DNA of 64,000 nucleotides from Candidatus Stahliibacteriota bacterium (GTDB lineage: Bacteria; Hydrothermota; Tepidihabitantia; B3-TA06): positions 42,264-106,263 of the forward strand of contig SOJW01000035.1 of the NCBI GenBank assembly GCA_004375895.1, in the 5' to 3' direction. A program made the translations under genes and the position numbers. Under the pieces are notes generated by a model that saw only the letters and a list, made by a program, of their open reading frames with translations, had not been told where the DNA came from and made no database searches. This document shows positions 1 to 64,000 of this stretch, piece by piece; positions within the stretch are counted from its first letter, which is position 1, and every line of letters starts with the position of its first letter.

Positions 1-24
1 AAAACCGAGCAAGGTGAAGAAGTA

Positions 25-924
25 GTGAACTTCCCTAAACGCCCGACGGCTGAACACTCCCAAACTCCCAGAGCTGGCATTGAATCCAAGATGACGCCTG
101 CTAAGTGTCCCAAAATCAATTACGTTCGTCCCCCTGTGCCGCACATACCTACCCAGACGGCAAGGGTGGTAGTGTCACATGAGTTCGATATCCTGGTGGG
201 ATACGGCTATGCGAACAGGGAAGATTTCTTTGAGGTAAGATTGGGGATATGGCACGAGATAATGGAATTGGCGATACTCGCTTTGACTATGGAAGCGCTT
301 TACTGGCCGCTGGATCTTTATCACTCCTGTTACATTAATGACATACCAAATAGCTTCGCTAATGCCGCTGTTGCTTATGTTCAGCAGTGGTTGTGTGGTA
401 GTGAAGGTAGGAAGAAATTCCTTTACTGGAAGGGCGATCCGCCCTTTGAGGCGTTTGAATCCCAGTCACGCTCGCACGAAAAGGAGGCTGAGCGGCTGGC
501 TTCCAACGCCTCCTCTTTGGATAAGGGAGGGAGCCATCTGCAGGCTAACTCACAATGGAAGGAGTGTGCGGAAGCCTGGGAGAGGGCGGCAAAAGCTTGG
601 GACGCCTCCACACATCCAGATGCCAGGTCTAAAGCCAAAGATGCCCGGGAAGAGATGAGAGTGGCTGCTAAGAAGGCAGGACACTGGGAGGTTAATCCTT
701 CTTCAGGTAAAGAGATAACCATTAAGTACCGGGATTGGTTCGGGGATTTTGAGGCAGAGATCCTGGATACAACCGGGAGGAGGATTGATAAGTTTACCCG
801 TTCAATTGAACAAGGCGAGATTTGCTGGGGTGCTGAGGGCCGCATAAAAGCCGGCACTTATTTCGTTAAGGTGAAGCTTTTAGGTGACGAGTTCGAGACG
901 GAGAAGATAGCTATTCTGGGGTAG
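25..924 (+). CDS. Hypothetical protein, cassette family A (Trp-rich W-x-x-A-x-x-AW repeats); paralog of 1968..3053
   Basis: Long ORF with a GTG start at 25 after an in-frame TAG. Shares the motifs LWHEIME..L.ALxxEALY and FLYW(K/E)GDPPF(E/D)xFE plus repeated WxExAxAW segments with ORF 1968..3053. No signal peptide. No homolog recognised. Confidence 0.5.
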   Translation: MNFPKRPTAEHSQTPRAGIESKMTPAKCPKINYVRPPVPHIPTQTARVVVSHEFDILVGYGYANREDFFEVRLGIWHEIMELAILALTMEALYWPLDLYHSCYINDIPNSFANAAVAYVQQWLCGSEGRKKFLYWKGDPPFEAFESQSRSHEKEAERLASNASSLDKGGSHLQANSQWKECAEAWERAAKAWDASTHPDARSKAKDAREEMRVAAKKAGHWEVNPSSGKEITIKYRDWFGDFEAEILDTTGRRIDKFTRSIEQGEICWGAEGRIKAGTYFVKVKLLGDEFETEKIAILG

Positions 925-983
925 TGATTATTTTTCTTTTGTAGCGCGAGCCTCAGCGTGCCCACTTCGGGTATCGGGTTCGC

Positions 984-1011
984 TTGACAACCCTCCCGCG
1001 CTCCCTACAAT
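984..1011 (+). promoter_or_regulatory. Consensus sigma70 promoter (TTGACA-16-TACAAT) upstream of the family B1 gene
   Basis: TTGACA at 984-989 and TACAAT at 1006-1011, followed by RBS gaagga and ATG at 1029. The same -10/RBS/ATG block is repeated at 6331-6362. Confidence 0.6.
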
Positions 1012-1028
1012 AATTTACAGAAGGAGTG

Positions 1029-1781
1029 ATGAAGAACGTGTTTAAACAGATAACGATCCTGTGCCTTATCGTCCTTGCGGGGTCAGTCATCTTCTGCAAG
1101 AAGAAGGCGGAGGAAGAGCCTGAGCCGCACTGGCTGCGGGTATACCACGACGGTGAGTTCAAGTGGAAGATCGATGTTTCGGAGTGGGAGGTTAGAGAGG
1201 ATGTAGTTCCTCTAGGGGTTTTTTTTTATCCGTGGCAAGGGGAGGATTCCATTAACTGGACTGAGTACGATCCCCACGGACACCCTCTTTGGCCGGGACC
1301 TTACCTGGCAGTAAACGATAAGGTAGTAGGTGTAAATCTGGGATTTATTCCTCTTTCTTACCCAGAGATTGTGGACTCAGAGAAGATAATTACTGCTACG
1401 TTCGATGAGTATTTTGTGGGGTCCGAGTTTGACCCTGCTGTACTTAAGAAGTTACCCAACCTGATCGGCCTATACTGGTGTGTTGGTTCAAGAGAAGACT
1501 TGGAAAGGATTGGAACTATACCCTCACACCTGAGAATCTATCTTTTTTGTTACCATGATATAACTGGAGCCGATCTCAAGGGGTTAAGTAAGTTCTCCAA
1601 TATCCGGTCGTTGCGGATAGAGGACGGTTCGTTGAGTTATCGTGATCTCAGATACCTTTGCAGGTTTAAAGGGCTACGCTGGTTTGAATTTATCACCCGG
1701 GTACATCAGGAGGAACGGATCAAATGTCTGAGTAAGCTCAAAAAGCTGAGATATTGGTACGTGGGACCGATAATTATTTAG
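1029..1781 (+). CDS. Secreted/membrane protein, cassette family B (N-terminal signal/TM segment, FFYPW(Q/H)GEDSI motif, C-terminal leucine-rich repeats)
   Basis: ORF with an N-terminal hydrophobic segment (ITILCLIVLAGSVIFC). Shares motifs with 3967..5016 and 5171..6247. C-terminal LRR-like periodicity (LRSLRIEDGSLSYRDLRYLCRFKGLRW). ATG at 1029 preferred over GTG at 1026. Confidence 0.55.
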   Translation: MKNVFKQITILCLIVLAGSVIFCKKKAEEEPEPHWLRVYHDGEFKWKIDVSEWEVREDVVPLGVFFYPWQGEDSINWTEYDPHGHPLWPGPYLAVNDKVVGVNLGFIPLSYPEIVDSEKIITATFDEYFVGSEFDPAVLKKLPNLIGLYWCVGSREDLERIGTIPSHLRIYLFCYHDITGADLKGLSKFSNIRSLRIEDGSLSYRDLRYLCRFKGLRWFEFITRVHQEERIKCLSKLKKLRYWYVGPIII

Positions 1782-1967
1782 AAACCCCTTCTTTGAGCAA
1801 TAGAAACTTAAAGCACTTCTTCAGGCTTCTATTGACTTCTTCATCTACGTCTTTACGCTAAAAGAGATTATCTTCGGTTAAACTTTCCCAAAGGAGGTTG
1901 AGATGAAGGTCGAGATTAAACACAGGAGCAAGCGAGGGTTTCCCATCACTGAGAAGGAGGTGTTCCT

Positions 1968-3053
1968 ATGTCTAACATAGACCCGGGAAAGACCGTAGCA
2001 TTGGAGGAGCAGCTGCGACTGATCACTGACCCTAACAACGAGAGATTAGGCTCCAAGAAGTTTAAATTCTTCTTCGAGTTCGGCTGGAGACCTAATGAGA
2101 TCGAACTTGCAAAAGAAGCGGAGAAGGAGGAAAAGAGATACCAGTACGTGAATTCCAAAGGATATTTTACCTATGAGGATACAGGTCGTGTAGACAAGTT
2201 TACAGGCTATACGCAGCACATCTATCAGGCCAAGGTGAATCTCACCGTGCCCCAGGCTGCGGCCCTGTTGGGTCATTACGGGATTGATCTCGTGGTGCGC
2301 TCACAGTACACATACAAGGGAAAGGATTTCCCCAGGGAAGCGGAAAAGGGAGAGGAGACACGCGGGGGTGCCATAACTACCTTGCCCGCTTTGCCTGAAC
2401 CCGAGAGCCTGGGGCACATGCAGGGGACAGCGACGATTATGTTCTCCCATCACTTTGACATCCGACCTGAATACCTGCCCGGCAAGGTTGCCCTGAAAGA
2501 GGAGTTCGTGGCGGTGCGAAAGAGGCTCTGGCACGAGATAATGGAGACCACCTTGATCGCCCTGGTCGCCGAAGCGCTTTATATGCCTCGCCAGCTTCAC
2601 AGTGATTATAAACGTAAGAAGTTGGACAATTTTGCCAACGAGAGCGTAAAGGAGGTGCAACGGGGATTGAGGGACAGCCTGTTTCTTTACTGGGAGGGCG
2701 ATCCGCCGTTTGATGGGTTTGAGGTTGGGCCGATGTCCAAGGAAAATGAGCTGGAGCAAAGGGAGAATCACCTTCACGGCCTCAAGTCGTTCTATATCCC
2801 TGAAAAGATAGCGCGAATGTGGGAGGACATAGCCAAGGAATGGGAAGTAGTAGCCCAAGCCTGGCTCTATACCAAATCTCCCCATCGGATTAAGAAGGCT
2901 ACTACGGCCTGGGAGAAAGCTGCTAATGCCTGGTACGCGGCTGAAGGGGAGTGGCGCAGGTCAACCCATGCTGATAAAGATAAGTTGGCTGATGCTTCTC
3001 AAAAGCGAGGCCAGGAAGCGGAACGCAAAGCCAAAGATATGGTGGGAAGGTAG
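1968..3053 (+). CDS. Hypothetical protein, cassette family A (full-length paralog of 25..924)
   Basis: RBS ggagg then ATG at 1968. Shares RLWHEIMETTLIALVAEALY and LFLYWEGDPPFDGFE with ORF 25..924. Trp-rich C-terminal repeats (WEDIAKEWEVVAQAW, AWEKAANAW). Confidence 0.55.
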   Translation: MSNIDPGKTVALEEQLRLITDPNNERLGSKKFKFFFEFGWRPNEIELAKEAEKEEKRYQYVNSKGYFTYEDTGRVDKFTGYTQHIYQAKVNLTVPQAAALLGHYGIDLVVRSQYTYKGKDFPREAEKGEETRGGAITTLPALPEPESLGHMQGTATIMFSHHFDIRPEYLPGKVALKEEFVAVRKRLWHEIMETTLIALVAEALYMPRQLHSDYKRKKLDNFANESVKEVQRGLRDSLFLYWEGDPPFDGFEVGPMSKENELEQRENHLHGLKSFYIPEKIARMWEDIAKEWEVVAQAWLYTKSPHRIKKATTAWEKAANAWYAAEGEWRRSTHADKDKLADASQKRGQEAERKAKDMVGR

Positions 3054-3130
3054 TCTACTTCTCGGCAAGCAACCTGTCCACCAGATCGTCCGGCGATACA
3101 CCCCCTCGGCGGCTTGACAACCCTACTCCC
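3054..3130 (+). repeat. ~75-bp 3'-flank repeat carrying a -35 box (copy 1); copy 2 at 6251..6324
   Basis: Near-identical block ...ctcggcggcttgacaaccctactcc... found directly after the stops of family A2 (3053) and family B3 (6247). Confidence 0.7.
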
Positions 3131-3234
3131 ATTGGCCGGGCAAATGTGCAATCCAGATCTGGACTTGCTCCGCCGGTCAACCGGGAAGACTGGTCAAGAG
3201 CATAAGTGAGCCTCACTCGGCAGGGGTTATCACA

Positions 3235-3909
3235 TTGGGAGTGGAGAGTAAGCTCGCTCCCGGTAGCTATATGCCCAAACCCTGGCTCGAGGCTTACGCA
3301 AGGGAAGAGGACAGAGAGAAAGCCAATGGAGTGGTGCCCCAACCCATGAGGTTCACCATAGGAAAGCCCAAATGGAGCGTTAAGATAGACGAGGTCGCTT
3401 TCAACCCCCAGGTGGTCATAGATTTCAAAAGTTTCTTCAAGGGATTTGAGGCCAAAATCTACTACAAACAAAGGCTTGTGGATACCCTGACCTCCACTAC
3501 CCCATCAGGGCAGTTTACCTGGGGCGATGGCAAAAAGCACGCAGAATATGAAATAAAGGTGAACGTCAACGGGGTATGGCAGAGTAAGAGCATCGGACGG
3601 TTCTCCGTAAAACCTCCCTACTGGAAGGTGTGGTACGAGAATGCCGGAAGCCTAGGTAAAACCATAGATATAGAATACGGGGATTGGCGACCTAAAGAAG
3701 TTGGATGCCCTGTAACCATAACGGATCCCAGAGGCAGGAAGTACCTTTTTAATGATCATAAGGAATATGGTTGGTATAAGTTCGATCTTAGGGATAAGCC
3801 TTTGGGGAGATATAGGCTAGAAGTCGATACCGATTATCCGGAGAGCGCCATTAAAAAAAGCGTAGAGGTGGAGGTAGGCAGCGAGCTTGACAGCAAGAGA
3901 ATACTTTAG
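3235..3909 (+). CDS. Hypothetical protein, predicted beta-rich, unique to the island
   Basis: Long ORF with good coding-like composition. Start uncertain: TTG at 3235, GTG at 3241, or first ATG at 3271. No recognisable domain. Confidence 0.4.
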   Translation: MGVESKLAPGSYMPKPWLEAYAREEDREKANGVVPQPMRFTIGKPKWSVKIDEVAFNPQVVIDFKSFFKGFEAKIYYKQRLVDTLTSTTPSGQFTWGDGKKHAEYEIKVNVNGVWQSKSIGRFSVKPPYWKVWYENAGSLGKTIDIEYGDWRPKEVGCPVTITDPRGRKYLFNDHKEYGWYKFDLRDKPLGRYRLEVDTDYPESAIKKSVEVEVGSELDSKRIL

Positions 3910-3966
3910 GGAGGCAAGTTGACATAGAAGGGGAATCTCCTATACTTTCTTATGTAAGGAGGATTT

Positions 3967-5016
3967 ATGGATTCTAACATCGATTTCAAAACAAAAATAA
4001 TTAACGCTATGTTTTTACTCCTCATCCTGAGTCTTACCTTCTGCAGAAGAGGTCTGGGTGAAGGTTATGAATCATTTCGTCTCCCTCACTTTTATTCTCG
4101 AGATCTCCCTGCAAGAGAGATACTACCACTCCTATGGAAAAATGCCTATCTGCCGGACGCGGTGCCTGAAGATGTGGTTGAAAAGGGCAAAAAACTGATC
4201 GTCACCCACCGGGGAGAACCGTATCTGGTTTATGATGTCTCCGGGTGGGAACCGGGCGAGGATGTGGTGGGATTTTATCTGCCGAAGGATTACACCTCTC
4301 CTATAGATGTGGATTCCTATTTATGCGAACAACTTGGGGTAGATGAGTTGCCCTTCCCCATCGAGGAGGAAGAGGAGAGAGCTCCCTTGTTGTTTTTCTA
4401 TCCCTGGCATGGTGAAGATAGTATTGACTATAAGGTAGACCCGGAACCTTTAACCGTAAACGGCAAGATCGTAGGGGGTGTTCTTTCTTCCATAGAATTC
4501 ATGTATTTTCTTGAGGACGAGGGAATCGACATCGAACAGATCGATTTCCGTACCCAAGGAATACTCTGTCTCACGACACAGGCGTTCGAACCTGAGTATA
4601 CCATTAGAAGACTGAGGCGATTCCCTGATCTGGAGGTAGTATTCATGTATCTGGATCGCATCAGTTATGCGTATAGCGACTGCTTTGTCTGGAATGAGAC
4701 CTTATATTACAAGGAGAAATGCTGGCTTTCCAAGTGGCTCTATTTCAGGAACCTTAAGCGAGTGACCGAGATTGCCAACCTTTATCTTTACCTCGCCGAC
4801 ATTGCCGATGACGAACTTAGGCTCTTAAGTGACTTCACCAAGCTTAAGGGGTTGTGGATAAAAAGCGACAGCCTCACCGACGTCGGGCTTGCGCACCTAA
4901 AAAAACTCTCCGGATTGAGGACGCTTTATCTTTATGGAACAGAGGTAAGCGAGGAGGGGATGGTCGAGTTAGGGGAAGTCTTGCCCAGATGTGATATCAT
5001 GCGGAGGGGTCGTTAG
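3967..5016 (+). CDS. Secreted/membrane protein, cassette family B (paralog B2)
   Basis: RBS aaggagg then ATG. N-terminal hydrophobic segment LLLILSLTFC, motif LLFFYPWHGEDSIDYKV. C-terminal LRR (LKGLWIKSDSLTDVGLAHLKKLSGLRTLYLYGTEVSEEG) about 90% identical to B3. Confidence 0.55.
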   Translation: MDSNIDFKTKIINAMFLLLILSLTFCRRGLGEGYESFRLPHFYSRDLPAREILPLLWKNAYLPDAVPEDVVEKGKKLIVTHRGEPYLVYDVSGWEPGEDVVGFYLPKDYTSPIDVDSYLCEQLGVDELPFPIEEEEERAPLLFFYPWHGEDSIDYKVDPEPLTVNGKIVGGVLSSIEFMYFLEDEGIDIEQIDFRTQGILCLTTQAFEPEYTIRRLRRFPDLEVVFMYLDRISYAYSDCFVWNETLYYKEKCWLSKWLYFRNLKRVTEIANLYLYLADIADDELRLLSDFTKLKGLWIKSDSLTDVGLAHLKKLSGLRTLYLYGTEVSEEGMVELGEVLPRCDIMRRGR

Positions 5017-5026
5017 GACCCTTTAC

Positions 5027-5160
5027 AATAAAAAAGGAAAACAGACTTTCTACCCACGCAGGTGAGAAGTGTGGTAAGGCACATCAGGCCGATACACCAC
5101 TCCCCTAACAGTGCAGATCACCAATAACACCACTTGACGTCTGGGAAAAATATACTTATA
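5027..5160 (+). repeat. Duplicate of the tRNA-Cys upstream/promoter segment (homologous to 6408..6540)
   Basis: Shared block agactttctacccacgcagg...ggtaaggcacatcaggcc...ccactcccc...ttgacg, ending in a -35/-10 that drives the leaderless B3 start at 5171. Confidence 0.6.
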
Positions 5161-5170
5161 CTTCTTGGTT

Positions 5171-6247
5171 ATGAGGCGAAAGAAGAAACTTAAAATTATT
5201 TTCCTGACAATAGGCAGCACCTTGCTTCTTTTAATTTTATCCGTCCTGTTTTCCTACTATTATCTAGTTAGTGATTGGGGTGATAAGAATCGCATTCTGC
5301 CTCCGTTTTATTTTTGGGGTCCATACGCATGGGAGGGGCCATTTGGGCTATTTGTATATGATTATCTTCCGCACCTTTTGAAAGATGCTTATCTCCCGGA
5401 GGAGGTGCCTGAAGATGTGGAAGAAAAATTAGTGGTTCTCCGCGATGGAGAACCGGAAGTAGTTTATGATGTATCCAGGTGGGAACCGGGCGAGCACGTG
5501 ATGCGGTTTTATGCAAGGAGAAGGGAATATGACACCCTGGTGATGACTTCTTTTGATACGGGGGACACGATCCTATATGAGATACGCAAGCTATTCCCCC
5601 AGGAGCAGACTGAATCTGCCACATTGTTTCTTTACCCCTGGCACGGGGAAGATACCATCTCCTATCAGGTTTCGTCTTGGAGTTTGCGGATAAACGGCAA
5701 GCAGGCAGGGGTCCTTTTTCGCCCCATAGAATCAATGTCGTTTCTTCCTGAGGAAAAGATCGAACTTGAATATATCGACGCCCCTACCCAAGGGATAGTC
5801 ACTATTACAATAGAAGATTTTGAACCACCTTTTACAATAAGAAGACTGGAGCGCTTCCCTGACCTGGAGGTAATATTCATGACCCTGTACTTTGAAGATT
5901 ATGCTTACGAGTATTACCGCCGCTTGGCCCCTGAATTGATACGCTACAAAGAGAGGTGCTGGCTTTCCAAGTGGCTCTACTTCAGGGGCCTAAAGCAAGT
6001 GACCGAGATAGCCGATCTTTATCTTTACATCGAGGGAGTGCGCGATGCTGAACTCTGGTTCTTACGTAACTTCACCAAGCTTAAGGGGTTGTGGATCGAA
6101 AGCGACAGCCTCACCGACGCCGGGCTTGCGCACCTAAAAAAACTCTCCGGATTGAGTACGCTTTATCTTTATGGAACAGAGGTAAGCGAGGAGGGGGTAG
6201 CCGAGTTACGGGAAGCCTTGCCGGAGTGTAAGATTACGTTCAGATAA
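5171..6247 (+). CDS. Membrane-anchored protein, cassette family B (paralog B3)
   Basis: ATG at 5171 lies 9 nt after a TTATAC -10 box, so the transcript is leaderless. Has an N-terminal TM helix, LFLYPWHGEDTISYQV, and a C-terminal LRR shared with B2. Confidence 0.55.
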   Translation: MRRKKKLKIIFLTIGSTLLLLILSVLFSYYYLVSDWGDKNRILPPFYFWGPYAWEGPFGLFVYDYLPHLLKDAYLPEEVPEDVEEKLVVLRDGEPEVVYDVSRWEPGEHVMRFYARRREYDTLVMTSFDTGDTILYEIRKLFPQEQTESATLFLYPWHGEDTISYQVSSWSLRINGKQAGVLFRPIESMSFLPEEKIELEYIDAPTQGIVTITIEDFEPPFTIRRLERFPDLEVIFMTLYFEDYAYEYYRRLAPELIRYKERCWLSKWLYFRGLKQVTEIADLYLYIEGVRDAELWFLRNFTKLKGLWIESDSLTDAGLAHLKKLSGLSTLYLYGTEVSEEGVAELREALPECKITFR

Positions 6248-6250
6248 AGG

Positions 6251-6336
6251 ATTTACTTCTCTTCAAGCAGCCTGTCTACAGCTCGTCGGCTGACACGCCC
6301 TCGGCGGCTTGACAACCCTACTCCTATACCTACAAT
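6251..6336 (+). repeat. 3'-flank repeat copy 2 fused to a TTGACA-16-TACAAT promoter
   Basis: Homologous to 3054..3130. TTGACA at 6309-6314 and TACAAT at 6331-6336, followed by RBS+ATG at 6357 of a degenerate family B N-terminus. Confidence 0.65.
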
Positions 6337-6356
6337 AGTTTACAGAAGGAACGGCG

Positions 6357-6410
6357 ATGAAGAGGATCATTAAAGCGGCAGCGATCGTCATGCTTCCTTT
6401 TTGCTCCTTA
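6357..6410 (+). pseudogene. Remnant 5' end of a family B cassette gene (signal-peptide-like MKRIIKAAAIVMLPFCSL) that loses coding character and runs over tRNA-Cys
   Basis: The promoter/RBS/ATG-AAG context is identical to B1 (1006-1034). ORF 6357..6740 overlaps the tRNA and the downstream composition is non-coding. Confidence 0.45.
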
Positions 6411-6510
6411 TCTAAGGAAAAGGAAAGAGACTTTCTACCCACGCAGGCGGGGAAGTCCGGTAAAGCACGTCAGGCCAGTAAGCCACTCCCCCAAGACGGA
6501 GTGATTCGAC

Positions 6511-6539
6511 TTGACAATCCAGTTCTCCTAGATATATTT
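6511..6539 (+). promoter_or_regulatory. tRNA-Cys promoter (TTGACA-17-TATATT)
   Basis: The -35 is at 6511-6516 and the -10 at 6534-6539. The mature tRNA 5' end at 6547 lies about 8 nt downstream. Confidence 0.6.
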
Positions 6540-6546
6540 AGCTTAA

Positions 6547-6618
6547 GGCGGCATAGCCAAGTGGTAAGGCGGCGGTCTGCAAAACCGCTATTCCTCGGTT
6601 CAAGTCCGGGTGCCGCCT
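6547..6618 (+). tRNA. tRNA-Cys (anticodon GCA)
   Basis: Hand-folded cloverleaf. Acceptor GGCGGCA/TGCCGCC, anticodon stem GCGGT/ACCGC, loop CTGCAAA giving anticodon GCA. T-loop TTCAAGT, 72 nt, CCA not encoded. Confidence 0.85.
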
Positions 6619-6623
6619 TAAAG

Positions 6624-6655
6624 CCCCACCCTCGCAGCTTGCTGCGAGGGTGGGG
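6624..6655 (+). terminator. Stem-loop directly after tRNA-Cys (CCCCACCCTCGCAGC-TTGC-TGCGAGGGTGGGG)
   Basis: Perfect 14-bp stem seen in the sequence. It lacks a U-tract, so it could be a processing or termination structure. Confidence 0.5.
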
Positions 6656-7032
6656 ACCCCGATCGGGATGGTCAACACATCGTTACCAGGTAAAGGGGTT
6701 GAGATCGTCAAGTAGGAGGACAGGGAAGTTGATGAAGTAGAACAGACACTCTTGTCTGTTCAAAAACCAAAAATCTCCCTACTTCCCACCAATACCGAAA
6801 TCTTTTCGTATTCCCAGAACCAATTTTCATTACTATACTTTACTAGAGCTGTGAAATCTGTCAAGTCTTCCAACTATATACCCTCTTCTGTTGACGATAC
6901 TACACTGAACTAATAAATCACCTTGATTAAACGATAATGGCGCTCTTACCTCTCCCCTCTGGTAACCATCTCCCCGCGCACGCACTTAATACGCTTGACG
7001 CAGGCCGCATTATCCACTATAATCAGTGCTTG

Positions 7033-7299
7033 ATGTCTGTTGTTGCTGTCTATCGTCCTATGGACGAACTAACTGCCCGTGCGTTACTTGCAGCACTGGA
7101 GGTCAAGGGTATACGCGCGGAGCTGCGGCAGTTTCACAACCCCTGGGAGATTCCCTGGCTTGAAGGGAACCCATGGGGCGAGATACTGGTACTGGAAGAG
7201 TACGCCGGACGGGCCCGAAAGGTAATTGAGGATTTTCTCGCGAACGCAGACGGGGATACAGCCTCTCCGAATGAAGACGAAACGGCATCCGACGAGTAA
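7033..7299 (+). CDS. DUF2007-like small protein (putative signal-transducing protein family)
   Basis: MSVVAVYRPMDELTARALLAALEVKGIRAEL matches the DUF2007 pattern. A TTGACG-17-TATAAT promoter (6995-7023) places the transcription start ~3 nt before the ATG, so the transcript is leaderless. Confidence 0.5.
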   Translation: MSVVAVYRPMDELTARALLAALEVKGIRAELRQFHNPWEIPWLEGNPWGEILVLEEYAGRARKVIEDFLANADGDTASPNEDETASDE

Positions 7300-7375
7300 T
7301 GGGAATCCCGAACAGGGCGTAAAGGCGAAGCCCAAAAAATCAAAGTGTCACTGAAGGAGACAATCAGGAGGCTTT

Positions 7376-10135
<2,760 letters not shown>

Positions 10136-10238
10136 AAGCAAGATAGGCCTCAACCAGCCCGAGGACGCCCCCCCCAAAGTAGTGAAATCCGCATTAGGCA
10201 ACCCTAAGGCACTCCTGCAACCTCCGCAATCCATGATC

Positions 10239-10266
10239 TTGACTGCCAGATCATTCTAAGTATGAT
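10239..10266 (+). promoter_or_regulatory. TTGACT-16-TATGAT promoter; leaderless start of the gene at 10272
   Basis: The ATG begins 6 nt after the -10 box. Confidence 0.5.
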
Positions 10267-10271
10267 GAGGT

Positions 10272-11054
10272 ATGAGGCTTCGCAAAGGAGTAATACTGGC
10301 CGGTGGCATGGGCGCAAGGCTGGCTCCCCTGACTCAGGTGACGAATAAGCATCTCCTTCCTGTCTACGATAGACCGATGGTAACCTATCCGATCGAGAAG
10401 ATGGTCCAGGCCGGTATCGAGGAGATACTTTTAGTCACCGGCGGTGAGTTCGCAGGCGATTTCCTGAGACTACTGGGCAACGGGAAATCGTTAGGGATAA
10501 AAAGACTCCACTACACCTATCAGGAGGGGCACGGAGGGATAGCGGCAGCGCTTTCGCTGGCCGAGGACTTCGCGGACAGCGAGCCGATTCTCGTAATCCT
10601 GGGCGACAACATCTTCAACGCTTCGATTTTACCTTTCGTGAAGAAGTACAACTCCCAAGGTACCGGTGCCATGATCCTCTTAAAAGAGGTCGCCGACGCG
10701 CACCGCTTCGGCGCGGCTACTGTGGAAGGTGATAGGATAGTAAAAATCACGGAGAAGCCAGCCAAGCCCGAGTCGAATCTGGCCGTGACCGGCATCTACT
10801 TCTACGACTCACGTGTGTTTGAGATAATCAAGGGCCTTTCGCCGTCGGCCCGCAACGAGCTTGAAATCACCGACGTGAACAACATCTACATCTCGTGTGA
10901 CCAGATGCGCTGGGAAAAGCTTACCGGCTGGTGGAGTGACGCAGGGACGTTTGAATCTCTTTACCGGGCAACGGAGTTGGTGCGTAAATCCCGGCTTTCT
11001 GCGAAAGGAGAGAAGGGGAGGAGGACGGAAGGAGAACGGGAGGAGGGCGCGTGA
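10272..11054 (+). CDS. Sugar-phosphate nucleotidyltransferase (short RmlA/glucose-1-phosphate thymidylyltransferase-like)
   Basis: GVILAGGMGARLAPLT...KHLLPV at the N-terminus and the LGDNIF motif. Has a low-complexity Glu/Arg-rich C-terminal tail. Confidence 0.8.
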   Translation: MRLRKGVILAGGMGARLAPLTQVTNKHLLPVYDRPMVTYPIEKMVQAGIEEILLVTGGEFAGDFLRLLGNGKSLGIKRLHYTYQEGHGGIAAALSLAEDFADSEPILVILGDNIFNASILPFVKKYNSQGTGAMILLKEVADAHRFGAATVEGDRIVKITEKPAKPESNLAVTGIYFYDSRVFEIIKGLSPSARNELEITDVNNIYISCDQMRWEKLTGWWSDAGTFESLYRATELVRKSRLSAKGEKGRRTEGEREEGA

Positions 11055-13531
11055 CGCTGGTTCTTATAGACGGGCACTCCATCGCCTACCGGTCATACTT
11101 TGCTTACATCAAGAAACCACTCCGAGATTCGTCTGGCCGTAACACCTCCGCAATCTTCGGTTTCCTTCAGGCCATGGATAAGATTGCCGAGCATTATCCG
11201 ACAGATCACATGGTCATAACCTTCGACGCAGGCAGGCGAGTGTTCCGCCACGATAAGTTCGAAGATTATAAGAAAGACAGACCCCAGATGCCGGACGATC
11301 TGGTATGGCAGGTGCCCATGATCACGAGGGTAGCAAAACTGCAGGGTCTGCCGGTGCTCCTCAAGGAAGGCTACGAGGCTGACGACATCATGGCCACCAT
11401 TACAGATAAGCTTGCCAAGAACTTCTCCAAGGTGGTAATCGTTTCAGGCGACAAGGATCTCTATCAGCTGGTGTGCGGCAAGGTGGTGATCTATGACCCT
11501 TACAAGGACGAGGAGTTTGACCCTGAAAAGGTGAAGGGAAAGATGGGCGTTGGGCCTGAACGCATCACCGATCTTTTGGCCCTTATGGGCGATTCAGTAG
11601 ACGGGGTGCCAGGTGTTCCGGGCATCGGCCCCAAGCGGGCAAAGGACTTGCTGGAAAAGTATGGTGATCTGGCAACCGCACTCCAAAAGGAAGAAAAGCT
11701 TGCCGAGCATCGGGAGGTTGCAGAGCTCTCCTACGAGCTTGTTCAGCTGCATCGCGACGTGCCGATTGAAGTTGACGAGGACTCACTCAAGCGCACCGAA
11801 CCGAACGACGCTGGACTTCAGGATATGTATAACGAGCTTGGGTTTACGTCAAGGTTGTCCAGGATGAAGGTAAGGGATAAGACAGCAAAGCTGGAGATCA
11901 CCAAGGGTGAATTTAAACCCAAAAAGGGCGACCCCATATCCTTTATATTCGAGGAGAACTCCGGACAGCGCGATATGTTCGATGAAAGTGAGGAGGAGTG
12001 TTACGGGTGGACGAGAATCCTGGCCTCAGACGGGTTCACGGTGGCGGAGATCACCGAAGATCAAGCGCGTAAACTATTTTCTGAGGAGTGCTACCCCAAG
12101 ATACTGTGGGCGGCAAAGCCCCTGCTGCGCGCCGGGTTCCAGATCAAGGGCAAGCTTTACGACATCCACCTCATGGCGTTTATCGAAAACTCAGATTTGA
12201 GCTTAAGGACCCTGGAACGTGTCTTGGTGCACACTGCAGGCAGACCCATCTCCTCCCCTGCTGACACTGCGAACCTGATGCACGAAGCCGCAGAGCATTA
12301 TCAAAAGGAACTTGAGAACGTGGGGGCATGGGATGTGTACGAGAAGATGGAGGTCCCGCTCATCCCGGTACTTACTAAAATGGAGCAGCGCGGGGTGAGG
12401 CTGGATACCTCATACTTCGGAAAATTAACCGATGGCTGGGAAGGCGAGTTGAAGAAGTTAGAGGAAGAAATCCATGCGATAGCAGAGCAAAAGTTCACCA
12501 TAGGCTCGCCCAAGCAGCTTGCAGAGGTGCTTTTTACCGAGCTTGGCCTTCGTCCCCGCAAACGGACCAAGACCGGCTACTCCACCGCCGCAGGTGTTCT
12601 TGAAGAGATGGCTGACGAGCATCCCATCATACCCAAGGTACTCCAGTGGCGCGCCTTCTCCAAGCTCTTATCGACCTATCTCAGACCTCTGGTTACCCTG
12701 GTGGATAAGGATTCAAGGATACATACGACCTTCGACCAGACCGGTGCGGCCACCGGCAGGTTATCGACCAAGGACCCCAACCTTCAGAACATCCCTATCA
12801 GGGGTGAGCGCGGCCCACAGGTACGTGCAGGGTTTATCGCAAGCCCGGGCTACAAACTCTTATCAGCCGACTACTCACAGATCGAGCTCCGGGTGCTCGC
12901 CCACGTTGCAGAAGATGAAGCGTTGGCCAAGGTATTCCACGACGGTCGGGACGTGCATACCGAGACCTCGATGCGTATCTTCGGGTTGAAGGAAGCTGAC
13001 GTCACCCGCGACCACCGGCGCATGGCCAAGGCGATCAATTACGGGATAATCTACGGCATGGGTCCCTATGGTTTCGCGCGCCGCATGGGTGTGACCACCG
13101 AAGAGGCCTCGCTCTTCATCGAACGCTACCTCGCTTCATTCCCCCAGGTGTCGGCTTGGCGGGAGCAGATTCTTGTGGACGCAAGGGAAAACGGATACGT
13201 ATCCACGATAGCAGGAAGAGTCCGCCGACTCCCGGTTATCTCAGACCGTATGGACATAGCCGAGCGCGCAGCTCTCAACGCACCTATACAGGGGTCTGCT
13301 GCGGATATAATAAAAAAGGCGATGATTACGGTGGAGAAGAATCTCGAAAAGGCGGGGATAGAGCCGGGCATGCTTCTTCAGATCCACGACGAGTTGTTGT
13401 TCGAGGTGAAAGAAAGCGAGGTGGAAAAGGCGAAGAAGATCGTCAAGAAGGACATGGAGTCGGCCTACAAGCTCTCGGTACCGCTTGAGGTGGAGATAGG
13501 GGTAGGTGATAACTGGGCGCAGGCGCATTAG
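11051..13531 (+). CDS. polA: DNA polymerase I (5'-3' exonuclease plus polymerase domains, Taq-like length)
   Basis: 826 aa. N-terminal 5'-nuclease LIDGHSIAYRSYFA. Polymerase motifs RRMAKAINYGIIYGM and QIHDELLFE. GTG start overlaps the upstream stop. Confidence 0.95.
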   Translation: MTLVLIDGHSIAYRSYFAYIKKPLRDSSGRNTSAIFGFLQAMDKIAEHYPTDHMVITFDAGRRVFRHDKFEDYKKDRPQMPDDLVWQVPMITRVAKLQGLPVLLKEGYEADDIMATITDKLAKNFSKVVIVSGDKDLYQLVCGKVVIYDPYKDEEFDPEKVKGKMGVGPERITDLLALMGDSVDGVPGVPGIGPKRAKDLLEKYGDLATALQKEEKLAEHREVAELSYELVQLHRDVPIEVDEDSLKRTEPNDAGLQDMYNELGFTSRLSRMKVRDKTAKLEITKGEFKPKKGDPISFIFEENSGQRDMFDESEEECYGWTRILASDGFTVAEITEDQARKLFSEECYPKILWAAKPLLRAGFQIKGKLYDIHLMAFIENSDLSLRTLERVLVHTAGRPISSPADTANLMHEAAEHYQKELENVGAWDVYEKMEVPLIPVLTKMEQRGVRLDTSYFGKLTDGWEGELKKLEEEIHAIAEQKFTIGSPKQLAEVLFTELGLRPRKRTKTGYSTAAGVLEEMADEHPIIPKVLQWRAFSKLLSTYLRPLVTLVDKDSRIHTTFDQTGAATGRLSTKDPNLQNIPIRGERGPQVRAGFIASPGYKLLSADYSQIELRVLAHVAEDEALAKVFHDGRDVHTETSMRIFGLKEADVTRDHRRMAKAINYGIIYGMGPYGFARRMGVTTEEASLFIERYLASFPQVSAWREQILVDARENGYVSTIAGRVRRLPVISDRMDIAERAALNAPIQGSAADIIKKAMITVEKNLEKAGIEPGMLLQIHDELLFEVKESEVEKAKKIVKKDMESAYKLSVPLEVEIGVGDNWAQAH

Positions 13532-13584
13532 GGGGAGAATTGAACCACAGATTACACCGATTTCACGGATTAAGGTTTGATTAT

Positions 13585-13633
13585 GGAGTGCAACGAGCGC
13601 CTCGTTGCCGCAACAACACGGTTGTTGCACTCC
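13585..13633 (+). repeat. Structured repeat family 'GGAGTG-2 hairpins-CACTCC', copy 1
   Basis: GGAGTG-[CAACGAG cgc CTCGTTG]-ccg-[CAACAAC acg GTTGTTG]-CACTCC. Other copies at 31400, 33157 and 41192. Confidence 0.7.
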
Positions 13634-13659
13634 AAAGTCACGAGGGTAGAAAAAAATGA

Positions 13660-13750
13660 AACACGGAGATCACAGAGAACACGGAGAAAACCATATGAAT
13701 AATTATAATAATCCCCTCCTCTGTGTTCTCCGTGTGCTCTGTGGTTTTAA
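13660..13750 (+). repeat. Long imperfect inverted repeat (~25-bp arms, ~35-nt AT-rich loop) downstream of polA
   Basis: cacggagatcacagagaacacggag ... ctcctctgtgttctccgtgtgctctgtgg. Confidence 0.5.
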
Positions 13751-13756
13751 TACCCT

Positions 13757-14167
13757 ATGACCTGGACACCGCCTAAGACACCCTATCTCACGGTTGACTG
13801 CATCATCAGATACAAGCAAGGGATTGTGCTGATCCAGCGTAGGCATCCGCCCGAAGGCTGGGCCCTGCCCGGAGGATTCTGCGAGATCGGCGAGACGGTC
13901 GAGGACGCGGTGCGCCGGGAGGTGCGCGAGGAGACCGGGCTGGAGCTTGAGAACTTAAAGCAGTTCCGCGTCTACTCCGACCCAGCCCGCGACCCCCGCT
14001 TCCACACCGCCTCAGTGGTCTTTGCCGCCGACGGCATTGGTGTGTTACGGGGCGGAAGCGACGCAAAGGTTGCGAGAGTGTTTAAGTTGGATGAGCTGCC
14101 GGAAGAGATTTGTTTTGACCATCGAGAGATTATACAAGACTACATTGTCAATCTTTCATCTACGTGA
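13757..14167 (+). CDS. NUDIX hydrolase
   Basis: Nudix box GGFCEIGETVEDAVRREVREETGL. Confidence 0.8.
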   Translation: MTWTPPKTPYLTVDCIIRYKQGIVLIQRRHPPEGWALPGGFCEIGETVEDAVRREVREETGLELENLKQFRVYSDPARDPRFHTASVVFAADGIGVLRGGSDAKVARVFKLDELPEEICFDHREIIQDYIVNLSST

Positions 14168-14647
14168 GTCCTCCCTACCATAAGTTTTCGGGCTGACCTA
14201 AAGGTCAGCCCCTACAGGGGATTGCGCTACCCCTCCCCCTTCATCCCCCTCCACAAAGGGAGGGGGAAAACTCCCAGTAACGACACTGACACCTTTTACC
14301 CCTCCATCTCGATGGGGGAGGTTGGGAGGAGGTGAAGCCTCTTTCCACTCCACCTACCCCCTACCCTATGGGGCGCAGTAAAATTGGCGCCCCAAGGGGC
14401 ACGCTGTCCACCAAGGAGGGGGAATAATACACTCCTTCAGAGCCCTCCTTCAATAAGGGGACAATGTAGCGCAGGCTCAGCGTGCCCCTGTCGGGTGCTC
14501 CAGCCTGCGCTGATATATTATTAAACAGGCTAGAGAGCCTGTTCTACATTTTACATTCGCTGTAAGCGAAAAGGAGCATTAGAATCAGTTGACAGACCCC
14601 ATCTTATCCGTATCCTCATAAGCAAAAACAAACCATAAGGAGGAGAA

Positions 14648-14971
14648 TTGGCCATAACCATGGACGACTTCAAAAAGATTGACCTGCGTGTAGCTAAGAT
14701 TACCGAGGCCGAGAGGATTGAAGGAACCGATAAGCTCTTAAAGCTCAAGGTAACGCTCGGGGTCGAGGAGCGCCAGCTTGTGGCAGGAATAGCCCAGCAT
14801 TACTCTCCTGAAGAATTGGTGGGCAAGCAGCTTATCGTGGTTACGAACCTTGAGCCAGCGTTGATAAAAGGCGTGGAGTCTCAGGGTATGCTTCTGGCAA
14901 CGGTAAGCCAGGGCAGGGTGATCCTGGCAACCATGGACGCCGAAACAGAGCCCGGCTCCAAGATACTTTAG
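14648..14971 (+). CDS. tRNA-binding protein (CsaA/Trbp111, EMAP-II-like OB fold)
   Basis: DLRVAKITEAERIEGTDKLLKLKVTLG...LVGKQLIVVTNLEPALIKGVESQGMLLA. Confidence 0.8.
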   Translation: MAITMDDFKKIDLRVAKITEAERIEGTDKLLKLKVTLGVEERQLVAGIAQHYSPEELVGKQLIVVTNLEPALIKGVESQGMLLATVSQGRVILATMDAETEPGSKIL

Positions 14972-14972
14972 G

Positions 14973-15842
14973 ATGTTCGACACCCATACCCACCTTTGTC
15001 ATAAATCCTTCCGTAAGGATCGTGAGGAGGCGTTTGATAGGGCACTGGAAGCGGGCGTGAATCTCATGCTTGAGATTAGCTGGGACGTTCGCTCAAGCGA
15101 GGCAGCCATCCGGTTTGCCGAGGATCACGAAGGCGTGTGGGTGGCGGTAGGTTATCATCCACACGAGTCTCGTAACACCCGTACCCCTTCGGGGCATTCT
15201 CATAATTATTCGGAGCTTACGCTCCGCTCACAAGGAAATAACACCCGCCCCCCTTCGGGGGATTCTCATAATCAGCTTGAATCACAAGGAAATAACACAC
15301 CCAATTATCTGCAAAGGCTTGAAGAGTTAAGTAAACATCAAAAGGTCAAGGCGATAGGCGAGATCGGTCTTGACTACTACAGGGATCTATCGCCGCGGGA
15401 TGTACAGAAGCGGGTGTTTGCAGAGCAGATCGAGCTTGCCGATGAACTCAAGCTACCCATGGTGATCCACTGTCGTGACGCGATGGATGATGTTCTGCCG
15501 ATCGTTGCCGAGCAAGGTTACTACCGGGGCGTTTTTCACTCGATTTCTGCAGACTCGGAGCAGGCACAGAAGATTGTGGGGCTGGGATTCTATCTTGGCA
15601 TCAACGGGACGCTGACCTATGATAGCAAGAGGACCAAAAGCTGGTTGCCTCGGGTTCCGAAAGAGCGGTTGCTTATCGAGACCGACTGCCCCTACCTTGC
15701 GCCTGTCCCCTATCGTCGCGAGCGCAACGAACCCGCGTACGTAAGATACGTGGCCGAGGCGGTAGCCGGTGTCCTAGAGACATCGGTTGAAGAGATCGGA
15801 GATCTAACCGAGAAGAACGGGAAGGAGCTCTTCCTTGGCTAG
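14973..15842 (+). CDS. tatD: TatD-family metal-dependent hydrolase carrying a ~120-bp in-frame repeat-element insertion
   Basis: MFDTHTHLCH and GEIGLDYY motifs. A foreign 40-aa segment RNTRTPSGHSHNYSELTLRSQGNNTRPPSGDSHNQLESQGNNT sits at 15171-15305 and is encoded by the GTTACGG/hairpin element. Confidence 0.85.
   Translation: MFDTHTHLCHKSFRKDREEAFDRALEAGVNLMLEISWDVRSSEAAIRFAEDHEGVWVAVGYHPHESRNTRTPSGHSHNYSELTLRSQGNNTRPPSGDSHNQLESQGNNTPNYLQRLEELSKHQKVKAIGEIGLDYYRDLSPRDVQKRVFAEQIELADELKLPMVIHCRDAMDDVLPIVAEQGYYRGVFHSISADSEQAQKIVGLGFYLGINGTLTYDSKRTKSWLPRVPKERLLIETDCPYLAPVPYRRERNEPAYVRYVAEAVAGVLETSVEEIGDLTEKNGKELFLG
15171..15305 (+). repeat. GTTACGG/hairpin element inserted in frame in tatD, as two tandem units of 66 and 54 bp
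   Basis: Unit: AACACCCG..CCCCTTCGGGG(UUCG-type hairpin)CATTCTCATAAT..CGGAGCTTACGCTCCG..CACAAGGAAAT. About 95% identical to the reverse complement of 63851-63935. Confidence 0.8.
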
Positions 15843-16674
15843 AACCCGGATTGTTCACGTTCATCCGAAAAAGAGACTGGGACAGCACTTTCTGCGCAGA
15901 AAAGAGATAGCGCAGAGGATAGTGGACGCGCTTGAGGTGACCGAGAAAGACACGGTGGTAGAGGTCGGCGCTGGGACAGGCGAACTTACCCGGTTGATTA
16001 TAAAGCAAGCAGGTAAGGTGGTTGCGGTTGAGGTTGACGAGACCTGTTTCCCGACACTCCAGGTTCTTGCCGATCTCAATCACAATCTTGAGTTGTTTTT
16101 AGACGATGTGAGGAAATTGGATCTGTCTCATTATGCGTGTGTTACGGGTGTTACGGGTGGGTGTGTTACGGGTGTTACGGGTAAGGGTGTTACGGGTGTC
16201 CTCGGCAATCTCCCCTATCACCTCTCGGCAGAGATACTGTTCTGGCTGCTGGGACAGAGAAAGTATTGGCAGAGAGCGGTTCTTACGGTGCAGGCGGAGT
16301 TCGCGGCTCGCCTGGCAGCTGAGGTTGGCTCTCACGACTACTCGGCACTCTCGGTTATCGCCCAGACCTTTATCACTACCGAAAAGCTTTTCGACATCCC
16401 TGCCGAAGCCTTCGTACCGCCCCCCAAGGTGAAATCAACTACTATAAGAATACAGCCTATCGATAAAGTTGAGATCCCCCTATCTGAGGAGGACTTCATC
16501 AAGTTTGTCCGCTCGTGCTTTGCCCATCGCCGCAAGAGGCTTGCCAACAACCTCAAGATGATGGGTATACCCACTCCAGACAAGCTTTTAGAAGAACTGG
16601 GGCACTCGCCAACCGTCCGCCCCCAGGAACTCTCATCCCATGACTACATTCGGTTTATTAACGCTGCTCGTTAG
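15835..16674 (+). CDS. rsmA: 16S rRNA (adenine1518/1519-N6)-dimethyltransferase RsmA/KsgA with an in-frame 9-bp tandem-repeat insertion
   Basis: LGQHFLRRKEIAQRIVDAL, VVEVGAGTGELT, and GNLPY carrying an inserted CVTGVTGGCVTGVTGKGVTGV segment. Confidence 0.85.
   Translation: MARTRIVHVHPKKRLGQHFLRRKEIAQRIVDALEVTEKDTVVEVGAGTGELTRLIIKQAGKVVAVEVDETCFPTLQVLADLNHNLELFLDDVRKLDLSHYACVTGVTGGCVTGVTGKGVTGVLGNLPYHLSAEILFWLLGQRKYWQRAVLTVQAEFAARLAAEVGSHDYSALSVIAQTFITTEKLFDIPAEAFVPPPKVKSTTIRIQPIDKVEIPLSEEDFIKFVRSCFAHRRKRLANNLKMMGIPTPDKLLEELGHSPTVRPQELSSHDYIRFINAAR
16135..16200 (+). repeat. (GTGTTACGG)n, ~6 tandem 9-bp repeats in frame within rsmA
   Basis: gtgttacgggtgttacgggtgggtgtgttacgggtgttacgggtaagggtgttacggg. 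Confidence 0.85.
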
Positions 16675-18427
16675 CGCGTTCGGCTCGGACACGGTTATCG
16701 TCTACTCGTCCGGGTATAACAACATGCTGCAACGCGGGGTATGGAACAGCGTTTACTTTGAGCGTAAACTGGGAAAAGAACTCTCCTTAACCCTGAATGA
16801 GTGGTATTCAATAAGCTGGGACTCTCTATCCAAGGACCTTCGTCGCAGCGCGTATAACACCGTAGGTGTAATCTACAACCCTGCCCAGTGGCTCGCGATC
16901 AAAAGCGGACTCACCGGCTCTCGTTCACTGACGGAAGAAGCCGACGGCAGCCAGGGCTACACCCGGTACTCCTCCGAAGGTTTCATAAGAACCACAACGT
17001 CAACAGACCTCCTCTACTCCGATTATGAACTAAGATACGGCAAGGAACGTTCCGCCATCTCAGGGCCCGAAGCGGGATGGTCTATTGACGAGATAAAAAA
17101 GGACGCAGCCACCATAAAAATCCGTACAGATCCATGTACCCTGAGTATCTACCATCATCTGGATCGCCACACCACCTGGTCAGATGGCGGTGACACCCTG
17201 CAAGTAACGCTCGCACGTATCCCTTTCCTTAAAGGCTACCTCTTAAGCGGAACCGAGTTCGGCCGCCGCCGCACCAAAGGCTACTCAGACTACGAGGGAC
17301 TTGGGGCTAAGTTCTGGGTGAAGGATACGCTGAGAATTACCCCACATGTAGGGCTCTCTATCGGCGCTTCCTACATGCTGGATACGCTTACAAACAACCT
17401 GTGGAAGGATCTAACATACAGCGAGGAGGAGCGCAACCTGAGCGCACGCGTAAGTTATGCCCCATTCAAACGGACAAACCTCCAGATTGAGCTGAGAAAC
17501 GAACAAAACTTTCACGACCAGGTTGACGACTACTACGATGAAGAATCCTTTAAGCACTCCTTCACCGGCAGTATCTCGCACAACTTCTACAGACGTCCAG
17601 CGCAAGCGCGGAATATATGGGGCATGGCTGTCAACTTCATCTCACCCGGATCGATCCTCTTCTCTCACAGCTTATCACTTGAGCGCATCTTTACACCCGA
17701 CTCGGCCAACGCCCTTGATCGGGATAACTTCAAAGAGCGACTTAGCCTTTCAGCAACACTGAGGCCAGGGGAAAACCTCTCCACATACTTTACTCTGAGT
17801 CATTACATCCAGCGCACACACTACACGGACACAATCAACACAAGTTATGCCGGGAGTTCAAACGAACGCAGATCCAGCAACGCCACGTGGAATCTTAACC
17901 TTGAGGTTCCCCGCTACCTGGCTATATCAAACTCGGCAAACCTCTACTTTGATTGGACAAGATACTATAACGACTCCACCCTGAACAGGGCCGACAGAAC
18001 CTGGAAGGAGCAAATCTCTGTGAGCGTGTTCCCGCAAGCTGCGCTAGAGCCGGGTGTAAATTTGGGCTGGGAGCGTTACGAAAACTGGCGAGTGATCTCA
18101 GGCGCATTGGTGCGTAGGGGTCTTAAGGATGTATTTGAGCAACGTTACAGCATCTCTTTTGTCCAGAAACGCAAAGAGGAGGCGCCGAGATGGTGGTCGC
18201 AACCGTATTGGGAGCGGGAGTGGTTAAGAATCACAGGATTTGCAGGGATAAGGATGGAAATAACACCTGCCGAACCCCAGGGGTTGTGGCAAGAAAGCCG
18301 GTTTGCAGGGATAGAAATCTCGGCTTGTCCATGGCCCTATCTTTCATTAAACGGCAGGATAAAATTTACAAGGAGCAACTATGAAGTGCCTTTTGAGGCT
18401 TCTTGCTTCCTCAGCAGTTCTTTCTAG
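16640..18427 (+). CDS. Hypothetical outer-membrane beta-barrel protein
   Basis: Short signal peptide, abundant alternating aromatic/polar beta-strand pattern, C-terminal ...SSSF with terminal Phe. Start uncertain because it overlaps the rsmA end. Confidence 0.5.
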   Translation: MTTFGLLTLLVSAFGSDTVIVYSSGYNNMLQRGVWNSVYFERKLGKELSLTLNEWYSISWDSLSKDLRRSAYNTVGVIYNPAQWLAIKSGLTGSRSLTEEADGSQGYTRYSSEGFIRTTTSTDLLYSDYELRYGKERSAISGPEAGWSIDEIKKDAATIKIRTDPCTLSIYHHLDRHTTWSDGGDTLQVTLARIPFLKGYLLSGTEFGRRRTKGYSDYEGLGAKFWVKDTLRITPHVGLSIGASYMLDTLTNNLWKDLTYSEEERNLSARVSYAPFKRTNLQIELRNEQNFHDQVDDYYDEESFKHSFTGSISHNFYRRPAQARNIWGMAVNFISPGSILFSHSLSLERIFTPDSANALDRDNFKERLSLSATLRPGENLSTYFTLSHYIQRTHYTDTINTSYAGSSNERRSSNATWNLNLEVPRYLAISNSANLYFDWTRYYNDSTLNRADRTWKEQISVSVFPQAALEPGVNLGWERYENWRVISGALVRRGLKDVFEQRYSISFVQKRKEEAPRWWSQPYWEREWLRITGFAGIRMEITPAEPQGLWQESRFAGIEISACPWPYLSLNGRIKFTRSNYEVPFEASCFLSSSF

Positions 18428-18992
18428 TTTGCTGGCAGGATGCAACCTCTTTAATCCCGAAGAGTACGCTGAAGATCTCAACCCCGTGGACTCCATGGCC
18501 GTCTTCCGCAATCTAGTTGACGCCCACAACACACTTGACTACGAGGCGTTCCTTTTATGCCTGGACCCAGCCACCTTCCGCTTCGTTCCGAAAGACACTA
18601 CCCAGGGCACATACTATAAACCGTGGGGCTATGCGGATGAGGACACGTTGACCTCCACCATGTTCAAGGAATTCAAAACCGAACGTCAGATCCCTCCTCT
18701 CCTCCTTCAGGTAGACACGACCTACTTCTCAGCCACAGACACCCTCGCCTACCTGTGTGCAAACTACCTCCTGATTACGCCTCTGAAGGAGTATGACACC
18801 CTTGGCGGAGGATTAGAGTTGGAGATTCTAAAGCGTGGAAACTACTGGTACATATCAACCTGGAAGGACGTAGCAGGCGAAACCCTATTTGTGGAGCACG
18901 AGACAGAAGAAGGCGAGACTACAATAGATACAATCCCCCCGAAGATAACCGAGCATGACTGGAGCGACCTTAAGGTTTACTTCCGCATGTAG
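18381..18992 (+). CDS. Hypothetical lipoprotein
   Basis: Signal peptide with lipobox LLAGC. Confidence 0.5.
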   Translation: MKCLLRLLASSAVLSSLLAGCNLFNPEEYAEDLNPVDSMAVFRNLVDAHNTLDYEAFLLCLDPATFRFVPKDTTQGTYYKPWGYADEDTLTSTMFKEFKTERQIPPLLLQVDTTYFSATDTLAYLCANYLLITPLKEYDTLGGGLELEILKRGNYWYISTWKDVAGETLFVEHETEEGETTIDTIPPKITEHDWSDLKVYFRM

Positions 18993-19013
18993 GTCGGCAG
19001 GTAGTTGTAGAAG

Positions 19014-19391
19014 TTATTGCTCCAAGACAGATGCAATTTCTCTTGCCGCCCTGCGCATATCAAGGAGGATCAATCCAAGATTGGCACCGTGATGGGTTAT
19101 GGCTACAAGAAGCGAGGATGCTCCAGACCGCATGATTAATATGTATCCTTTTGGTGCCCTGATATGCACCTCGGTAGGTTCCCCCTTGTCGAACTCCTCG
19201 GCGGTGCGGCAGGTCACCGTAGCAGCCGCCGCACATATCGCAGAGAGACGCTCCTCGTCAAGATTGGCGGCAAGCGAAGAAGCGATAACCAAACCCTCGT
19301 TTGTAGCTACTGCAGTGCCCTGGATGTCCGTATCCATCGTCCTTAATCTTTCAAGCATCTCGTGTATCTTCTCTGCCCGCGATTGGTTCAT
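19014..19391 (-). CDS. Roadblock/LC7 (MglB-like) domain protein
   Basis: GTAVATNEGLVIASS...SLLVAITHHGANLGLI pattern typical of the Roadblock/LC7 fold. No MglA-like GTPase adjacent. Confidence 0.65.
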   Translation of the reverse strand: MNQSRAEKIHEMLERLRTMDTDIQGTAVATNEGLVIASSLAANLDEERLSAICAAAATVTCRTAEEFDKGEPTEVHIRAPKGYILIMRSGASSLLVAITHHGANLGLILLDMRRAAREIASVLEQ

Positions 19392-19635
19392 CGCTTCCTC
19401 CTTTAGAACATTTAATTATTACACAAAATCAGGCCTGTGTCAAGGGGTGAGTTTTATGCTCCTTTCGTCGGAGGACGACGCTTGCGACCCGACAGGGTAA
19501 AGATCGCAGAGCAAAAAATGCAGGGGCCACTCATGCCTCGTCCATACTGATTCCGGATCCCCGCTTGTGCCCCGGTCGGGTGTCAGGTTCGCTTGACTCA
19601 GGCGAGTCTAAAGACTCGCGCTACATGTAGAGGTG

Positions 19636-20055
19636 TTACAAAGAGAGGAAGACTATCGCTGCAATGGCGGCTGCGATGCCAACGATGCGCTTCCAGGTTA
19701 AAGGTTCATTGAAGAAGATGATGGAGAATACGACGATCACAAGCACGTACTGGGAGGTGAGGGGGACGACGACGTTTAGAGATCCGCCCTTCTGAATCGC
19801 CCGGTTGAAGGCAAGTGCGGCAACCAAGGCGCCGATCCCGGCAAGGGCCGCGAAGAGCACGTAGCGGTCGAAGCGCCAGGTGAAAGGGCCGATACCCAGA
19901 GCCAACGCCAGGGGAAGGGCGGATATTGAGCCCACAAGCAGCGCCGCACGCCAGTCAAGCTGCTTCAGGGCAAACTTTAGGAGTATCCCCCACGCTCCCC
20001 AGCCCAGTATCGCTATCACTGATAGCACCCGCCAGTCAGAAAAAAGCTGCTTCAT
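19636..20055 (-). CDS. Small EamA/DMT-superfamily membrane protein (4 TM)
   Basis: Four hydrophobic helices and a length of 139 aa. Hairpin GCGAGTC-TAAA-GACTCGC at 19602-19619 lies just downstream. Confidence 0.6.
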   Translation of the reverse strand: MKQLFSDWRVLSVIAILGWGAWGILLKFALKQLDWRAALLVGSISALPLALALGIGPFTWRFDRYVLFAALAGIGALVAALAFNRAIQKGGSLNVVVPLTSQYVLVIVVFSIIFFNEPLTWKRIVGIAAAIAAIVFLSL

Positions 20056-20161
20056 AGGAAATTCTACGGCTTATTTGTCTCCCCGTCAACTCGAAAACAG
20101 TTGGCCTAAGGGGTTGACAAATTGTCATTAATGCCTTATATTTGGACAGCAAAGGAGGTAG

Positions 20162-20296
20162 TATGGCTAGAACGCGTTACTTTTTCTTCGAGGCGCTGAG
20201 GCGGATGGGTAACTCCCTCTTCAGCTTCTTCTCGCGCTGTGAAGACCGCGGCGTTCTGGCTCGAAGGGGGCAAGAAGCTCACCCAAAAGCGTTTTG
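20162..20296 (+). CDS. Small ORF (44 aa) with a strong promoter and RBS; function unknown
   Basis: TTGACA (20114)-16-TTATAT, then aaggagg, then ATG at 20162. Peptide MARTRYFFFEALRRMGNSLFSFFSRCEDRGVLARRGQEAHPKAF. Not in the supplied ORF track (<60 aa). Confidence 0.3.
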
Positions 20297-20454
20297 AAGT
20301 TAAACATAGGCTGCCTTATGCCTATCCGGGGTTTTGCGTACTTGACAGGCGCTAAAATCAACCTACTATAAATAAAATGACCTAGAGCAGTTTTTACAAG
20401 ACGGTCTTTGGCTCAGGTAAACGCCTGTTGTCCGGCAAAACAAGGAGTTCTATC

Positions 20455-21777
20455 ATGGGTAGGAAGTCTTTGTTTGTTCTACTGGCGGCAGCGATGCTTG
20501 CAGTCATCCCTCAGATAATCCATGCAGGCTGGATGCGTACCTACGGTGGCGATGAAGCAGATAGGGGTTATTACGTACAAGAACTAAACGACGGTTCGTT
20601 CGTCGTATTGGGAGAGACGAAATCCTTGGGTGCCGGTGAGACCGATCTTTGGTTGCTCAAGCTCTATATAGATGGTGATACAGCATGGACGCGGATCTAC
20701 GGCGGAGAATCATGGGATCACGGGAGTCGGCTTGAGGTAACCGATGATGAAGGTTATCTGATATTTGGAGGAACTCGATCCTTTGGAGATGGCTCGTGGG
20801 TACTCAAAACGGATAGTATGGGTGATACCTTGTGGACACAGGTTTTAAGTGAAGCAGGTTATACTGAGCAAACCCCGGATGGTGGATATTTGGTAATAGG
20901 TCGAAACGGATTTTACAGACTAGATAGCGCTGGTGAGGTCATTTATTCAAAAGACTACGATGAATACTTCGGAACCTCAGTTATTGCTTGTTCAGGTCCC
21001 ACGAGTGATGGATGTTATATTATTGCAGCTTCAGGTGGTTACTCTGGTAAATGTTTAGCTAAGATCGACGATACAGGTGAGGTCGTTTGGCAGTCTTCTC
21101 AATTCCATCCCCGGCTGAATTTTATCAATTATTTACACGAAGGACACCAGGGTTACGTGTTCGTCGGACCTACCTGGGGACCGGAACTTCCAGATTCTGT
21201 ACAACATTTTGATCTTCGGGCGGCGGAGGTTGATACGGTTTATGGATACGATATATGGTCTATCGAGTATGGATCATCGCCAGCCTGGGAAGATGGATAT
21301 TGTATTAAGCCCACCGCAGACGGAGGATACATAATTGCCGGTGACCACTGGACACTCCTGAAGCTTGACGGCCAAGGGTATGATATTTGGGCACACGAAT
21401 ATGGTGGTGTGCCCCGCTATGTTGAACAGACCTCAGACGGGGGTTACATAGTTGTAGGTGAAAAGGGCGGAGATTTGTTTATTGTTAAGACCGATTCCTT
21501 GGGGAATCTGGGAATCAAAGAGGAAACGGTCATTAATCCACCATTGAGTTTCGAGGTGGTTGCTTCAATCGGTCCGCAAATCGTATTAAGCTACGAGAAC
21601 TACCCTCAGGGCTTTCATGCTTCCATCTTCGACGCAACGGGCCGCAAGGTTGATGAGATAAAATCCCCAGCTCAAAACGGGGTTTTGAGGTGGGGAGAAA
21701 ATCACAGCCTTGGTGTTTACTTCATTGTGCTTACTGACAAAGAGGTGTCAGTCCAGAAGGTTATCCTGATTAAATAA
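20455..21777 (+). CDS. Secreted beta-propeller-like repeat protein with a T9SS C-terminal sorting domain
   Basis: Signal peptide after M10 (RBS aaggag). Eight or more ~45-aa repeats (DGG(Y/C)x(I/V)xG.T.S.G.GxxDxWLLKxDxxGDTxW). C-terminal FHASIFDATGRKVDEIK...GVYFIVLTDKEVSVQKVILIK resembles a T9SS type-A sorting domain. Confidence 0.7.
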   Translation: MGRKSLFVLLAAAMLAVIPQIIHAGWMRTYGGDEADRGYYVQELNDGSFVVLGETKSLGAGETDLWLLKLYIDGDTAWTRIYGGESWDHGSRLEVTDDEGYLIFGGTRSFGDGSWVLKTDSMGDTLWTQVLSEAGYTEQTPDGGYLVIGRNGFYRLDSAGEVIYSKDYDEYFGTSVIACSGPTSDGCYIIAASGGYSGKCLAKIDDTGEVVWQSSQFHPRLNFINYLHEGHQGYVFVGPTWGPELPDSVQHFDLRAAEVDTVYGYDIWSIEYGSSPAWEDGYCIKPTADGGYIIAGDHWTLLKLDGQGYDIWAHEYGGVPRYVEQTSDGGYIVVGEKGGDLFIVKTDSLGNLGIKEETVINPPLSFEVVASIGPQIVLSYENYPQGFHASIFDATGRKVDEIKSPAQNGVLRWGENHSLGVYFIVLTDKEVSVQKVILIK

Positions 21778-21840
21778 TCCCCTTCCCCTAACCCCTCCCA
21801 CCAGGGGAGGGGAATTAGTTAAGCGGCCTTCGGCCGCTCC

Positions 21841-21878
21841 GGGGTCCCAGCGAAGTCACGAAGTGACTTCGTGGGGTG
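21841..21878 (+). repeat. Conserved-stem hairpin family GGGGTCCC..N11..GTGGGGTG, copy 1
   Basis: ggggtcccagcgaagtcacgaagtgacttcgtggggtg. Other copies at 22447 (inverted), 33353 and 43749. Confidence 0.65.
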
Positions 21879-22182
21879 AACACACGAAAAATCGGACTGA
21901 TTCAACAGCTTGTCATATTGCTAGATTAAGTGAGTGGCGGGATATCCACCGACATGGTGGTACAGGGATTTGAGCCTGTAGGAGCGACGCATGCGTCGCC
22001 CCTACGTCTATGCCGTATTCTTGGAGTATCTCGGCAGGATCTCGACGTGGTTCAGCGTAGGGGCCGACGTTCGCGGCCTTTGGCCACGCGCTTCGGGCTT
22101 GAGACTTGCCACTATCTGCATATACTGAACTCCGTTTCTTTGTTTCATGGGTGCATTCTCCCCGATGGGGCAATGAGTTGTC

Positions 22183-22210
22183 TTGACATTAGGTGGTAGT
22201 TTCTTATAAT
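22183..22210 (+). promoter_or_regulatory. tRNA-Gln promoter TTGACA-16-TATAAT
   Basis: Perfect consensus hexamers about 15 nt upstream of the tRNA. Confidence 0.65.
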
Positions 22211-22225
22211 CTTAACTAAACCTTT

Positions 22226-22296
22226 TGGGGGATCGTCTAATGGCAGGACGGCTGACTCTGGATCAGTTAATCGGGGTTCGAGTCCCTGTCCCCCAG
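22226..22296 (+). tRNA. tRNA-Gln (anticodon CUG)
   Basis: Acceptor TGGGGGA/TCCCCCA, anticodon stem GCTGA/TCAGT with loop CTCTGGA giving CUG. T-loop TTCGAGT, discriminator G. D-stem is short. Confidence 0.8.
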
Positions 22297-22304
22297 GTTT
22301 TATG

Positions 22305-22334
22305 CCCCACAGTTAAGACTGTGGGGTTTCCTTT
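22305..22334 (+). terminator. Rho-independent terminator after tRNA-Gln
   Basis: CCCCACAG-ttaaga-CTGTGGGG followed by TTTCCTTTT. Confidence 0.7.
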
Positions 22335-22384
22335 TCCGTAGTACTTTCCCGATTAGCTGATCCAGTTTAATATAAAAAGTTAAT

Positions 22385-22447
22385 CGGAGGCTCGACCGTA
22401 AGGAGAGCGACCGAAGAGAGCTCCCATCCCTGTCCCCCAGGTTTTAC
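22385..22447 (+). repeat. Degenerate partial tRNA-Gln duplicate (3' half, including an exact 20-bp copy of the 3' end)
   Basis: gttaatcgg...ccctgtcccccaggtttta repeats tRNA positions ~40-71. Confidence 0.55.
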
Positions 22448-22655
22448 CCCACGAAGGTACTGCGTCCCTTCGTGGGGACCCCGAATAAATGCTCCTTTTG
22501 CCCGTAGGGCAAAGGAGCATGGGCAGGAAAGAGGACGGTCGTGTACCCGACTGGGACTAGGCATTCTTTTGAGGGCCGCGGTAGAATTACCTGATTTTTA
22601 ATGCCTATCCCCATTAGAACTTTACATTTTAGCTTGTCTTTCTGTTATATGGTTA

Positions 22656-22695
22656 ATAAAAAAGAAAAGACGATGGTGCTACCATCGCCTTTTCG
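22656..22695. terminator. Bidirectional terminator-like hairpin in an AT-rich spacer
   Basis: aaaaaagaaaa-GACGATGGT-gct-ACCATCGCC-ttttcg. Confidence 0.5.
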
Positions 22696-22984
22696 CCGAT
22701 CTAAGTCCCAAACGATCTACTGCACAATATTGTAGGGGAAAAGCACTCCGCTGAACTCGTAGGAGCCTTCTTCATTTTTTCTCCTTATTGAGGGTTTAAT
22801 CCTATTTCCTTCTTGAGTCCTGGATTGTCAAGCCATTCGGCGTGAGCGGACTCTTTGAGAGCGCGCGGGAATCCCTGTAAGTGACGTCAGATCAATAGAT
22901 AATCACAAAATTTGTGCCGATATACTGGTTTAGTTTCCCCTCCTCCTCGCAAGAGAAAGGCCTAAGCTTGATTGTGCTTGAACG

Positions 22985-24565
22985 CTACCAGTTACGCAAA
23001 GCGATCAGCCGCAGCTCCGAGAGCTCAAGTTCATCCCTTGGCAGCGGCAACGACTCCAGCATCGCGCGTGCATCGTCGGTTCCAAGCAATACCAGAAGCT
23101 GCAACCGCTCCTGGGTCAAATCGCCGTTCCACCCTGAAAGCGACTCCTTCTTTGCGGTAAGTATCTGGGCCACTTCAAGCATCTCAGGGGAAGGATTTTC
23201 CTTGTTAAGTCCAGCAAGAGTTGCTTCAGGATCAGCCCCGAGCTTTGCCGCCACCACATAACCCCAGCGTCTCACATCCGGATGTGCGTCCGCAAACCGG
23301 CGCCGGATCAAAGGGAGTGCTTTGGACACACCGATCAGACCCAATGCCTGCACCCCGGCCAACCGAATGCTCCAGAACTTGTGGGCAAGTACGCCTCTCA
23401 GAGCATCTATGGATGAGACGTCGCGCAGCCATCCGATTGAGGTAACCGCTTCTTGCTGCACCTCCCATGAGACGTCGTTGAGTCGCGAGCGCAGTGCGGA
23501 AGCCGCAGTAGGATCGCCGATAGCCCCAAGGGCAAACGCAACCTGCTCCCTCACCGGTGGTTCCGGGTCGGACATTAACTCGATCAGAGGCTCTAGCGCC
23601 TTCCTGCTTCCCAGAAGCCCAAGGGCGTGTGCCGCAGCCATCACGCAAAGATCGTTCTCATCCTCAAGCCCTGAGATCAGCACGTCCTCAGACTGGATAT
23701 CTCCAATACGGCCGAGTGCCTCGGAAACTGCTTGCCTTACCTCAGGTTTTTTGTCTGAGGCCTTGGTCACAAGCGGCTTCAACGCGCGTTTATCTTTAAG
23801 CATTCCCAACGACAACGCCGCCTTGGCACGAACGGCCCACCGGGAATCATCCAAGAGCTTTAACAAGGTCTCTACAGCGGTGGTGTCGCCTATTCGACCG
23901 AGTGCCTGTGCTATGAGGTGGCGGTCAGGAACGGCAGGGTCAGTCGCGGCTTGGGCGAGAACCCCGGTGGCCCTGTGGTCGGCGATCTTCGCCAGTGCAG
24001 CGAGTGTCCTGTTGCGTTCTGAGCCTGAAAGCGAAGCAACGCGCTTAAGGAAGATAGGAACCGCCTCCTTTGATTCGAGCTTACCCAAAGCCTCGGTCGC
24101 GTTCTCGCGGACGCGGCGGTCGACATCCTCAAGGGCCTTCAGTAACGCGCCAATCGCCCGCGCGTCTGCAATCTCCCCCAGCGCCCAGGCGGCGTTGGTT
24201 CGTACCGGTGCCGCACGATCAGAGAGCGCATCAATCAGAGGCGTCAGCGCCGAGGTGTCCCCCAACAGCCCCAATGACCATGCAGTCTCGTACCGCACCC
24301 CAATAGAGGGTGACTTTAGCGCAGCGATAAGGGCAGGTATGGCTCCAGGGTCATCCAGATACCCAAGGGCTTCGGCAGCAAACATACGCGTCTGCTCGGA
24401 AGGGCATCCCAGCGCCTTGCGCATAAGCGTGATAGTTCCATCATGATCCACCTCGGCAAGAGAGTCTATGTAGTCGCGACGATCTTCTATGGAACGAAAC
24501 GCCATTGCATCAAGCGCTCCGCAGTCAAGCGGAGCACTGAAAAGTAGAAACCAAACAAACATCAC
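22985..24565 (-). CDS. Secreted HEAT-repeat (PBS-lyase-type) protein
   Basis: Signal peptide, then more than 12 tandem HEAT-like repeats (VR..AA.ALG.IGD..A...L..AL.D.). Confidence 0.75.
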   Translation of the reverse strand: MMFVWFLLFSAPLDCGALDAMAFRSIEDRRDYIDSLAEVDHDGTITLMRKALGCPSEQTRMFAAEALGYLDDPGAIPALIAALKSPSIGVRYETAWSLGLLGDTSALTPLIDALSDRAAPVRTNAAWALGEIADARAIGALLKALEDVDRRVRENATEALGKLESKEAVPIFLKRVASLSGSERNRTLAALAKIADHRATGVLAQAATDPAVPDRHLIAQALGRIGDTTAVETLLKLLDDSRWAVRAKAALSLGMLKDKRALKPLVTKASDKKPEVRQAVSEALGRIGDIQSEDVLISGLEDENDLCVMAAAHALGLLGSRKALEPLIELMSDPEPPVREQVAFALGAIGDPTAASALRSRLNDVSWEVQQEAVTSIGWLRDVSSIDALRGVLAHKFWSIRLAGVQALGLIGVSKALPLIRRRFADAHPDVRRWGYVVAAKLGADPEATLAGLNKENPSPEMLEVAQILTAKKESLSGWNGDLTQERLQLLVLLGTDDARAMLESLPLPRDELELSELRLIALRNW

Positions 24566-24900
24566 ACTCCTCCTATTGCCTTTAATCCAGATACATATTT
24601 TACACGCTCATGCGGATTTGTCAACTGGACAGGTCTGTGCGCCAAGGGATAGTTACCAGGGTAAGCAGAGGATGGTGAGGGTTCTTAAGAGAGATTTGAT
24701 CCCCCAGCAAGCGTGATAAACATAATTTATTAAGGGAGATTCGCCGACTATTCACCCCGATCTTTCCTCCGAAGGAGAAAAGGGGAGCTTCCTTCTACTC
24801 TTTACATGATTGACTTACTCCCTTGCTTCCTTATAATCCCATTTGTGGAAGCAGCACAACCCGAGCACCTGAACTTTCCCTCCCCCGGAAGGGGTAAAGC

Positions 24901-25533
24901 ATGAAACGCCTCCTGGACATCATGGTTTCGTTTATCGGACTCTGGCTTCTCGCACTTATTACCCCTTTTGTAGCGCTTGCCATAACGCTTGACTCCAAGG
25001 GTCCGATTTTCTACCGTGGTGTCCGGGTGGGTAGGAACGGAAAGCTATTCAAGATCTTCAAGTTCCGCACCATGATAGACGGTGCCGATCGCTGTGGCCC
25101 CAAGCTCACCTATCGCAACGACCCTCGAATCACTGGTATAGGAGCAATCCTGCGCCGCCTTAAGATAGACGAACTGCCTCAGCTCATCAACGTATTCCTG
25201 GGGCAGATGAGTACGGTAGGCCCGAGGCCGGAAGACCCGCAGTACGTCTCTCACTACACCAAGGGTCAACGCGCGATTCTCTCGGTCAAGCCAGGGATAA
25301 CCGGACCGGCACAGATACACTACGTGGACATCGAAAGCCACATGGACCCTTCGAAGTTCGACGAACAGTACATCGACGAGATTATCCCAGAGAAGTTCCG
25401 GTTCAATATACTGTACATACAAAACCGCTCGCTGTCGCTTGATCTAAAGATCCTCTGGCGCACGTTCCTCTCGCTATTCCGCAGCGAGATCAATAGGGTA
25501 AGAAACAACAACAAAAACCACCCCAGCGACTAA
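24901..25533 (+). CDS. Sugar transferase (polyprenyl-phosphate glycosylphosphotransferase, WbaP/EpsL C-terminal domain type)
   Basis: N-terminal TM segment plus GKLFKIFKFRTM...DELPQLINVFLGQMSTVGPRPE. Confidence 0.85.
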   Translation: MKRLLDIMVSFIGLWLLALITPFVALAITLDSKGPIFYRGVRVGRNGKLFKIFKFRTMIDGADRCGPKLTYRNDPRITGIGAILRRLKIDELPQLINVFLGQMSTVGPRPEDPQYVSHYTKGQRAILSVKPGITGPAQIHYVDIESHMDPSKFDEQYIDEIIPEKFRFNILYIQNRSLSLDLKILWRTFLSLFRSEINRVRNNNKNHPSD

Positions 25534-25673
25534 CACTCCCCAACAATCAAACTAATCGCCCTCTAGACCCTGCCCAACTCCCAAGCCACCTTTATTCGGA
25601 GAACTAAGATCAATCCGAAGACCTTGATCCGGATCGATCTTGATTCATCCCGCAGTATCTTCAACCGAGATCG

Positions 25674-26110
25674 TCACCTGTCGGCGGGCTCGATCCGGTA
25701 GCTGGTTTCGATATCTACAGTTTGCCTTAGCATGGCCGAGACCGAACAGTAGCGCTCCTGTGAAAGCTCAATCGCGCGTTCCAACTTGGCTGGCTCCACA
25801 TCACCCTTGACAATACAGATCATTCTGATCCTGGTGTAGACCTTGGGGTGCTCAGGCGAACGCTCTCCCTCGAGTTCGATGCGGAAGTCCTCTACAGGCT
25901 GGTCCATCTTTTTAAGGATGGATAGGACGTCCATCGCGGTGCACCCGCCTAAGGACATCAACAAAAGCTCCGTAGGAGAGGGAGCACCCTCGTTGCCGCC
26001 GACGCTTGCTTTAGTGTCTATCACCGTCCAATGACCTGAGTTTGCCTTAGCGGCAACAGTCAGCCCTTTAAGTCGTTCAACAACCACACGGGTTTTGGCA
26101 ACTTCGGCCA

Positions 26111-26111
<1 letters not shown>
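25674..26111 (-). CDS. OsmC/Ohr-family peroxiredoxin-like protein
   Basis: GGNEGAPSPTELLLMSLGGCTAMDV. Start overlaps the ahcY stop (TAATG). Confidence 0.8.
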
Positions 26112-28554
<2,443 letters not shown>

Positions 28555-28766
28555 CTACGTCCTCCTTTCGTATGAGGATTCAAAATATTTGACCAAAAGT
28601 ATACCTCTGGGAGCTCGCAAGTCAACGGGGAACAGTCTGTGGATTGGGAAATCCGGGGTGAATTTTGCCCCCCTTCCCTTTATCCCCTACCCGACGGGGG
28701 AGTGGAATATATGTGGTAAGCTCCGACTTGACACCCACCAACCTAGCCATATTATCTGAGGAAACT

Positions 28767-29270
28767 ATGGAAACGAGTAAATATCAGAAATACATCAACC
28801 GCGCCCTGCGGCTGGGGGCAAAGGAAGCAAAGATCATCCCGGCGGACACCATCGTCACCGCCCAATGGGTCAGGGAGAAGTGTCAGTTTGGATGCGGAGG
28901 CTACGGCAGGAGCCTGACCTGTCCGCCCAACTCACCTACACCGGAACAAACCAGCCAGATGCTCACCCATTACAAACATGCCCTCCTGATCCACGGAGAT
29001 ATGAATACCCCTATAAACAAAATCGTTGTCAGGCTGGAAAAGAAGATATTCCTGGACGGATACGAGAAGGCATTCGGGATGGGCGGCGGCCCCTGTTCCC
29101 TCTGTGAGGAGTGCGTGGAGCAGTGCCGTTATCCGGACCAAGCAAGACCCTCCATGGAGGCTTGCGGGATTGACGTTTACTCCACCGTACGCGCCCACGG
29201 CCTTCCCATCGAAGTGCTGAAGAACGAAAACTGCAAACCCAACTATTACGGACTGGTACTGATCGAGTGA
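28767..29270 (+). CDS. DUF2284-like predicted metal-binding protein (Cys-rich)
   Basis: CQFGCGGYGRSLTCPP ... CSLCEECVEQC. Start placed at METSK, the internal Met. Confidence 0.55.
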   Translation: METSKYQKYINRALRLGAKEAKIIPADTIVTAQWVREKCQFGCGGYGRSLTCPPNSPTPEQTSQMLTHYKHALLIHGDMNTPINKIVVRLEKKIFLDGYEKAFGMGGGPCSLCEECVEQCRYPDQARPSMEACGIDVYSTVRAHGLPIEVLKNENCKPNYYGLVLIE

Positions 29271-29296
29271 CAGCGGTCACTACATAAGCAGCCGTA

Positions 29297-30091
29297 ATGG
29301 GCATCTCTATCTATCAGGTAGATTCATTCACCCAAGATGCGTTCAAGGGCAACCCTGCAGGGGTATGTATATTGGACGCCCCTGCCGATGAGACATGGAT
29401 GCAGATGGTTGCGCGGGAGATGAATCTTTCCGAGACGGCCTTTCTTTATAAGACCGACGACGGTTTCAACCTTCGCTGGTTCACCCACGTGCTTGAGGTG
29501 GACCTGTGTGGTCACGCCACACTGGCCAGTGCCCATGTTTTATTTGAGGAAGGATATCTTAAGCCTCACGAGCAGGCGCGGTTTTACACCAAGAGCGGAT
29601 TGTTAAAGGCAGAACGAAAGGGGGAATGGATCGAGCTTGATTTCCCTGCCGAGCCCGAGACGTCAGCGGACGCCTCTCCTGAGCTTGTCGAAGCGCTTGG
29701 AGTTAAACCTTTATACGTGGGGAAGAACCGGTTCGCCTACCTGGTCCAGGTGGATTCGGAAGAAAAGGTAAGGATGATGAAACCTGACTTTGCGTTGCTT
29801 GCCAAGATTCCAGGATTGGGGGTGATAGTAACCACTCCTTCCGGTTCTCTGGAGTTCGACTTCATCTCCCGATTCTTTGCCCCTGGCGCAGGGATAGATG
29901 AGGACCCGGTAACCGGCTCGGCCCACTGCTGCCTTGGTCCTTTCTGGGGCGAGCGGATGGGTAAAACCGAGCTGGTAGGCTATCAGGCTTCAACTCGCGG
30001 AGGGGTGGTCAGGGTTCGCCTGGCAGGTGATAGGGTCTTTCTAGGTGGCAAGGCTGTTACAGTATTTCGGGGTGAGCTTCTCTCTGTTTAG
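29297..30091 (+). CDS. PhzF-family isomerase-like protein
   Basis: IYQVDSFTQDAFKGNPAGVC...SETAFL...DLCGHATLASAHVL. Confidence 0.85.
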   Translation: MGISIYQVDSFTQDAFKGNPAGVCILDAPADETWMQMVAREMNLSETAFLYKTDDGFNLRWFTHVLEVDLCGHATLASAHVLFEEGYLKPHEQARFYTKSGLLKAERKGEWIELDFPAEPETSADASPELVEALGVKPLYVGKNRFAYLVQVDSEEKVRMMKPDFALLAKIPGLGVIVTTPSGSLEFDFISRFFAPGAGIDEDPVTGSAHCCLGPFWGERMGKTELVGYQASTRGGVVRVRLAGDRVFLGGKAVTVFRGELLSV

Positions 30092-30104
30092 AGCAAGGCC
30101 TGTC

Positions 30105-30560
30105 CTAAAACTCCTTCTGCATCTTACGCATGACCGTGCGATAGCCCAGGGATTCGTAAAGCTCAAGTCCCCTCCTGTTATCCTCGGCAACGGCAAGCTG
30201 GATGACGCTCATTCCCTTGGAACGTGACCAGTCCTCGACGGCATCGATGAGCGCCCTGGCTATCCCTTTCTTCCGCCATAAGGGATCAACGCCCAGAAGG
30301 TCGAAGCTCGCATAAGGACCTTTAACGCAGTCGTCCGAGGAGTGCTCGATCTCGGCATAGGCGAAGCCGACGATTTGAGATCGAGCCTCAGCAACTATCA
30401 AGGCCGCGTCTTCGCTGTGGAGCGCACCCAGAAAGAAACGTTCCCAGAACCCAACCGATCCGGACTCCCCAGACTCTCGGAGTGGATTGACCTGGACGCA
30501 GAGTCTGGCTGCGGCCTGGGTATCTGATTCAGCGGCGGGGCGGATGATCCAGCGACTCAT
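30105..30560 (-). CDS. GNAT-family N-acetyltransferase
   Basis: WRKKGIARALIDAVEDWSRSKGMSVIQLAVAEDNRRGLELYESLGY. Confidence 0.7.
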   Translation of the reverse strand: MSRWIIRPAAESDTQAAARLCVQVNPLRESGESGSVGFWERFFLGALHSEDAALIVAEARSQIVGFAYAEIEHSSDDCVKGPYASFDLLGVDPLWRKKGIARALIDAVEDWSRSKGMSVIQLAVAEDNRRGLELYESLGYRTVMRKMQKEF

Positions 30561-31107
30561 TCTTCCATTTCTGCCAAAAACGCCATATCTCAGGCCGTTC
30601 CAGGAGCCGGGAAAGCTCCTTTATACGCGGATCAAGGTAGTCGAAATCAAGCCTTGATCCTTGCCTTGAAAGAATGGCTCTCACGTCGTCTGCATCCCTC
30701 TGTCTTTCTGATACTATCTTGGTGATAATAAGGTCTTCAGGCCTCGCAAACCTAACAGGCGTACCATGAATCTCAACGTCCACCGCTCGTTCGATGGCTT
30801 CCTTCTCAAAAGGCAGACTGCCGAAGATAAGATCTATACGTACGCCGCCTCTGGCCTGCATGGGTAAAACCGAAGTCTTTTTAACAAAATCTGCTGGATC
30901 AGAAATCAAAGGACTGCAGAGGTTACCCAGAAGCGAGACAATACGCGGCACCTGGGATACTGGAACCCGGATAGTTACGTCTATGTCCAGGGTAGCGCGC
31001 GGCTCACCCCACACCGCGTTGGCTATGCCGCCTATAATCATGTAAGGGATGCCACTCTCTTGCAGGAGTTGAGCGAGCCTGACCAGCGTTTCCTCAAGAG
31101 AACTCAT
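30529..31107 (-). CDS. Nucleotidyltransferase-fold protein (DUF2204/MNT-like small NTase)
   Basis: GIPYMIIGGIANAVWGEPRATLDIDVTI (GS/GG...D.D signature). Start overlaps the stop of the upstream small gene. Confidence 0.55.
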   Translation of the reverse strand: MSSLEETLVRLAQLLQESGIPYMIIGGIANAVWGEPRATLDIDVTIRVPVSQVPRIVSLLGNLCSPLISDPADFVKKTSVLPMQARGGVRIDLIFGSLPFEKEAIERAVDVEIHGTPVRFARPEDLIITKIVSERQRDADDVRAILSRQGSRLDFDYLDPRIKELSRLLERPEIWRFWQKWKNESLDHPPRR

Positions 31108-31355
31108 TATCTCGAACCTTTAAGAACCGCGAGTGCTGTGCGCATAGCGATGATACCCTTGAGTTTGGAGTCGAAGTCCCTTTTACGAGCCTGGAGCGGT
31201 ATAAGGTCGTAAAGCGCTCCGATAGCGGCCAACGCCTGGGCAGGAGACATTTCCACGGGATGTTCTGTCTCCCATTCGGCGAAGCGTTTTAGTCCAGCGG
31301 CCCGCTCAAGCAAACGGCGCTTGTATTCCTTTGCGTCGAGGTTAGATACGGCCAT
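31107..31355 (-). CDS. Small hypothetical protein (82 aa) translationally coupled to the nucleotidyltransferase
   Basis: Upstream partner in an apparent two-gene module. No HEPN Rx4-6H motif. Confidence 0.4.
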   Translation of the reverse strand: MAVSNLDAKEYKRRLLERAAGLKRFAEWETEHPVEMSPAQALAAIGALYDLIPLQARKRDFDSKLKGIIAMRTALAVLKGSR

Positions 31356-31399
31356 AGACTAACTATGCGGGGATTCAGCCGCTTGTCAAGCAGATTTAT

Positions 31400-31450
31400 G
31401 GAGTGCAATGACCGTGTCATTGCGAAACTGCAACAAGACGCTTGTTGTGA
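31400..31450 (+). repeat. Structured repeat family copy 2 (3' end degenerate)
   Basis: GGAGTG-[CAATGAC cgt GTCATTG]-cgaaactg-[CAACAAG acg CTTGTTG]. Lacks the closing CACTCC. Confidence 0.6.
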
Positions 31451-31651
31451 TCTGAAAAGGTCGAACCCGCAGGGTTCGCAATTGTTGAACGGACTAGAGA
31501 AAACGCGCAGACACGAGTGTCTTCGCTACATGCGTTGTTTATGAAAAGTCCCAGTCTGTGCAAACGGCCGTCCGAGGTCGTCTTACACCCCCTCTTTTAT
31601 TCTCCCCCATCAAGGGGGAGAAAATTAGATGCGAAGTTTCTTATGCGGTGC

Positions 31652-33031
31652 TTATGACAAATCAAACAGATATAGCTTTTCTTCGGTCATCTCACGGATA
31701 GCGTATGCCGGACCCTCGCGGCCTAACCCGGAGCCCTTCATCCCGCCGTAGGGCATAAGGTCAACCCGGAAGGTAGGAATCTCGTTGACCAGCACCCCGC
31801 CGGCGTCTATACCGTCGCAGGCGCGAAACGCCCTCTTTAGGTCGCGGGTGAAGACAGCACCCTGCAGCCCGTAGCAGGTGGCGTTGACCCGCTCGATTGC
31901 ATCCTCGAGGTCCTTGACTGGGTTGACGACAACCACCGGAGCAAAGGCTTCCATCTTGATGAGCTTGGCGTCCTCAGGGACTTTGGCGAGTATCCAAGGA
32001 CCGAGAACCGACCCCTCGCGCTTGCCTTCCAGTACGACTTCAGAGCCTCGAGATTTGGCCTCATCTATCCATGAAAGGATTCGATCGACCTCTTTTTTTT
32101 CGATCATGGGACCTAGTTCTGTCGACTCATCCAAAGGATCACCGGTCTTCAAAGTAGATACCTCGGACACCAGAAGGTCGAGGAATGGCTGGTAGACTTC
32201 CTCTTCCACGTAGACTCTTTGGGTTGAGATGCATACCTGGCCGGCAAGGGAGTAGCCACCGATGCGTATACGCTTGGCTGCGCGCTCGAGGTCACCATCT
32301 TCAAGGATCACCACCGCGGAGTTTGAGCCTAGCTCTAATGCGATCTTCTTGAGACCAACGTGACGGGTGATCTCCTCTCCTACCGCCTTGGAGCCGGTAA
32401 AGGTCACCATGCGGGGAACAGGTGAAGTGACTAATGCGTTGCCCACGGTTGAGCCTGGGCCGATCACCACCTGCAAAGCTTCTTTTGGGACTCCAGCTTC
32501 ATGGAGAGCTTCGACTAGCTTGATGCCGGAGAGCGGGGTAACCGATGCAGGCTTTAGCAGCGCGCTGCACCCGGCGGCCAATGCTGGACCCAGCTTGTGG
32601 GCGACGAGGTTTAAGGGAAAGTTGAAGGGCGTGATCGCTGCCACCACCCCGCACGGGACCCTGCGGTAGAAACCCTGCTTATTGGGATGATTGGCTGAAG
32701 AGAATGGAACCTCCTCGCCTGCCAGTTTCATCGCTTCGATTGCAGAGAGCCGGAGGGTATTAACGCATCTTGCCGCCTCCCCGGAGGCCTCACGCCACGT
32801 CTTGCCTACCTCGAGAACTAAGGTGCGGGCAAACTCCTCGGATCGCTCTTTTACGATGTCTGCAGCTTTGTTGAGTATCTCGGCCCGGCGCTGTTGAGTG
32901 ATGTCCCGCATCTTTACCAGGCCGCTTTGTGTTAAGGAGAGTTTTGCAGCGACAGAAGATTCACTATCCTGCTCCAGCTCGGCGATTACGGAATTGTTAT
33001 ATGGGTTAAATACCTTTAACTTCTCAGGCAT
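31652..33031 (-). CDS. NAD(P)-dependent aldehyde dehydrogenase
   Basis: ELGSNSAVVILEDGD and catalytic AGQVCISTQRVYV. Confidence 0.9.
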   Translation of the reverse strand: MPEKLKVFNPYNNSVIAELEQDSESSVAAKLSLTQSGLVKMRDITQQRRAEILNKAADIVKERSEEFARTLVLEVGKTWREASGEAARCVNTLRLSAIEAMKLAGEEVPFSSANHPNKQGFYRRVPCGVVAAITPFNFPLNLVAHKLGPALAAGCSALLKPASVTPLSGIKLVEALHEAGVPKEALQVVIGPGSTVGNALVTSPVPRMVTFTGSKAVGEEITRHVGLKKIALELGSNSAVVILEDGDLERAAKRIRIGGYSLAGQVCISTQRVYVEEEVYQPFLDLLVSEVSTLKTGDPLDESTELGPMIEKKEVDRILSWIDEAKSRGSEVVLEGKREGSVLGPWILAKVPEDAKLIKMEAFAPVVVVNPVKDLEDAIERVNATCYGLQGAVFTRDLKRAFRACDGIDAGGVLVNEIPTFRVDLMPYGGMKGSGLGREGPAYAIREMTEEKLYLFDLS

Positions 33032-33156
33032 GATTCTCCTCCTAAATCATTTCTGAAGAGTATATAGTCGCTCTCATAGGTGTCAAGAAGAAATCACCCC
33101 CACCCTACCCTCCCCCGTTAAGGGGAAGGATACACCTTTTTCCCCTCCTCGGGTTT

Positions 33157-33205
33157 GGAGTGCAACAACCGCGTTGTTGCAGCAACGAGACGCTCGTTGC
33201 ACTCC
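33157..33205 (+). repeat. Structured repeat family copy 3
   Basis: GGAGTG-[CAACAAC cgc GTTGTTG]-cag-[CAACGAG acg CTCGTTG]-CACTCC. Confidence 0.7.
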
Positions 33206-33305
33206 ATATTCTCATCTCAAAGCATAAAATAATATAGACCAGTCTGAGACTGGTCTATAATCTCTTTTCTCCGATCTTTTGCCGTTTGCGGCAAAGGGAG
33301 GATAT

Positions 33306-33390
33306 AGGGGGCCCCCAAGGTTTTACGAGGTAAAATCTTGGGGTGTAAATTCGGGGTCCCCGCGAGGGTATGAAGTAACCTCGTGGGGTG
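33306..33390 (+). repeat. Two tandem conserved-stem hairpins (GGGGGCCCCCAAGG..CTTGGGGTG and GGGGTCCCCGCGAGG..CCTCGTGGGGTG) abutting the gcvH stop
   Basis: Both have 11-nt loops. Matches the family at 21841, 22447 and 43749. Confidence 0.65.
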
Positions 33391-33810
33391 TTATTTCGCG
33401 TGCTTGGCGATCTCCGTCTTGAGCCAGGTGGCAGCCGCTTCGCCGTGCATCAGAGCGTCAACCTCAGCGGGATCGGCTGGTTTCATGGTAAATATCCAGC
33501 CCGCCCCGTAGGGGTCGGAGTTCACAAGGCTGGGATCGTCCTCCAGCTCGGAGTTCGTCTCAACAATCTCTCCGGCCACAGGTGCGTAGATCTTGCCCAT
33601 CCACTTGCCGGTCTCGTATGAGCCAATCACTTCATCTGCCTGGGCCTCAGAGGAGGTCTCAGGCAGTTCGATGAAGGAGAGCTCACCGGAAAGCTTCTGG
33701 CTGAAGTCGTTGAGGCCAACACGGATAACGTCGCCTTCCTTACGAACCCACATGTGTTCCTTGTGATAGTATAGTTCGTCGGGAAGATTGTATCCTTCTA
33801 TCTCCGCCAT
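33391..33810 (-). CDS. gcvH: Glycine-cleavage H-like lipoyl-carrier protein, stand-alone (LbpA-like candidate)
   Basis: HMWVRKEGDVIRVGL...ETGKWMGKIYAPVAGEIVETN, with the lipoyl-Lys in ETGKW. No gcvT or gcvP nearby. Confidence 0.85.
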   Translation of the reverse strand: MAEIEGYNLPDELYYHKEHMWVRKEGDVIRVGLNDFSQKLSGELSFIELPETSSEAQADEVIGSYETGKWMGKIYAPVAGEIVETNSELEDDPSLVNSDPYGAGWIFTMKPADPAEVDALMHGEAAATWLKTEIAKHAK

Positions 33811-33834
33811 CTTGCCTCCTTAAAGATTGCGATC

Positions 33835-34128
33835 TTACGATATGATGTGCTTTGCTTCTTCGATGAGTGATGTTAACCCATCGTAGTTGACTGTTTTTCC
33901 CTCCGGCGCGGTAAGGCCGCGAGCCGCCAGATCCTCAGCAAGAAACCGGACGGTAACGCCGGCCGATTCCATCTCGGAGAGTTTCCGAGAGAGTTCTTTC
34001 GGCCCCTGCACTGCAAGCACCGCATCCTGGGCAAAGCAGATGGTGTCGCCTCGCTTGGCCAGACGGGCAGCCAGCTGCCACGCCGTGCGCTCAAAGGTAG
34101 AGCGGGTTACGAGATAAAGATTCTCCAT
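33835..34128 (-). CDS. DsrH/TusB-like sulfur-relay protein
   Basis: 97 aa. Position and size match the third gene of a dsrEFH/tusDCB triad. Confidence 0.6.
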   Translation of the reverse strand: MENLYLVTRSTFERTAWQLAARLAKRGDTICFAQDAVLAVQGPKELSRKLSEMESAGVTVRFLAEDLAARGLTAPEGKTVNYDGLTSLIEEAKHIIS

Positions 34129-34136
34129 GCCTCCGC

Positions 34137-34496
34137 CTAATTAAAGGTTATCACGTGGTCGACCGAGGAGATCAACCTACGCAGTTTTTCATCATCTAAG
34201 ACCTCGGCCTCGATACAAGCATCAGGAGAAATACCGTGATCGGCCAGGGACGGGTGGTGAAGGTAAAGCTTTGCCCCGAGCCCTGGTAATTGCGCGTATA
34301 AGTCTACGAGATTATTCATATCGAGTACTTCCGGACTTTGGTTTTTGAGGGCAACCATCACTCCGTCGTCTACAAGGACAACGTGCGTTTGGATTCCCAT
34401 ACTCACGAGACCAATCAATGCGCGGAAACCCTCGCCAGCTGTGGCCATCCCGTAAGGAGCCGAACGGATGAGGACGGCTACCTTCTTTGCTTCCAT
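34137..34496 (-). CDS. DsrF/TusC-like sulfur-relay protein
   Basis: VAVLIRSAPYGMATAGEGFRALIGL, DsrE/DsrF-like fold. Start at the internal Met. Confidence 0.65.
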   Translation of the reverse strand: MEAKKVAVLIRSAPYGMATAGEGFRALIGLVSMGIQTHVVLVDDGVMVALKNQSPEVLDMNNLVDLYAQLPGLGAKLYLHHPSLADHGISPDACIEAEVLDDEKLRRLISSVDHVITFN

Positions 34497-34498
34497 GA

Positions 34499-34849
34499 CT
34501 AGAATCCAAAGGAGAGAAAACGGTCGCACTCCTTGACGTAGTTGGAGAACACGACCATACCCGCAAGTTTTGTGCCTTCAATGATGTCGGTCCTCTTCAA
34601 ACCTCGGAACTTTGCACACGTGCCGCACGCCTTTATCTTTGCACCTTTCTGAGCAAGTTCAGCCATCATCTCGGCAAGGTTACGTTCCTGGGGAGACTGT
34701 ATTTCTTTGTCAAGATTGAAGACCCCGTCTTCGTAGAGAAACATCCTTACCTCGTGCCCCCTGGCCAAAAATCGACTGGCCAGTTGGTAGCAGGTGTCTA
34801 CGTTCTGAGACGTGTAAGGGCCTGTTCGCAGAAGAAAACCGACAGTCAT
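34499..34849 (-). CDS. DsrE/TusD-like sulfur-relay protein
   Basis: FLLRTGPYTSQNVDTCYQLASRFLARGHEVRMFLYEDGV...CGTC. Confidence 0.7.
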   Translation of the reverse strand: MTVGFLLRTGPYTSQNVDTCYQLASRFLARGHEVRMFLYEDGVFNLDKEIQSPQERNLAEMMAELAQKGAKIKACGTCAKFRGLKRTDIIEGTKLAGMVVFSNYVKECDRFLSFGF

Positions 34850-34873
34850 CTATCCATCAGGGTTGAAAGTCCT

Positions 34874-35104
34874 TTAGACCTTTCGACGGATGTAGAATTT
34901 TAATGTATCACCCTCTTCCTCCATACCCAGAAACTCGTTCCCTGTCTGATCGCACCATGCGGGGAAGTCCTCGCGCGCCCCTTCATCGTCGGACAGAACC
35001 TCAAGAACCTCGCTCATATCAACCTCTTTTATCTTCTGGGCGGTCTTGAGCACAGGTATGGGGCAAAGCATCCCTCGCGCGTCAAATGTGTGGTCTTTAT
35101 CCAT
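34874..35104 (-). CDS. tusA: TusA-family sulfurtransferase
   Basis: DARGMLCPIPVLK, the CPxP motif. Confidence 0.8.
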   Translation of the reverse strand: MDKDHTFDARGMLCPIPVLKTAQKIKEVDMSEVLEVLSDDEGAREDFPAWCDQTGNEFLGMEEEGDTLKFYIRRKV

Positions 35105-35130
35105 TTCTGTTCTCCCTCCTACAAACAGAT

Positions 35131-35526
35131 CTAGGTTGCCTCTTTGGGGGGATCGAACTCATCCAAAGCCTGCATCAGGTATCCTATGTATTCAAAAACC
35201 GGCCCGCCGCCCATGGCAAGTGCGATGTTGGCCGCATCCAGGATCTCGGCGCGCGTACACCCCACCTGGACGCAGATCTGGGTATGCAGGTTGATGCAGG
35301 GGCGGCAGTGCTGGACCAGAACTATCGCCAGTTGCATCAGCTCCTTGTACTTCGTGGGTACCGTGCTTTCTTCCTTGGTCTTGCGCCAGAACTGCATGAA
35401 TGCGGCAGCTGCATCACTCGCCTCTCTTCTGTATCTTGCCTGAGCCTTGTTGATCTGGCTCTGTTCTGATTCTTTGGAAAGGTGTGTGTTACGGGTGTGG
35501 GTGTTACTGGGGGTCACGACGGCCAC
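35131..35526 (-). CDS. Carboxymuconolactone-decarboxylase/AhpD-like protein; N-terminus encoded by the GTTACGG repeat
   Basis: CMD-like core ...LVQHCRPCINLH. N-terminal VTPSNTHTRNTH is encoded by the repeat at 35481-35515, so the true start is uncertain. Confidence 0.55.
   Translation of the reverse strand: MAVVTPSNTHTRNTHLSKESEQSQINKAQARYRREASDAAAAFMQFWRKTKEESTVPTKYKELMQLAIVLVQHCRPCINLHTQICVQVGCTRAEILDAANIALAMGGGPVFEYIGYLMQALDEFDPPKEAT
35481..35515 (-). repeat. GTTACGG-type repeat within the 5' end of the AhpD-like ORF
   Basis: ggtgtgtgttacgggtgtgggtgttactggg on the plus strand. Read on the coding strand it gives T-R-N-T codons, as in tatD and the glycosyltransferase. Confidence 0.7.
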
Positions 35527-35750
35527 TCCTCGGCCTTGGCCCGGAGAAGATCACGCAGATTGTCAAGCGAGGAAAGGAGTTCTTCGTCTAAGATATCTGC
35601 ATCTATCTTATCGGGATCGAAGAGCTTGCCGTCAATCTGAAAGGTCATAAGCTCAGGAATCATCTCGGCACCCCTCACCCCTTCCCGTACCAGGAAGAGA
35701 GCGTGCCCTAATGGGATGTCGTCTTCGAACTCAGCCGGCAGGTTTTTCAC
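35514..35750 (-). CDS. Small acidic hypothetical protein
   Basis: 78-aa ORF inside the operon between hdrB and the AhpD-like gene. Confidence 0.35.
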   Translation of the reverse strand: MKNLPAEFEDDIPLGHALFLVREGVRGAEMIPELMTFQIDGKLFDPDKIDADILDEELLSSLDNLRDLLRAKAEEWPS

Positions 35751-36636
35751 TTACAGCTCCGATCCGCTCAAGGATCTTGGTGGGTTTAACACGGTTGATC
35801 TTGAAGCCCAGCTCGTCAGGGGTGTAGCCAAGAGCCAGTCCCAGAAGCTGGGTATAGTAAATGCAGGGCATCGCGAACTTCTGCTCAAGCTCCTTCTCAA
35901 TCTTTTTCTGGTTCTGCTCGTACATCACGTTGCAGAACGGACAGATAAGTATCATCGCCTCGGAGCCTGAATCCTTGATGCTAGCCAGTTTCTTGCCCGC
36001 CATGGCGTAAGCCACGTCCACCCGAATACCGAGTATGGCACCGCCGCAGCAGAGTTCCCGCTCCGAGTATGGATTGCTACGAGCGCCGGTGGCGTTGATT
36101 AAATCGTCGTAGACGTGGGGATTTTCGGGATCATCGAAATTCTCGAACGCCTCGGATGGTTTGAAGAAGTGGCATCCGGGGTGGGCGGCTACTGGTAAGG
36201 ACTGAAGATCGACCTTGACCTCTTGTTTGATGCGCTCGATCCCGATGTCCTCATATAGTACCCGGGCGAAGTGGCGGACGTTTACTGTACCCTTGTATTC
36301 CAGGTCTTCCTTTTTGAGGATCTCATTGACCTGGGCCAGCTTCTTGACATCGTGCTTCAGCTGGTGATTGGCTTCCACCTGTGTGCCTGTGCACGCGGTG
36401 CATAAAGTGACCATGTCCAGCCCCTGCTTCTCGGCCAGGGCCAGATTGCGGGCGGCCATGACTAAGGAAGAGCGCTGATCCACGGATTTGATAGGGAAGC
36501 CGCAGCAGGTAAAGGAGGGGATGTCAACGAGCTCGATACCGAAGTGCTTGGCGATAAGTCGGGCGGAGAGCTCGTAGTTCTGCGCGCGAACAGGAACGGT
36601 GCAGCCCAGATAGAGGGCGAACTTCTTTTTACTCAT
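35731..36636 (-). CDS. hdrB: Heterodisulfide reductase subunit B-like (two CCG domains)
   Basis: KKFALYLGCTVP...CCGFPIKSV, plus a second Cys-rich CCG-type domain (CPFCNVMY). Confidence 0.85.
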   Translation of the reverse strand: MSKKKFALYLGCTVPVRAQNYELSARLIAKHFGIELVDIPSFTCCGFPIKSVDQRSSLVMAARNLALAEKQGLDMVTLCTACTGTQVEANHQLKHDVKKLAQVNEILKKEDLEYKGTVNVRHFARVLYEDIGIERIKQEVKVDLQSLPVAAHPGCHFFKPSEAFENFDDPENPHVYDDLINATGARSNPYSERELCCGGAILGIRVDVAYAMAGKKLASIKDSGSEAMILICPFCNVMYEQNQKKIEKELEQKFAMPCIYYTQLLGLALGYTPDELGFKINRVKPTKILERIGAVSEKPAG

Positions 36637-37255
36637 CTTTGCTTCCCTCAGGTTTAGTTGTAGCTCCTGCGTCGGCATCGGTGGATGCACTGCCAGCCTC
36701 TTTTGCTTCGCTGGAGTATAGGTACAGACCGGTGGCCTTGAAGATGGTCTTTATGGGATCGGGTGATTCGGTAAGTTCGGGCAGTTCTATCTTGGCCCGC
36801 TTCTTGTTGACGAACGCATCCGCTTCATACAGTCTGCCGTGTCCTTGAATTAAATCTATCTGTGCGGTGAACGCGGGATGGATGTAGCCGTTCTTCACGG
36901 CAAGGTTCTTCAAAGCGTTCATCATCTCGGTGATACGCACGTCCTGTGGACAGCGCTCGTGGCAGGCATAGCAGGTCGAGCAGAGCCAGACGAACTCGGA
37001 TGCCAGGACCTGTTCCTTCATACCCAGCAACGCCATGTGGATAATGCGTCGGGGGTTGAAGGTCTCCTCGATTGAGCGGACCGGACAGGATGCGGTGCAG
37101 GTTCCGCACGCATAGCACCGGGTGATGAACTCCCCCGAAGGCTCGGCCTGAATCTCGTATTTGAAGTTGGGGTCTAATTCATCAAATTTGATCACTTTCG
37201 GTTCCTTGGCCTTGGTGACCTCATCAACCGCTTCCGCGTCTTGGTTTTCGTTCAT
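36629..37255 (-). CDS. hdrC: Heterodisulfide reductase subunit C-like (2x[4Fe-4S] ferredoxin)
   Basis: CYACGTCTASCPV and CSTCYACHERCPQ. Confidence 0.8.
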   Translation of the reverse strand: MNENQDAEAVDEVTKAKEPKVIKFDELDPNFKYEIQAEPSGEFITRCYACGTCTASCPVRSIEETFNPRRIIHMALLGMKEQVLASEFVWLCSTCYACHERCPQDVRITEMMNALKNLAVKNGYIHPAFTAQIDLIQGHGRLYEADAFVNKKRAKIELPELTESPDPIKTIFKATGLYLYSSEAKEAGSASTDADAGATTKPEGSKDE

Positions 37256-37289
37256 GACCTTATCTTCTTCCAAAATTTCTCCACAATCT

Positions 37290-38162
37290 CTAATACTCGT
37301 GGGGCAGGCCTTCGAGTTGGTCGAGGGAAAATACCGGCCCATCTTTACAGACATAATAAGGACCAATGTTGCAGCGGCCGCACTTGCCTATCCCGCACTT
37401 CATCCGGCGCTCAAGAGATGTGTAGATCTGATCGGGTTTGAACCCCAGCTTGGTTACCACCGGCAGGGTGTAGCGGATCATTGCAGGCGGCCCGCACATG
37501 AGAAGAAACGCGTTATCGGGGGATGGAGCGATTTGTTGAGTGACTGTCGGAACGAATCCGACCAGACCGCCCCACCCCTGGGACTCGGTGTCCACGGTCA
37601 GGTGGATGGGCAGATCGTCGCGCTTGGACCACTCGGCAAGCTCGTCTTTATAGAGCAGCATCCCCGGGGTGCGCGCACCGTAGATAACGGTAACGTCGGC
37701 GTAGTCTGCGCGATGCCCGTCAAGAAGCCAGCGGATGACCGACCGCAGGGTGGTGAACGCGAACCCGCCGGAGACGATCACCAGGTTATGCCCCTTGTAC
37801 TTCTCAAGGGGATACCAGTTGCCCAACGGCCCGCGCATGCCGATCGGAGTGCCGACTTCAAGCTGGTGCATGGTGTTTGTGACCAAACCAGCGCGATTTA
37901 CGGTGAAGCGCACGTAGTCTTGCTCGGTGGGTGCCGACGCGATACCGAAAGGCGCTTCACCCTTGCCTAAGATAGAAACCTCGCAGAACTGACCGGGCAG
38001 AAACTGGAAAGATTCCTTGTCTTCGGGGTCTACGAACTCCAGGTCAAACGTCTTAAGCATCCCGTCCTCGGACTCCACACGTATATCTTTGATTCGCATG
38101 GGCACAGGCAGGTAAGGATTCGAGCGCTTGAAGAAAAGCTTCACCGCAGGAGATTGTTCCAT
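37290..38162 (-). CDS. FAD/NAD(P)H-binding oxidoreductase with a C-terminal [2Fe-2S] cluster (PyrK/AsrB/HydG-like)
   Basis: FLPGQFCEVSILG..PFGIAS (FAD), GGFAFTTL (NAD), CGIGKCGRCNIG. Confidence 0.8.
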   Translation of the reverse strand: MEQSPAVKLFFKRSNPYLPVPMRIKDIRVESEDGMLKTFDLEFVDPEDKESFQFLPGQFCEVSILGKGEAPFGIASAPTEQDYVRFTVNRAGLVTNTMHQLEVGTPIGMRGPLGNWYPLEKYKGHNLVIVSGGFAFTTLRSVIRWLLDGHRADYADVTVIYGARTPGMLLYKDELAEWSKRDDLPIHLTVDTESQGWGGLVGFVPTVTQQIAPSPDNAFLLMCGPPAMIRYTLPVVTKLGFKPDQIYTSLERRMKCGIGKCGRCNIGPYYVCKDGPVFSLDQLEGLPHEY

Positions 38163-38373
38163 TAGGGCTGATTATAGGAAAATGAGCATAGATGTCAATG
38201 AGGAAGAGTCCTTAAGTCAGGTTTGAGTCCTACTCGTCAGGTTTGAATGCAATTCGGCGCATTTTTTGCGCGAAATTTGACGGTTTTGGGGGAATGGAAG
38301 GCCGGATAATGTTTCGGAAACACATATTGACAATAGAATATACTTCCTTACACTATTCTTAGAAGGAGGTTTT

Positions 38374-39021
38374 ATGCAAAAGAAAATACACCTCATCACC
38401 CTCTCACTTATCCTTATCGGAGGGATATGGATGACCCGCTGCGTATCCCCTTACTACGGCACGGCAAGGATAGAGCCGGGATGGCAGCTTGATACCGGTC
38501 TAGGACTGCATACCACCCTGATTCCGGTGCTTGACGGTGGTGACCCCGTTTATGGTGTCGGCATACGCTGCGACGGTGAAATAGGTTACGGTTTGGATAA
38601 GTACGTAAAACCCTACGCGAGAGCTGCGCTGGGCCTTAACACAGCCTACATAGGATACGCGGACATTGGTTTAGGCCTTCAAGTGGCTCTGCCGGTATGG
38701 ATATTCACCCCTGCGGTAAAACTTGAGATCAACTCCACTTGGATACAGCCCACCTTTTCCCCGGTCGTTCTATTAGGAATTGGCAAAAGTGAGTGGGTTA
38801 CCCTTGGGGCTAAAACCTATTTTTTCCCCTTCGCTGATTCGAACTACCCCAGATTTCTGGACGTATTTACCACCGTCCACATCTCTCCCCGCTGGTCAAT
38901 ATTCGCTGGTGCCGAGATTAACTCCTTCATTGATACCTTCGAAGACGGCAACGGCTACCCCTTCTTCACGGTGGGGGCTGGTTACAAGTTCCCGCCCTTC
39001 CGAGGCAAAACAAGGATTTGA
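38374..39021 (+). CDS. Hypothetical small outer-membrane protein
   Basis: Signal peptide and beta-strand pattern. Confidence 0.45.
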   Translation: MQKKIHLITLSLILIGGIWMTRCVSPYYGTARIEPGWQLDTGLGLHTTLIPVLDGGDPVYGVGIRCDGEIGYGLDKYVKPYARAALGLNTAYIGYADIGLGLQVALPVWIFTPAVKLEINSTWIQPTFSPVVLLGIGKSEWVTLGAKTYFFPFADSNYPRFLDVFTTVHISPRWSIFAGAEINSFIDTFEDGNGYPFFTVGAGYKFPPFRGKTRI

Positions 39022-39159
39022 GGATTTGAGCAAGGTAGTGGCGACTCAGGGCCTGCCCCTTGAGATGTTGTACATCTCATAGGGTATGAGTCGCCACTAC
39101 AGATTCCGCGTAATCTGCGGTTTTCATTGCTCCTTTTGGGCGTAGCTCAAAAGGAGCAT

Positions 39160-39738
39160 CTACCAAACGTACCGCAAGCCTATGCCTACTCCGGGCGAGG
39201 CGAAGAAGTAGGGTTCATTGTAGTAATCCCTGCCATAGTAAGACCGCGAAGGCCGTGAATAGAAGCCAGCCTGAAGCTCTGGGGTAACGGAAAGCCACCT
39301 GTCCTTGCCCATCTTGAAGAGGAGCCAGTCAGCTCCCACAATAAAGGCGGTGGAAAGACCCCATTTTGTCTCCAGTGACCACCAGTCCCAGTAATCTTCA
39401 TACTCATAGTCATCCCAGTCTTCAAACCACCCTTTAACATACCATGCGCCCACCCCCGCACCCAGATAAATCCTGAATCGGTTATCCGGGTTCACGATCT
39501 TAAGGATGCGCAGCGCACCGGCCATGTGGTAGGTGGAAGAGCCGGTCTGAGGGTTATCAAACCTTCCGCGGGCCACGATCTCAAAACCAAAGCCCTTCTC
39601 TGAAAGAAGCCGATAGGCAAGGCCTTGTCCAAGGAAGTCGGCCTGCATGCCGATACCCTGTTCAGCAAGGAGGGGCGTGCCAAAGCCGCCAAGCAGCAAA
39701 GAAACCACCATCCCCTTGAGTGCAAGGGTTCTGAACAT
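39160..39738 (-). CDS. Small outer-membrane beta-barrel protein (OmpA-like 8-strand barrel type)
   Basis: Signal peptide, ends ...GLRYVW. Confidence 0.55.
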   Translation of the reverse strand: MFRTLALKGMVVSLLLGGFGTPLLAEQGIGMQADFLGQGLAYRLLSEKGFGFEIVARGRFDNPQTGSSTYHMAGALRILKIVNPDNRFRIYLGAGVGAWYVKGWFEDWDDYEYEDYWDWWSLETKWGLSTAFIVGADWLLFKMGKDRWLSVTPELQAGFYSRPSRSYYGRDYYNEPYFFASPGVGIGLRYVW

Positions 39739-39746
39739 CTCCCCAC

Positions 39747-40307
39747 CTACCAGTTATAGCTTATCCCGAAACCAATATCAGGGAACCAGAAGCGAGTTTC
39801 TGCTTCCTCGAAGGTCCCGTAGGCACTGGAACTCATATCGCGTCTGTAAAGGAATCCGGATTCGAGCTCGATCCGGAACCTGTCAAGACCTTGATCCTTG
39901 TCTTTGACAAGGATCTGCATAAGGATCTGCAAAGGAGCTATACCGGCTCCCACGTAGATACGTCCACCCAATCCAATATAGCTGCTGGATCCGTAGATCT
40001 CGCCCGTGCTGCCGAAACCCAGCCCGACGTAGGGTGAAAACCACTCGTCCTGTGAGAACATCACCCCGCCCCTGAGGCCGGCGCTGTAGAATATATCCTG
40101 ACCGCCTTCATCGTAGGTAAACACCCCGATACCGTGAGGGGCCACGAACAAAGCAGCCTGCTCCTTTAGCGGGACAAACAGGCGGAACTCAAGCCCGCCC
40201 GAGACCGGATCAACCCTGCCGCCGAATCCGAAACGATAGGATGCCGCGGCAACCGCAGGGATAAGCAATGTGCACACAACGAGTGCAATGGTTATTCTTT
40301 TCAACAT
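39747..40307 (-). CDS. Small outer-membrane beta-barrel protein (paralog-like)
   Basis: Signal peptide MLKRITIALVVCTLLIPAVAAA, ends ...GISYNW. Confidence 0.55.
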   Translation of the reverse strand: MLKRITIALVVCTLLIPAVAAASYRFGFGGRVDPVSGGLEFRLFVPLKEQAALFVAPHGIGVFTYDEGGQDIFYSAGLRGGVMFSQDEWFSPYVGLGFGSTGEIYGSSSYIGLGGRIYVGAGIAPLQILMQILVKDKDQGLDRFRIELESGFLYRRDMSSSAYGTFEEAETRFWFPDIGFGISYNW

Positions 40308-40441
40308 GCACGCCTCCTTTTCAATAAGGTAACTATAAGGCTGAACCTGGAAGTTGTCAATACCCCCATCCCGCGCAACCACCAGAGGGGAATCAAAGCA
40401 AGGAGTCTACAAGAAAATACGTCGTGTTTCTTTGGGGTAAA

Positions 40442-41146
40442 TTAAAACCTGAACGCAGTGGAAAGCCCGAACTCCGGATAGAACACTACCCCGTTGGAGG
40501 TCGAACCGAAAAGGATGTTCCAATCCAACCCGGTTCCAAAAAGCCAGCTGAAGCCTTCGGTGTGCACCGCCGCAACTGCGAATCCGAAGTTTAATCTCAT
40601 CCCCATACGGTGCTCCTTCACGTAGTCAATAGCCATCCTGTAGTCGTTGACCAGTATCTTGATGTCCTCAAGCGTGAGGGTATTTATGTACTCCTCGACC
40701 TTAGCCTGGGTTGCCGCCGGGATGAACCAGTTGTTTGTAAACTGGAATCCAAGCGGGAAAAGCACCCTGTCGTTGGCCGCTGAAAAGGATTTCTGCAACC
40801 CCCACGCCCACTGCACGTGCACGTAGGGAATATCCTGAGTGGCGTCGATATCCAAAGGATAGTAAGGGATGTTCTCGATGTGTCCTTTTGCGGTGTAGTT
40901 CTTGTAGTGGACGTTTAGATCTACTGCAAATCCAATGGAGCGCTCGTCCTCAAGCGAAAGTCCGATGTGGAAGAATCCCGGCGGTGGGATGCCTGGCCTT
41001 GAGACCTCCACATGACACCCGGAGTTGGGGTTGGTATAGTCCGCGGAATCAGCACCGATATTGTAAAGCCCTGCGCTGTATCCCAGATCCAGCCCGAACT
41101 GCCAGGGGGCGGAAATAAGAACTAACGATACAATCAAAGCATTCAT
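40442..41146 (-). CDS. Outer-membrane beta-barrel protein
   Basis: Signal peptide, ends ...STAFRF. Confidence 0.5.
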   Translation of the reverse strand: MNALIVSLVLISAPWQFGLDLGYSAGLYNIGADSADYTNPNSGCHVEVSRPGIPPPGFFHIGLSLEDERSIGFAVDLNVHYKNYTAKGHIENIPYYPLDIDATQDIPYVHVQWAWGLQKSFSAANDRVLFPLGFQFTNNWFIPAATQAKVEEYINTLTLEDIKILVNDYRMAIDYVKEHRMGMRLNFGFAVAAVHTEGFSWLFGTGLDWNILFGSTSNGVVFYPEFGLSTAFRF

Positions 41147-41191
41147 AATCGCTCCCTCCGTGTTTGGGAGAGATTATACGGTGAATTATTT

Positions 41192-41240
41192 GGAGTGCAA
41201 CAACCGTGTTGTTGCCGCAATGACATGGTCATTGCACTCC
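41192..41240 (+). repeat. Structured repeat family copy 4
   Basis: GGAGTG-[CAACAAC cgt GTTGTTG]-ccg-[CAATGAC atg GTCATTG]-CACTCC. Confidence 0.7.
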
Positions 41241-41321
41241 ATACAACCTACGAAATCCGCGTTAATCTGCGGACGCCTATGGCGAGAACGACTGCTAAGG
41301 AGTTCTCATCTGTGGTTTATA

Positions 41322-42722
41322 TCACCATTTACCGGTCGTCAGATACTCGTGCATAGAGCGGGCGGCTTTGCGGCCTGCGCCCATGGCTAATATCACGGTG
41401 GCCGCACCGGTCACGATGTCCCCGCCGGCCCACACAGCCTTCTTGGTGGTCTTGCCGGTCTCTGCATCGGCCACGATGTAGCCCCACTTGTTAGTCTCAA
41501 GACCGGGGGTGGATGAGGGAACCAGGGGGTTGGCCCCATTGCCGATCGCCACCACCACCGTGTCCACGTCCATCTTGTACTCCGAGCCTTCGATTGGTAC
41601 CGGCCTGCGGCGGCCGGATGCGTCCGGTTCACCCAGCTCCATCTTTAAAAGCTCAACCTGCTTCACGCGCCCGGCCTCGTTGCCTATGTAGCGCACAGGG
41701 TTGACCAGGAAGTTGAATATGACCCCTTCGTCCTCGGCGTTCTCAATCTCTTCGTCACGGGCGGGCATCTCCTTGCGGCTACGGCGGTAGATGATGTGGG
41801 CCTCCTTGGCTCCTAACCGCAGGCTGGAGCGAACCGCGTCCATGGCCACGTTCCCGCCTCCTATTACTATCACACGCTCACCCACCCGGATTGGGGTGTC
41901 GTACTCAGGGAACAGATAGGCCTTCATCAGGTTGATGCGGGTAAGGTACTCGTTCGCCGAGTAGACCCCGACCAGGTTCTCGCCCGGTATGTTCATGAAC
42001 CATGGAAGCCCTGCACCCAGACCAAGGAAGCAAGCCTCGTATCCCATCTCGAAGAGCTCGTCCACCGTAGCGGTACGGCCGACCACGAAGTCAAGCTTGA
42101 GTTCCACGCCTATCTTTTCTAGTATTTCGCACTCGCGCGCCACGATCGCCTTGGGCAGACGGAACTCGGGGATGCCGTAAACCAAAACGCCGCCAGGTTT
42201 GTGCAGCGCTTCGAATAACGTTACCTTGTGTCCCAGCCTGGCCAGGTCCGCTGCCACGGTGAGTCCGCCCGGACCTGAACCGACCACCGCGACCTTGTGA
42301 CCTGTTGGCGGTGCGACCTCTGGCACAGCCATCTTGCCCTCTCTTATCTCCCAGTCGGCAACGAAGCGCTCCAACCGCCCTATTGCGACCGGCTCAAAGC
42401 GTTTAGAGAGAACACAAACTATCTCGCACTGCTCCTCCTGGGGGCAGACACGTCCGCAAACACCGGGCAGAAGGTTGGTCTCGCGTATCTTGGCCAGAGC
42501 GCTCTCGAAATCTCCTTCTGCTACGAGCTCGATGAATACGGGAATATCTATCTCCACCGGGCAGCCCTCTATACAGAAGGGCTTCTTGCACTGGATGCAG
42601 CGCTCGGCCTCCTTTTGGGCAAGTTCGGCGCTAAAGCCTAATGCCACTTCGTTGAAGTTGCGGATACGCTCTTTTGGTCTCTGCTTGGGCATCGCCTGTC
42701 GGGGTATCTTGGTATCAGGCAT
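41322..42722 (-). CDS. NADPH-dependent glutamate-synthase beta-chain-like oxidoreductase (NfnB/SudA)
   Basis: Two N-terminal Cys clusters (CIQCKKPFCIEGCP; CGRVCPQEEQCE). FAD and NAD Rossmann motifs VAVVGSGPGG, VIGGGNVAMD. Confidence 0.9.
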   Translation of the reverse strand: MPDTKIPRQAMPKQRPKERIRNFNEVALGFSAELAQKEAERCIQCKKPFCIEGCPVEIDIPVFIELVAEGDFESALAKIRETNLLPGVCGRVCPQEEQCEIVCVLSKRFEPVAIGRLERFVADWEIREGKMAVPEVAPPTGHKVAVVGSGPGGLTVAADLARLGHKVTLFEALHKPGGVLVYGIPEFRLPKAIVARECEILEKIGVELKLDFVVGRTATVDELFEMGYEACFLGLGAGLPWFMNIPGENLVGVYSANEYLTRINLMKAYLFPEYDTPIRVGERVIVIGGGNVAMDAVRSSLRLGAKEAHIIYRRSRKEMPARDEEIENAEDEGVIFNFLVNPVRYIGNEAGRVKQVELLKMELGEPDASGRRRPVPIEGSEYKMDVDTVVVAIGNGANPLVPSSTPGLETNKWGYIVADAETGKTTKKAVWAGGDIVTGAATVILAMGAGRKAARSMHEYLTTGKW

Positions 42723-43560
42723 CTTGTGCCCCTACCGCGGCCTGGTAGCGTTCGAGCGAGATCTTTTCTTCTTCCTTGAAGGAGGCCAGACGTTTTAAGA
42801 GCAGATCGAAGTTCACCTTGTGGCCGTCGAACTCCGGTCCGTGCACGCAGGCGTAGCGGGTCTCACCGCCGACCTCTACCCGGCAAACCCCACACATGCC
42901 GGTGGCATCTATCATGATTGAGTTGAGCGAGACCATCGTCTTTATGTTATAGTGGCGGGTCAAATCGCACACCGCCTTCATCATGATGGCAGGGCCTACA
43001 GCGATGATCTCGGCGATGGGACGACCTTTTTCCAGGTGATCTTTGAGTTCTGTGGTTACGAACCCTTCGCGGCCGTAGGTGCCGTCGTCGGTGGTGACGT
43101 AGACCTCGTCTGCAAAGGAGCGGAACTCCTCTTCCAGGATCACGATGTCCTTGGAGCGATAACCGAGAATGGCGATCACCTTGTTGCCCGCTTCCTTGTG
43201 CTTGCGGGCGATGGGCAGGACTTCGGCTGAGCCTACGCCGCCAGCGATGGCGAACACCTCGCCGTCAAGTTTTTCGATGGGTGTAGGATTACCAAGTGGC
43301 CCAATCACGTCGGCTATCTCGTCACCGGCATTCATTCGCCCCATCTGGAATGTAGTCTTACCCAGCTCCTGCACGTAGACGGTGATGGTTCCCGCTTGCG
43401 CGTCCGCGTCAGCGATAGTGATGGGGATGCGCTCACCCTTCTCATGCAACCGAAAGACAACGAACTGACCGGGCTGCCGCTTTTGGGCAATGATGGAAGC
43501 CTCGATTACAAAGCGATTTACCTCGGGATTTACGCGTTGGCGCTCAACGATACGGAACAT
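42715..43560 (-). CDS. Ferredoxin-NADP+ reductase-like small subunit (NfnA/SudB, PyrK family)
   Basis: FAD/NAD-binding fold and C-terminal CGVCRVEVGGETRYAC [2Fe-2S]. Translationally overlaps the NfnB-like gene. Confidence 0.85.
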   Translation of the reverse strand: MFRIVERQRVNPEVNRFVIEASIIAQKRQPGQFVVFRLHEKGERIPITIADADAQAGTITVYVQELGKTTFQMGRMNAGDEIADVIGPLGNPTPIEKLDGEVFAIAGGVGSAEVLPIARKHKEAGNKVIAILGYRSKDIVILEEEFRSFADEVYVTTDDGTYGREGFVTTELKDHLEKGRPIAEIIAVGPAIMMKAVCDLTRHYNIKTMVSLNSIMIDATGMCGVCRVEVGGETRYACVHGPEFDGHKVNFDLLLKRLASFKEEEKISLERYQAAVGAQDA

Positions 43561-43675
43561 CCAGCCTCCTTGGGGGGTTCAATTTCAAAGTTCGTGATTA
43601 TACGGGTTTGGGAAGGTGTGTCAATCAGTATGCACCCCACGAACCCGTCAGCCTTACATCGCACTCGTCACAAAA

Positions 43676-43745
43676 AAGGTGGTCAAAAGTTGGACAAAAG
43701 GTGGTCAAAAGCTACCCAAAAGTTGGACAAAAGTGGGACAGGATT
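43676..43745 (+). repeat. Iteron-like array of ~6 tandem 11-12-bp repeats (GGTGGTCAAAAG / TTGGACAAAAG)
   Basis: ggtggtcaaaagttggacaaaaggtggtcaaaagctacccaaaagttggacaaaagtgggacagg, in the divergent intergenic region. Confidence 0.6.
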
Positions 43746-43748
43746 TAA

Positions 43749-43787
43749 GGGGGTCCCCGCGGAATTGCAAAGCAATTTCGTGGGGTG
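43749..43787 (+). repeat. Conserved-stem hairpin family copy
   Basis: gggggtccccgcggaattgcaaagcaatttcgtggggtg. Confidence 0.65.
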
Positions 43788-43862
43788 TCAGTTCGTCAGG
43801 TTTCAATGGTGTTCTTCAGAAAGGGAGCTTACACTGGTTGGTAAATTCACAAAGGAGAGAAG

Positions 43863-44714
43863 ATGGGTACTAACATAAACGGATATGACGGTCATTTCAC
43901 GGGGACAAGCAAATATGGGAAATGTGTTTATAACGATCACATCACCAGAGCCCGGGCATGGCTGGCTATGAGGCTAGTTGGAGCATCCCCCAACCCCAGC
44001 GACCCTTGTCCTGTTGACGAGAGGGATGTGAAGACAGATTTCCCCCTCTCATACAAAGGGCAACCAAACCCCGACGACTGGACCAATCCGACAAAAACGG
44101 AAAACGGCAAAAAGGTAGTTGTCTATCCTCTGAAGCACCTTAACTCAAGCTTCAGGGAATGGGAAAATCATCTATGTATATCGAGTGGGGACTACCGCAT
44201 CACAAACGAAACAAATGATCTGAAGTTTGCCACAGCAAACGGAATGATTCGCAGCCCGAAGATTTACATCTCCGGGTACTGTGCGGCACTTGCCGTTATA
44301 CGTGCAGGGATCATGCACGAGGTATACGAGATGCGTGTAGGGAGCAAGTACGCATATTATAATCTGCGTTTCCAGGGTGGGAGTGCTCCATGTCATACGA
44401 ACGCGGGGGATCGCGAAAAAAAGGTTACTACTTTTGAGGATCCTTCCGAGACCATGATGCGCAAATCGAACACTGAACTCTGCAGATACGAACTGGAAGT
44501 AATCTGCGACAAGATTAAGGAACAGGAAGGCAGGGAAGACTGGTTTTACAGGAAGTGTACGGCTATCGCCGAGGAGATAAGGAACACCAATCACAAGTAC
44601 ATACCTGGGTATTGTGAGATATACGTTCGGCAAGCTTATCAGAATCCTCGTCAATCTCAAATAGGCAAGTTCTTCGAGGAGGCAAAGAGGAGGAGGATAC
44701 GGTTTTCGCATTGA
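43863..44714 (+). CDS. Hypothetical Cys-rich protein
   Basis: 283-aa ORF. Visibly lower GC than its neighbours. No signal peptide or recognisable domain. Confidence 0.45.
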   Translation: MGTNINGYDGHFTGTSKYGKCVYNDHITRARAWLAMRLVGASPNPSDPCPVDERDVKTDFPLSYKGQPNPDDWTNPTKTENGKKVVVYPLKHLNSSFREWENHLCISSGDYRITNETNDLKFATANGMIRSPKIYISGYCAALAVIRAGIMHEVYEMRVGSKYAYYNLRFQGGSAPCHTNAGDREKKVTTFEDPSETMMRKSNTELCRYELEVICDKIKEQEGREDWFYRKCTAIAEEIRNTNHKYIPGYCEIYVRQAYQNPRQSQIGKFFEEAKRRRIRFSH

Positions 44715-44744
44715 CAAAGGTTTACTTTCGACTATTATCTACGT

Positions 44745-46304
44745 ATGCGAGAGGGTAGAGCATGCGCCTTGAGTTTTATCTTAATCTGTCTTGCAAGTTG
44801 CGGTCGTTCCTCCAAGCAAGAGACCAGCCTGCCGCTTGTGCTTTCCATCTCTGTGGACGGCGGGTTCAACGAATACTTCGACCTCACTGATAGTCTGCTT
44901 TATGGTGTTCGATTGGTTCAAACGGACAACGAAGAGTTTGGACTTATGCTTCGCCGGTTCTCACTGGCAGATTCAGGCATCTGCGACACACAGGTTTTTC
45001 CTTGTCCCTGCAAGGACTCCTCGGACTGGTTTTTCTATCCCGGCTTGCGGTTTGAGGTCAAATTATACGCCTCGGATCGCTACTTTGAACGCCTGCCGCA
45101 TCGAGGCTGGAAGCTTTTCCCCGTACCGCTGGGGGATACCTCAAATATGCTTTATCGGGGTGAAGTAATATCGTTCGTTCAGGATTATGTCTCTCAAGAA
45201 TCCTTCCAGAGCACTTTGCGCAGACGTTGGGAACATTTCTATATAATAGACATACACTCTGCGATCCCCCGAACAGTCGCCTGCGTCGAAGGAGAGGTTG
45301 TGGACGTTGCCGACCCATACCTTCTTTTACTATCAGGTTACGGTTACACCAATCAGTGTAACCGGGAAGTGGAGCCTACCCCAAGATACGTTCAAGGTTG
45401 CGAACTTATCCTTATAGATATGCGAGACATGCACGAGCTAGGACGTTTACCGGTAACGCTTGAAAACGACGCATGGGAGATATGGTATAGAGCCTGCTTG
45501 ACCCCTGACCATAAGCTGCTTTACACGGAGATGGTTGAGTGGCCTGAAGGCTGGCGTTATTTCCCAGGGATCGATAAGTTGGTTTCCGAAGAAGAGGTCT
45601 GGACTTCTGCCTGGTATAGATTCTTGGACGATTTTCCAGTGTTGCGATACTACATCCTGGAGCAGAGATCCGTGTTCATCTGGGACATTGACTCTGCAGA
45701 CGTATCCCGCAGCGAACTTCTTCTCCCTCTCGATGCGTTTAGCCCTTCTACCGGAAGATGTCTTGATAATGAGGGCAGGACTATATTCATCTCTCACCTG
45801 CAAGGCTGGGGATTTCACATATTCGAATACAAACCATCGTTCGTTCAGGTCCCAGCGATCTCTGATCTTTCCAGCACCCCTGAGGAACTCGGCTGGTGCA
45901 GAAAATTTGTACCCCCACTTTACAGAAGATTGTATTGGATGCTCTCGCCTGAAAGACGATGGCTGGCGGTGAGTACTGGCAGGGACGAGATAGTCCTTCT
46001 GCCAGCGTGTGAGCTTGCCGATCCCGAACTTAAAAGAAAGAAATTCCCAAAGATAAAATCGAATACGGTTGTGTATATAGATTTCGCACCCGGCGAGGAT
46101 TGGGTTCTTACAGGGAACCGTCCAGGTGCCGTTCCCCTTCTTTACGCCTGCGGTCAAGACAACCCTCCAATCTCTCTGCTTTCATCAAATGAGATAGACT
46201 TCCAGGAGGCCTTTTTCTCGCCCGACGGAAAGCATGTAGGTTACATCTGCCGTTTAGAAGGCGAGAACTACTATCGCCTTCAGGTACGCCGCCTCCCCCC
46301 GTAA
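44745..46304 (+). CDS. Hypothetical lipoprotein (519 aa)
   Basis: Lipobox ICLASC. Stop codon TAA lies inside a CCCCCCGTAACAC repeat. Confidence 0.5.
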   Translation: MREGRACALSFILICLASCGRSSKQETSLPLVLSISVDGGFNEYFDLTDSLLYGVRLVQTDNEEFGLMLRRFSLADSGICDTQVFPCPCKDSSDWFFYPGLRFEVKLYASDRYFERLPHRGWKLFPVPLGDTSNMLYRGEVISFVQDYVSQESFQSTLRRRWEHFYIIDIHSAIPRTVACVEGEVVDVADPYLLLLSGYGYTNQCNREVEPTPRYVQGCELILIDMRDMHELGRLPVTLENDAWEIWYRACLTPDHKLLYTEMVEWPEGWRYFPGIDKLVSEEEVWTSAWYRFLDDFPVLRYYILEQRSVFIWDIDSADVSRSELLLPLDAFSPSTGRCLDNEGRTIFISHLQGWGFHIFEYKPSFVQVPAISDLSSTPEELGWCRKFVPPLYRRLYWMLSPERRWLAVSTGRDEIVLLPACELADPELKRKKFPKIKSNTVVYIDFAPGEDWVLTGNRPGAVPLLYACGQDNPPISLLSSNEIDFQEAFFSPDGKHVGYICRLEGENYYRLQVRRLPP

Positions 46305-46491
46305 CACACACTCTTTGAGTCTTCGAGGGTGTAAGAACCTTGACTCTATGCTCCTCGTCGAATACAATCAAGGTAGAAATAACCACGGATTGCACAGATT
46401 TCACTGATTCAAGGATTCTAAATAAATCTGAGTAATCTGTGTAATCTGCGGTTTCACTTGACTAGTGCTTTATCGTCTACTACAATAGGGT

Positions 46492-47481
46492 ATGCGAATA
46501 GGAATCATCGGAGCCACCGGGCTGGTTGGGCGAACGACCTTGAAGATACTTGAAGAGAGGGGGTTTCCGGCATCGGAGCTTATCCTGTTTGCATCACAGC
46601 GCAGTGCGGGCGAGAAGATTCCCTTCAAGGGGAGCCAGGTGGAGGTGATGCCCATCAGTGATAACTGGGACCTTCTGGCCGATATATTCTTCTGCTCGGT
46701 TGCAGACGATGTGGCACAGGAACTGCTGAAGGACTACAAGGGCGAGGCATGGATCATAGATAAGTCCAAGGTGTTCCGGCTCGATCCAAAAGTTCCGCTG
46801 GTGGTACCCGAGGTAAACTGGGACGCGGTTGAGCGCTTGGACTCAAAGATCGTCGCCAACCCCAACTGCACCACCATCCCCTTCGTCATGGCCATGGCCG
46901 CTATCCGCAAGACGGCAAGACCTGAAAGGACGGTTGTTACATCACTTCAGTCCGCGTCCGGCGCGGGCAAGGCGGCGCTCGAAGAGCTGCGTCTGCAGCG
47001 AGAATATGTGACCGCAGGAGAGAAGATGCCTGAAGACGCAAGAGAGGTCTTCGGACCTACCCTTGCTGCCAACCTTATACCGCAGATCGGATCGTTTGAT
47101 AAGGCAGGCGAGGCATCCGAGGAGCGCAAGCTGAGAGATGAGTCGAGGAAAATCTTAGGAGACGAAACGTTATCTATCCATGCTACCTGTGTGCGGGTAC
47201 CGGTCGAGGTGGGACACTCACTTTCGGTGACATGCGTGTTCCAAGAGGAAGTGGGTTTGAAGGCAATCAAGAAGTCTATAGAGTCGTTCCCAGGCATCAA
47301 GATGATGGAAGGAGACGAGCTTATCACCCCCCTAGATGTTGCCGGAAAAGACGAGGTGTTCTGCGCAAGACTTCGGCACGATCCGATGGATAAGAAGGTT
47401 ATCCACCTCTGGCTCGTCACCGATAACCTTCGCAAGGGGGCTGCGCTGAACGCCGTGCAGATAGCCGAAAGTCTTATCTAG
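46492..47481 (+). CDS. asd: Aspartate-semialdehyde dehydrogenase
   Basis: MRIGIIGATGLVGR..., catalytic Cys in NPNCTTI. Confidence 0.9.
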   Translation: MRIGIIGATGLVGRTTLKILEERGFPASELILFASQRSAGEKIPFKGSQVEVMPISDNWDLLADIFFCSVADDVAQELLKDYKGEAWIIDKSKVFRLDPKVPLVVPEVNWDAVERLDSKIVANPNCTTIPFVMAMAAIRKTARPERTVVTSLQSASGAGKAALEELRLQREYVTAGEKMPEDAREVFGPTLAANLIPQIGSFDKAGEASEERKLRDESRKILGDETLSIHATCVRVPVEVGHSLSVTCVFQEEVGLKAIKKSIESFPGIKMMEGDELITPLDVAGKDEVFCARLRHDPMDKKVIHLWLVTDNLRKGAALNAVQIAESLI

Positions 47482-47563
47482 CCATCCAACCATTACCAAT
47501 TTACCCGTTATACAGCGTTTGCCCTATTGACACCTTTCTTTTCTTACGGTATATTTTTTATCC

Positions 47564-48526
47564 ATGTGGCTCGAGCGTGTCAAAAAAGCCCTTTCGGGGC
47601 GGATTTCCATTCTTATTGATGCCGGAAACCGCAACAAGGTAAGACGAATTGCCGCGCCCAGGTGGCTTTGCGCAACGATTTCTCTCCTCGTGATCTCGCT
47701 CGTAGTCGGTTTAGGTACTTATGGCCTGAAAAGTACGTTCTTCCACAACAAATTAAGCCGCCTGGAACGAGAAAATCAAGAGGTCCTGCGGCGATTTGCG
47801 GGTCTTGAAAAATCCACTGACTCTTTGACAACATTACTGGCTTACATGGACCGGCACGACATCCAACTCCGCATCCGGAAAGGTTTGGAAGTATTACCTG
47901 CAGATGTCCGCGAACTCGGTGTCGGTGGCTCTGTAATGAAAGGTCCTGAGATCACAGCCTTGCGTGAGATGAATAGCCCGTACTACTCTGACGTCAACAG
48001 AATCTCCGAAGAGATTGATGCACTACAGCGCAAAGCGAACTACCAAGCTGAAAGCTTTTCAGAGGTAGAAACCAAGCTCTTAAAGGACACCGAGATGTGG
48101 GATCACACCCCTTCGATCGTTCCCACCAGAGGTCGGTTCAGCGGCAAGTTCGGCTACCGCCGCGACCCGATCCTTGGCATCCGTAAGATGCACTGCGGGG
48201 TGGACATAACCAACAAGATTGAAACCCCTGTGATTGCTGCAGCAGACGGCGTGGTCTCGTTTGCCGGACGTCTTGCCGGATACGGCAACATGGTGAAGAT
48301 AAACCATGGTTACGAGATCCAGACGATCTACGCTCATCTCTCCGAGATCTATGTCGAGGTCGGTCAGGAGATCAAAAGATACGAAATAATTGCAGCCATA
48401 GGCAACACCGGCAGAACCGTAGGCCCGCACCTGCACTACGAGGTACGCGTGGCGGGCAAAACAGTCAACCCCGAAGGCTACTTCCTTGACGCCGAAGAAA
48501 ACCTGATCCAATACCCTATGCCTTAG
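47564..48526 (+). CDS. M23-family (LytM) peptidase with an N-terminal TM segment and coiled coil
   Basis: HCGVDI...AAADGVV...GNTGRTVGPHLHYEVR. Confidence 0.85.
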   Translation: MWLERVKKALSGRISILIDAGNRNKVRRIAAPRWLCATISLLVISLVVGLGTYGLKSTFFHNKLSRLERENQEVLRRFAGLEKSTDSLTTLLAYMDRHDIQLRIRKGLEVLPADVRELGVGGSVMKGPEITALREMNSPYYSDVNRISEEIDALQRKANYQAESFSEVETKLLKDTEMWDHTPSIVPTRGRFSGKFGYRRDPILGIRKMHCGVDITNKIETPVIAAADGVVSFAGRLAGYGNMVKINHGYEIQTIYAHLSEIYVEVGQEIKRYEIIAAIGNTGRTVGPHLHYEVRVAGKTVNPEGYFLDAEENLIQYPMP

Positions 48527-48530
48527 AGTT

Positions 48531-48575
48531 CCCCCCGTAACACCACAACACCGCAACACCGTAACACCGATTCCC
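48531..48575 (+). repeat. CCCCCCGTAACAC-(CACAACAC CGCAACAC CGTAACAC) 8-bp tandem repeats directly after the peptidase stop
   Basis: tag agtt ccccccgtaacaccacaacaccgcaacaccgtaacacc. Confidence 0.75.
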
Positions 48576-48753
48576 GTGTAAACGACTACTTTTTGCCGAC
48601 CGCAGAAAGTGAATAACTCAAATTGTGAAAAATCGGCAACCGACTAAATTCTATCAAAACGATAGCCTTTTGTGAATCCTTGATTGTGAAGGGTCTGTGA
48701 AATAGACTATTTAGCTCTTGACAACATACTCGGTTTGCTATATACTTATTGTG

Positions 48754-49707
48754 ATGTTCAAGCGTGTCATCTCCTGGCTGTTCAAGCGTATCAACTTCTT
48801 AATTGATGGGGGACCACGCGGTAAAGTAACGCGGCTGGCAATACCACGATGGGGATTATTGTCGGTTGCGGTCGCTTTCAGCCTCCTTATAGGCTTCGCA
48901 GGCCTCTTCATAACCTCTCGTGCCACGGAACAAATCGACTACGATAAACTGACCCGTCTTGAAGAAAACAATAAGCTCCTCGAGATTCAGTACCAACAGC
49001 TCAATGAACAGATCGATTCACTCAAGACCCTGCTTGTCCTACTTGGTAAGCACGACCTCCAACTTCGCGTCCAAGCCAATATGAGGGTCCTGCCGGAGGA
49101 TGTTCGCGAACTCGGCGTGGGCGGAGAAAAGAAAAAGGATAGGGAGCTGCTGGCATTAGAGCAGATAAAAAGCAAACAATATCAGGATGTAACCGAGATA
49201 TCCAACACCGTTGACGAACTCCTGCGCAAGGCAAAATATCAGAAGGAAAGCTTTGCAAATATCGGGGAGAAACTCAAGAAAAACAAGAATCTTCGAGATC
49301 ACACCCCATCGATTCGGCCTTGCAACGGCTGGCAGTGTAGTGGATTCGGTTACCGTATAGATCCCTTTACCAAGCGCCCAAGGATGCACAACGGCGTTGA
49401 CATCTCGAACGCTCCGGGAACACCTATCGTGGCGACCGCCGATGGGGTGATTTCATATATAGGTGCGCGTTCCGGTTACGGCCTGTGCATCAAGCTGGAT
49501 CACGGTAACGAGATCGAAACGTTCTATGCTCACGTGGGAGGTATATATGTAAAGCCGGGTGAGGAGGTATTACGCGGCCAGGTGATAGCAGTCATGGGAG
49601 CAACCGGACGCACAACAGGCACCCATCTGCACTACGAGGTAAGGGTAGGGGGTAAAGCGGTTAACCCGCTCAACTACATCATCGACGAAAGCGAATTCAG
49701 TTTCTAA
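48754..49707 (+). CDS. M23-family peptidase, tandem paralog
   Basis: HNGVDI...ATADGVI...GATGRTTGTHLHYEVR. A TTGACA-17-TATACT promoter at 48718-48746 makes the ATG at 48754 near-leaderless, so the start is uncertain. Confidence 0.75.
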   Translation: MFKRVISWLFKRINFLIDGGPRGKVTRLAIPRWGLLSVAVAFSLLIGFAGLFITSRATEQIDYDKLTRLEENNKLLEIQYQQLNEQIDSLKTLLVLLGKHDLQLRVQANMRVLPEDVRELGVGGEKKKDRELLALEQIKSKQYQDVTEISNTVDELLRKAKYQKESFANIGEKLKKNKNLRDHTPSIRPCNGWQCSGFGYRIDPFTKRPRMHNGVDISNAPGTPIVATADGVISYIGARSGYGLCIKLDHGNEIETFYAHVGGIYVKPGEEVLRGQVIAVMGATGRTTGTHLHYEVRVGGKAVNPLNYIIDESEFSF

Positions 49708-49711
49708 TCCG

Positions 49712-50347
49712 GTGCCTCGCTCAAAATCTTCCCTAAACACTGGAACACCCAAAAAGAAGGCAAGGAAAAGGGACGGACCTGCTTTGCAGGATCCAAAAGA
49801 ATCCCTAAACGAACGCCCAGCAAAAAAGTGGCAATGGGCATCCTGGAGGCAGTGGGTAAGAGCAGCGATTGCGATGGCCGCTGTTTTGCTACTGGATCAG
49901 ATCTCCAAGGTGCTTATCGTAGCCAACCTCGATCTTAATGAGTGGGTGACGTGGATCGATCCCGTGTTGAAGGTAACCCACGCCCACAACTACCGCGGGA
50001 TATTCAGCCTCTCCTTCGGCCCTCAGTGGCTTTACATAATCCTGCCGATGGTTGCGGTTGGATTTGTTATCTACCTTCTGCTTCGTCCGCAGCCTAAGTT
50101 TGTTACGGTACTTCTGGGACTGATCCTTGGCGGAGGCTTCGGCAACTTCATAGACCGAGTAAGACTGGGGTACGTGATTGACTGGATAAGCATGGGGGTT
50201 CGCACCTGGCGCTGGGCTACCTACAACATAGCCGACAGTTCCATAGTCATAGCTGTGATAATCCTCTTGATCACGGAGTTCTTCTTCACGAGACCCAAGA
50301 AGAAAGACGAACCCGAAGAAGCCGACCTCGAAGCAGAAAAGCCCTGA
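49712..50347 (+). CDS. lspA: Lipoprotein signal peptidase II, with an unusually long basic N-terminal extension or a mis-called start
   Basis: FGNFIDRVRLGYVIDWIS...YNIADSSIV. The true start may lie near 49874 or be a non-ATG codon. Confidence 0.75.
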   Translation: MPRSKSSLNTGTPKKKARKRDGPALQDPKESLNERPAKKWQWASWRQWVRAAIAMAAVLLLDQISKVLIVANLDLNEWVTWIDPVLKVTHAHNYRGIFSLSFGPQWLYIILPMVAVGFVIYLLLRPQPKFVTVLLGLILGGGFGNFIDRVRLGYVIDWISMGVRTWRWATYNIADSSIVIAVIILLITEFFFTRPKKKDEPEEADLEAEKP

Positions 50348-50898
50348 GACCCCTACCTCATCAACACAACCTTAACGGTGTGACCTTCTTCACCACCTCA
50401 AACCTGATCAAGTAAACCCCGGTCGAAACCCGCTCCCCTACATCGTCGGAGCCGTCCGCCGTTCCAAGCAGCTCCCAGTTTTTGCCTCTCCCGTGCAGTG
50501 CGGAATGATGGAAGCCTTATCTAAAGCAACGAGTTATGTCCGAGACACATCCACGTTCGACTTAACAGTTGTTCTTTGTCACCAATATCCTGAAGAACCA
50601 ACTCAGATTACCGCAGTTGCCCGCATCTATTTAGAGGTTCCTGTTCTTATGACCACAGAAAAATGTCCATGGTCAACACATCGTTGCCAAGCAAGAGGGG
50701 ATTGAGATCGTCGAGAAGGAGGGGGGGATGAAGCTTTCATCAATGTGAGTGTAACCCCGGTAACCATCTCCCCGCGCACGACCCCCCCCTTGACATTCAT
50801 GGATTCCCGCCTTATTATCCTCCAGATAGAGCCCTACGAGGTTTGTCTCGGAAATTTGGGAAGTTAGAAAAAAACAAACCGAATAGGAGCTTTTGCTC

Positions 50899-50926
50899 TT
50901 GACAAACTTTTGTCTGGCTCTATAAT
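50899..50926 (+). promoter_or_regulatory. TTGACA-16-TATAAT promoter for the lipoprotein gene
   Basis: Perfect hexamers, with RBS aaaggagg before the ATG at 50959. Confidence 0.65.
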
Positions 50927-50958
50927 ACTCGCACATGATTAAATTAAAGGAGGTGCAA

Positions 50959-51249
50959 ATGCACAAGCGACTTATCGTACTGGGTGTGCTGGTCGTCTTC
51001 GGACTTGGCTTGCTTGCGGGTTGCGGAGCCTCCAAGCAGTTAATCGCTGAGATGGAAGCCGCGTGTCAAGCAGCGGACGATGCCGAAGCCAGGCTTGCCA
51101 GCCTTGAGTCGCAGCTCCAAACTCTTCAGTCTGATAAAGCCGAAAAAGAGGCCCGCATCCAGGAACTAGAAGAAACGATCGCCGAGCTTGAGAGCGCTAA
51201 GCCATCCCGTGGTGAAGGCGGCAAGCCCGCGCGAGCCACAGTAAAGTAG
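50959..51249 (+). CDS. Small coiled-coil lipoprotein (Lpp-like architecture)
   Basis: Lipobox LLAGC followed by heptad-rich LASLESQLQTLQSDKAEKEARIQELEETIAELE. Confidence 0.55.
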   Translation: MHKRLIVLGVLVVFGLGLLAGCGASKQLIAEMEAACQAADDAEARLASLESQLQTLQSDKAEKEARIQELEETIAELESAKPSRGEGGKPARATVK

Positions 51250-51257
51250 GAGGACCC

Positions 51258-51845
51258 ATGGCGAAGAAGATTCTCATTCTATTGACAGTGGGTCTGGTTC
51301 TGTTCGCGGGTGTGGCCTATGGCGCCAGGATGAAGAAAAAGGACGCGGAAACGCAGCTAGAGACCTGCAACATCCGTGAGGCGGCTGCTGAAGAAGGAAT
51401 CGGCAACATTGATCCTAAAGTAAACGCCTTAAAGGACGAGGTGGCTGCTCTGGACACCAAGATTGCCGAGCTTGAAGCGCGTCTTGCCGAGCTCGAGGCA
51501 GAGCCTCGCTACTGGGGCCGTTACACCGTTAAGTCCGGTGACTATCTCTACAAGATCGCTGCAGATGAATACGTCTACCATGACGGCTCCAAGTGGCCGG
51601 CAATCTACGAGGCAAACAACGACATCATCTCCGATCCGAATCTGATCTATCCGGGCTGGGTACTCTTTATACCCGGCGTCAACGAATGGAAAGTGAAGTC
51701 GGGTAACTGGCTGTGGAAGATCGCCAACTCTGTAGCGGTATACGGAGACGGCTCCAAGTGGCCGGCAATCTACGAGGCAAACAAAGATCAGATTAATGAT
51801 CCGGACCTGATCTATCCGAACCAAGTCTTTGTTATTCCGCGTTAA
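51258..51845 (+). CDS. Protein with an N-terminal TM segment, a coiled coil and two LysM-like domains
   Basis: Two copies of YTVKSGDYLYKIA...YPGWVLFIP / WKVKSGNWLWKIA...YPNQVFVIP. Confidence 0.7.
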   Translation: MAKKILILLTVGLVLFAGVAYGARMKKKDAETQLETCNIREAAAEEGIGNIDPKVNALKDEVAALDTKIAELEARLAELEAEPRYWGRYTVKSGDYLYKIAADEYVYHDGSKWPAIYEANNDIISDPNLIYPGWVLFIPGVNEWKVKSGNWLWKIANSVAVYGDGSKWPAIYEANKDQINDPDLIYPNQVFVIPR

Positions 51846-51909
51846 GCGCAACATGATTGTTGAGGGGAAGACGAATTAGTCTTCCCCTCTTCCCATCTTC
51901 CATTGACCC

Positions 51910-52848
51910 ATGTCACGACGTATCCTGAAGATAAAGGACGTTGACCCACTCCTTTTAACCGGGGTGGGTGAAGAGAATCTGCGTGTCCTGCGAGGAAACT
52001 TTGATGTCCAGATTGTGGCAAGGGGCACAAAACTTGCTCTTGAGGGTAGGGATGCTGAGGTAGATAAAGTCAGCAACCTGATAGAACGTCTCTGTGGGAT
52101 GATAAGGTCGGGAAGACTTATTACCCCAGAGATCGTGCTTACCGAGACAGAAGGGTTGCGAGGAGTACGCAAACTCCAGGATCAGGAAGAGGGCGTGACC
52201 TACACCCCGCGTAAGGTTATCCGTCCCCAGTCCGAACATCAGGCAAGATACATAAAAAGCATAGATGAAAACTCGATAACCTTCAGCATCGGGCCGGCAG
52301 GAACGGGCAAGACCTATCTCGCGGTTGCCAAGGCGGTCGAGGCGCTCACAAACGACCAGATCGACCGTATCATCCTCACCCGACCCGCGGTTGAGGCTGG
52401 GGAGTCACTGGGGTTCCTGCCAGGGGACTTGAAGGAGAAGGTGGACCCCTACCTGCGTCCGCTGTATGATGCGCTCTCCGACATGATCCCTGCCGAGCGC
52501 ATGAGACGCTTTTTGGATAATCAGGTTATCGAGATAGCCCCGCTTGCTTTCATGAGAGGCAGAACACTTTCGGACGCCTACATCATCCTTGACGAGGCCC
52601 AGAACACCACCCCCATACAGATGAAGATGTTCCTCACGCGCCTTGGCTGGAACTCACATGCAATCATAACCGGTGATGTTACTCAGATCGATCTGGAGCA
52701 TTCCGAGCAGTCAGGGCTGCTTGATGCGAGGAAGTTACTCCAGGAGATCGAAGGGGTAGTATTCGTTCACTTCGATTCCACGGATGTGGTTCGCCCGCCT
52801 CTGGTATCGGCAATAATCGAGGCCTATGATAAGAAAAAACCTTCGTAG
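51910..52848 (+). CDS. phoH: PhoH-family ATPase
   Basis: Walker A GPAGTGKTYLAVA and Walker B ILDEAQN. Confidence 0.9.
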   Translation: MSRRILKIKDVDPLLLTGVGEENLRVLRGNFDVQIVARGTKLALEGRDAEVDKVSNLIERLCGMIRSGRLITPEIVLTETEGLRGVRKLQDQEEGVTYTPRKVIRPQSEHQARYIKSIDENSITFSIGPAGTGKTYLAVAKAVEALTNDQIDRIILTRPAVEAGESLGFLPGDLKEKVDPYLRPLYDALSDMIPAERMRRFLDNQVIEIAPLAFMRGRTLSDAYIILDEAQNTTPIQMKMFLTRLGWNSHAIITGDVTQIDLEHSEQSGLLDARKLLQEIEGVVFVHFDSTDVVRPPLVSAIIEAYDKKKPS

Positions 52849-54934
52849 GCTGTTTCTCGCCGCATCGGCTATAGCGGTGCTTGCGACCCTAAACCTGGCG
52901 CCGCTTCTCTCACCGCCTCCTAAAATGGAGTATGCCGATGGTGATGTGGTAGAGAAGGATCTCTACGCTCCAATCTCCTTTCCCCTTCCAAAGGACTCAA
53001 CCCGTCTCGTGGCCGAGCAAGACAGTGCCGCAGCAGGGATTCTACCTATCCTTGCTCTGAAGGAGGAAGTCGAGACCAAGTGGCGGCAGACCTTGCGAGA
53101 CCTGCGCACCTCTGACTCGATAGCCAGTGAACTCCATTTAGAGAAACGCGAACTGCTCAGCTCGAAACTGCTTGCCTCCGCAGACAGCGTCGTAGAGGTG
53201 ATTAGCTCCCAAGGCTACTTCCGAGAGAAAGAAGACCTTGCCGCACGCAAGGTAGTCGTCCTTATGGGAGAGGTGGAGATAGGGGAATCTTTAGACAACA
53301 TACTGGGCTTCTGGGACGCTGACACACTGATTGAGAACTCAGCCCGACGCCACTTCACCGCAGATAAACAAAGGGCAGCCCTACTAACAGATATACTCAG
53401 ACGGATCGTTCTGCCCAACCCGAATCTGGTGTATGACAGCGAGGAAACCGAGGCAAGATGCGAAGCTGCACGGAACCGCGTAAGCCCGTATGAGGGATTC
53501 GTTGAACGGGGAGAGTTGATAGTCGAGGCCAACAGCCGTATCGACCCCCTGACCCTTAAGAAAATCGCTGCCCTTAACGCGGAGATAGAGGGCAACTGGA
53601 GATTGAAAATCCAGCTCTTCATCCGCCAGAATCTTCTCTTCATATTAATCCTTTTGGGCCTGGGATTATGTCTTTACCTCTTAAGACGTGAGCCCGAGGT
53701 TCGTGAGTTCCTTTATGTGACAACGTTACTGGTGCTTGGGCTTGCCGCAAGCCTTATCCTGCGACGCTTCTCCATCTGGTGGTTCGTTCCAACCGGCTTT
53801 GTGGCACTAGCCGTCGCCATGTTTCTTGGGCCCCTTGAAGGAATTCTCCTGGCAGGTATCACCTCCATTCTGATATACCTTCCCTGGCAGACTGAGCCGG
53901 AGTATCTTCTTTACGCGCTCCTTTCAGGCTCAGGCGCCCTGCTTGCTTTGCCTTTAATGCATCGCCGCATAGGGTTCGTTGCATCCTTCGGTTTCATACT
54001 CGGTGGAGGAATCATTGCGCGGGGAATCTTCATCCTGACCAAGGTCAACTTCTCGCTTCGTGAACTACCCGTATTGGGATTGGAGGCGGGTATAAATTCT
54101 GCAATCAACTTCGCATTCCTTGCAGCCGCGTTCTTTGCCGCAGAACGTCTATTTGGCTTCACCTCAACCCTTACCCTTGCGGAGCTTGCCGACCTCAACA
54201 AACCGCTGCTCAAGGAACTCTCCCTCAAGGCAACCGGAACATATCACCACAGCGTACTTGTGGGCAGCCTTGCCGAACGCGCCGCCCGGGTAATTGGAGC
54301 CAATCCGGCCCTGGTCCTTGCAAGCGGCTACTATCATGACATAGGCAAGACGGCCAAACCCCAGTACTTTATAGAAAACCAACTGGACGAAGAAAACCCT
54401 CATGATGGGCTCAAGCCTCGTATGTCCGCCTTGATCCTCGCAAACCACGTCAAAAAAGGTCTGGTGATGGCAGGACGTTACCGGCTGCCGCGTCTCATCC
54501 GCGATATAGTGGCCCAGCATCACGGAACCACACGGATGGAGTATTTTTATCGCAAGCATCTTGAGACCAAGGATGCAGAATCCGTACCAGAGGAGGTCTT
54601 CCGTTACCCCGGGCCAAAACCTCAAACCAAGGAGGCGGCGTTGGTGATGCTTGCAGACTCGGTTGAGGCGGCTGTACGCGCCCATGGATTTACAGACCGT
54701 GATGACCTGGAAAGATTCATAAAGGAGATAATAAACGACAAGGTCGCGGACGGTCAGCTGGATGAGTGCCACTTCACCACATCAGACATCCACGAGGTAC
54801 GTAAGGTCTTCACCTCGACCCTTATTGGAATCTTTCACCCAAGAATCCGTTATGAGAAAAAGAATAACGCTACTAGCCCCAGGAAGAATTCAAAGAAAAG
54901 CAGCCCTGCGAAGACTCGTAAAAAGCGTTCTTGA
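52826..54934 (+). CDS. 7TM-receptor with intracellular HD-hydrolase domain (YqfF-like)
   Basis: Extracellular N-terminal domain, seven TM helices, and an HD domain (HHSVLVGSLA...YYHDIGK). Confidence 0.85.
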   Translation: MIRKNLRRLFLAASAIAVLATLNLAPLLSPPPKMEYADGDVVEKDLYAPISFPLPKDSTRLVAEQDSAAAGILPILALKEEVETKWRQTLRDLRTSDSIASELHLEKRELLSSKLLASADSVVEVISSQGYFREKEDLAARKVVVLMGEVEIGESLDNILGFWDADTLIENSARRHFTADKQRAALLTDILRRIVLPNPNLVYDSEETEARCEAARNRVSPYEGFVERGELIVEANSRIDPLTLKKIAALNAEIEGNWRLKIQLFIRQNLLFILILLGLGLCLYLLRREPEVREFLYVTTLLVLGLAASLILRRFSIWWFVPTGFVALAVAMFLGPLEGILLAGITSILIYLPWQTEPEYLLYALLSGSGALLALPLMHRRIGFVASFGFILGGGIIARGIFILTKVNFSLRELPVLGLEAGINSAINFAFLAAAFFAAERLFGFTSTLTLAELADLNKPLLKELSLKATGTYHHSVLVGSLAERAARVIGANPALVLASGYYHDIGKTAKPQYFIENQLDEENPHDGLKPRMSALILANHVKKGLVMAGRYRLPRLIRDIVAQHHGTTRMEYFYRKHLETKDAESVPEEVFRYPGPKPQTKEAALVMLADSVEAAVRAHGFTDRDDLERFIKEIINDKVADGQLDECHFTTSDIHEVRKVFTSTLIGIFHPRIRYEKKNNATSPRKNSKKSSPAKTRKKRS

Positions 54935-55232
54935 CGCCCAGGGCTGCAACAAGCGGGTTAATATCGTGTTAACGGACGACGAAACGCTTAGAGATTTAAA
55001 TGAACGCTTCAAGGGGCGCAAAGGACCCACCGACGTCCTGGCATTTGACTTTGAGGAGCCGGATTTCCTTGGAGAGGTCTACGTGTCCCTCGATCGCGCC
55101 CGCGAACAAGCTCTAGACTACGGTGTAAGCGAGGAAGAAGAGATAGAAAGGCTCGTACTTCACGGCCTGCTGCATCTTTTGGGATACCCCCACACACAGA
55201 TGGAACCAATAATGAAGCGGTACCTGGGATGA
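54852..55232 (+). CDS. ybeY: rRNA maturation endoribonuclease YbeY
   Basis: H-x3-H-x5-H: HGLLHLLGYPH. Start placed at the internal Met. The ORF overlaps the tail of the HD-domain gene. Confidence 0.8.
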   Translation: MRKRITLLAPGRIQRKAALRRLVKSVLDAQGCNKRVNIVLTDDETLRDLNERFKGRKGPTDVLAFDFEEPDFLGEVYVSLDRAREQALDYGVSEEEEIERLVLHGLLHLLGYPHTQMEPIMKRYLG

Positions 55233-55241
55233 TTATCTAAG

Positions 55242-56471
55242 ATGATCCCGATTCTTACGACCATCCTTATCCTGCTTGTAGCAAGCGCCTTCTTCTCAAG
55301 TGCGGAGACCGCATACTTCTCCATCTCGCCGCTGCGCAGCGCACAGCTGGGACAGGCAGGGCTCGTGCGCTGGCTGCTCTCATCACGCGACCGGCTTCTG
55401 GGAACAATCCTTTCAGGCAACCACATCGTCAACTTCACCGCCACCGCCCTCTGGACAACACTACTCATAATGGCATCAAAGCGTTGGGGGTGGAATGAAA
55501 CCGAGACCCTCTCTATAGGTGCGGCTTTAATGGTTGTAACGCTTCTTATCCTAGGCGAGATAACACCCAAGATTGTTGCGGTAAGACTGCCGATGAAAAT
55601 TGCCAGGCTCTATGCGCCTGTATTGATATTCTTCTGGTGGCTATTCTTCCCCCTAACCTGGGCTCTCTCCTCCCTCTCCAGATTGATCTTCCGAGGCCGC
55701 CCCAGAGAACGCCCCTTTCCCACGGACGAGGAGGTCAAAACCATGATCGAGATGGCGGTGCGTTACGGCATACTTCGCCCACAGGAGGAACAGATCATGG
55801 AGAATCTTGTGGATCTGGGCGAACGCACAGTAAGTGAGGTGATGACCCCGCGTGTAGGGATGAGTGCCCTGCCTGTCAATACAAGTCGTTACAAAGCGCT
55901 TGCCTACGTCAAACGGACACATAAATCTCGTTACCCGATCTACGAGGACACCACCGACAAGATAGTTGGGGTGCTCTACACCAAGGATCTGATTGTAGCC
56001 CCAAAGCGCACCTCCATCAGGAGGCTTCTACGCGAGCCTTACTTCGTGCCTGAAACCAAAGTCCTTTCAGAGCTTCTGGAAGAGCTGCGGCGCTCCGATC
56101 AACATATAGCCATAGTGGTGGACGAGTTCGGCGGTATCGCAGGCCTGGCGACACTTGAGGATATACTCGAGGCAATCTTCGGTGAGATTGTGGACGAGTA
56201 CGACACCGGGGTTCCCTACAAACGCCTTGGCCGCGGGAGATACCTTGTAGACGGCGATATAGACCTGGCCAAACTCAACGAGTTTTTTGACGATGCCTTC
56301 GCAGAAGCAGAGGATGAGTTCGACAGGCTCTCCGAACTCATAACACACGAGCTGGGACACATACCGAAGCGTGGGGAGAAGATGAGCTACAAGGGGATTG
56401 ATCTTACTATGCGAAGTGTGAGACGCCTGCGTATAGAAAAGGTTCTGCTGGAACAAAAGAGGACCAAGTGA
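55242..56471 (+). CDS. CNNM/CorC-HlyC family transporter (DUF21-CBS pair-CorC_HlyC)
   Basis: N-terminal DUF21 TM domain, CBS pair, C-terminal transporter-associated domain. Confidence 0.85.
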   Translation: MIPILTTILILLVASAFFSSAETAYFSISPLRSAQLGQAGLVRWLLSSRDRLLGTILSGNHIVNFTATALWTTLLIMASKRWGWNETETLSIGAALMVVTLLILGEITPKIVAVRLPMKIARLYAPVLIFFWWLFFPLTWALSSLSRLIFRGRPRERPFPTDEEVKTMIEMAVRYGILRPQEEQIMENLVDLGERTVSEVMTPRVGMSALPVNTSRYKALAYVKRTHKSRYPIYEDTTDKIVGVLYTKDLIVAPKRTSIRRLLREPYFVPETKVLSELLEELRRSDQHIAIVVDEFGGIAGLATLEDILEAIFGEIVDEYDTGVPYKRLGRGRYLVDGDIDLAKLNEFFDDAFAEAEDEFDRLSELITHELGHIPKRGEKMSYKGIDLTMRSVRRLRIEKVLLEQKRTK

Positions 56472-57394
56472 CGCTTCTTTTAGGTATACTCTTCATATTT
56501 ATCCAGGGCTTCTTTTCCGGTTCGGAAACGGCCTACGTGGTGGCGAACCCGGTGAGGGTAGCTCATCTTTCTAAGAAAACCCGCAGACAGGAAAAGGCTA
56601 TAGAGCTCTTAAACAACCCCGAACTCCTACTGGTAGCCACCCTTATAGGAACCAACATCGCGGTTGTCCTCTCAGGGTTGTTCCTCACCGCCTTCTTCGT
56701 GGATCAACTCAACGAAACCTTGGGAACGATCGTGGCTATCATCGTAGGTGTGCTGGCAGGATTGCTGCTCGGCGAGTATCTGCCCAAGAATCTGGCCCGG
56801 TTGAACGCAGAGCAAGTGGTGATAGCTACCTCTCCTTTCTATTCCGTGGCGATAGTGCTTTCAAAACCCTTCAGAAGACTCTTTCGTCGCCCTAAGAGAA
56901 AGGAGAAAAGAGGCGAACGTCTCTCCATCACACGGCTGGATATGCTCACCGCACTGAGACTCGGCGAAAAGATTGGGAGTATAGAAGAAAAAACCTCACC
57001 TCGCGTCGCCAACCTCTTCAGTGCATTCGACACCCCCCTTGGTGACGTGATGACCCCGTGGGATCGTGTGGTAACGCTGAAGACCGGCACCAAACGTGGC
57101 AATATCCTTAAGGTGATTGAGCGGGAGGGATTCACACGTTACCCTGTTTTGAATCGCCGCACCGGACGCATCAAGGGCATCCTGCACGCCAAGGACCTTC
57201 TGCGGGAAAAACCCAGATTGAGCAAGCCCTTCTTCACCACGCCGGGCGCTCGCATCACCGAACTTCTGCGCACCATGCAGAACAACCGGGCGCACATGGC
57301 GATCGTTTTAGACAGAGAGGATAAGCCTGTAGGGCTTGTCACCCTCGAGGACCTGCTTGAGGAGTTCGTTGGCGAGATCCGCAGCGAGGAATAA
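56468..57394 (+). CDS. Second DUF21-CBS membrane protein (paralog, shorter)
   Basis: GTG start overlapping the upstream TGA. DUF21 plus CBS pair. Confidence 0.75.
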   Translation: MTLLLGILFIFIQGFFSGSETAYVVANPVRVAHLSKKTRRQEKAIELLNNPELLLVATLIGTNIAVVLSGLFLTAFFVDQLNETLGTIVAIIVGVLAGLLLGEYLPKNLARLNAEQVVIATSPFYSVAIVLSKPFRRLFRRPKRKEKRGERLSITRLDMLTALRLGEKIGSIEEKTSPRVANLFSAFDTPLGDVMTPWDRVVTLKTGTKRGNILKVIEREGFTRYPVLNRRTGRIKGILHAKDLLREKPRLSKPFFTTPGARITELLRTMQNNRAHMAIVLDREDKPVGLVTLEDLLEEFVGEIRSEE

Positions 57395-57585
57395 CCTTCA
57401 CCCCACCAGGCTACTTCGTATCCTGGCGGGGACCCCGACGTAAATCCTCCTTTTTCCCTGCGGGAAAAAGATCGGAGAGGGGAGAATGTAGAGAGGTAGG
57501 GGCACGGCATACCCTATGAGCGTATGAACCGCTCAAGGGGCACGCTGTGCCGTACCCATACTTTCTATCTCCATAGGAAGTCAGG

Positions 57586-57650
57586 AATGCCCCGAAGGGG
57601 AAACGGTGTTTTACGGGTGGTGTTACGGGTACGGGTGTTACGGGGGGGGC
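57586..57650 (+). repeat. GTTACGG/hairpin element copy (GAATGCCCCGAAGGGG + GTTACGG repeats) abutting a promoter
   Basis: gaatgccccgaaggggaaacggtgttttacgggtggtgttacgggtacgggtgttacgggggggg, followed by TTGACA-16-TATGAT at 57651-57678. Confidence 0.75.
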
Positions 57651-57876
57651 TTGACATATCCCTAAATCTTCCTATGATAATTATAGAGGTCTTTATGGGT
57701 CGGATGGAACTCCTATATGCTCAATTCCAACACATAAAAGAGGACGTCACTAACGCAAAGACAGGGTGGGAGATCGGTGTAAACCCCCGACTCTTACTCT
57801 TTAAACCAAGAGCCAACCCGGCAGGATGGTTTCTGAAAAAGCCATTCCGCAGGGGAAAATAAAAAGGAGGACATAA

Positions 57877-59910
57877 ATGCTTAAAAAACTCATCCTGCTG
57901 ACGGCGGTGTTTGCGATAGCCGCCTTTGCGGTGGTTGGTCCTGTTAAGGTACCGGAAGGGGTGGAAGTCGGTTTTGCCCCTGTCCTGCCCCTGAGGGACG
58001 ATCCAATAACCCCTGTCTCATCTATCTCATCCGGCACGGCCGTGCTTTTGACCGAAGGAGAACAAGCCGGCGTCACCACCTACGATTATCAGCAGAACGG
58101 TGCGATGGGCAACCGGATTGCGGTGGATGATAGTGGATACATTCAGCTCTGCTGGATGCACTCGGAAGACGAACCTTCATCCTTCCCTCCTTCCTTCCCG
58201 AATCGTGACATCTACTACAACGTGTGGGGAGAGACTGGTGGTTTCGTCTGGCCTGACGGCCAGAAGGCATCGGGTGAGCCCCGTGCAGGTTACACTACGA
58301 TGGGCTTGCTTTCTGACGATCGGGCTGTAGTTGCGTTCCACCATACTCCGACTGCTAATGTCTCAGCCGTTGTAGTTGATGCTATCCCCCGGTTTGGTGC
58401 ATTCAGTTCACCGGTTGATGTTGATCCCATCACCGTCCCTGAGCAGCCGATCTGGCCGCATATCGTTGTGGGAGCGGACGATGTGATCCACGTTACCGCT
58501 CACATCTCTCCGGCTGATCCGGCAAACCCGCCTGACAACGTTGACTATCTCTACTACTCTCGTTCCACCGATGAAGGGCAAACCTTCTCCGAGTGGAAAG
58601 TCATCACCCAGACCGCCGGCAGCGACGCTGCCATCGCGGTATCTAAGGACGGCAGCAAGGTTGCCATAGCCTGGATGGACGCTTTCCCAATCGAAGGTAT
58701 AGACTGGAGAAGGGCTATGAGCGGTAACATAAAGTACGTGGAGTCTACGAACAGCGGTGCAAGCTGGAGCGCTCCTGTGAACGTCACGGCGGATTACTAC
58801 ACTCAGGAGCCGGTACCCAACAGCAGTGAGGAAGGCATGTGGTGGGGTGCCTGGTACCGTGATCTTGATTGTGCCTACGACGCAGCCGGCAATCTCCACA
58901 TCGGTTGGGGAGAAGGGTTGATGGCCTACGAAGTGCACGGCGAGCCTCCCAATGATAGCCTCTTTTTCTGGTCGATGCATAAACATTTCCTTAGAATGGT
59001 CCATTGGAGTGAGGTTACCAACAAGCGCAACATTGCTTCCGGCCCCTACAGCCAGTTCGTTCCTCTAACCGAGGAAGGTGACACCATCTGGGATATATAC
59101 GGCTTCTACTTGTGGGGAATCCGTGAAAGGATACAGAACTATTACAGTCCGGGTCTTGGCTGCTGGAATCCGCAGCTTGCCGCTATAGGCTCGGGCGACG
59201 ACATGGTCTTCACCTGGCAAGGCCAGTGGGATTCTCTTGACGTCAACGCGGGCGGAGCCATCAACGCCGACATCTATGCCGCAATCTCCACTAACGGCGG
59301 TGCAACATGGGGTGGAGTCGCAGATTGGACTGAGAGCGAGTTCGACGAAAATGGTTTCGGCTTGGTTGCCTACGCCACTAACCTTACAAACACACACAGC
59401 CCTGGTGCCAGGATCGGCGATTGTGAAAGCGAGGAGTACCACTCCGTCTACCCATGGATTGGCGAAGATAGCATCCTTCACATAACCTATGTCAAGGACC
59501 TTTTCTCTGGATCTGTCGTTCAGAAGGTTCCTACCGGTGGAATCTCAACCAGAAACCCGGTGATGTATCTGGGCAGCGAGGTGTATGTAGGCGACGGCCC
59601 GGAACCCACGCCACAACCAGAATCAACATCTGTTGCGGAAGCCCCTCGTGATGAAACCCCCCTCATCACGCTCCTCGGCCAGCACCCGGTCGCCAACTCC
59701 GTGGTCTTCAGCGTAAGCGCACCTGGTACTCATGCCTGGCTGAAGATCTACGACGTTGCCGGCAAACTGGTTGAGACGGTCTTTGAAGGCACGCTCGATG
59801 GCACCCGCATGCTTACCTGGGACGCGTCAGCGACGCCTGCCGGTGTCTACTTCTACTCATTCGTCACGCCTGCACATACCGCGAGCGGTCGAGTGGTGAT
59901 TATAAGGTAG
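57877..59910 (+). CDS. BNR/sialidase-like repeat protein with a T9SS C-terminal sorting domain
   Basis: Signal peptide. BNR motifs STDEGQTFSEW, STNSGASWSAP, STNGGATWGG. C-terminus ...AWLKIYDVAGKLVETVFEG...GVYFYSFVTPAHTASGRVVIIR. Confidence 0.7.
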   Translation: MLKKLILLTAVFAIAAFAVVGPVKVPEGVEVGFAPVLPLRDDPITPVSSISSGTAVLLTEGEQAGVTTYDYQQNGAMGNRIAVDDSGYIQLCWMHSEDEPSSFPPSFPNRDIYYNVWGETGGFVWPDGQKASGEPRAGYTTMGLLSDDRAVVAFHHTPTANVSAVVVDAIPRFGAFSSPVDVDPITVPEQPIWPHIVVGADDVIHVTAHISPADPANPPDNVDYLYYSRSTDEGQTFSEWKVITQTAGSDAAIAVSKDGSKVAIAWMDAFPIEGIDWRRAMSGNIKYVESTNSGASWSAPVNVTADYYTQEPVPNSSEEGMWWGAWYRDLDCAYDAAGNLHIGWGEGLMAYEVHGEPPNDSLFFWSMHKHFLRMVHWSEVTNKRNIASGPYSQFVPLTEEGDTIWDIYGFYLWGIRERIQNYYSPGLGCWNPQLAAIGSGDDMVFTWQGQWDSLDVNAGGAINADIYAAISTNGGATWGGVADWTESEFDENGFGLVAYATNLTNTHSPGARIGDCESEEYHSVYPWIGEDSILHITYVKDLFSGSVVQKVPTGGISTRNPVMYLGSEVYVGDGPEPTPQPESTSVAEAPRDETPLITLLGQHPVANSVVFSVSAPGTHAWLKIYDVAGKLVETVFEGTLDGTRMLTWDASATPAGVYFYSFVTPAHTASGRVVIIR

Positions 59911-59974
59911 GTGAAACGGGGTCGGATGGCGGGAAGTCCCGGGGCTCCCAGGCTCCTCCTTCTCGGGACTCCCG

Positions 59975-60018
59975 CCCCCCGTAACACCGTAACACCGTAA
60001 CACACCGCAACACACCCA
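59975..60018 (+). repeat. CCCCCCGTAACACC 8-bp tandem repeats after the gene stop and before the next promoter
   Basis: cgccccccgtaacaccgtaacaccgtaacacaccgcaacacaccc, then TTGACA at 60023. Confidence 0.75.
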
Positions 60019-60067
60019 CCCCTTGACAAGGTTCCAAAAAAGCCTACACTCTTTTAGGAGGTTGTGT

Positions 60068-61324
60068 ATGAAAAGTGTGTGGAAGATTGTCGTGATCTTG
60101 GGTGTGGTGATCCTAGCCTTATGGGGATGCCAGAGAGATGAAGATGAGACCATTGATTATCCAAGCGCTGTCACTCTGATAGCTCCCCAAGACGGTACCC
60201 ATTTCAAAGAAACACCCCCCACATTCCTCTGGAGTTCTGATTCCCTAGCTACATCCTACATACTGCGTATAGCGACAGATGAGTTCTCAACTGGCGCGGT
60301 TCTGATTAAGGACACCCTGACTGACACCATCTATAAGATGAGCGAAAACTTGTTCTCACAGATCTATCAAGGAACATACAAGTGGGCCGTGGCCCCGCTT
60401 CCAGCAGAGGATGAACTCCTCTGGAGCGAAGTCTGGTCTTTTAGCGTAGATAAATCCTATCCTCCACCACCCCCTATTCTAATCGCACCAGAGGACGGCG
60501 CGGTGTTCGATCTTGAACCGCCTGACTTCATCTGGCACAAGGACAATTCGGCATCGTCGTACGTGATCCGCGTAGTCAAGGATGCCTTCTTCACCGGGGA
60601 GAAGATTGTCGTGGATACCCTAAAGGACACTACTTACACCATGACCCAGGAGGACTTCGAGATTGCCCTTAATGCAGATTACGTCTGGTCAGTGGCTCCA
60701 CTTTACTTAGAAGGCGGCTTAACCTGGAGGGAGTTCCGAAGTTTCACCCTCGATAAGCCCATGCCTGAGCTTGACTTGGATACCACATACTTTCCCCTTG
60801 GATTAAATTACGAGTGGGCTTACGAAAGGCATCTGTGGGGGGATGACTATTCGGACCCCAACAATCCCGACCCGCCCGTATGGGATTATTACGATACTGT
60901 AACCATCACTGTTGCTGATTCCGTCCTCGGAGTGAACGGCTGGGAGTTCTATCTGGAAGGCTACCTCTTCAGAGATGTGGGTGATACCGTCTACATATTC
61001 GGTAACCGGGTGCTGGTCTTTGAAGACGAAAAGATAACCTTCAATCCACAAGCAACTGGACCTCGCGGTGCTAATGAAGGTCTTGAAATAACATACTCAC
61101 AAGACACACTTAATTTATCTGAAGCCTTCTTAGAGACATGGGAACCTATCGGCGAGTCCTACTTGAGAAAAGCTGTCTCACGAATAAAGGGTACAGGCGT
61201 GGTGGCCCAACTCTACAGATCTAGCTCTTCTGGGCACGGCTGGGAAAAGGAAAGTAATGTTGTAGATACCTTACTTTACTTCTTTAACGGGAAAGATACC
61301 GTTTGGCGCAGGGAGGGATCATGA
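60068..61324 (+). CDS. Hypothetical lipoprotein with an internal tandem ~80-aa domain duplication
   Basis: RBS aggagg. Lipobox ALWGC. Repeats TLIAPQDGTHF...TPPTFLWS...SYILRIATDEF and ILIAPEDGAVF...EPPDFIWHK...SYVIRVVKDAF. Confidence 0.5.
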   Translation: MKSVWKIVVILGVVILALWGCQRDEDETIDYPSAVTLIAPQDGTHFKETPPTFLWSSDSLATSYILRIATDEFSTGAVLIKDTLTDTIYKMSENLFSQIYQGTYKWAVAPLPAEDELLWSEVWSFSVDKSYPPPPPILIAPEDGAVFDLEPPDFIWHKDNSASSYVIRVVKDAFFTGEKIVVDTLKDTTYTMTQEDFEIALNADYVWSVAPLYLEGGLTWREFRSFTLDKPMPELDLDTTYFPLGLNYEWAYERHLWGDDYSDPNNPDPPVWDYYDTVTITVADSVLGVNGWEFYLEGYLFRDVGDTVYIFGNRVLVFEDEKITFNPQATGPRGANEGLEITYSQDTLNLSEAFLETWEPIGESYLRKAVSRIKGTGVVAQLYRSSSSGHGWEKESNVVDTLLYFFNGKDTVWRREGS

Positions 61325-62730
61325 GACGGATTCTAACGTTTAGCGGGATAGTCTTAGTAATTGCCCTGATTGACTGCCATCAGGAACCAGAGATTATAGG
61401 TACTTACCTTGCAGTTTCCTCAACCCCCCAAGGCGCGGATGTATATATAGACGACAGTCTTACTGAATATCAGACCAATTGCGTGATCCCTGACATCGAA
61501 CCCGGTGAATACAAGATTAGCCTGAAACTCTACGATTTCCCGGAGTGGTCAACGGTAGTCAAGGTGGAGGAAGGTGAAACGACTAAAGTGGCCGGAATAT
61601 TCCCAACCAACGAAGGGGCCATCAAGTGGGTATACCCTCTAGGGGATTATTACCGTGGATATCAACCCGCTATAGGACCTGACGGAACCGTATACCTTTA
61701 CAAGGGGGATCTTTTTGCCCTGAATCCTGACGGGGCGATCAAATGGACGTACTCTGCAGAAGGAGGTTCAGAATGGGCTGTAGTTGGCCCGGATGGTACA
61801 ATCTACATTGAGCAAAATGAGCATGAAACGGCTAAAATCTGCGCACTTACCTCCTCGGGTTCATTAAAGTGGGAATTCCAAATCGATTCAATCCGAGCAG
61901 TTTCCACAGCTTTTGCTATTGGCGCAGAAGGGACAATTTACTTCGCAATAGATAACTGGTTGTTAAATCCCTCCAAAAGCTGGTTGTACGCTTTGACATC
62001 AAGTGGAATCCTCAAGTGGAAAAGAGAAATCACATACGCAGGTATTCCTGTGATTGGCGCTGACGGCACTGTTTATGTAAATAGTCGCCATTATCTATAC
62101 GCCTTCGATCCAGATGGAGATTTAAAGTGGGCATACCAGGGAACCGACTGGACCTCCATTCCAGCAATCGGTTCGGACGGCACCCTGTACTTCGGAGAAG
62201 GTGACTACCTGTGCGCACTTTCCCCGAATGGCATACTTAAATGGAAACATCAAACTTCTGGAACTGTCTACTCACCTTCTATCGGTAGTGAAGGGAATAT
62301 TTATTTTGCAAGCACAATCTGGGAGTGGGAAGAAGATGAATGGGGTGAAGAATGGGCACATCCGGTTGAAGCCTATCTTTACTGTTTTTCGTCTTCCGGA
62401 AATGTGCTGTGGAAAAGTGACCTGGCTCAATGGAGTGGATCAACCCCCGCCATTGGTTCCGACGGGTCTATCTATGCAACTACATTTGAAGTAATCGGGC
62501 ATGAAGAAGTCCAAAGCCTTTACGCCTTTGACTCTGAAGGAAACTTCAAATGGAAATGCGACGGACCTTCAACAACAAGTTCACCTGCAATAGGAAACGA
62601 CGGAACTATTTACGTCTACGGTTACTCTGAATTCTACGCAATCCAAAGCTCATCCTTCGGCCTTGCCTCATCCCCCTGGCCCAAGTTTGCCCACGACAAC
62701 CAGAACACAGGACGCGCTGGCGTCCCGTAG
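61321..62730 (+). CDS. Lipoprotein with a PEGA domain and a PQQ/BamB-like beta-propeller
   Basis: ATGA overlap with the upstream stop. Lipobox LIDC. PEGA-like GTYLAVSSTPQGADVYIDD...GEYKISL. Repeated DGT(I/V)Y...(L/F)xA(L/F)(D/N)xxGxxKW blades. Confidence 0.6.
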   Translation: MRRILTFSGIVLVIALIDCHQEPEIIGTYLAVSSTPQGADVYIDDSLTEYQTNCVIPDIEPGEYKISLKLYDFPEWSTVVKVEEGETTKVAGIFPTNEGAIKWVYPLGDYYRGYQPAIGPDGTVYLYKGDLFALNPDGAIKWTYSAEGGSEWAVVGPDGTIYIEQNEHETAKICALTSSGSLKWEFQIDSIRAVSTAFAIGAEGTIYFAIDNWLLNPSKSWLYALTSSGILKWKREITYAGIPVIGADGTVYVNSRHYLYAFDPDGDLKWAYQGTDWTSIPAIGSDGTLYFGEGDYLCALSPNGILKWKHQTSGTVYSPSIGSEGNIYFASTIWEWEEDEWGEEWAHPVEAYLYCFSSSGNVLWKSDLAQWSGSTPAIGSDGSIYATTFEVIGHEEVQSLYAFDSEGNFKWKCDGPSTTSSPAIGNDGTIYVYGYSEFYAIQSSSFGLASSPWPKFAHDNQNTGRAGVP

Positions 62731-62799
62731 AGGCGCTGGCGCACAATGCAAATTTCAAATTGCAAAATGCAAAATTGATCGGGCTGGACGGATAATAAT

Positions 62800-63258
62800 T
62801 CACGGTTGGAGGTGCTTTCTTACCGACTCCTCGATACTTTCAAGTGCTCCTGTCACCTCGTGGGTCAAGGGTGAGTTGAACTCAAGGCTCTGAGCCTGGA
62901 TACCTAAAAGCTCGATCTTCAAATCAGGGTGATCAACCAAAGTCATTTTAACCCAAAAGGATAAGGGCACCCCGTGGGTGGAGATGGTGCGGATGGGAAG
63001 CTGCTCGATCTCCTCGGATGTAAAAAAGCGGACCTCGCCCGGCTGGCCGCCCCAGTCGCACGCGTCTATGAGTAAGACCCTATCGGGTTTTTCTTTATCC
63101 ACAAGACCTAAAGCGTTCTCAGGAACCTCACCCGCATCCAAAAGCAGCCAGTCTTGGGGTAAGTCCATGGATTCTTTTAATCGATCAATGGCAAGCGGCC
63201 CAACCGCGTCATCGGCACGCATCCGGTTACCTACACCAACTATCAGCACCTTAGCCAT
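62800..63258 (-). CDS. Hydrogenase maturation endopeptidase (HyaD/HycI family)
   Basis: MAKVLIVGVGNRMRADDAVGPLAIDRL. No hydrogenase structural genes in the window. Confidence 0.7.
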   Translation of the reverse strand: MAKVLIVGVGNRMRADDAVGPLAIDRLKESMDLPQDWLLLDAGEVPENALGLVDKEKPDRVLLIDACDWGGQPGEVRFFTSEEIEQLPIRTISTHGVPLSFWVKMTLVDHPDLKIELLGIQAQSLEFNSPLTHEVTGALESIEESVRKHLQP

Positions 63259-64000
63259 CCACCAACCTATCGATGATCCCGGCAAGCTGACCGGTCTCGT
63301 GACGTCGCCCGAACCGGGCTATGACCCTAGGTTTGGGTTTGTAAGGGAAACGTCCCTCAAGAAGCATACGCAGGGCGTCTGTAACCCCATCAATATCTCC
63401 CTCGGGCACTACAACGCCGGTGCCAGTCTCCCGGATAAGCTCCGCGGTCTCGTGAGAAGGATTGACCACGGCCAGCACAGGCGTGCCCGAACCTATATAC
63501 TCATAGATCTTTGCAGGGACAATAAGGTGCGAATACTCCGCATGATATGGCAGCCAGGCTAGATCGGCACGTTCTAACCGCCGCATCACCTTGCGGTGGG
63601 ACAGATGCCCCAGTCTTTCAATGAAGGTAGAGACCCCGCTACGACGGATTCGCTCCTCTTCAACCGCGCTTAGCTCCCCCATTATCTCAACGCGCAACCG
63701 AGCAGGTGTAACCCCGTCCTCATCCCTCAACCGCCTGATCGCCGCGTACAGCGTCGTCCCGCGATTGATATGATCCAGTCCGAGTATACCGGTATAGCAA
63801 ATAGTTAAGGGCCTTCGTTCACGGGTGCTAGGAGTCTTACGGGCAGGTGTGCTAAGTGTGTTATGTCCTTGTGAACGGAGCGTAAGCTCCGAATAATTAT
63901 GAGAATGCCCCAAAGGGGTACGGGTACGGGTGTTACGGGTGAAATCCGCGGCGTCGAACCCGTTGGGGATGTAGTGGATACGTGTGGCAAGCCAGGGATA
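63251..64000 (-). CDS. Glycosyltransferase family 1/4 (partial, 5' end outside the window) carrying an in-frame GTTACGG/hairpin element
   Basis: The reading frame is open to the window edge (...YIPNGFDAADF). The inserted segment TRNTRTRTPLGHSHNYSELTLRSQGHNT is followed by the GT C-terminal domain (PYHAEYSHLIVPAKIYEYIGSGTPVLAV). Confidence 0.6.
   Translation of the reverse strand, partial: YPWLATRIHYIPNGFDAADFTRNTRTRTPLGHSHNYSELTLRSQGHNTLSTPARKTPSTRERRPLTICYTGILGLDHINRGTTLYAAIRRLRDEDGVTPARLRVEIMGELSAVEEERIRRSGVSTFIERLGHLSHRKVMRRLERADLAWLPYHAEYSHLIVPAKIYEYIGSGTPVLAVVNPSHETAELIRETGTGVVVPEGDIDGVTDALRMLLEGRFPYKPKPRVIARFGRRHETGQLAGIIDRLVDG
63851..63940 (-). repeat. GTTACGG/hairpin element copy (reverse complement of the tatD copy) inside the glycosyltransferase ORF
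   Basis: About 95% identity over ~80 bp to 15171-15240. The tetraloop hairpin is altered to CCCCAAAGGGG. Confidence 0.8.

Follow-up and report, generated by a model that had tools for sequence, protein, structure and literature searches.

A short tandem repeat family carried across a clade of WOR-3 bacteria and a 57-nt mini-element found within its unit

The GTTACGG/CCGTAACAC sequences scattered through the stretch of DNA analysed here (the window, 64 kb in full) are one family of dispersed short tandem repeats, which is clade-wide in WOR-3 ('Stahlbacteria'). The family is of the known STRR- or MIRU-like kind, with an 8/9-nt unit. It is probably a selfish or neutral, slippage-prone repeat family, the positions of which mark where insertions are tolerated rather than a designed terminator or promoter switch.

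The window contained 13 matches to CCCCCGTAACAC with at most one mismatch, against 0.33 ± 0.53 in shuffled sequences, and its commonest 9-mer was CCGTAACAC, with 18 copies. The same word was also the top 9-mer in L117, a related locus chosen without bias. The basic unit was GTGTTACGG (CCGTAACAC on the opposite strand), its variants measuring 6 to 10 nt, and the same unit stood head-to-tail at unlinked loci, the family occupying 11 loci of the window. A G/C homopolymer run often closed the intergenic copies, and such runs flanked the arrays at 46295, 48531, 57605 and 59975. Among the related loci, which were picked by a pattern demanding two adjacent units, the same units occurred in at least eight WOR-3/Stahlbacteria MAGs, with dozens of loci per MAG sample. 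The 9-nt form was concentrated in these MAGs; 8-nt GGTGTTAC arrays were also found in Bacteroidota, Fimbriimonadaceae and phage contigs, and GTTACG-rich hairpins were present in two phage families. In a search of the window and eight related loci with Rfam covariance models, only tRNAs reached the gathering score, the arrays matching no known RNA family.

Arrays between genes and beside promoters

The arrays lying between genes or at gene ends, together with the adjoining features, were as follows.

46295-46311, + strand: C6 run and GTAACACACAC, i.e. one GTAACAC unit with an (AC)n tail, read directly
48531-48569, + strand: C6 run and four 8-bp units, GTAACACC, ACAACACC, GCAACACC and GTAACACC, read directly
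57470-57604, + strand: 135-nt mosaic insert without counterpart in the DAOVCF ortholog, from alignment and repeat pairs I5, I15 and I17
57605-57649, - strand: array of irregular units, GGTGTTTTACGGGTGGTGTTACGGGTACGGGTGTTACG, G-rich on the + strand (GGTGTTTTACGG, GTGGTGTTACGG, GTACGG, GTGTTACGG) and with a G8 end, read directly
57651-57678, + strand: sigma-70-type promoter TTGACA-16-TATGAT of the T9SS-cargo gene 57877-59910, conserved in DAOVCF
59975-60022, + strand: C6 run, GTAACACC twice, GTAACACA and CCGCAACACA (units of 8, 8, 8 and 10 bp), then CCCACCCC, read directly
60023-60050, + strand: promoter TTGACA-16-TACACT of the lipoprotein gene starting at ATG 60068, conserved in all five orthologous loci

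The four arrays had been singled out in a preliminary description, and all four could be read in the sequence as it had them. The TAA at 46302-46304, inside the unit, is indeed where the 519-aa gene 44745-46304 stops, in agreement with an independent gene call in L001. Four other genes, in related genomes, finish with the same ..CCG TAA CAC.. arrangement, so that the TAA of the unit serves as the stop of five different genes in four genomes. All five 'edge' arrays that overlap a gene 3' end were in the C-sense and supplied the TAA stop, and in L097 units of 9, 9 and 10 nt bring a TAA in frame after ..RNTRNTP. The array at 48531 begins 4 nt (AGTT) past the TAG stop (48524-48526) of gene 47564-48526, as had been claimed, and the assignment of this gene as an M23 peptidase was backed by Pfam; the sequence of 48531-48569 was identical in L001 and L002, two other assemblies of the same strain.

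The array at 57605 does lie directly upstream of its promoter, a single C separating the G8 end from the -35 box. In the ortholog DAOVCF010000051 two indels, of 5 nt and 2 nt, leave this array 7 nt shorter beside an unchanged promoter; an additional new array follows the stop of the CNNM gene there. The 135-nt insert is made of other dispersed modules, and its end is formed by the right-hand hairpin of the mini-element described below, GAATGCCCCGAAGGGG (57585-57600), which adjoins the array. The array at 59975, which was said to follow a BNR/T9SS gene and to run into a -35 box, passes straight into the TTGACA at 60023, and gene 57877-59910 has a T9SS sorting domain of type A (TIGR04183; 23.6 bits, the cut-off being 23), but no BNR domain was detected in this gene, and the array starts 65 nt past its stop (59908-59910), with a conserved hairpin (about 59926-59973) in between. 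The G-rich strand of the arrays is stop-free in every frame, which gives rise to spurious ORFs such as 57524-57862.

That arrays stand next to promoters was borne out on a larger sample, in which they were over-represented beside -35 boxes: in a set of 106 arrays, 16, from about 9 independent loci, finished 0-11 nt upstream of TTGAC[AT]-N15-19-TAnnnT, with about 1 expected, an adjacency about 10 times that predicted from pattern density and roughly 5 times by our own estimate allowing for the intergenic location. The promoter-side arrays were always upstream of the -35 box and never in the -35/-10 spacer, and thus unit gain or loss cannot alter the core promoter spacing, contrary to what had been proposed; orthologs of differing unit number shared an identical promoter. 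These arrays have stayed in place beside orthologous promoters of 3 to 5 species, with a copy number that drifted. They occurred in either orientation, and the genes behind them, including a T9SS-cargo gene, a lipoprotein gene and a Crp-family regulator, had no common theme. Arrays abutting a -35 box may have a modest effect on promoter strength. The 9-mer arrays are G3N6 repeats, and they account for 3 of the 8 strict G4 motifs that the window contains; the 8-nt arrays have G2 runs only.

A role of the arrays as intrinsic terminators, which would have given them the suggested influence on termination, was rejected, since no terminator-like site (a G+C-rich stem-loop plus a T-run) was found overlapping or adjoining any array. 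The arrays are direct repeats without self-complementarity.

Arrays inside genes and changes in unit number

The placement of the repeat exactly at gene 3' ends and beside promoters did not hold as a rule: 7 of the 11 window loci were in frame inside genes (KsgA, TatD, PolA, a NUDIX gene, a CMD-family gene and a glycosyltransferase), as were about half of the roughly 100 arrays examined, coding and intergenic arrays being told apart by crude ORF calls. The boundary positions of arrays are better explained as places where insertions are tolerated. The 9-mer occurred in genes in every open frame. The copies within genes were as follows.

11136-11145, + strand: single unit near the 5' end of PolA, CCGTAACAC at 11137
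11998-12009, - strand: single in-frame unit in PolA (11051-13531), with 2 units in L069 and 3 in L117
14042-14053, - strand: single unit in the NUDIX gene (13757-14167), kept in L117
15171-15183, + strand: CGTAACACC and CGTA, two units read as R-N-T-R in TatD (14973-15842); the mini-element splits the second one
16137-16199, - strand: in-frame array in KsgA/RsmA (15835-16674), encoding CVTGVTGGCVTGVTGKGVTG directly before the catalytic GNLPY motif
35486-35512, - strand: one and a half units in the CMD-family gene (35131-35526, minus strand), at its N-terminus or leader
63914-63941, - strand: in-frame array GGGGTACGGGTACGGGTGTTACGGGTG in the glycosyltransferase gene

By alignment to 3TQS, the KsgA insert corresponds to the loop before motif IV, and in T9SS-cargo proteins arrays were located in a loop and a linker. 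At the site of the glycosyltransferase array, L120 has three perfect 9-mers. The match in the NUDIX gene may be a chance likeness in ordinary coding sequence. The coordinates given earlier had left out the copies at 11137, 11998, 14042, 15171-15301, 16137-16199, 35486-35512 and 63862-63941. A fast-changing, hyper-abundant 9-base repeat of a candidate phylum, lying in frame in PolA, KsgA and TatD, provides a record of insertion-tolerant protein loops.

The repeats had also been taken to be slippage-prone, and the comparison of copy numbers agreed with this, orthologous loci differing by exact units at 59975, in PolA and in KsgA. With identical flanks, the 59975 locus had 2 units in L120, 3 in L121 (a strain about 96% identical) and DAOVCF, 4 in the window and 5 in L119. 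The intergenic block around it was 93% conserved versus 77.5% for the neighbouring gene. The orthologous PolA site had 1, 2 or 3 units, and KsgA homologs with proteins 85-100% identical had 0 to 8 units at the insert point. In TatD, states with no unit, one unit, two units, and units plus the mini-element were interleaved on the tree, and an intermediate state, KDA+RNTRNT, was found. Such whole-unit gain and loss between close relatives is the pattern expected of slipped-strand mispairing or unequal exchange. Slippage covers growth and shrinkage of arrays, not the presence of the same 9-mer at so many independent sites, which number in the hundreds. Two TatD sisters of equal length and 88% nucleotide identity carry AAGGACGCA and CGTAACACA, respectively, and so differ in 5 of 9 nt, with AAG exchanged for CGT among the changes; from the sequences, the difference looks like a block replacement rather than point mutation or a simple insertion.

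In arrays confidently assigned to CDS, 63 of 64 unit spacings were divisible by 3, versus 34 of 70 in intergenic arrays. The coding arrays are therefore no frameshift switches. For the typing of uncultured WOR-3 populations directly from metagenomes, the arrays supply numerous VNTR-style markers. They are also likely to cause assembly breaks, because several lie at contig ends (L048, L077 and L102).

The 57-nt mini-element

A mini-element with two hairpins was present in the following copies within genes of the window.

15184-15240, - strand: copy A, 57 nt, in frame in TatD with the peptide ..PSGHSHNYSELTLRSQGNN.., 96% match to 63858-63925 (pair I2)
15248-15294, - strand: second TatD copy, shortened to 47 nt without hairpin 1 and followed by the half unit ACACACC (pairs I12 and I25)
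63864-63920, + strand: 57-nt copy, in frame within the glycosyltransferase gene, which lies on the minus strand (63251 to beyond 63913), and placed in the TA of a GTGTTACGG unit

The copy in the glycosyltransferase gene is absent from L121 and L120, and comparison with the empty site (GTGTGT-TA-CGGG) gave the filled site as GTGTGT-TA-[55 nt]-TA-CGGG, with the same junctions in TatD. The mini-element thus inserts into the TA of the repeat unit with duplication of the TA. Full copies were, without exception, bounded by unit-like sequence, GTGTTAY... at one end and ...TACGG GTGTTACGG at the other. The two hairpins recurred in nine copies taken from several species, with some compensatory changes. 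In TatD, unit-only states were phylogenetically wider than mini-element-bearing states, which indicates that the mini-element entered pre-existing arrays.

Insertion at TA with duplication is shared with TA-targeting MITEs of the IS630/Tc1-mariner type, but terminal inverted repeats matching those of a parent were lacking: on the consensus, the ends agreed by eye at only about 7 of 13 positions, and no parent element was found. The two subterminal hairpins differ from each other, and the junction can be read as 3' of GTGTTA, the TA being ambiguous. In hairpins, ends and junction its architecture would be compatible with an IS200/IS605-derived element (PATE); among IS200/IS605-type elements, IS608 targets TTAC. 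No Y1 or other transposase gene was found within the window, a weak search for Y1/TnpA (approximate query, no positive control) of the WOR-3 DNA surrounding arrays, about 430 kb in all, detected none, and no multi-copy transposase-like ORFs were found near arrays. A mini-element aimed at one specific repeat unit represents a compact two-tier case, a mobile element living on a repeat.

Explanations and related systems

Under the reading that we favour, the arrays would be selfish or neutral DNA and their positions would be set by purifying selection, which would leave them three kinds of refuge. One would be the short dead zone from a stop codon or terminal hairpin to the next -35 box. Another would be the very 3' end of genes, since in one of its frames the C-rich strand reads CCG TAA, which would simply end the protein, and the last would be protein loops and linkers, where only unit lengths in multiples of 3 would survive. 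The arrays may in turn act as a target platform for the mini-element, by analogy with the use of REP or dRS3 repeats by particular IS elements or phages. Sites already resembling the unit, e.g. CCGGGTAAT in the empty TatD site, seem to be where new arrays form, and short block replacements may be a further source. Some observations run against this reading: the excess beside -35 boxes and the retention across species could reflect function at promoters, the intergenic 59975 block is more conserved than the neighbouring gene, and the related 8-nt arrays in Bacteroidota and in two phage families hint at a trans-acting factor.

The promoter data, in particular, could be taken to mean that the arrays are a promoter-proximal cis-element (a TF or nucleoid-protein site, an upstream promoter element or a G-quadruplex), with copy number as a rheostat rather than an on/off control and the genic copies as spill-over. 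The adjacency to promoter patterns, the persistence at orthologous promoters and the share of 9-mer arrays among the strict G4 motifs all speak for it. Repeat tracts upstream of promoters are known to tune expression in other systems, as 7-bp repeats reportedly do at hmw1A of Haemophilus. We nevertheless hold this explanation to be unlikely: the majority of arrays are away from promoters, those at promoters take both orientations and share no theme downstream, the 8-nt arrays have G2 runs only, hypervariable copies within PolA, KsgA and TatD are hard to square with a regulatory site, and neutral insertions would in any case survive in the dead zone between stop and -35 box. Quite improbable, in our judgement, are contingency loci, in which unit gain or loss would switch or modulate particular genes via termination, read-through or promoter geometry. 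Although unit-number polymorphism is real, the unit can give or take away a stop codon (as in L097) and homopolymer C/G runs lie beside the intergenic arrays, neither a frame switch nor a spacer switch was found, the coding spacings keeping the frame, the -35/-10 spacer never holding arrays and no terminators occurring at arrays; C-run slippage at 46295 would only lengthen a C-terminal tail, and the affected genes include the core housekeeping genes PolA, KsgA and TatD rather than typical surface-antigen genes.

The units might instead be actively seeded by a process that favours 9-mer DNA, such as an uptake signal like USS/DUS, biased repair or gene conversion, or HUH/Y1-type cutting and rejoining at TGTTA|C. 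Consistent with this are the rank of the 9-mer as commonest in the genome sample and its presence in genes in every open frame, the block replacement without change of length in TatD, independent gains that recur at one site, the GTTACG-rich hairpins in two phage families, and a mini-element which, by analogy, may resemble IS200/IS605 types in lacking clear terminal inverted repeats and having subterminal hairpins and a junction 3' of GTGTTA. Uptake signals, however, are neither tandem nor hypervariable, and the searches for transposases and for multi-copy transposase-like ORFs described above were negative, so that we regard such a process as decidedly doubtful. We give only a small chance to the proposal that the 9-mer, instead of being a passive microsatellite, is the substrate of a sequence-specific enzyme or drive (e.g. 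HUH/Y1-type nick-and-rejoin at TGTTA|C, or biased conversion or uptake) that would seed units chromosome-wide, including in essential genes; a related trans-acting factor would then recognise the Bacteroidota 8-nt GGTGTTAC arrays and the phage GTTACG hairpins. It is highly improbable that the units are footprints or terminal repeats of the mini-element, left on its deletion and spread by it: unit-like sequence does lie on both flanks of every full copy, but the empty site in L121 already has an intact unit, to which insertion adds only the element and a TA, unit-only states are far commoner than element-bearing ones in TatD and KsgA, and most arrays have no mini-element nearby.

Among known systems, the STRR heptamers of heterocystous cyanobacteria are reportedly a short tandem unit at many dispersed loci. 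STRR are mostly intergenic near gene ends and are also found within the functional gene rnpB. The present family is like them in having one short tandem unit at dispersed loci, and it may likewise be specific to one lineage. Its unit of 8/9 nt, unlike the 7-nt STRR unit, has another sequence and belongs to another phylum, and it differs further in its many in-frame housekeeping copies, its unit-step polymorphism and its unit-targeting mini-element. The MIRU/VNTR of mycobacteria are said to be dispersed tandem repeats of strain-variable copy number. Shared with MIRU are intergenic location, overlap of the upstream stop codon and copy number varying by strain; MIRU units, however, measure 40-100 bp and occupy a few dozen intercistronic sites in one orientation, whereas the WOR-3 units are of 8-9 bp, in both orientations and about half in coding sequence. 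Contingency loci of Haemophilus, Neisseria and Campylobacter are similar in their slipped-strand-type unit change and in that some tracts lie upstream of promoters, but theirs are locus-specific tracts that shift the frame or change the -35/-10 spacer, while here the frame is kept, the arrays are upstream of -35 and one unit is used genome-wide.

IS1397 inserts in REP, and Nf phages in dRS3. REP/BIME and the neisserial dRS3/NIME are accordingly comparable as short repeats after gene ends that form mosaics with small modules and offer a specific landing site for a mobile element; their units are palindromic or inverted repeats, whereas the WOR-3 unit is a direct tandem and not self-complementary. 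A relation to the REP/RAYT type is not indicated, the unit not being palindromic and no RAYT-type gene having been found in the window or, by the same weak search, in the about 430 kb of WOR-3 DNA. As a hairpin-forming miniature insert in frame in conserved proteins the 57-nt mini-element resembles the RPE of Rickettsia, and in its flanking duplicated TA it resembles Correia elements and IS630-type MITEs; it is much shorter than RPE and Correia elements (57 nt versus 100-155 nt), has no convincing terminal inverted repeats and targets one 9-mer rather than any TA. The USS/DUS are likewise 9- to 10-mers, the most over-represented word of their genome, and lie in tolerated coding frames and after gene ends, but they occur singly or as inverted pairs, whereas the WOR-3 arrays are hypervariable direct tandems.

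Distribution of the repeat within the window and across WOR-3

The repeat represents a clade-wide, hypervariable and dispersed family of 8/9-nt tandem repeats, accompanied by a mini-element that targets those repeats. Direct reading of the sequence confirmed all four sites of the preliminary description (46295, 48531, 57605 and 59975) as described there, and the family reached beyond them and into genes. The arrays (tandem units, GTTACGG on the G-rich and GTAACAC on the C-rich strand) and smaller unit loci considered here are the following.

11137 and 11998: one or two units in PolA
14042: one or two units in a NUDIX gene
15171-15301: units and two copies of a hairpin element in the TatD gene (14973-15842)
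16137-16199: array in the KsgA/RsmA gene (15835-16674), in frame as CVTGVTGGCVTGVTGKGVTG, directly ahead of the catalytic GNLPY motif
35486-35512: one or two units in a CMD-family gene
46295-46311: C6 run, then GTAACACACAC; ORF 44745-46304 ends with the TAA at 46302-46304
48531-48569: C6 run and four 8-bp units, starting 4 nt past the M23 peptidase gene, which ends in TAG
57605-57649: irregular G-rich array ending in a G8 run, with TTGACA-16-TATGAT one base further on
59975-60022: C6 run and four units, running into TTGACA-16-TACACT
63862-63941, minus strand: hairpin element and array in a glycosyltransferase gene

The stop at 46302-46304 was also used in an independent gene prediction for a public contig that is nearly identical. 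The gene preceding the 59975 array, previously labeled BNR/T9SS, was found to encode a T9SS sorting domain, but no BNR domain was detected; moreover, the array starts 65 nt past the stop of this gene, with a conserved hairpin in between. Within the window, 13 matches of CCCCCGTAACAC at ≤1 mismatch were found against 0.33 expected, and the commonest 9-mer was CCGTAACAC; the abundance of the motif is far above chance. Seven of the 11 unit loci lie inside genes (coding fraction of the window, ~0.85). An artefact was ruled out, since independent assemblies repeat the arrays and conserved genes stay in frame; the window was 99.995% identical to the public MAG contig GCA_030588455.1 and 100% identical to a Logan assembly.

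When one genome of each species was scanned, two adjacent units occurred at many loci in at least eight MAGs named "candidate division WOR-3" or "Candidatus Stahlbacteria", together with scattered single matches, as chance predicts in 596 Gb. Some of the WOR-3 loci shared synteny with the window (78-90% identity), and the KsgA and TatD homologs carrying NCBI names were from WOR-3. The gene content of the window was that of ordinary chromosomal genes, and Pfam scans of ~50 ORFs detected no transposase. The contigs of several MAGs start or stop within an array (loci L048, L077 and L102), suggesting that short-read assemblies are broken by these repeats.

Copy-number change and placement of the arrays

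A metagenome search with the conserved sequences on either side of the 59975 array as anchors, combined with genome matches, yielded five versions of this locus having 2, 3, 3, 4 and 5 units. The versions differed by exactly 8 bp per step, or by 10 bp in one comparison, and neither the hairpin upstream nor the promoter downstream was changed. One of the three-unit versions was from a strain ~96% identical to the window. Between the 57605 array and its ortholog there were differences of 5 nt and 2 nt; in addition, the ortholog has a two-unit array directly past the CNNM gene stop that is missing from the window. At one codon of PolA, three species carried 1, 2 or 3 units, and KsgA proteins of 85-100% identity contained 1, 2, 3, 4, 5, 6 or 8 VTG-type units, while more distant WOR-3 proteins contained none. 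In TatD, many lineages have RNTP (one unit, CGTAACACC) or, with two units, RNTRNTP in place of the ancestral KDAP, and the states were interleaved on a neighbor-joining tree, indicating that units were repeatedly gained and lost at a single site. An intermediate state, KDA-RNT-RNT-P, was also found, suggesting insertion followed by deletion. The length polymorphism whose absence would have spoken against the preliminary description was thus present, as orthologous loci differ by whole units. L001 and L002 match the window at 99.995-100% identity, and L117 and L118 do not differ from each other, so that these loci are uninformative on polymorphism within a strain.

About 100 arrays from the window and 49 WOR-3 loci were classed by crude ORF calls. 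The 96 arrays classed comprised 36 intergenic ones, 54 inside ORFs and 6 overlapping an ORF end; hence the earlier placement of the repeat at gene 3' ends and promoters held for some arrays, including five at 3' ends, but not for the majority within ORFs. In the confident coding arrays, the unit-to-unit spacing was a multiple of 3 (9, 12, 15 or 18 nt) in 63 of 64 cases, whereas this applied to only 34 of 70 in the intergenic arrays, where 7, 8, 10, 11 and 13 nt were common. This contrast indicated that the process behind the arrays yields units of various lengths, with the reading frame acting as a filter.

None of the three frames of the G-rich strand contains a stop, and one frame of the C-rich strand contains TAA. 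Gene 3' ends accounted for five of the six edge arrays, and these five genes were all C-sense and ended in ...CCG TAA (the window, L038, L024, L097 and L044); in the L097 gene, two 9-nt units are read as RNTRNT, after which a 10-nt unit puts TAA in frame. The KsgA insert was aligned to the loop ahead of motif IV in a solved KsgA structure, and the T9SS-cargo paralog family carries arrays in the sorting-domain loop as (CYG)n and in the linker as (PVT)n. Where arrays persist is probably shaped by selection.

The mini-element and the origin of new units

Many arrays were flanked by a conserved module which reads, in the G-rich orientation, GTGTTA-TGTCCTTGTGA-[CGGAGCGTAAGCTCCG]-AATAATTATGAGAAT-[GCCCCGAAGGGG]-TA-CGGG. 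Its copy in the glycosyltransferase gene was absent in the ~96%-identical strain and in a further relative, and comparison of the empty site GTGTGT-TA-CGGG with the filled site GTGTGT-TA-[55 nt]-TA-CGGG indicated that the mini-element inserts into the TA of a unit, adding 57 nt and thereby keeping the reading frame. The TatD copies had the same junctions. Both hairpins were kept in nine copies from several species, with some compensatory changes. As the unit-only states of TatD are far more widespread than the element-bearing ones, it follows that the mini-element entered pre-existing arrays. The site originally delimited as 57586-57650 takes in the right-hand hairpin of such a module, which terminates a 135-nt mosaic insert (57470-57604) absent from the ortholog.

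With regard to its nature, the TA duplication fits a TA-targeting MITE, although no convincing terminal inverted repeats were found on the element; the subterminal hairpins, and a junction that can also be read as insertion 3' of GTGTTA, fit a derivative of the IS200/IS605 type. A local tblastn search of ~430 kb of WOR-3 loci gave no match to an IS200/IS605 TnpA, a weak result, as the search had no positive control. In a similarly weak test, the only multi-copy ORFs near arrays were the T9SS-cargo paralog family and orthologs, with no IS-like genes among them.

As for the units themselves, the empty TatD site (GCACCGGGTAATTAT) is already unit-like, and new units could possibly arise by nucleation at such near-cognate sequences, by microhomology-guided copying from other arrays, or by an active sequence-specific process. 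Of two sister TatD genes, equally long and 88% identical, one has AAGGACGCA and the other CGTAACACA; these differ at 5 of 9 nt, and the stretch is variable in general.

The closest known analogues of the repeat family are the cyanobacterial STRR and the mycobacterial MIRU/VNTR loci. It resembles REP and dRS3 repeats in being an insertion target, and the mini-element resembles RPE elements in its in-frame insertion; none of these systems is a full match. The literature searched made no mention of tandem 16-mers of the repeat, and the titles and abstracts of the WOR-3 papers did not refer to repeats.

Promoter association, related arrays and other repeats

The arrays had been described as positioned to affect termination, readthrough or promoter spacing. 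No terminator-like structure coincided with any array. Sixteen of 106 arrays (~9 independent loci) end 0-11 nt upstream of TTGAC[AT]-N15-19-TAnnnT, against ~1 expected from pattern density, and the enrichment was still roughly five-fold, by our own estimate, after allowing for intergenic location. These arrays, in either orientation, were always upstream of the -35 box, so that changes in units leave the core promoter spacing unaffected, and the sequences downstream of the boxes were unrelated to one another. The association may stem from the short neutral stretch that separates a gene end from the following promoter, or may be a real upstream effect. The preliminary interpretation was supported in part, with respect to copy-number variation but not to termination or promoter spacing.

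Other functions were also considered. At Rfam gathering scores, only tRNAs were identified among known RNA families in the window and eight related loci. A G-quadruplex was rejected as a general property, because only 9-nt arrays of at least 3-4 units qualify and 8-nt arrays fail. An inverton, in which the inverted arrays at 57605 and 59975 flank an invertible segment, was set aside, since promoter and gene would flip together and the other arrays are direct.

Around these two arrays, the promoter at 57651 and the T9SS-cargo ATG are separated by a ~200-nt leader (57679-57876), which begins with a segment (GGTCTTTATGGGTCGGATG..) kept in the ortholog and has no Rfam match. A spurious ORF (57524-57862) spans the 57605 array and the leader. 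The block 59913-60383 (hairpin, array, promoter and lipoprotein gene start) was 93% identical to locus L119, and the adjoining T9SS-cargo gene (58022-59904) only 77.5%.

Outside WOR-3, 8-nt arrays (GGTGTTAC)n with graded variants, some paired with inverted arrays, were found in many Bacteroidota MAGs and in a Fimbriimonadaceae MAG, at the following loci.

Bacteroidota MAGs: L017, L029, L036, L041, L065, L068, L092, L101
Fimbriimonadaceae: L022, L075, L095, L114

They reach ~14 perfect units, with variants such as GGCGTTAC and GGCATTAC; inverted arrays follow in L041, and the two arrays of L068 form an inverton-like inverted pair ~200 nt apart. Viral contigs (IMG/VR, L124-L228) gave 105 matches against <10 by chance, a rough estimate of our own. 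Two phage families (V1 and V2) have intergenic hairpins with arms of GTTACG-type arrays (e.g., L157:3860-4010 and L144:4650-4790) and 2-4 copies of GTTACG per kb, and the hairpin of one family is placed upstream of a gene for a ParB-like nuclease/DNA methyltransferase; V1 and V2 contigs had no sequence in common with WOR-3 DNA beyond the arrays. Their contigs also carry TGTTACGG iterons spaced by ~10 bp. The Mu-like viral contig L182 (2987-3907), whose metagenome of origin also yielded a WOR-3 relative, carries GVTGVTGGPGVTG, a VTG array in frame near the C-terminus of a MuB-like ATPase. Viral matches encoding collagen-like GVT repeats were regarded as coincidental.

The window seems generally to reflect a genome rich in 9-nt intergenic repeats. 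Other tandem 9-nt units, CACAGATTA, AACACGGAG and CACAGATTG (13546-13572, 13660-13745 and 46384-46448), each precede inverted copies of themselves, with which they form long array-built hairpins. A second dispersed, intergenic family of REP-like appearance (13578-13640, 31396-31424, 33153-33230 and 41188-41244) consists of ~55-nt double palindromes (TATGGAGTGCAAC..GTTGC|GCAAC..GTTGCACTCCAAA). A third family of hairpins (21840-21886, 22443-22486, 33308-33398 with two in tandem, 43750-43795 and 57399-57438) has the form GGGGTCCCCGCG..stem-loop..CGTGGGGTG directly past gene ends, the stem varying in sequence with pairing kept, and may represent terminator or REP-like modules; in the ortholog locus DAOVCF010000051, a GTAACAC array lies directly ahead of one such hairpin. 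Six tandem 11-bp units (AAAAGKTGGAC, 43674-43740) upstream of the gene starting at 43863 share their period with the DNA helix, as iterons or operator arrays would. Tandem paralogs without Pfam matches were found at 25-924 and 1968-3053 and at 3967-5016 and 5165-6247, the latter pair having a common 278-nt stretch of 87% identity, and a promoter-like repeat at 982-1036 and 6307-6361. The next most over-represented word of the window was AGCTTGCCG / CGGCAAGC (10 and 19 copies).
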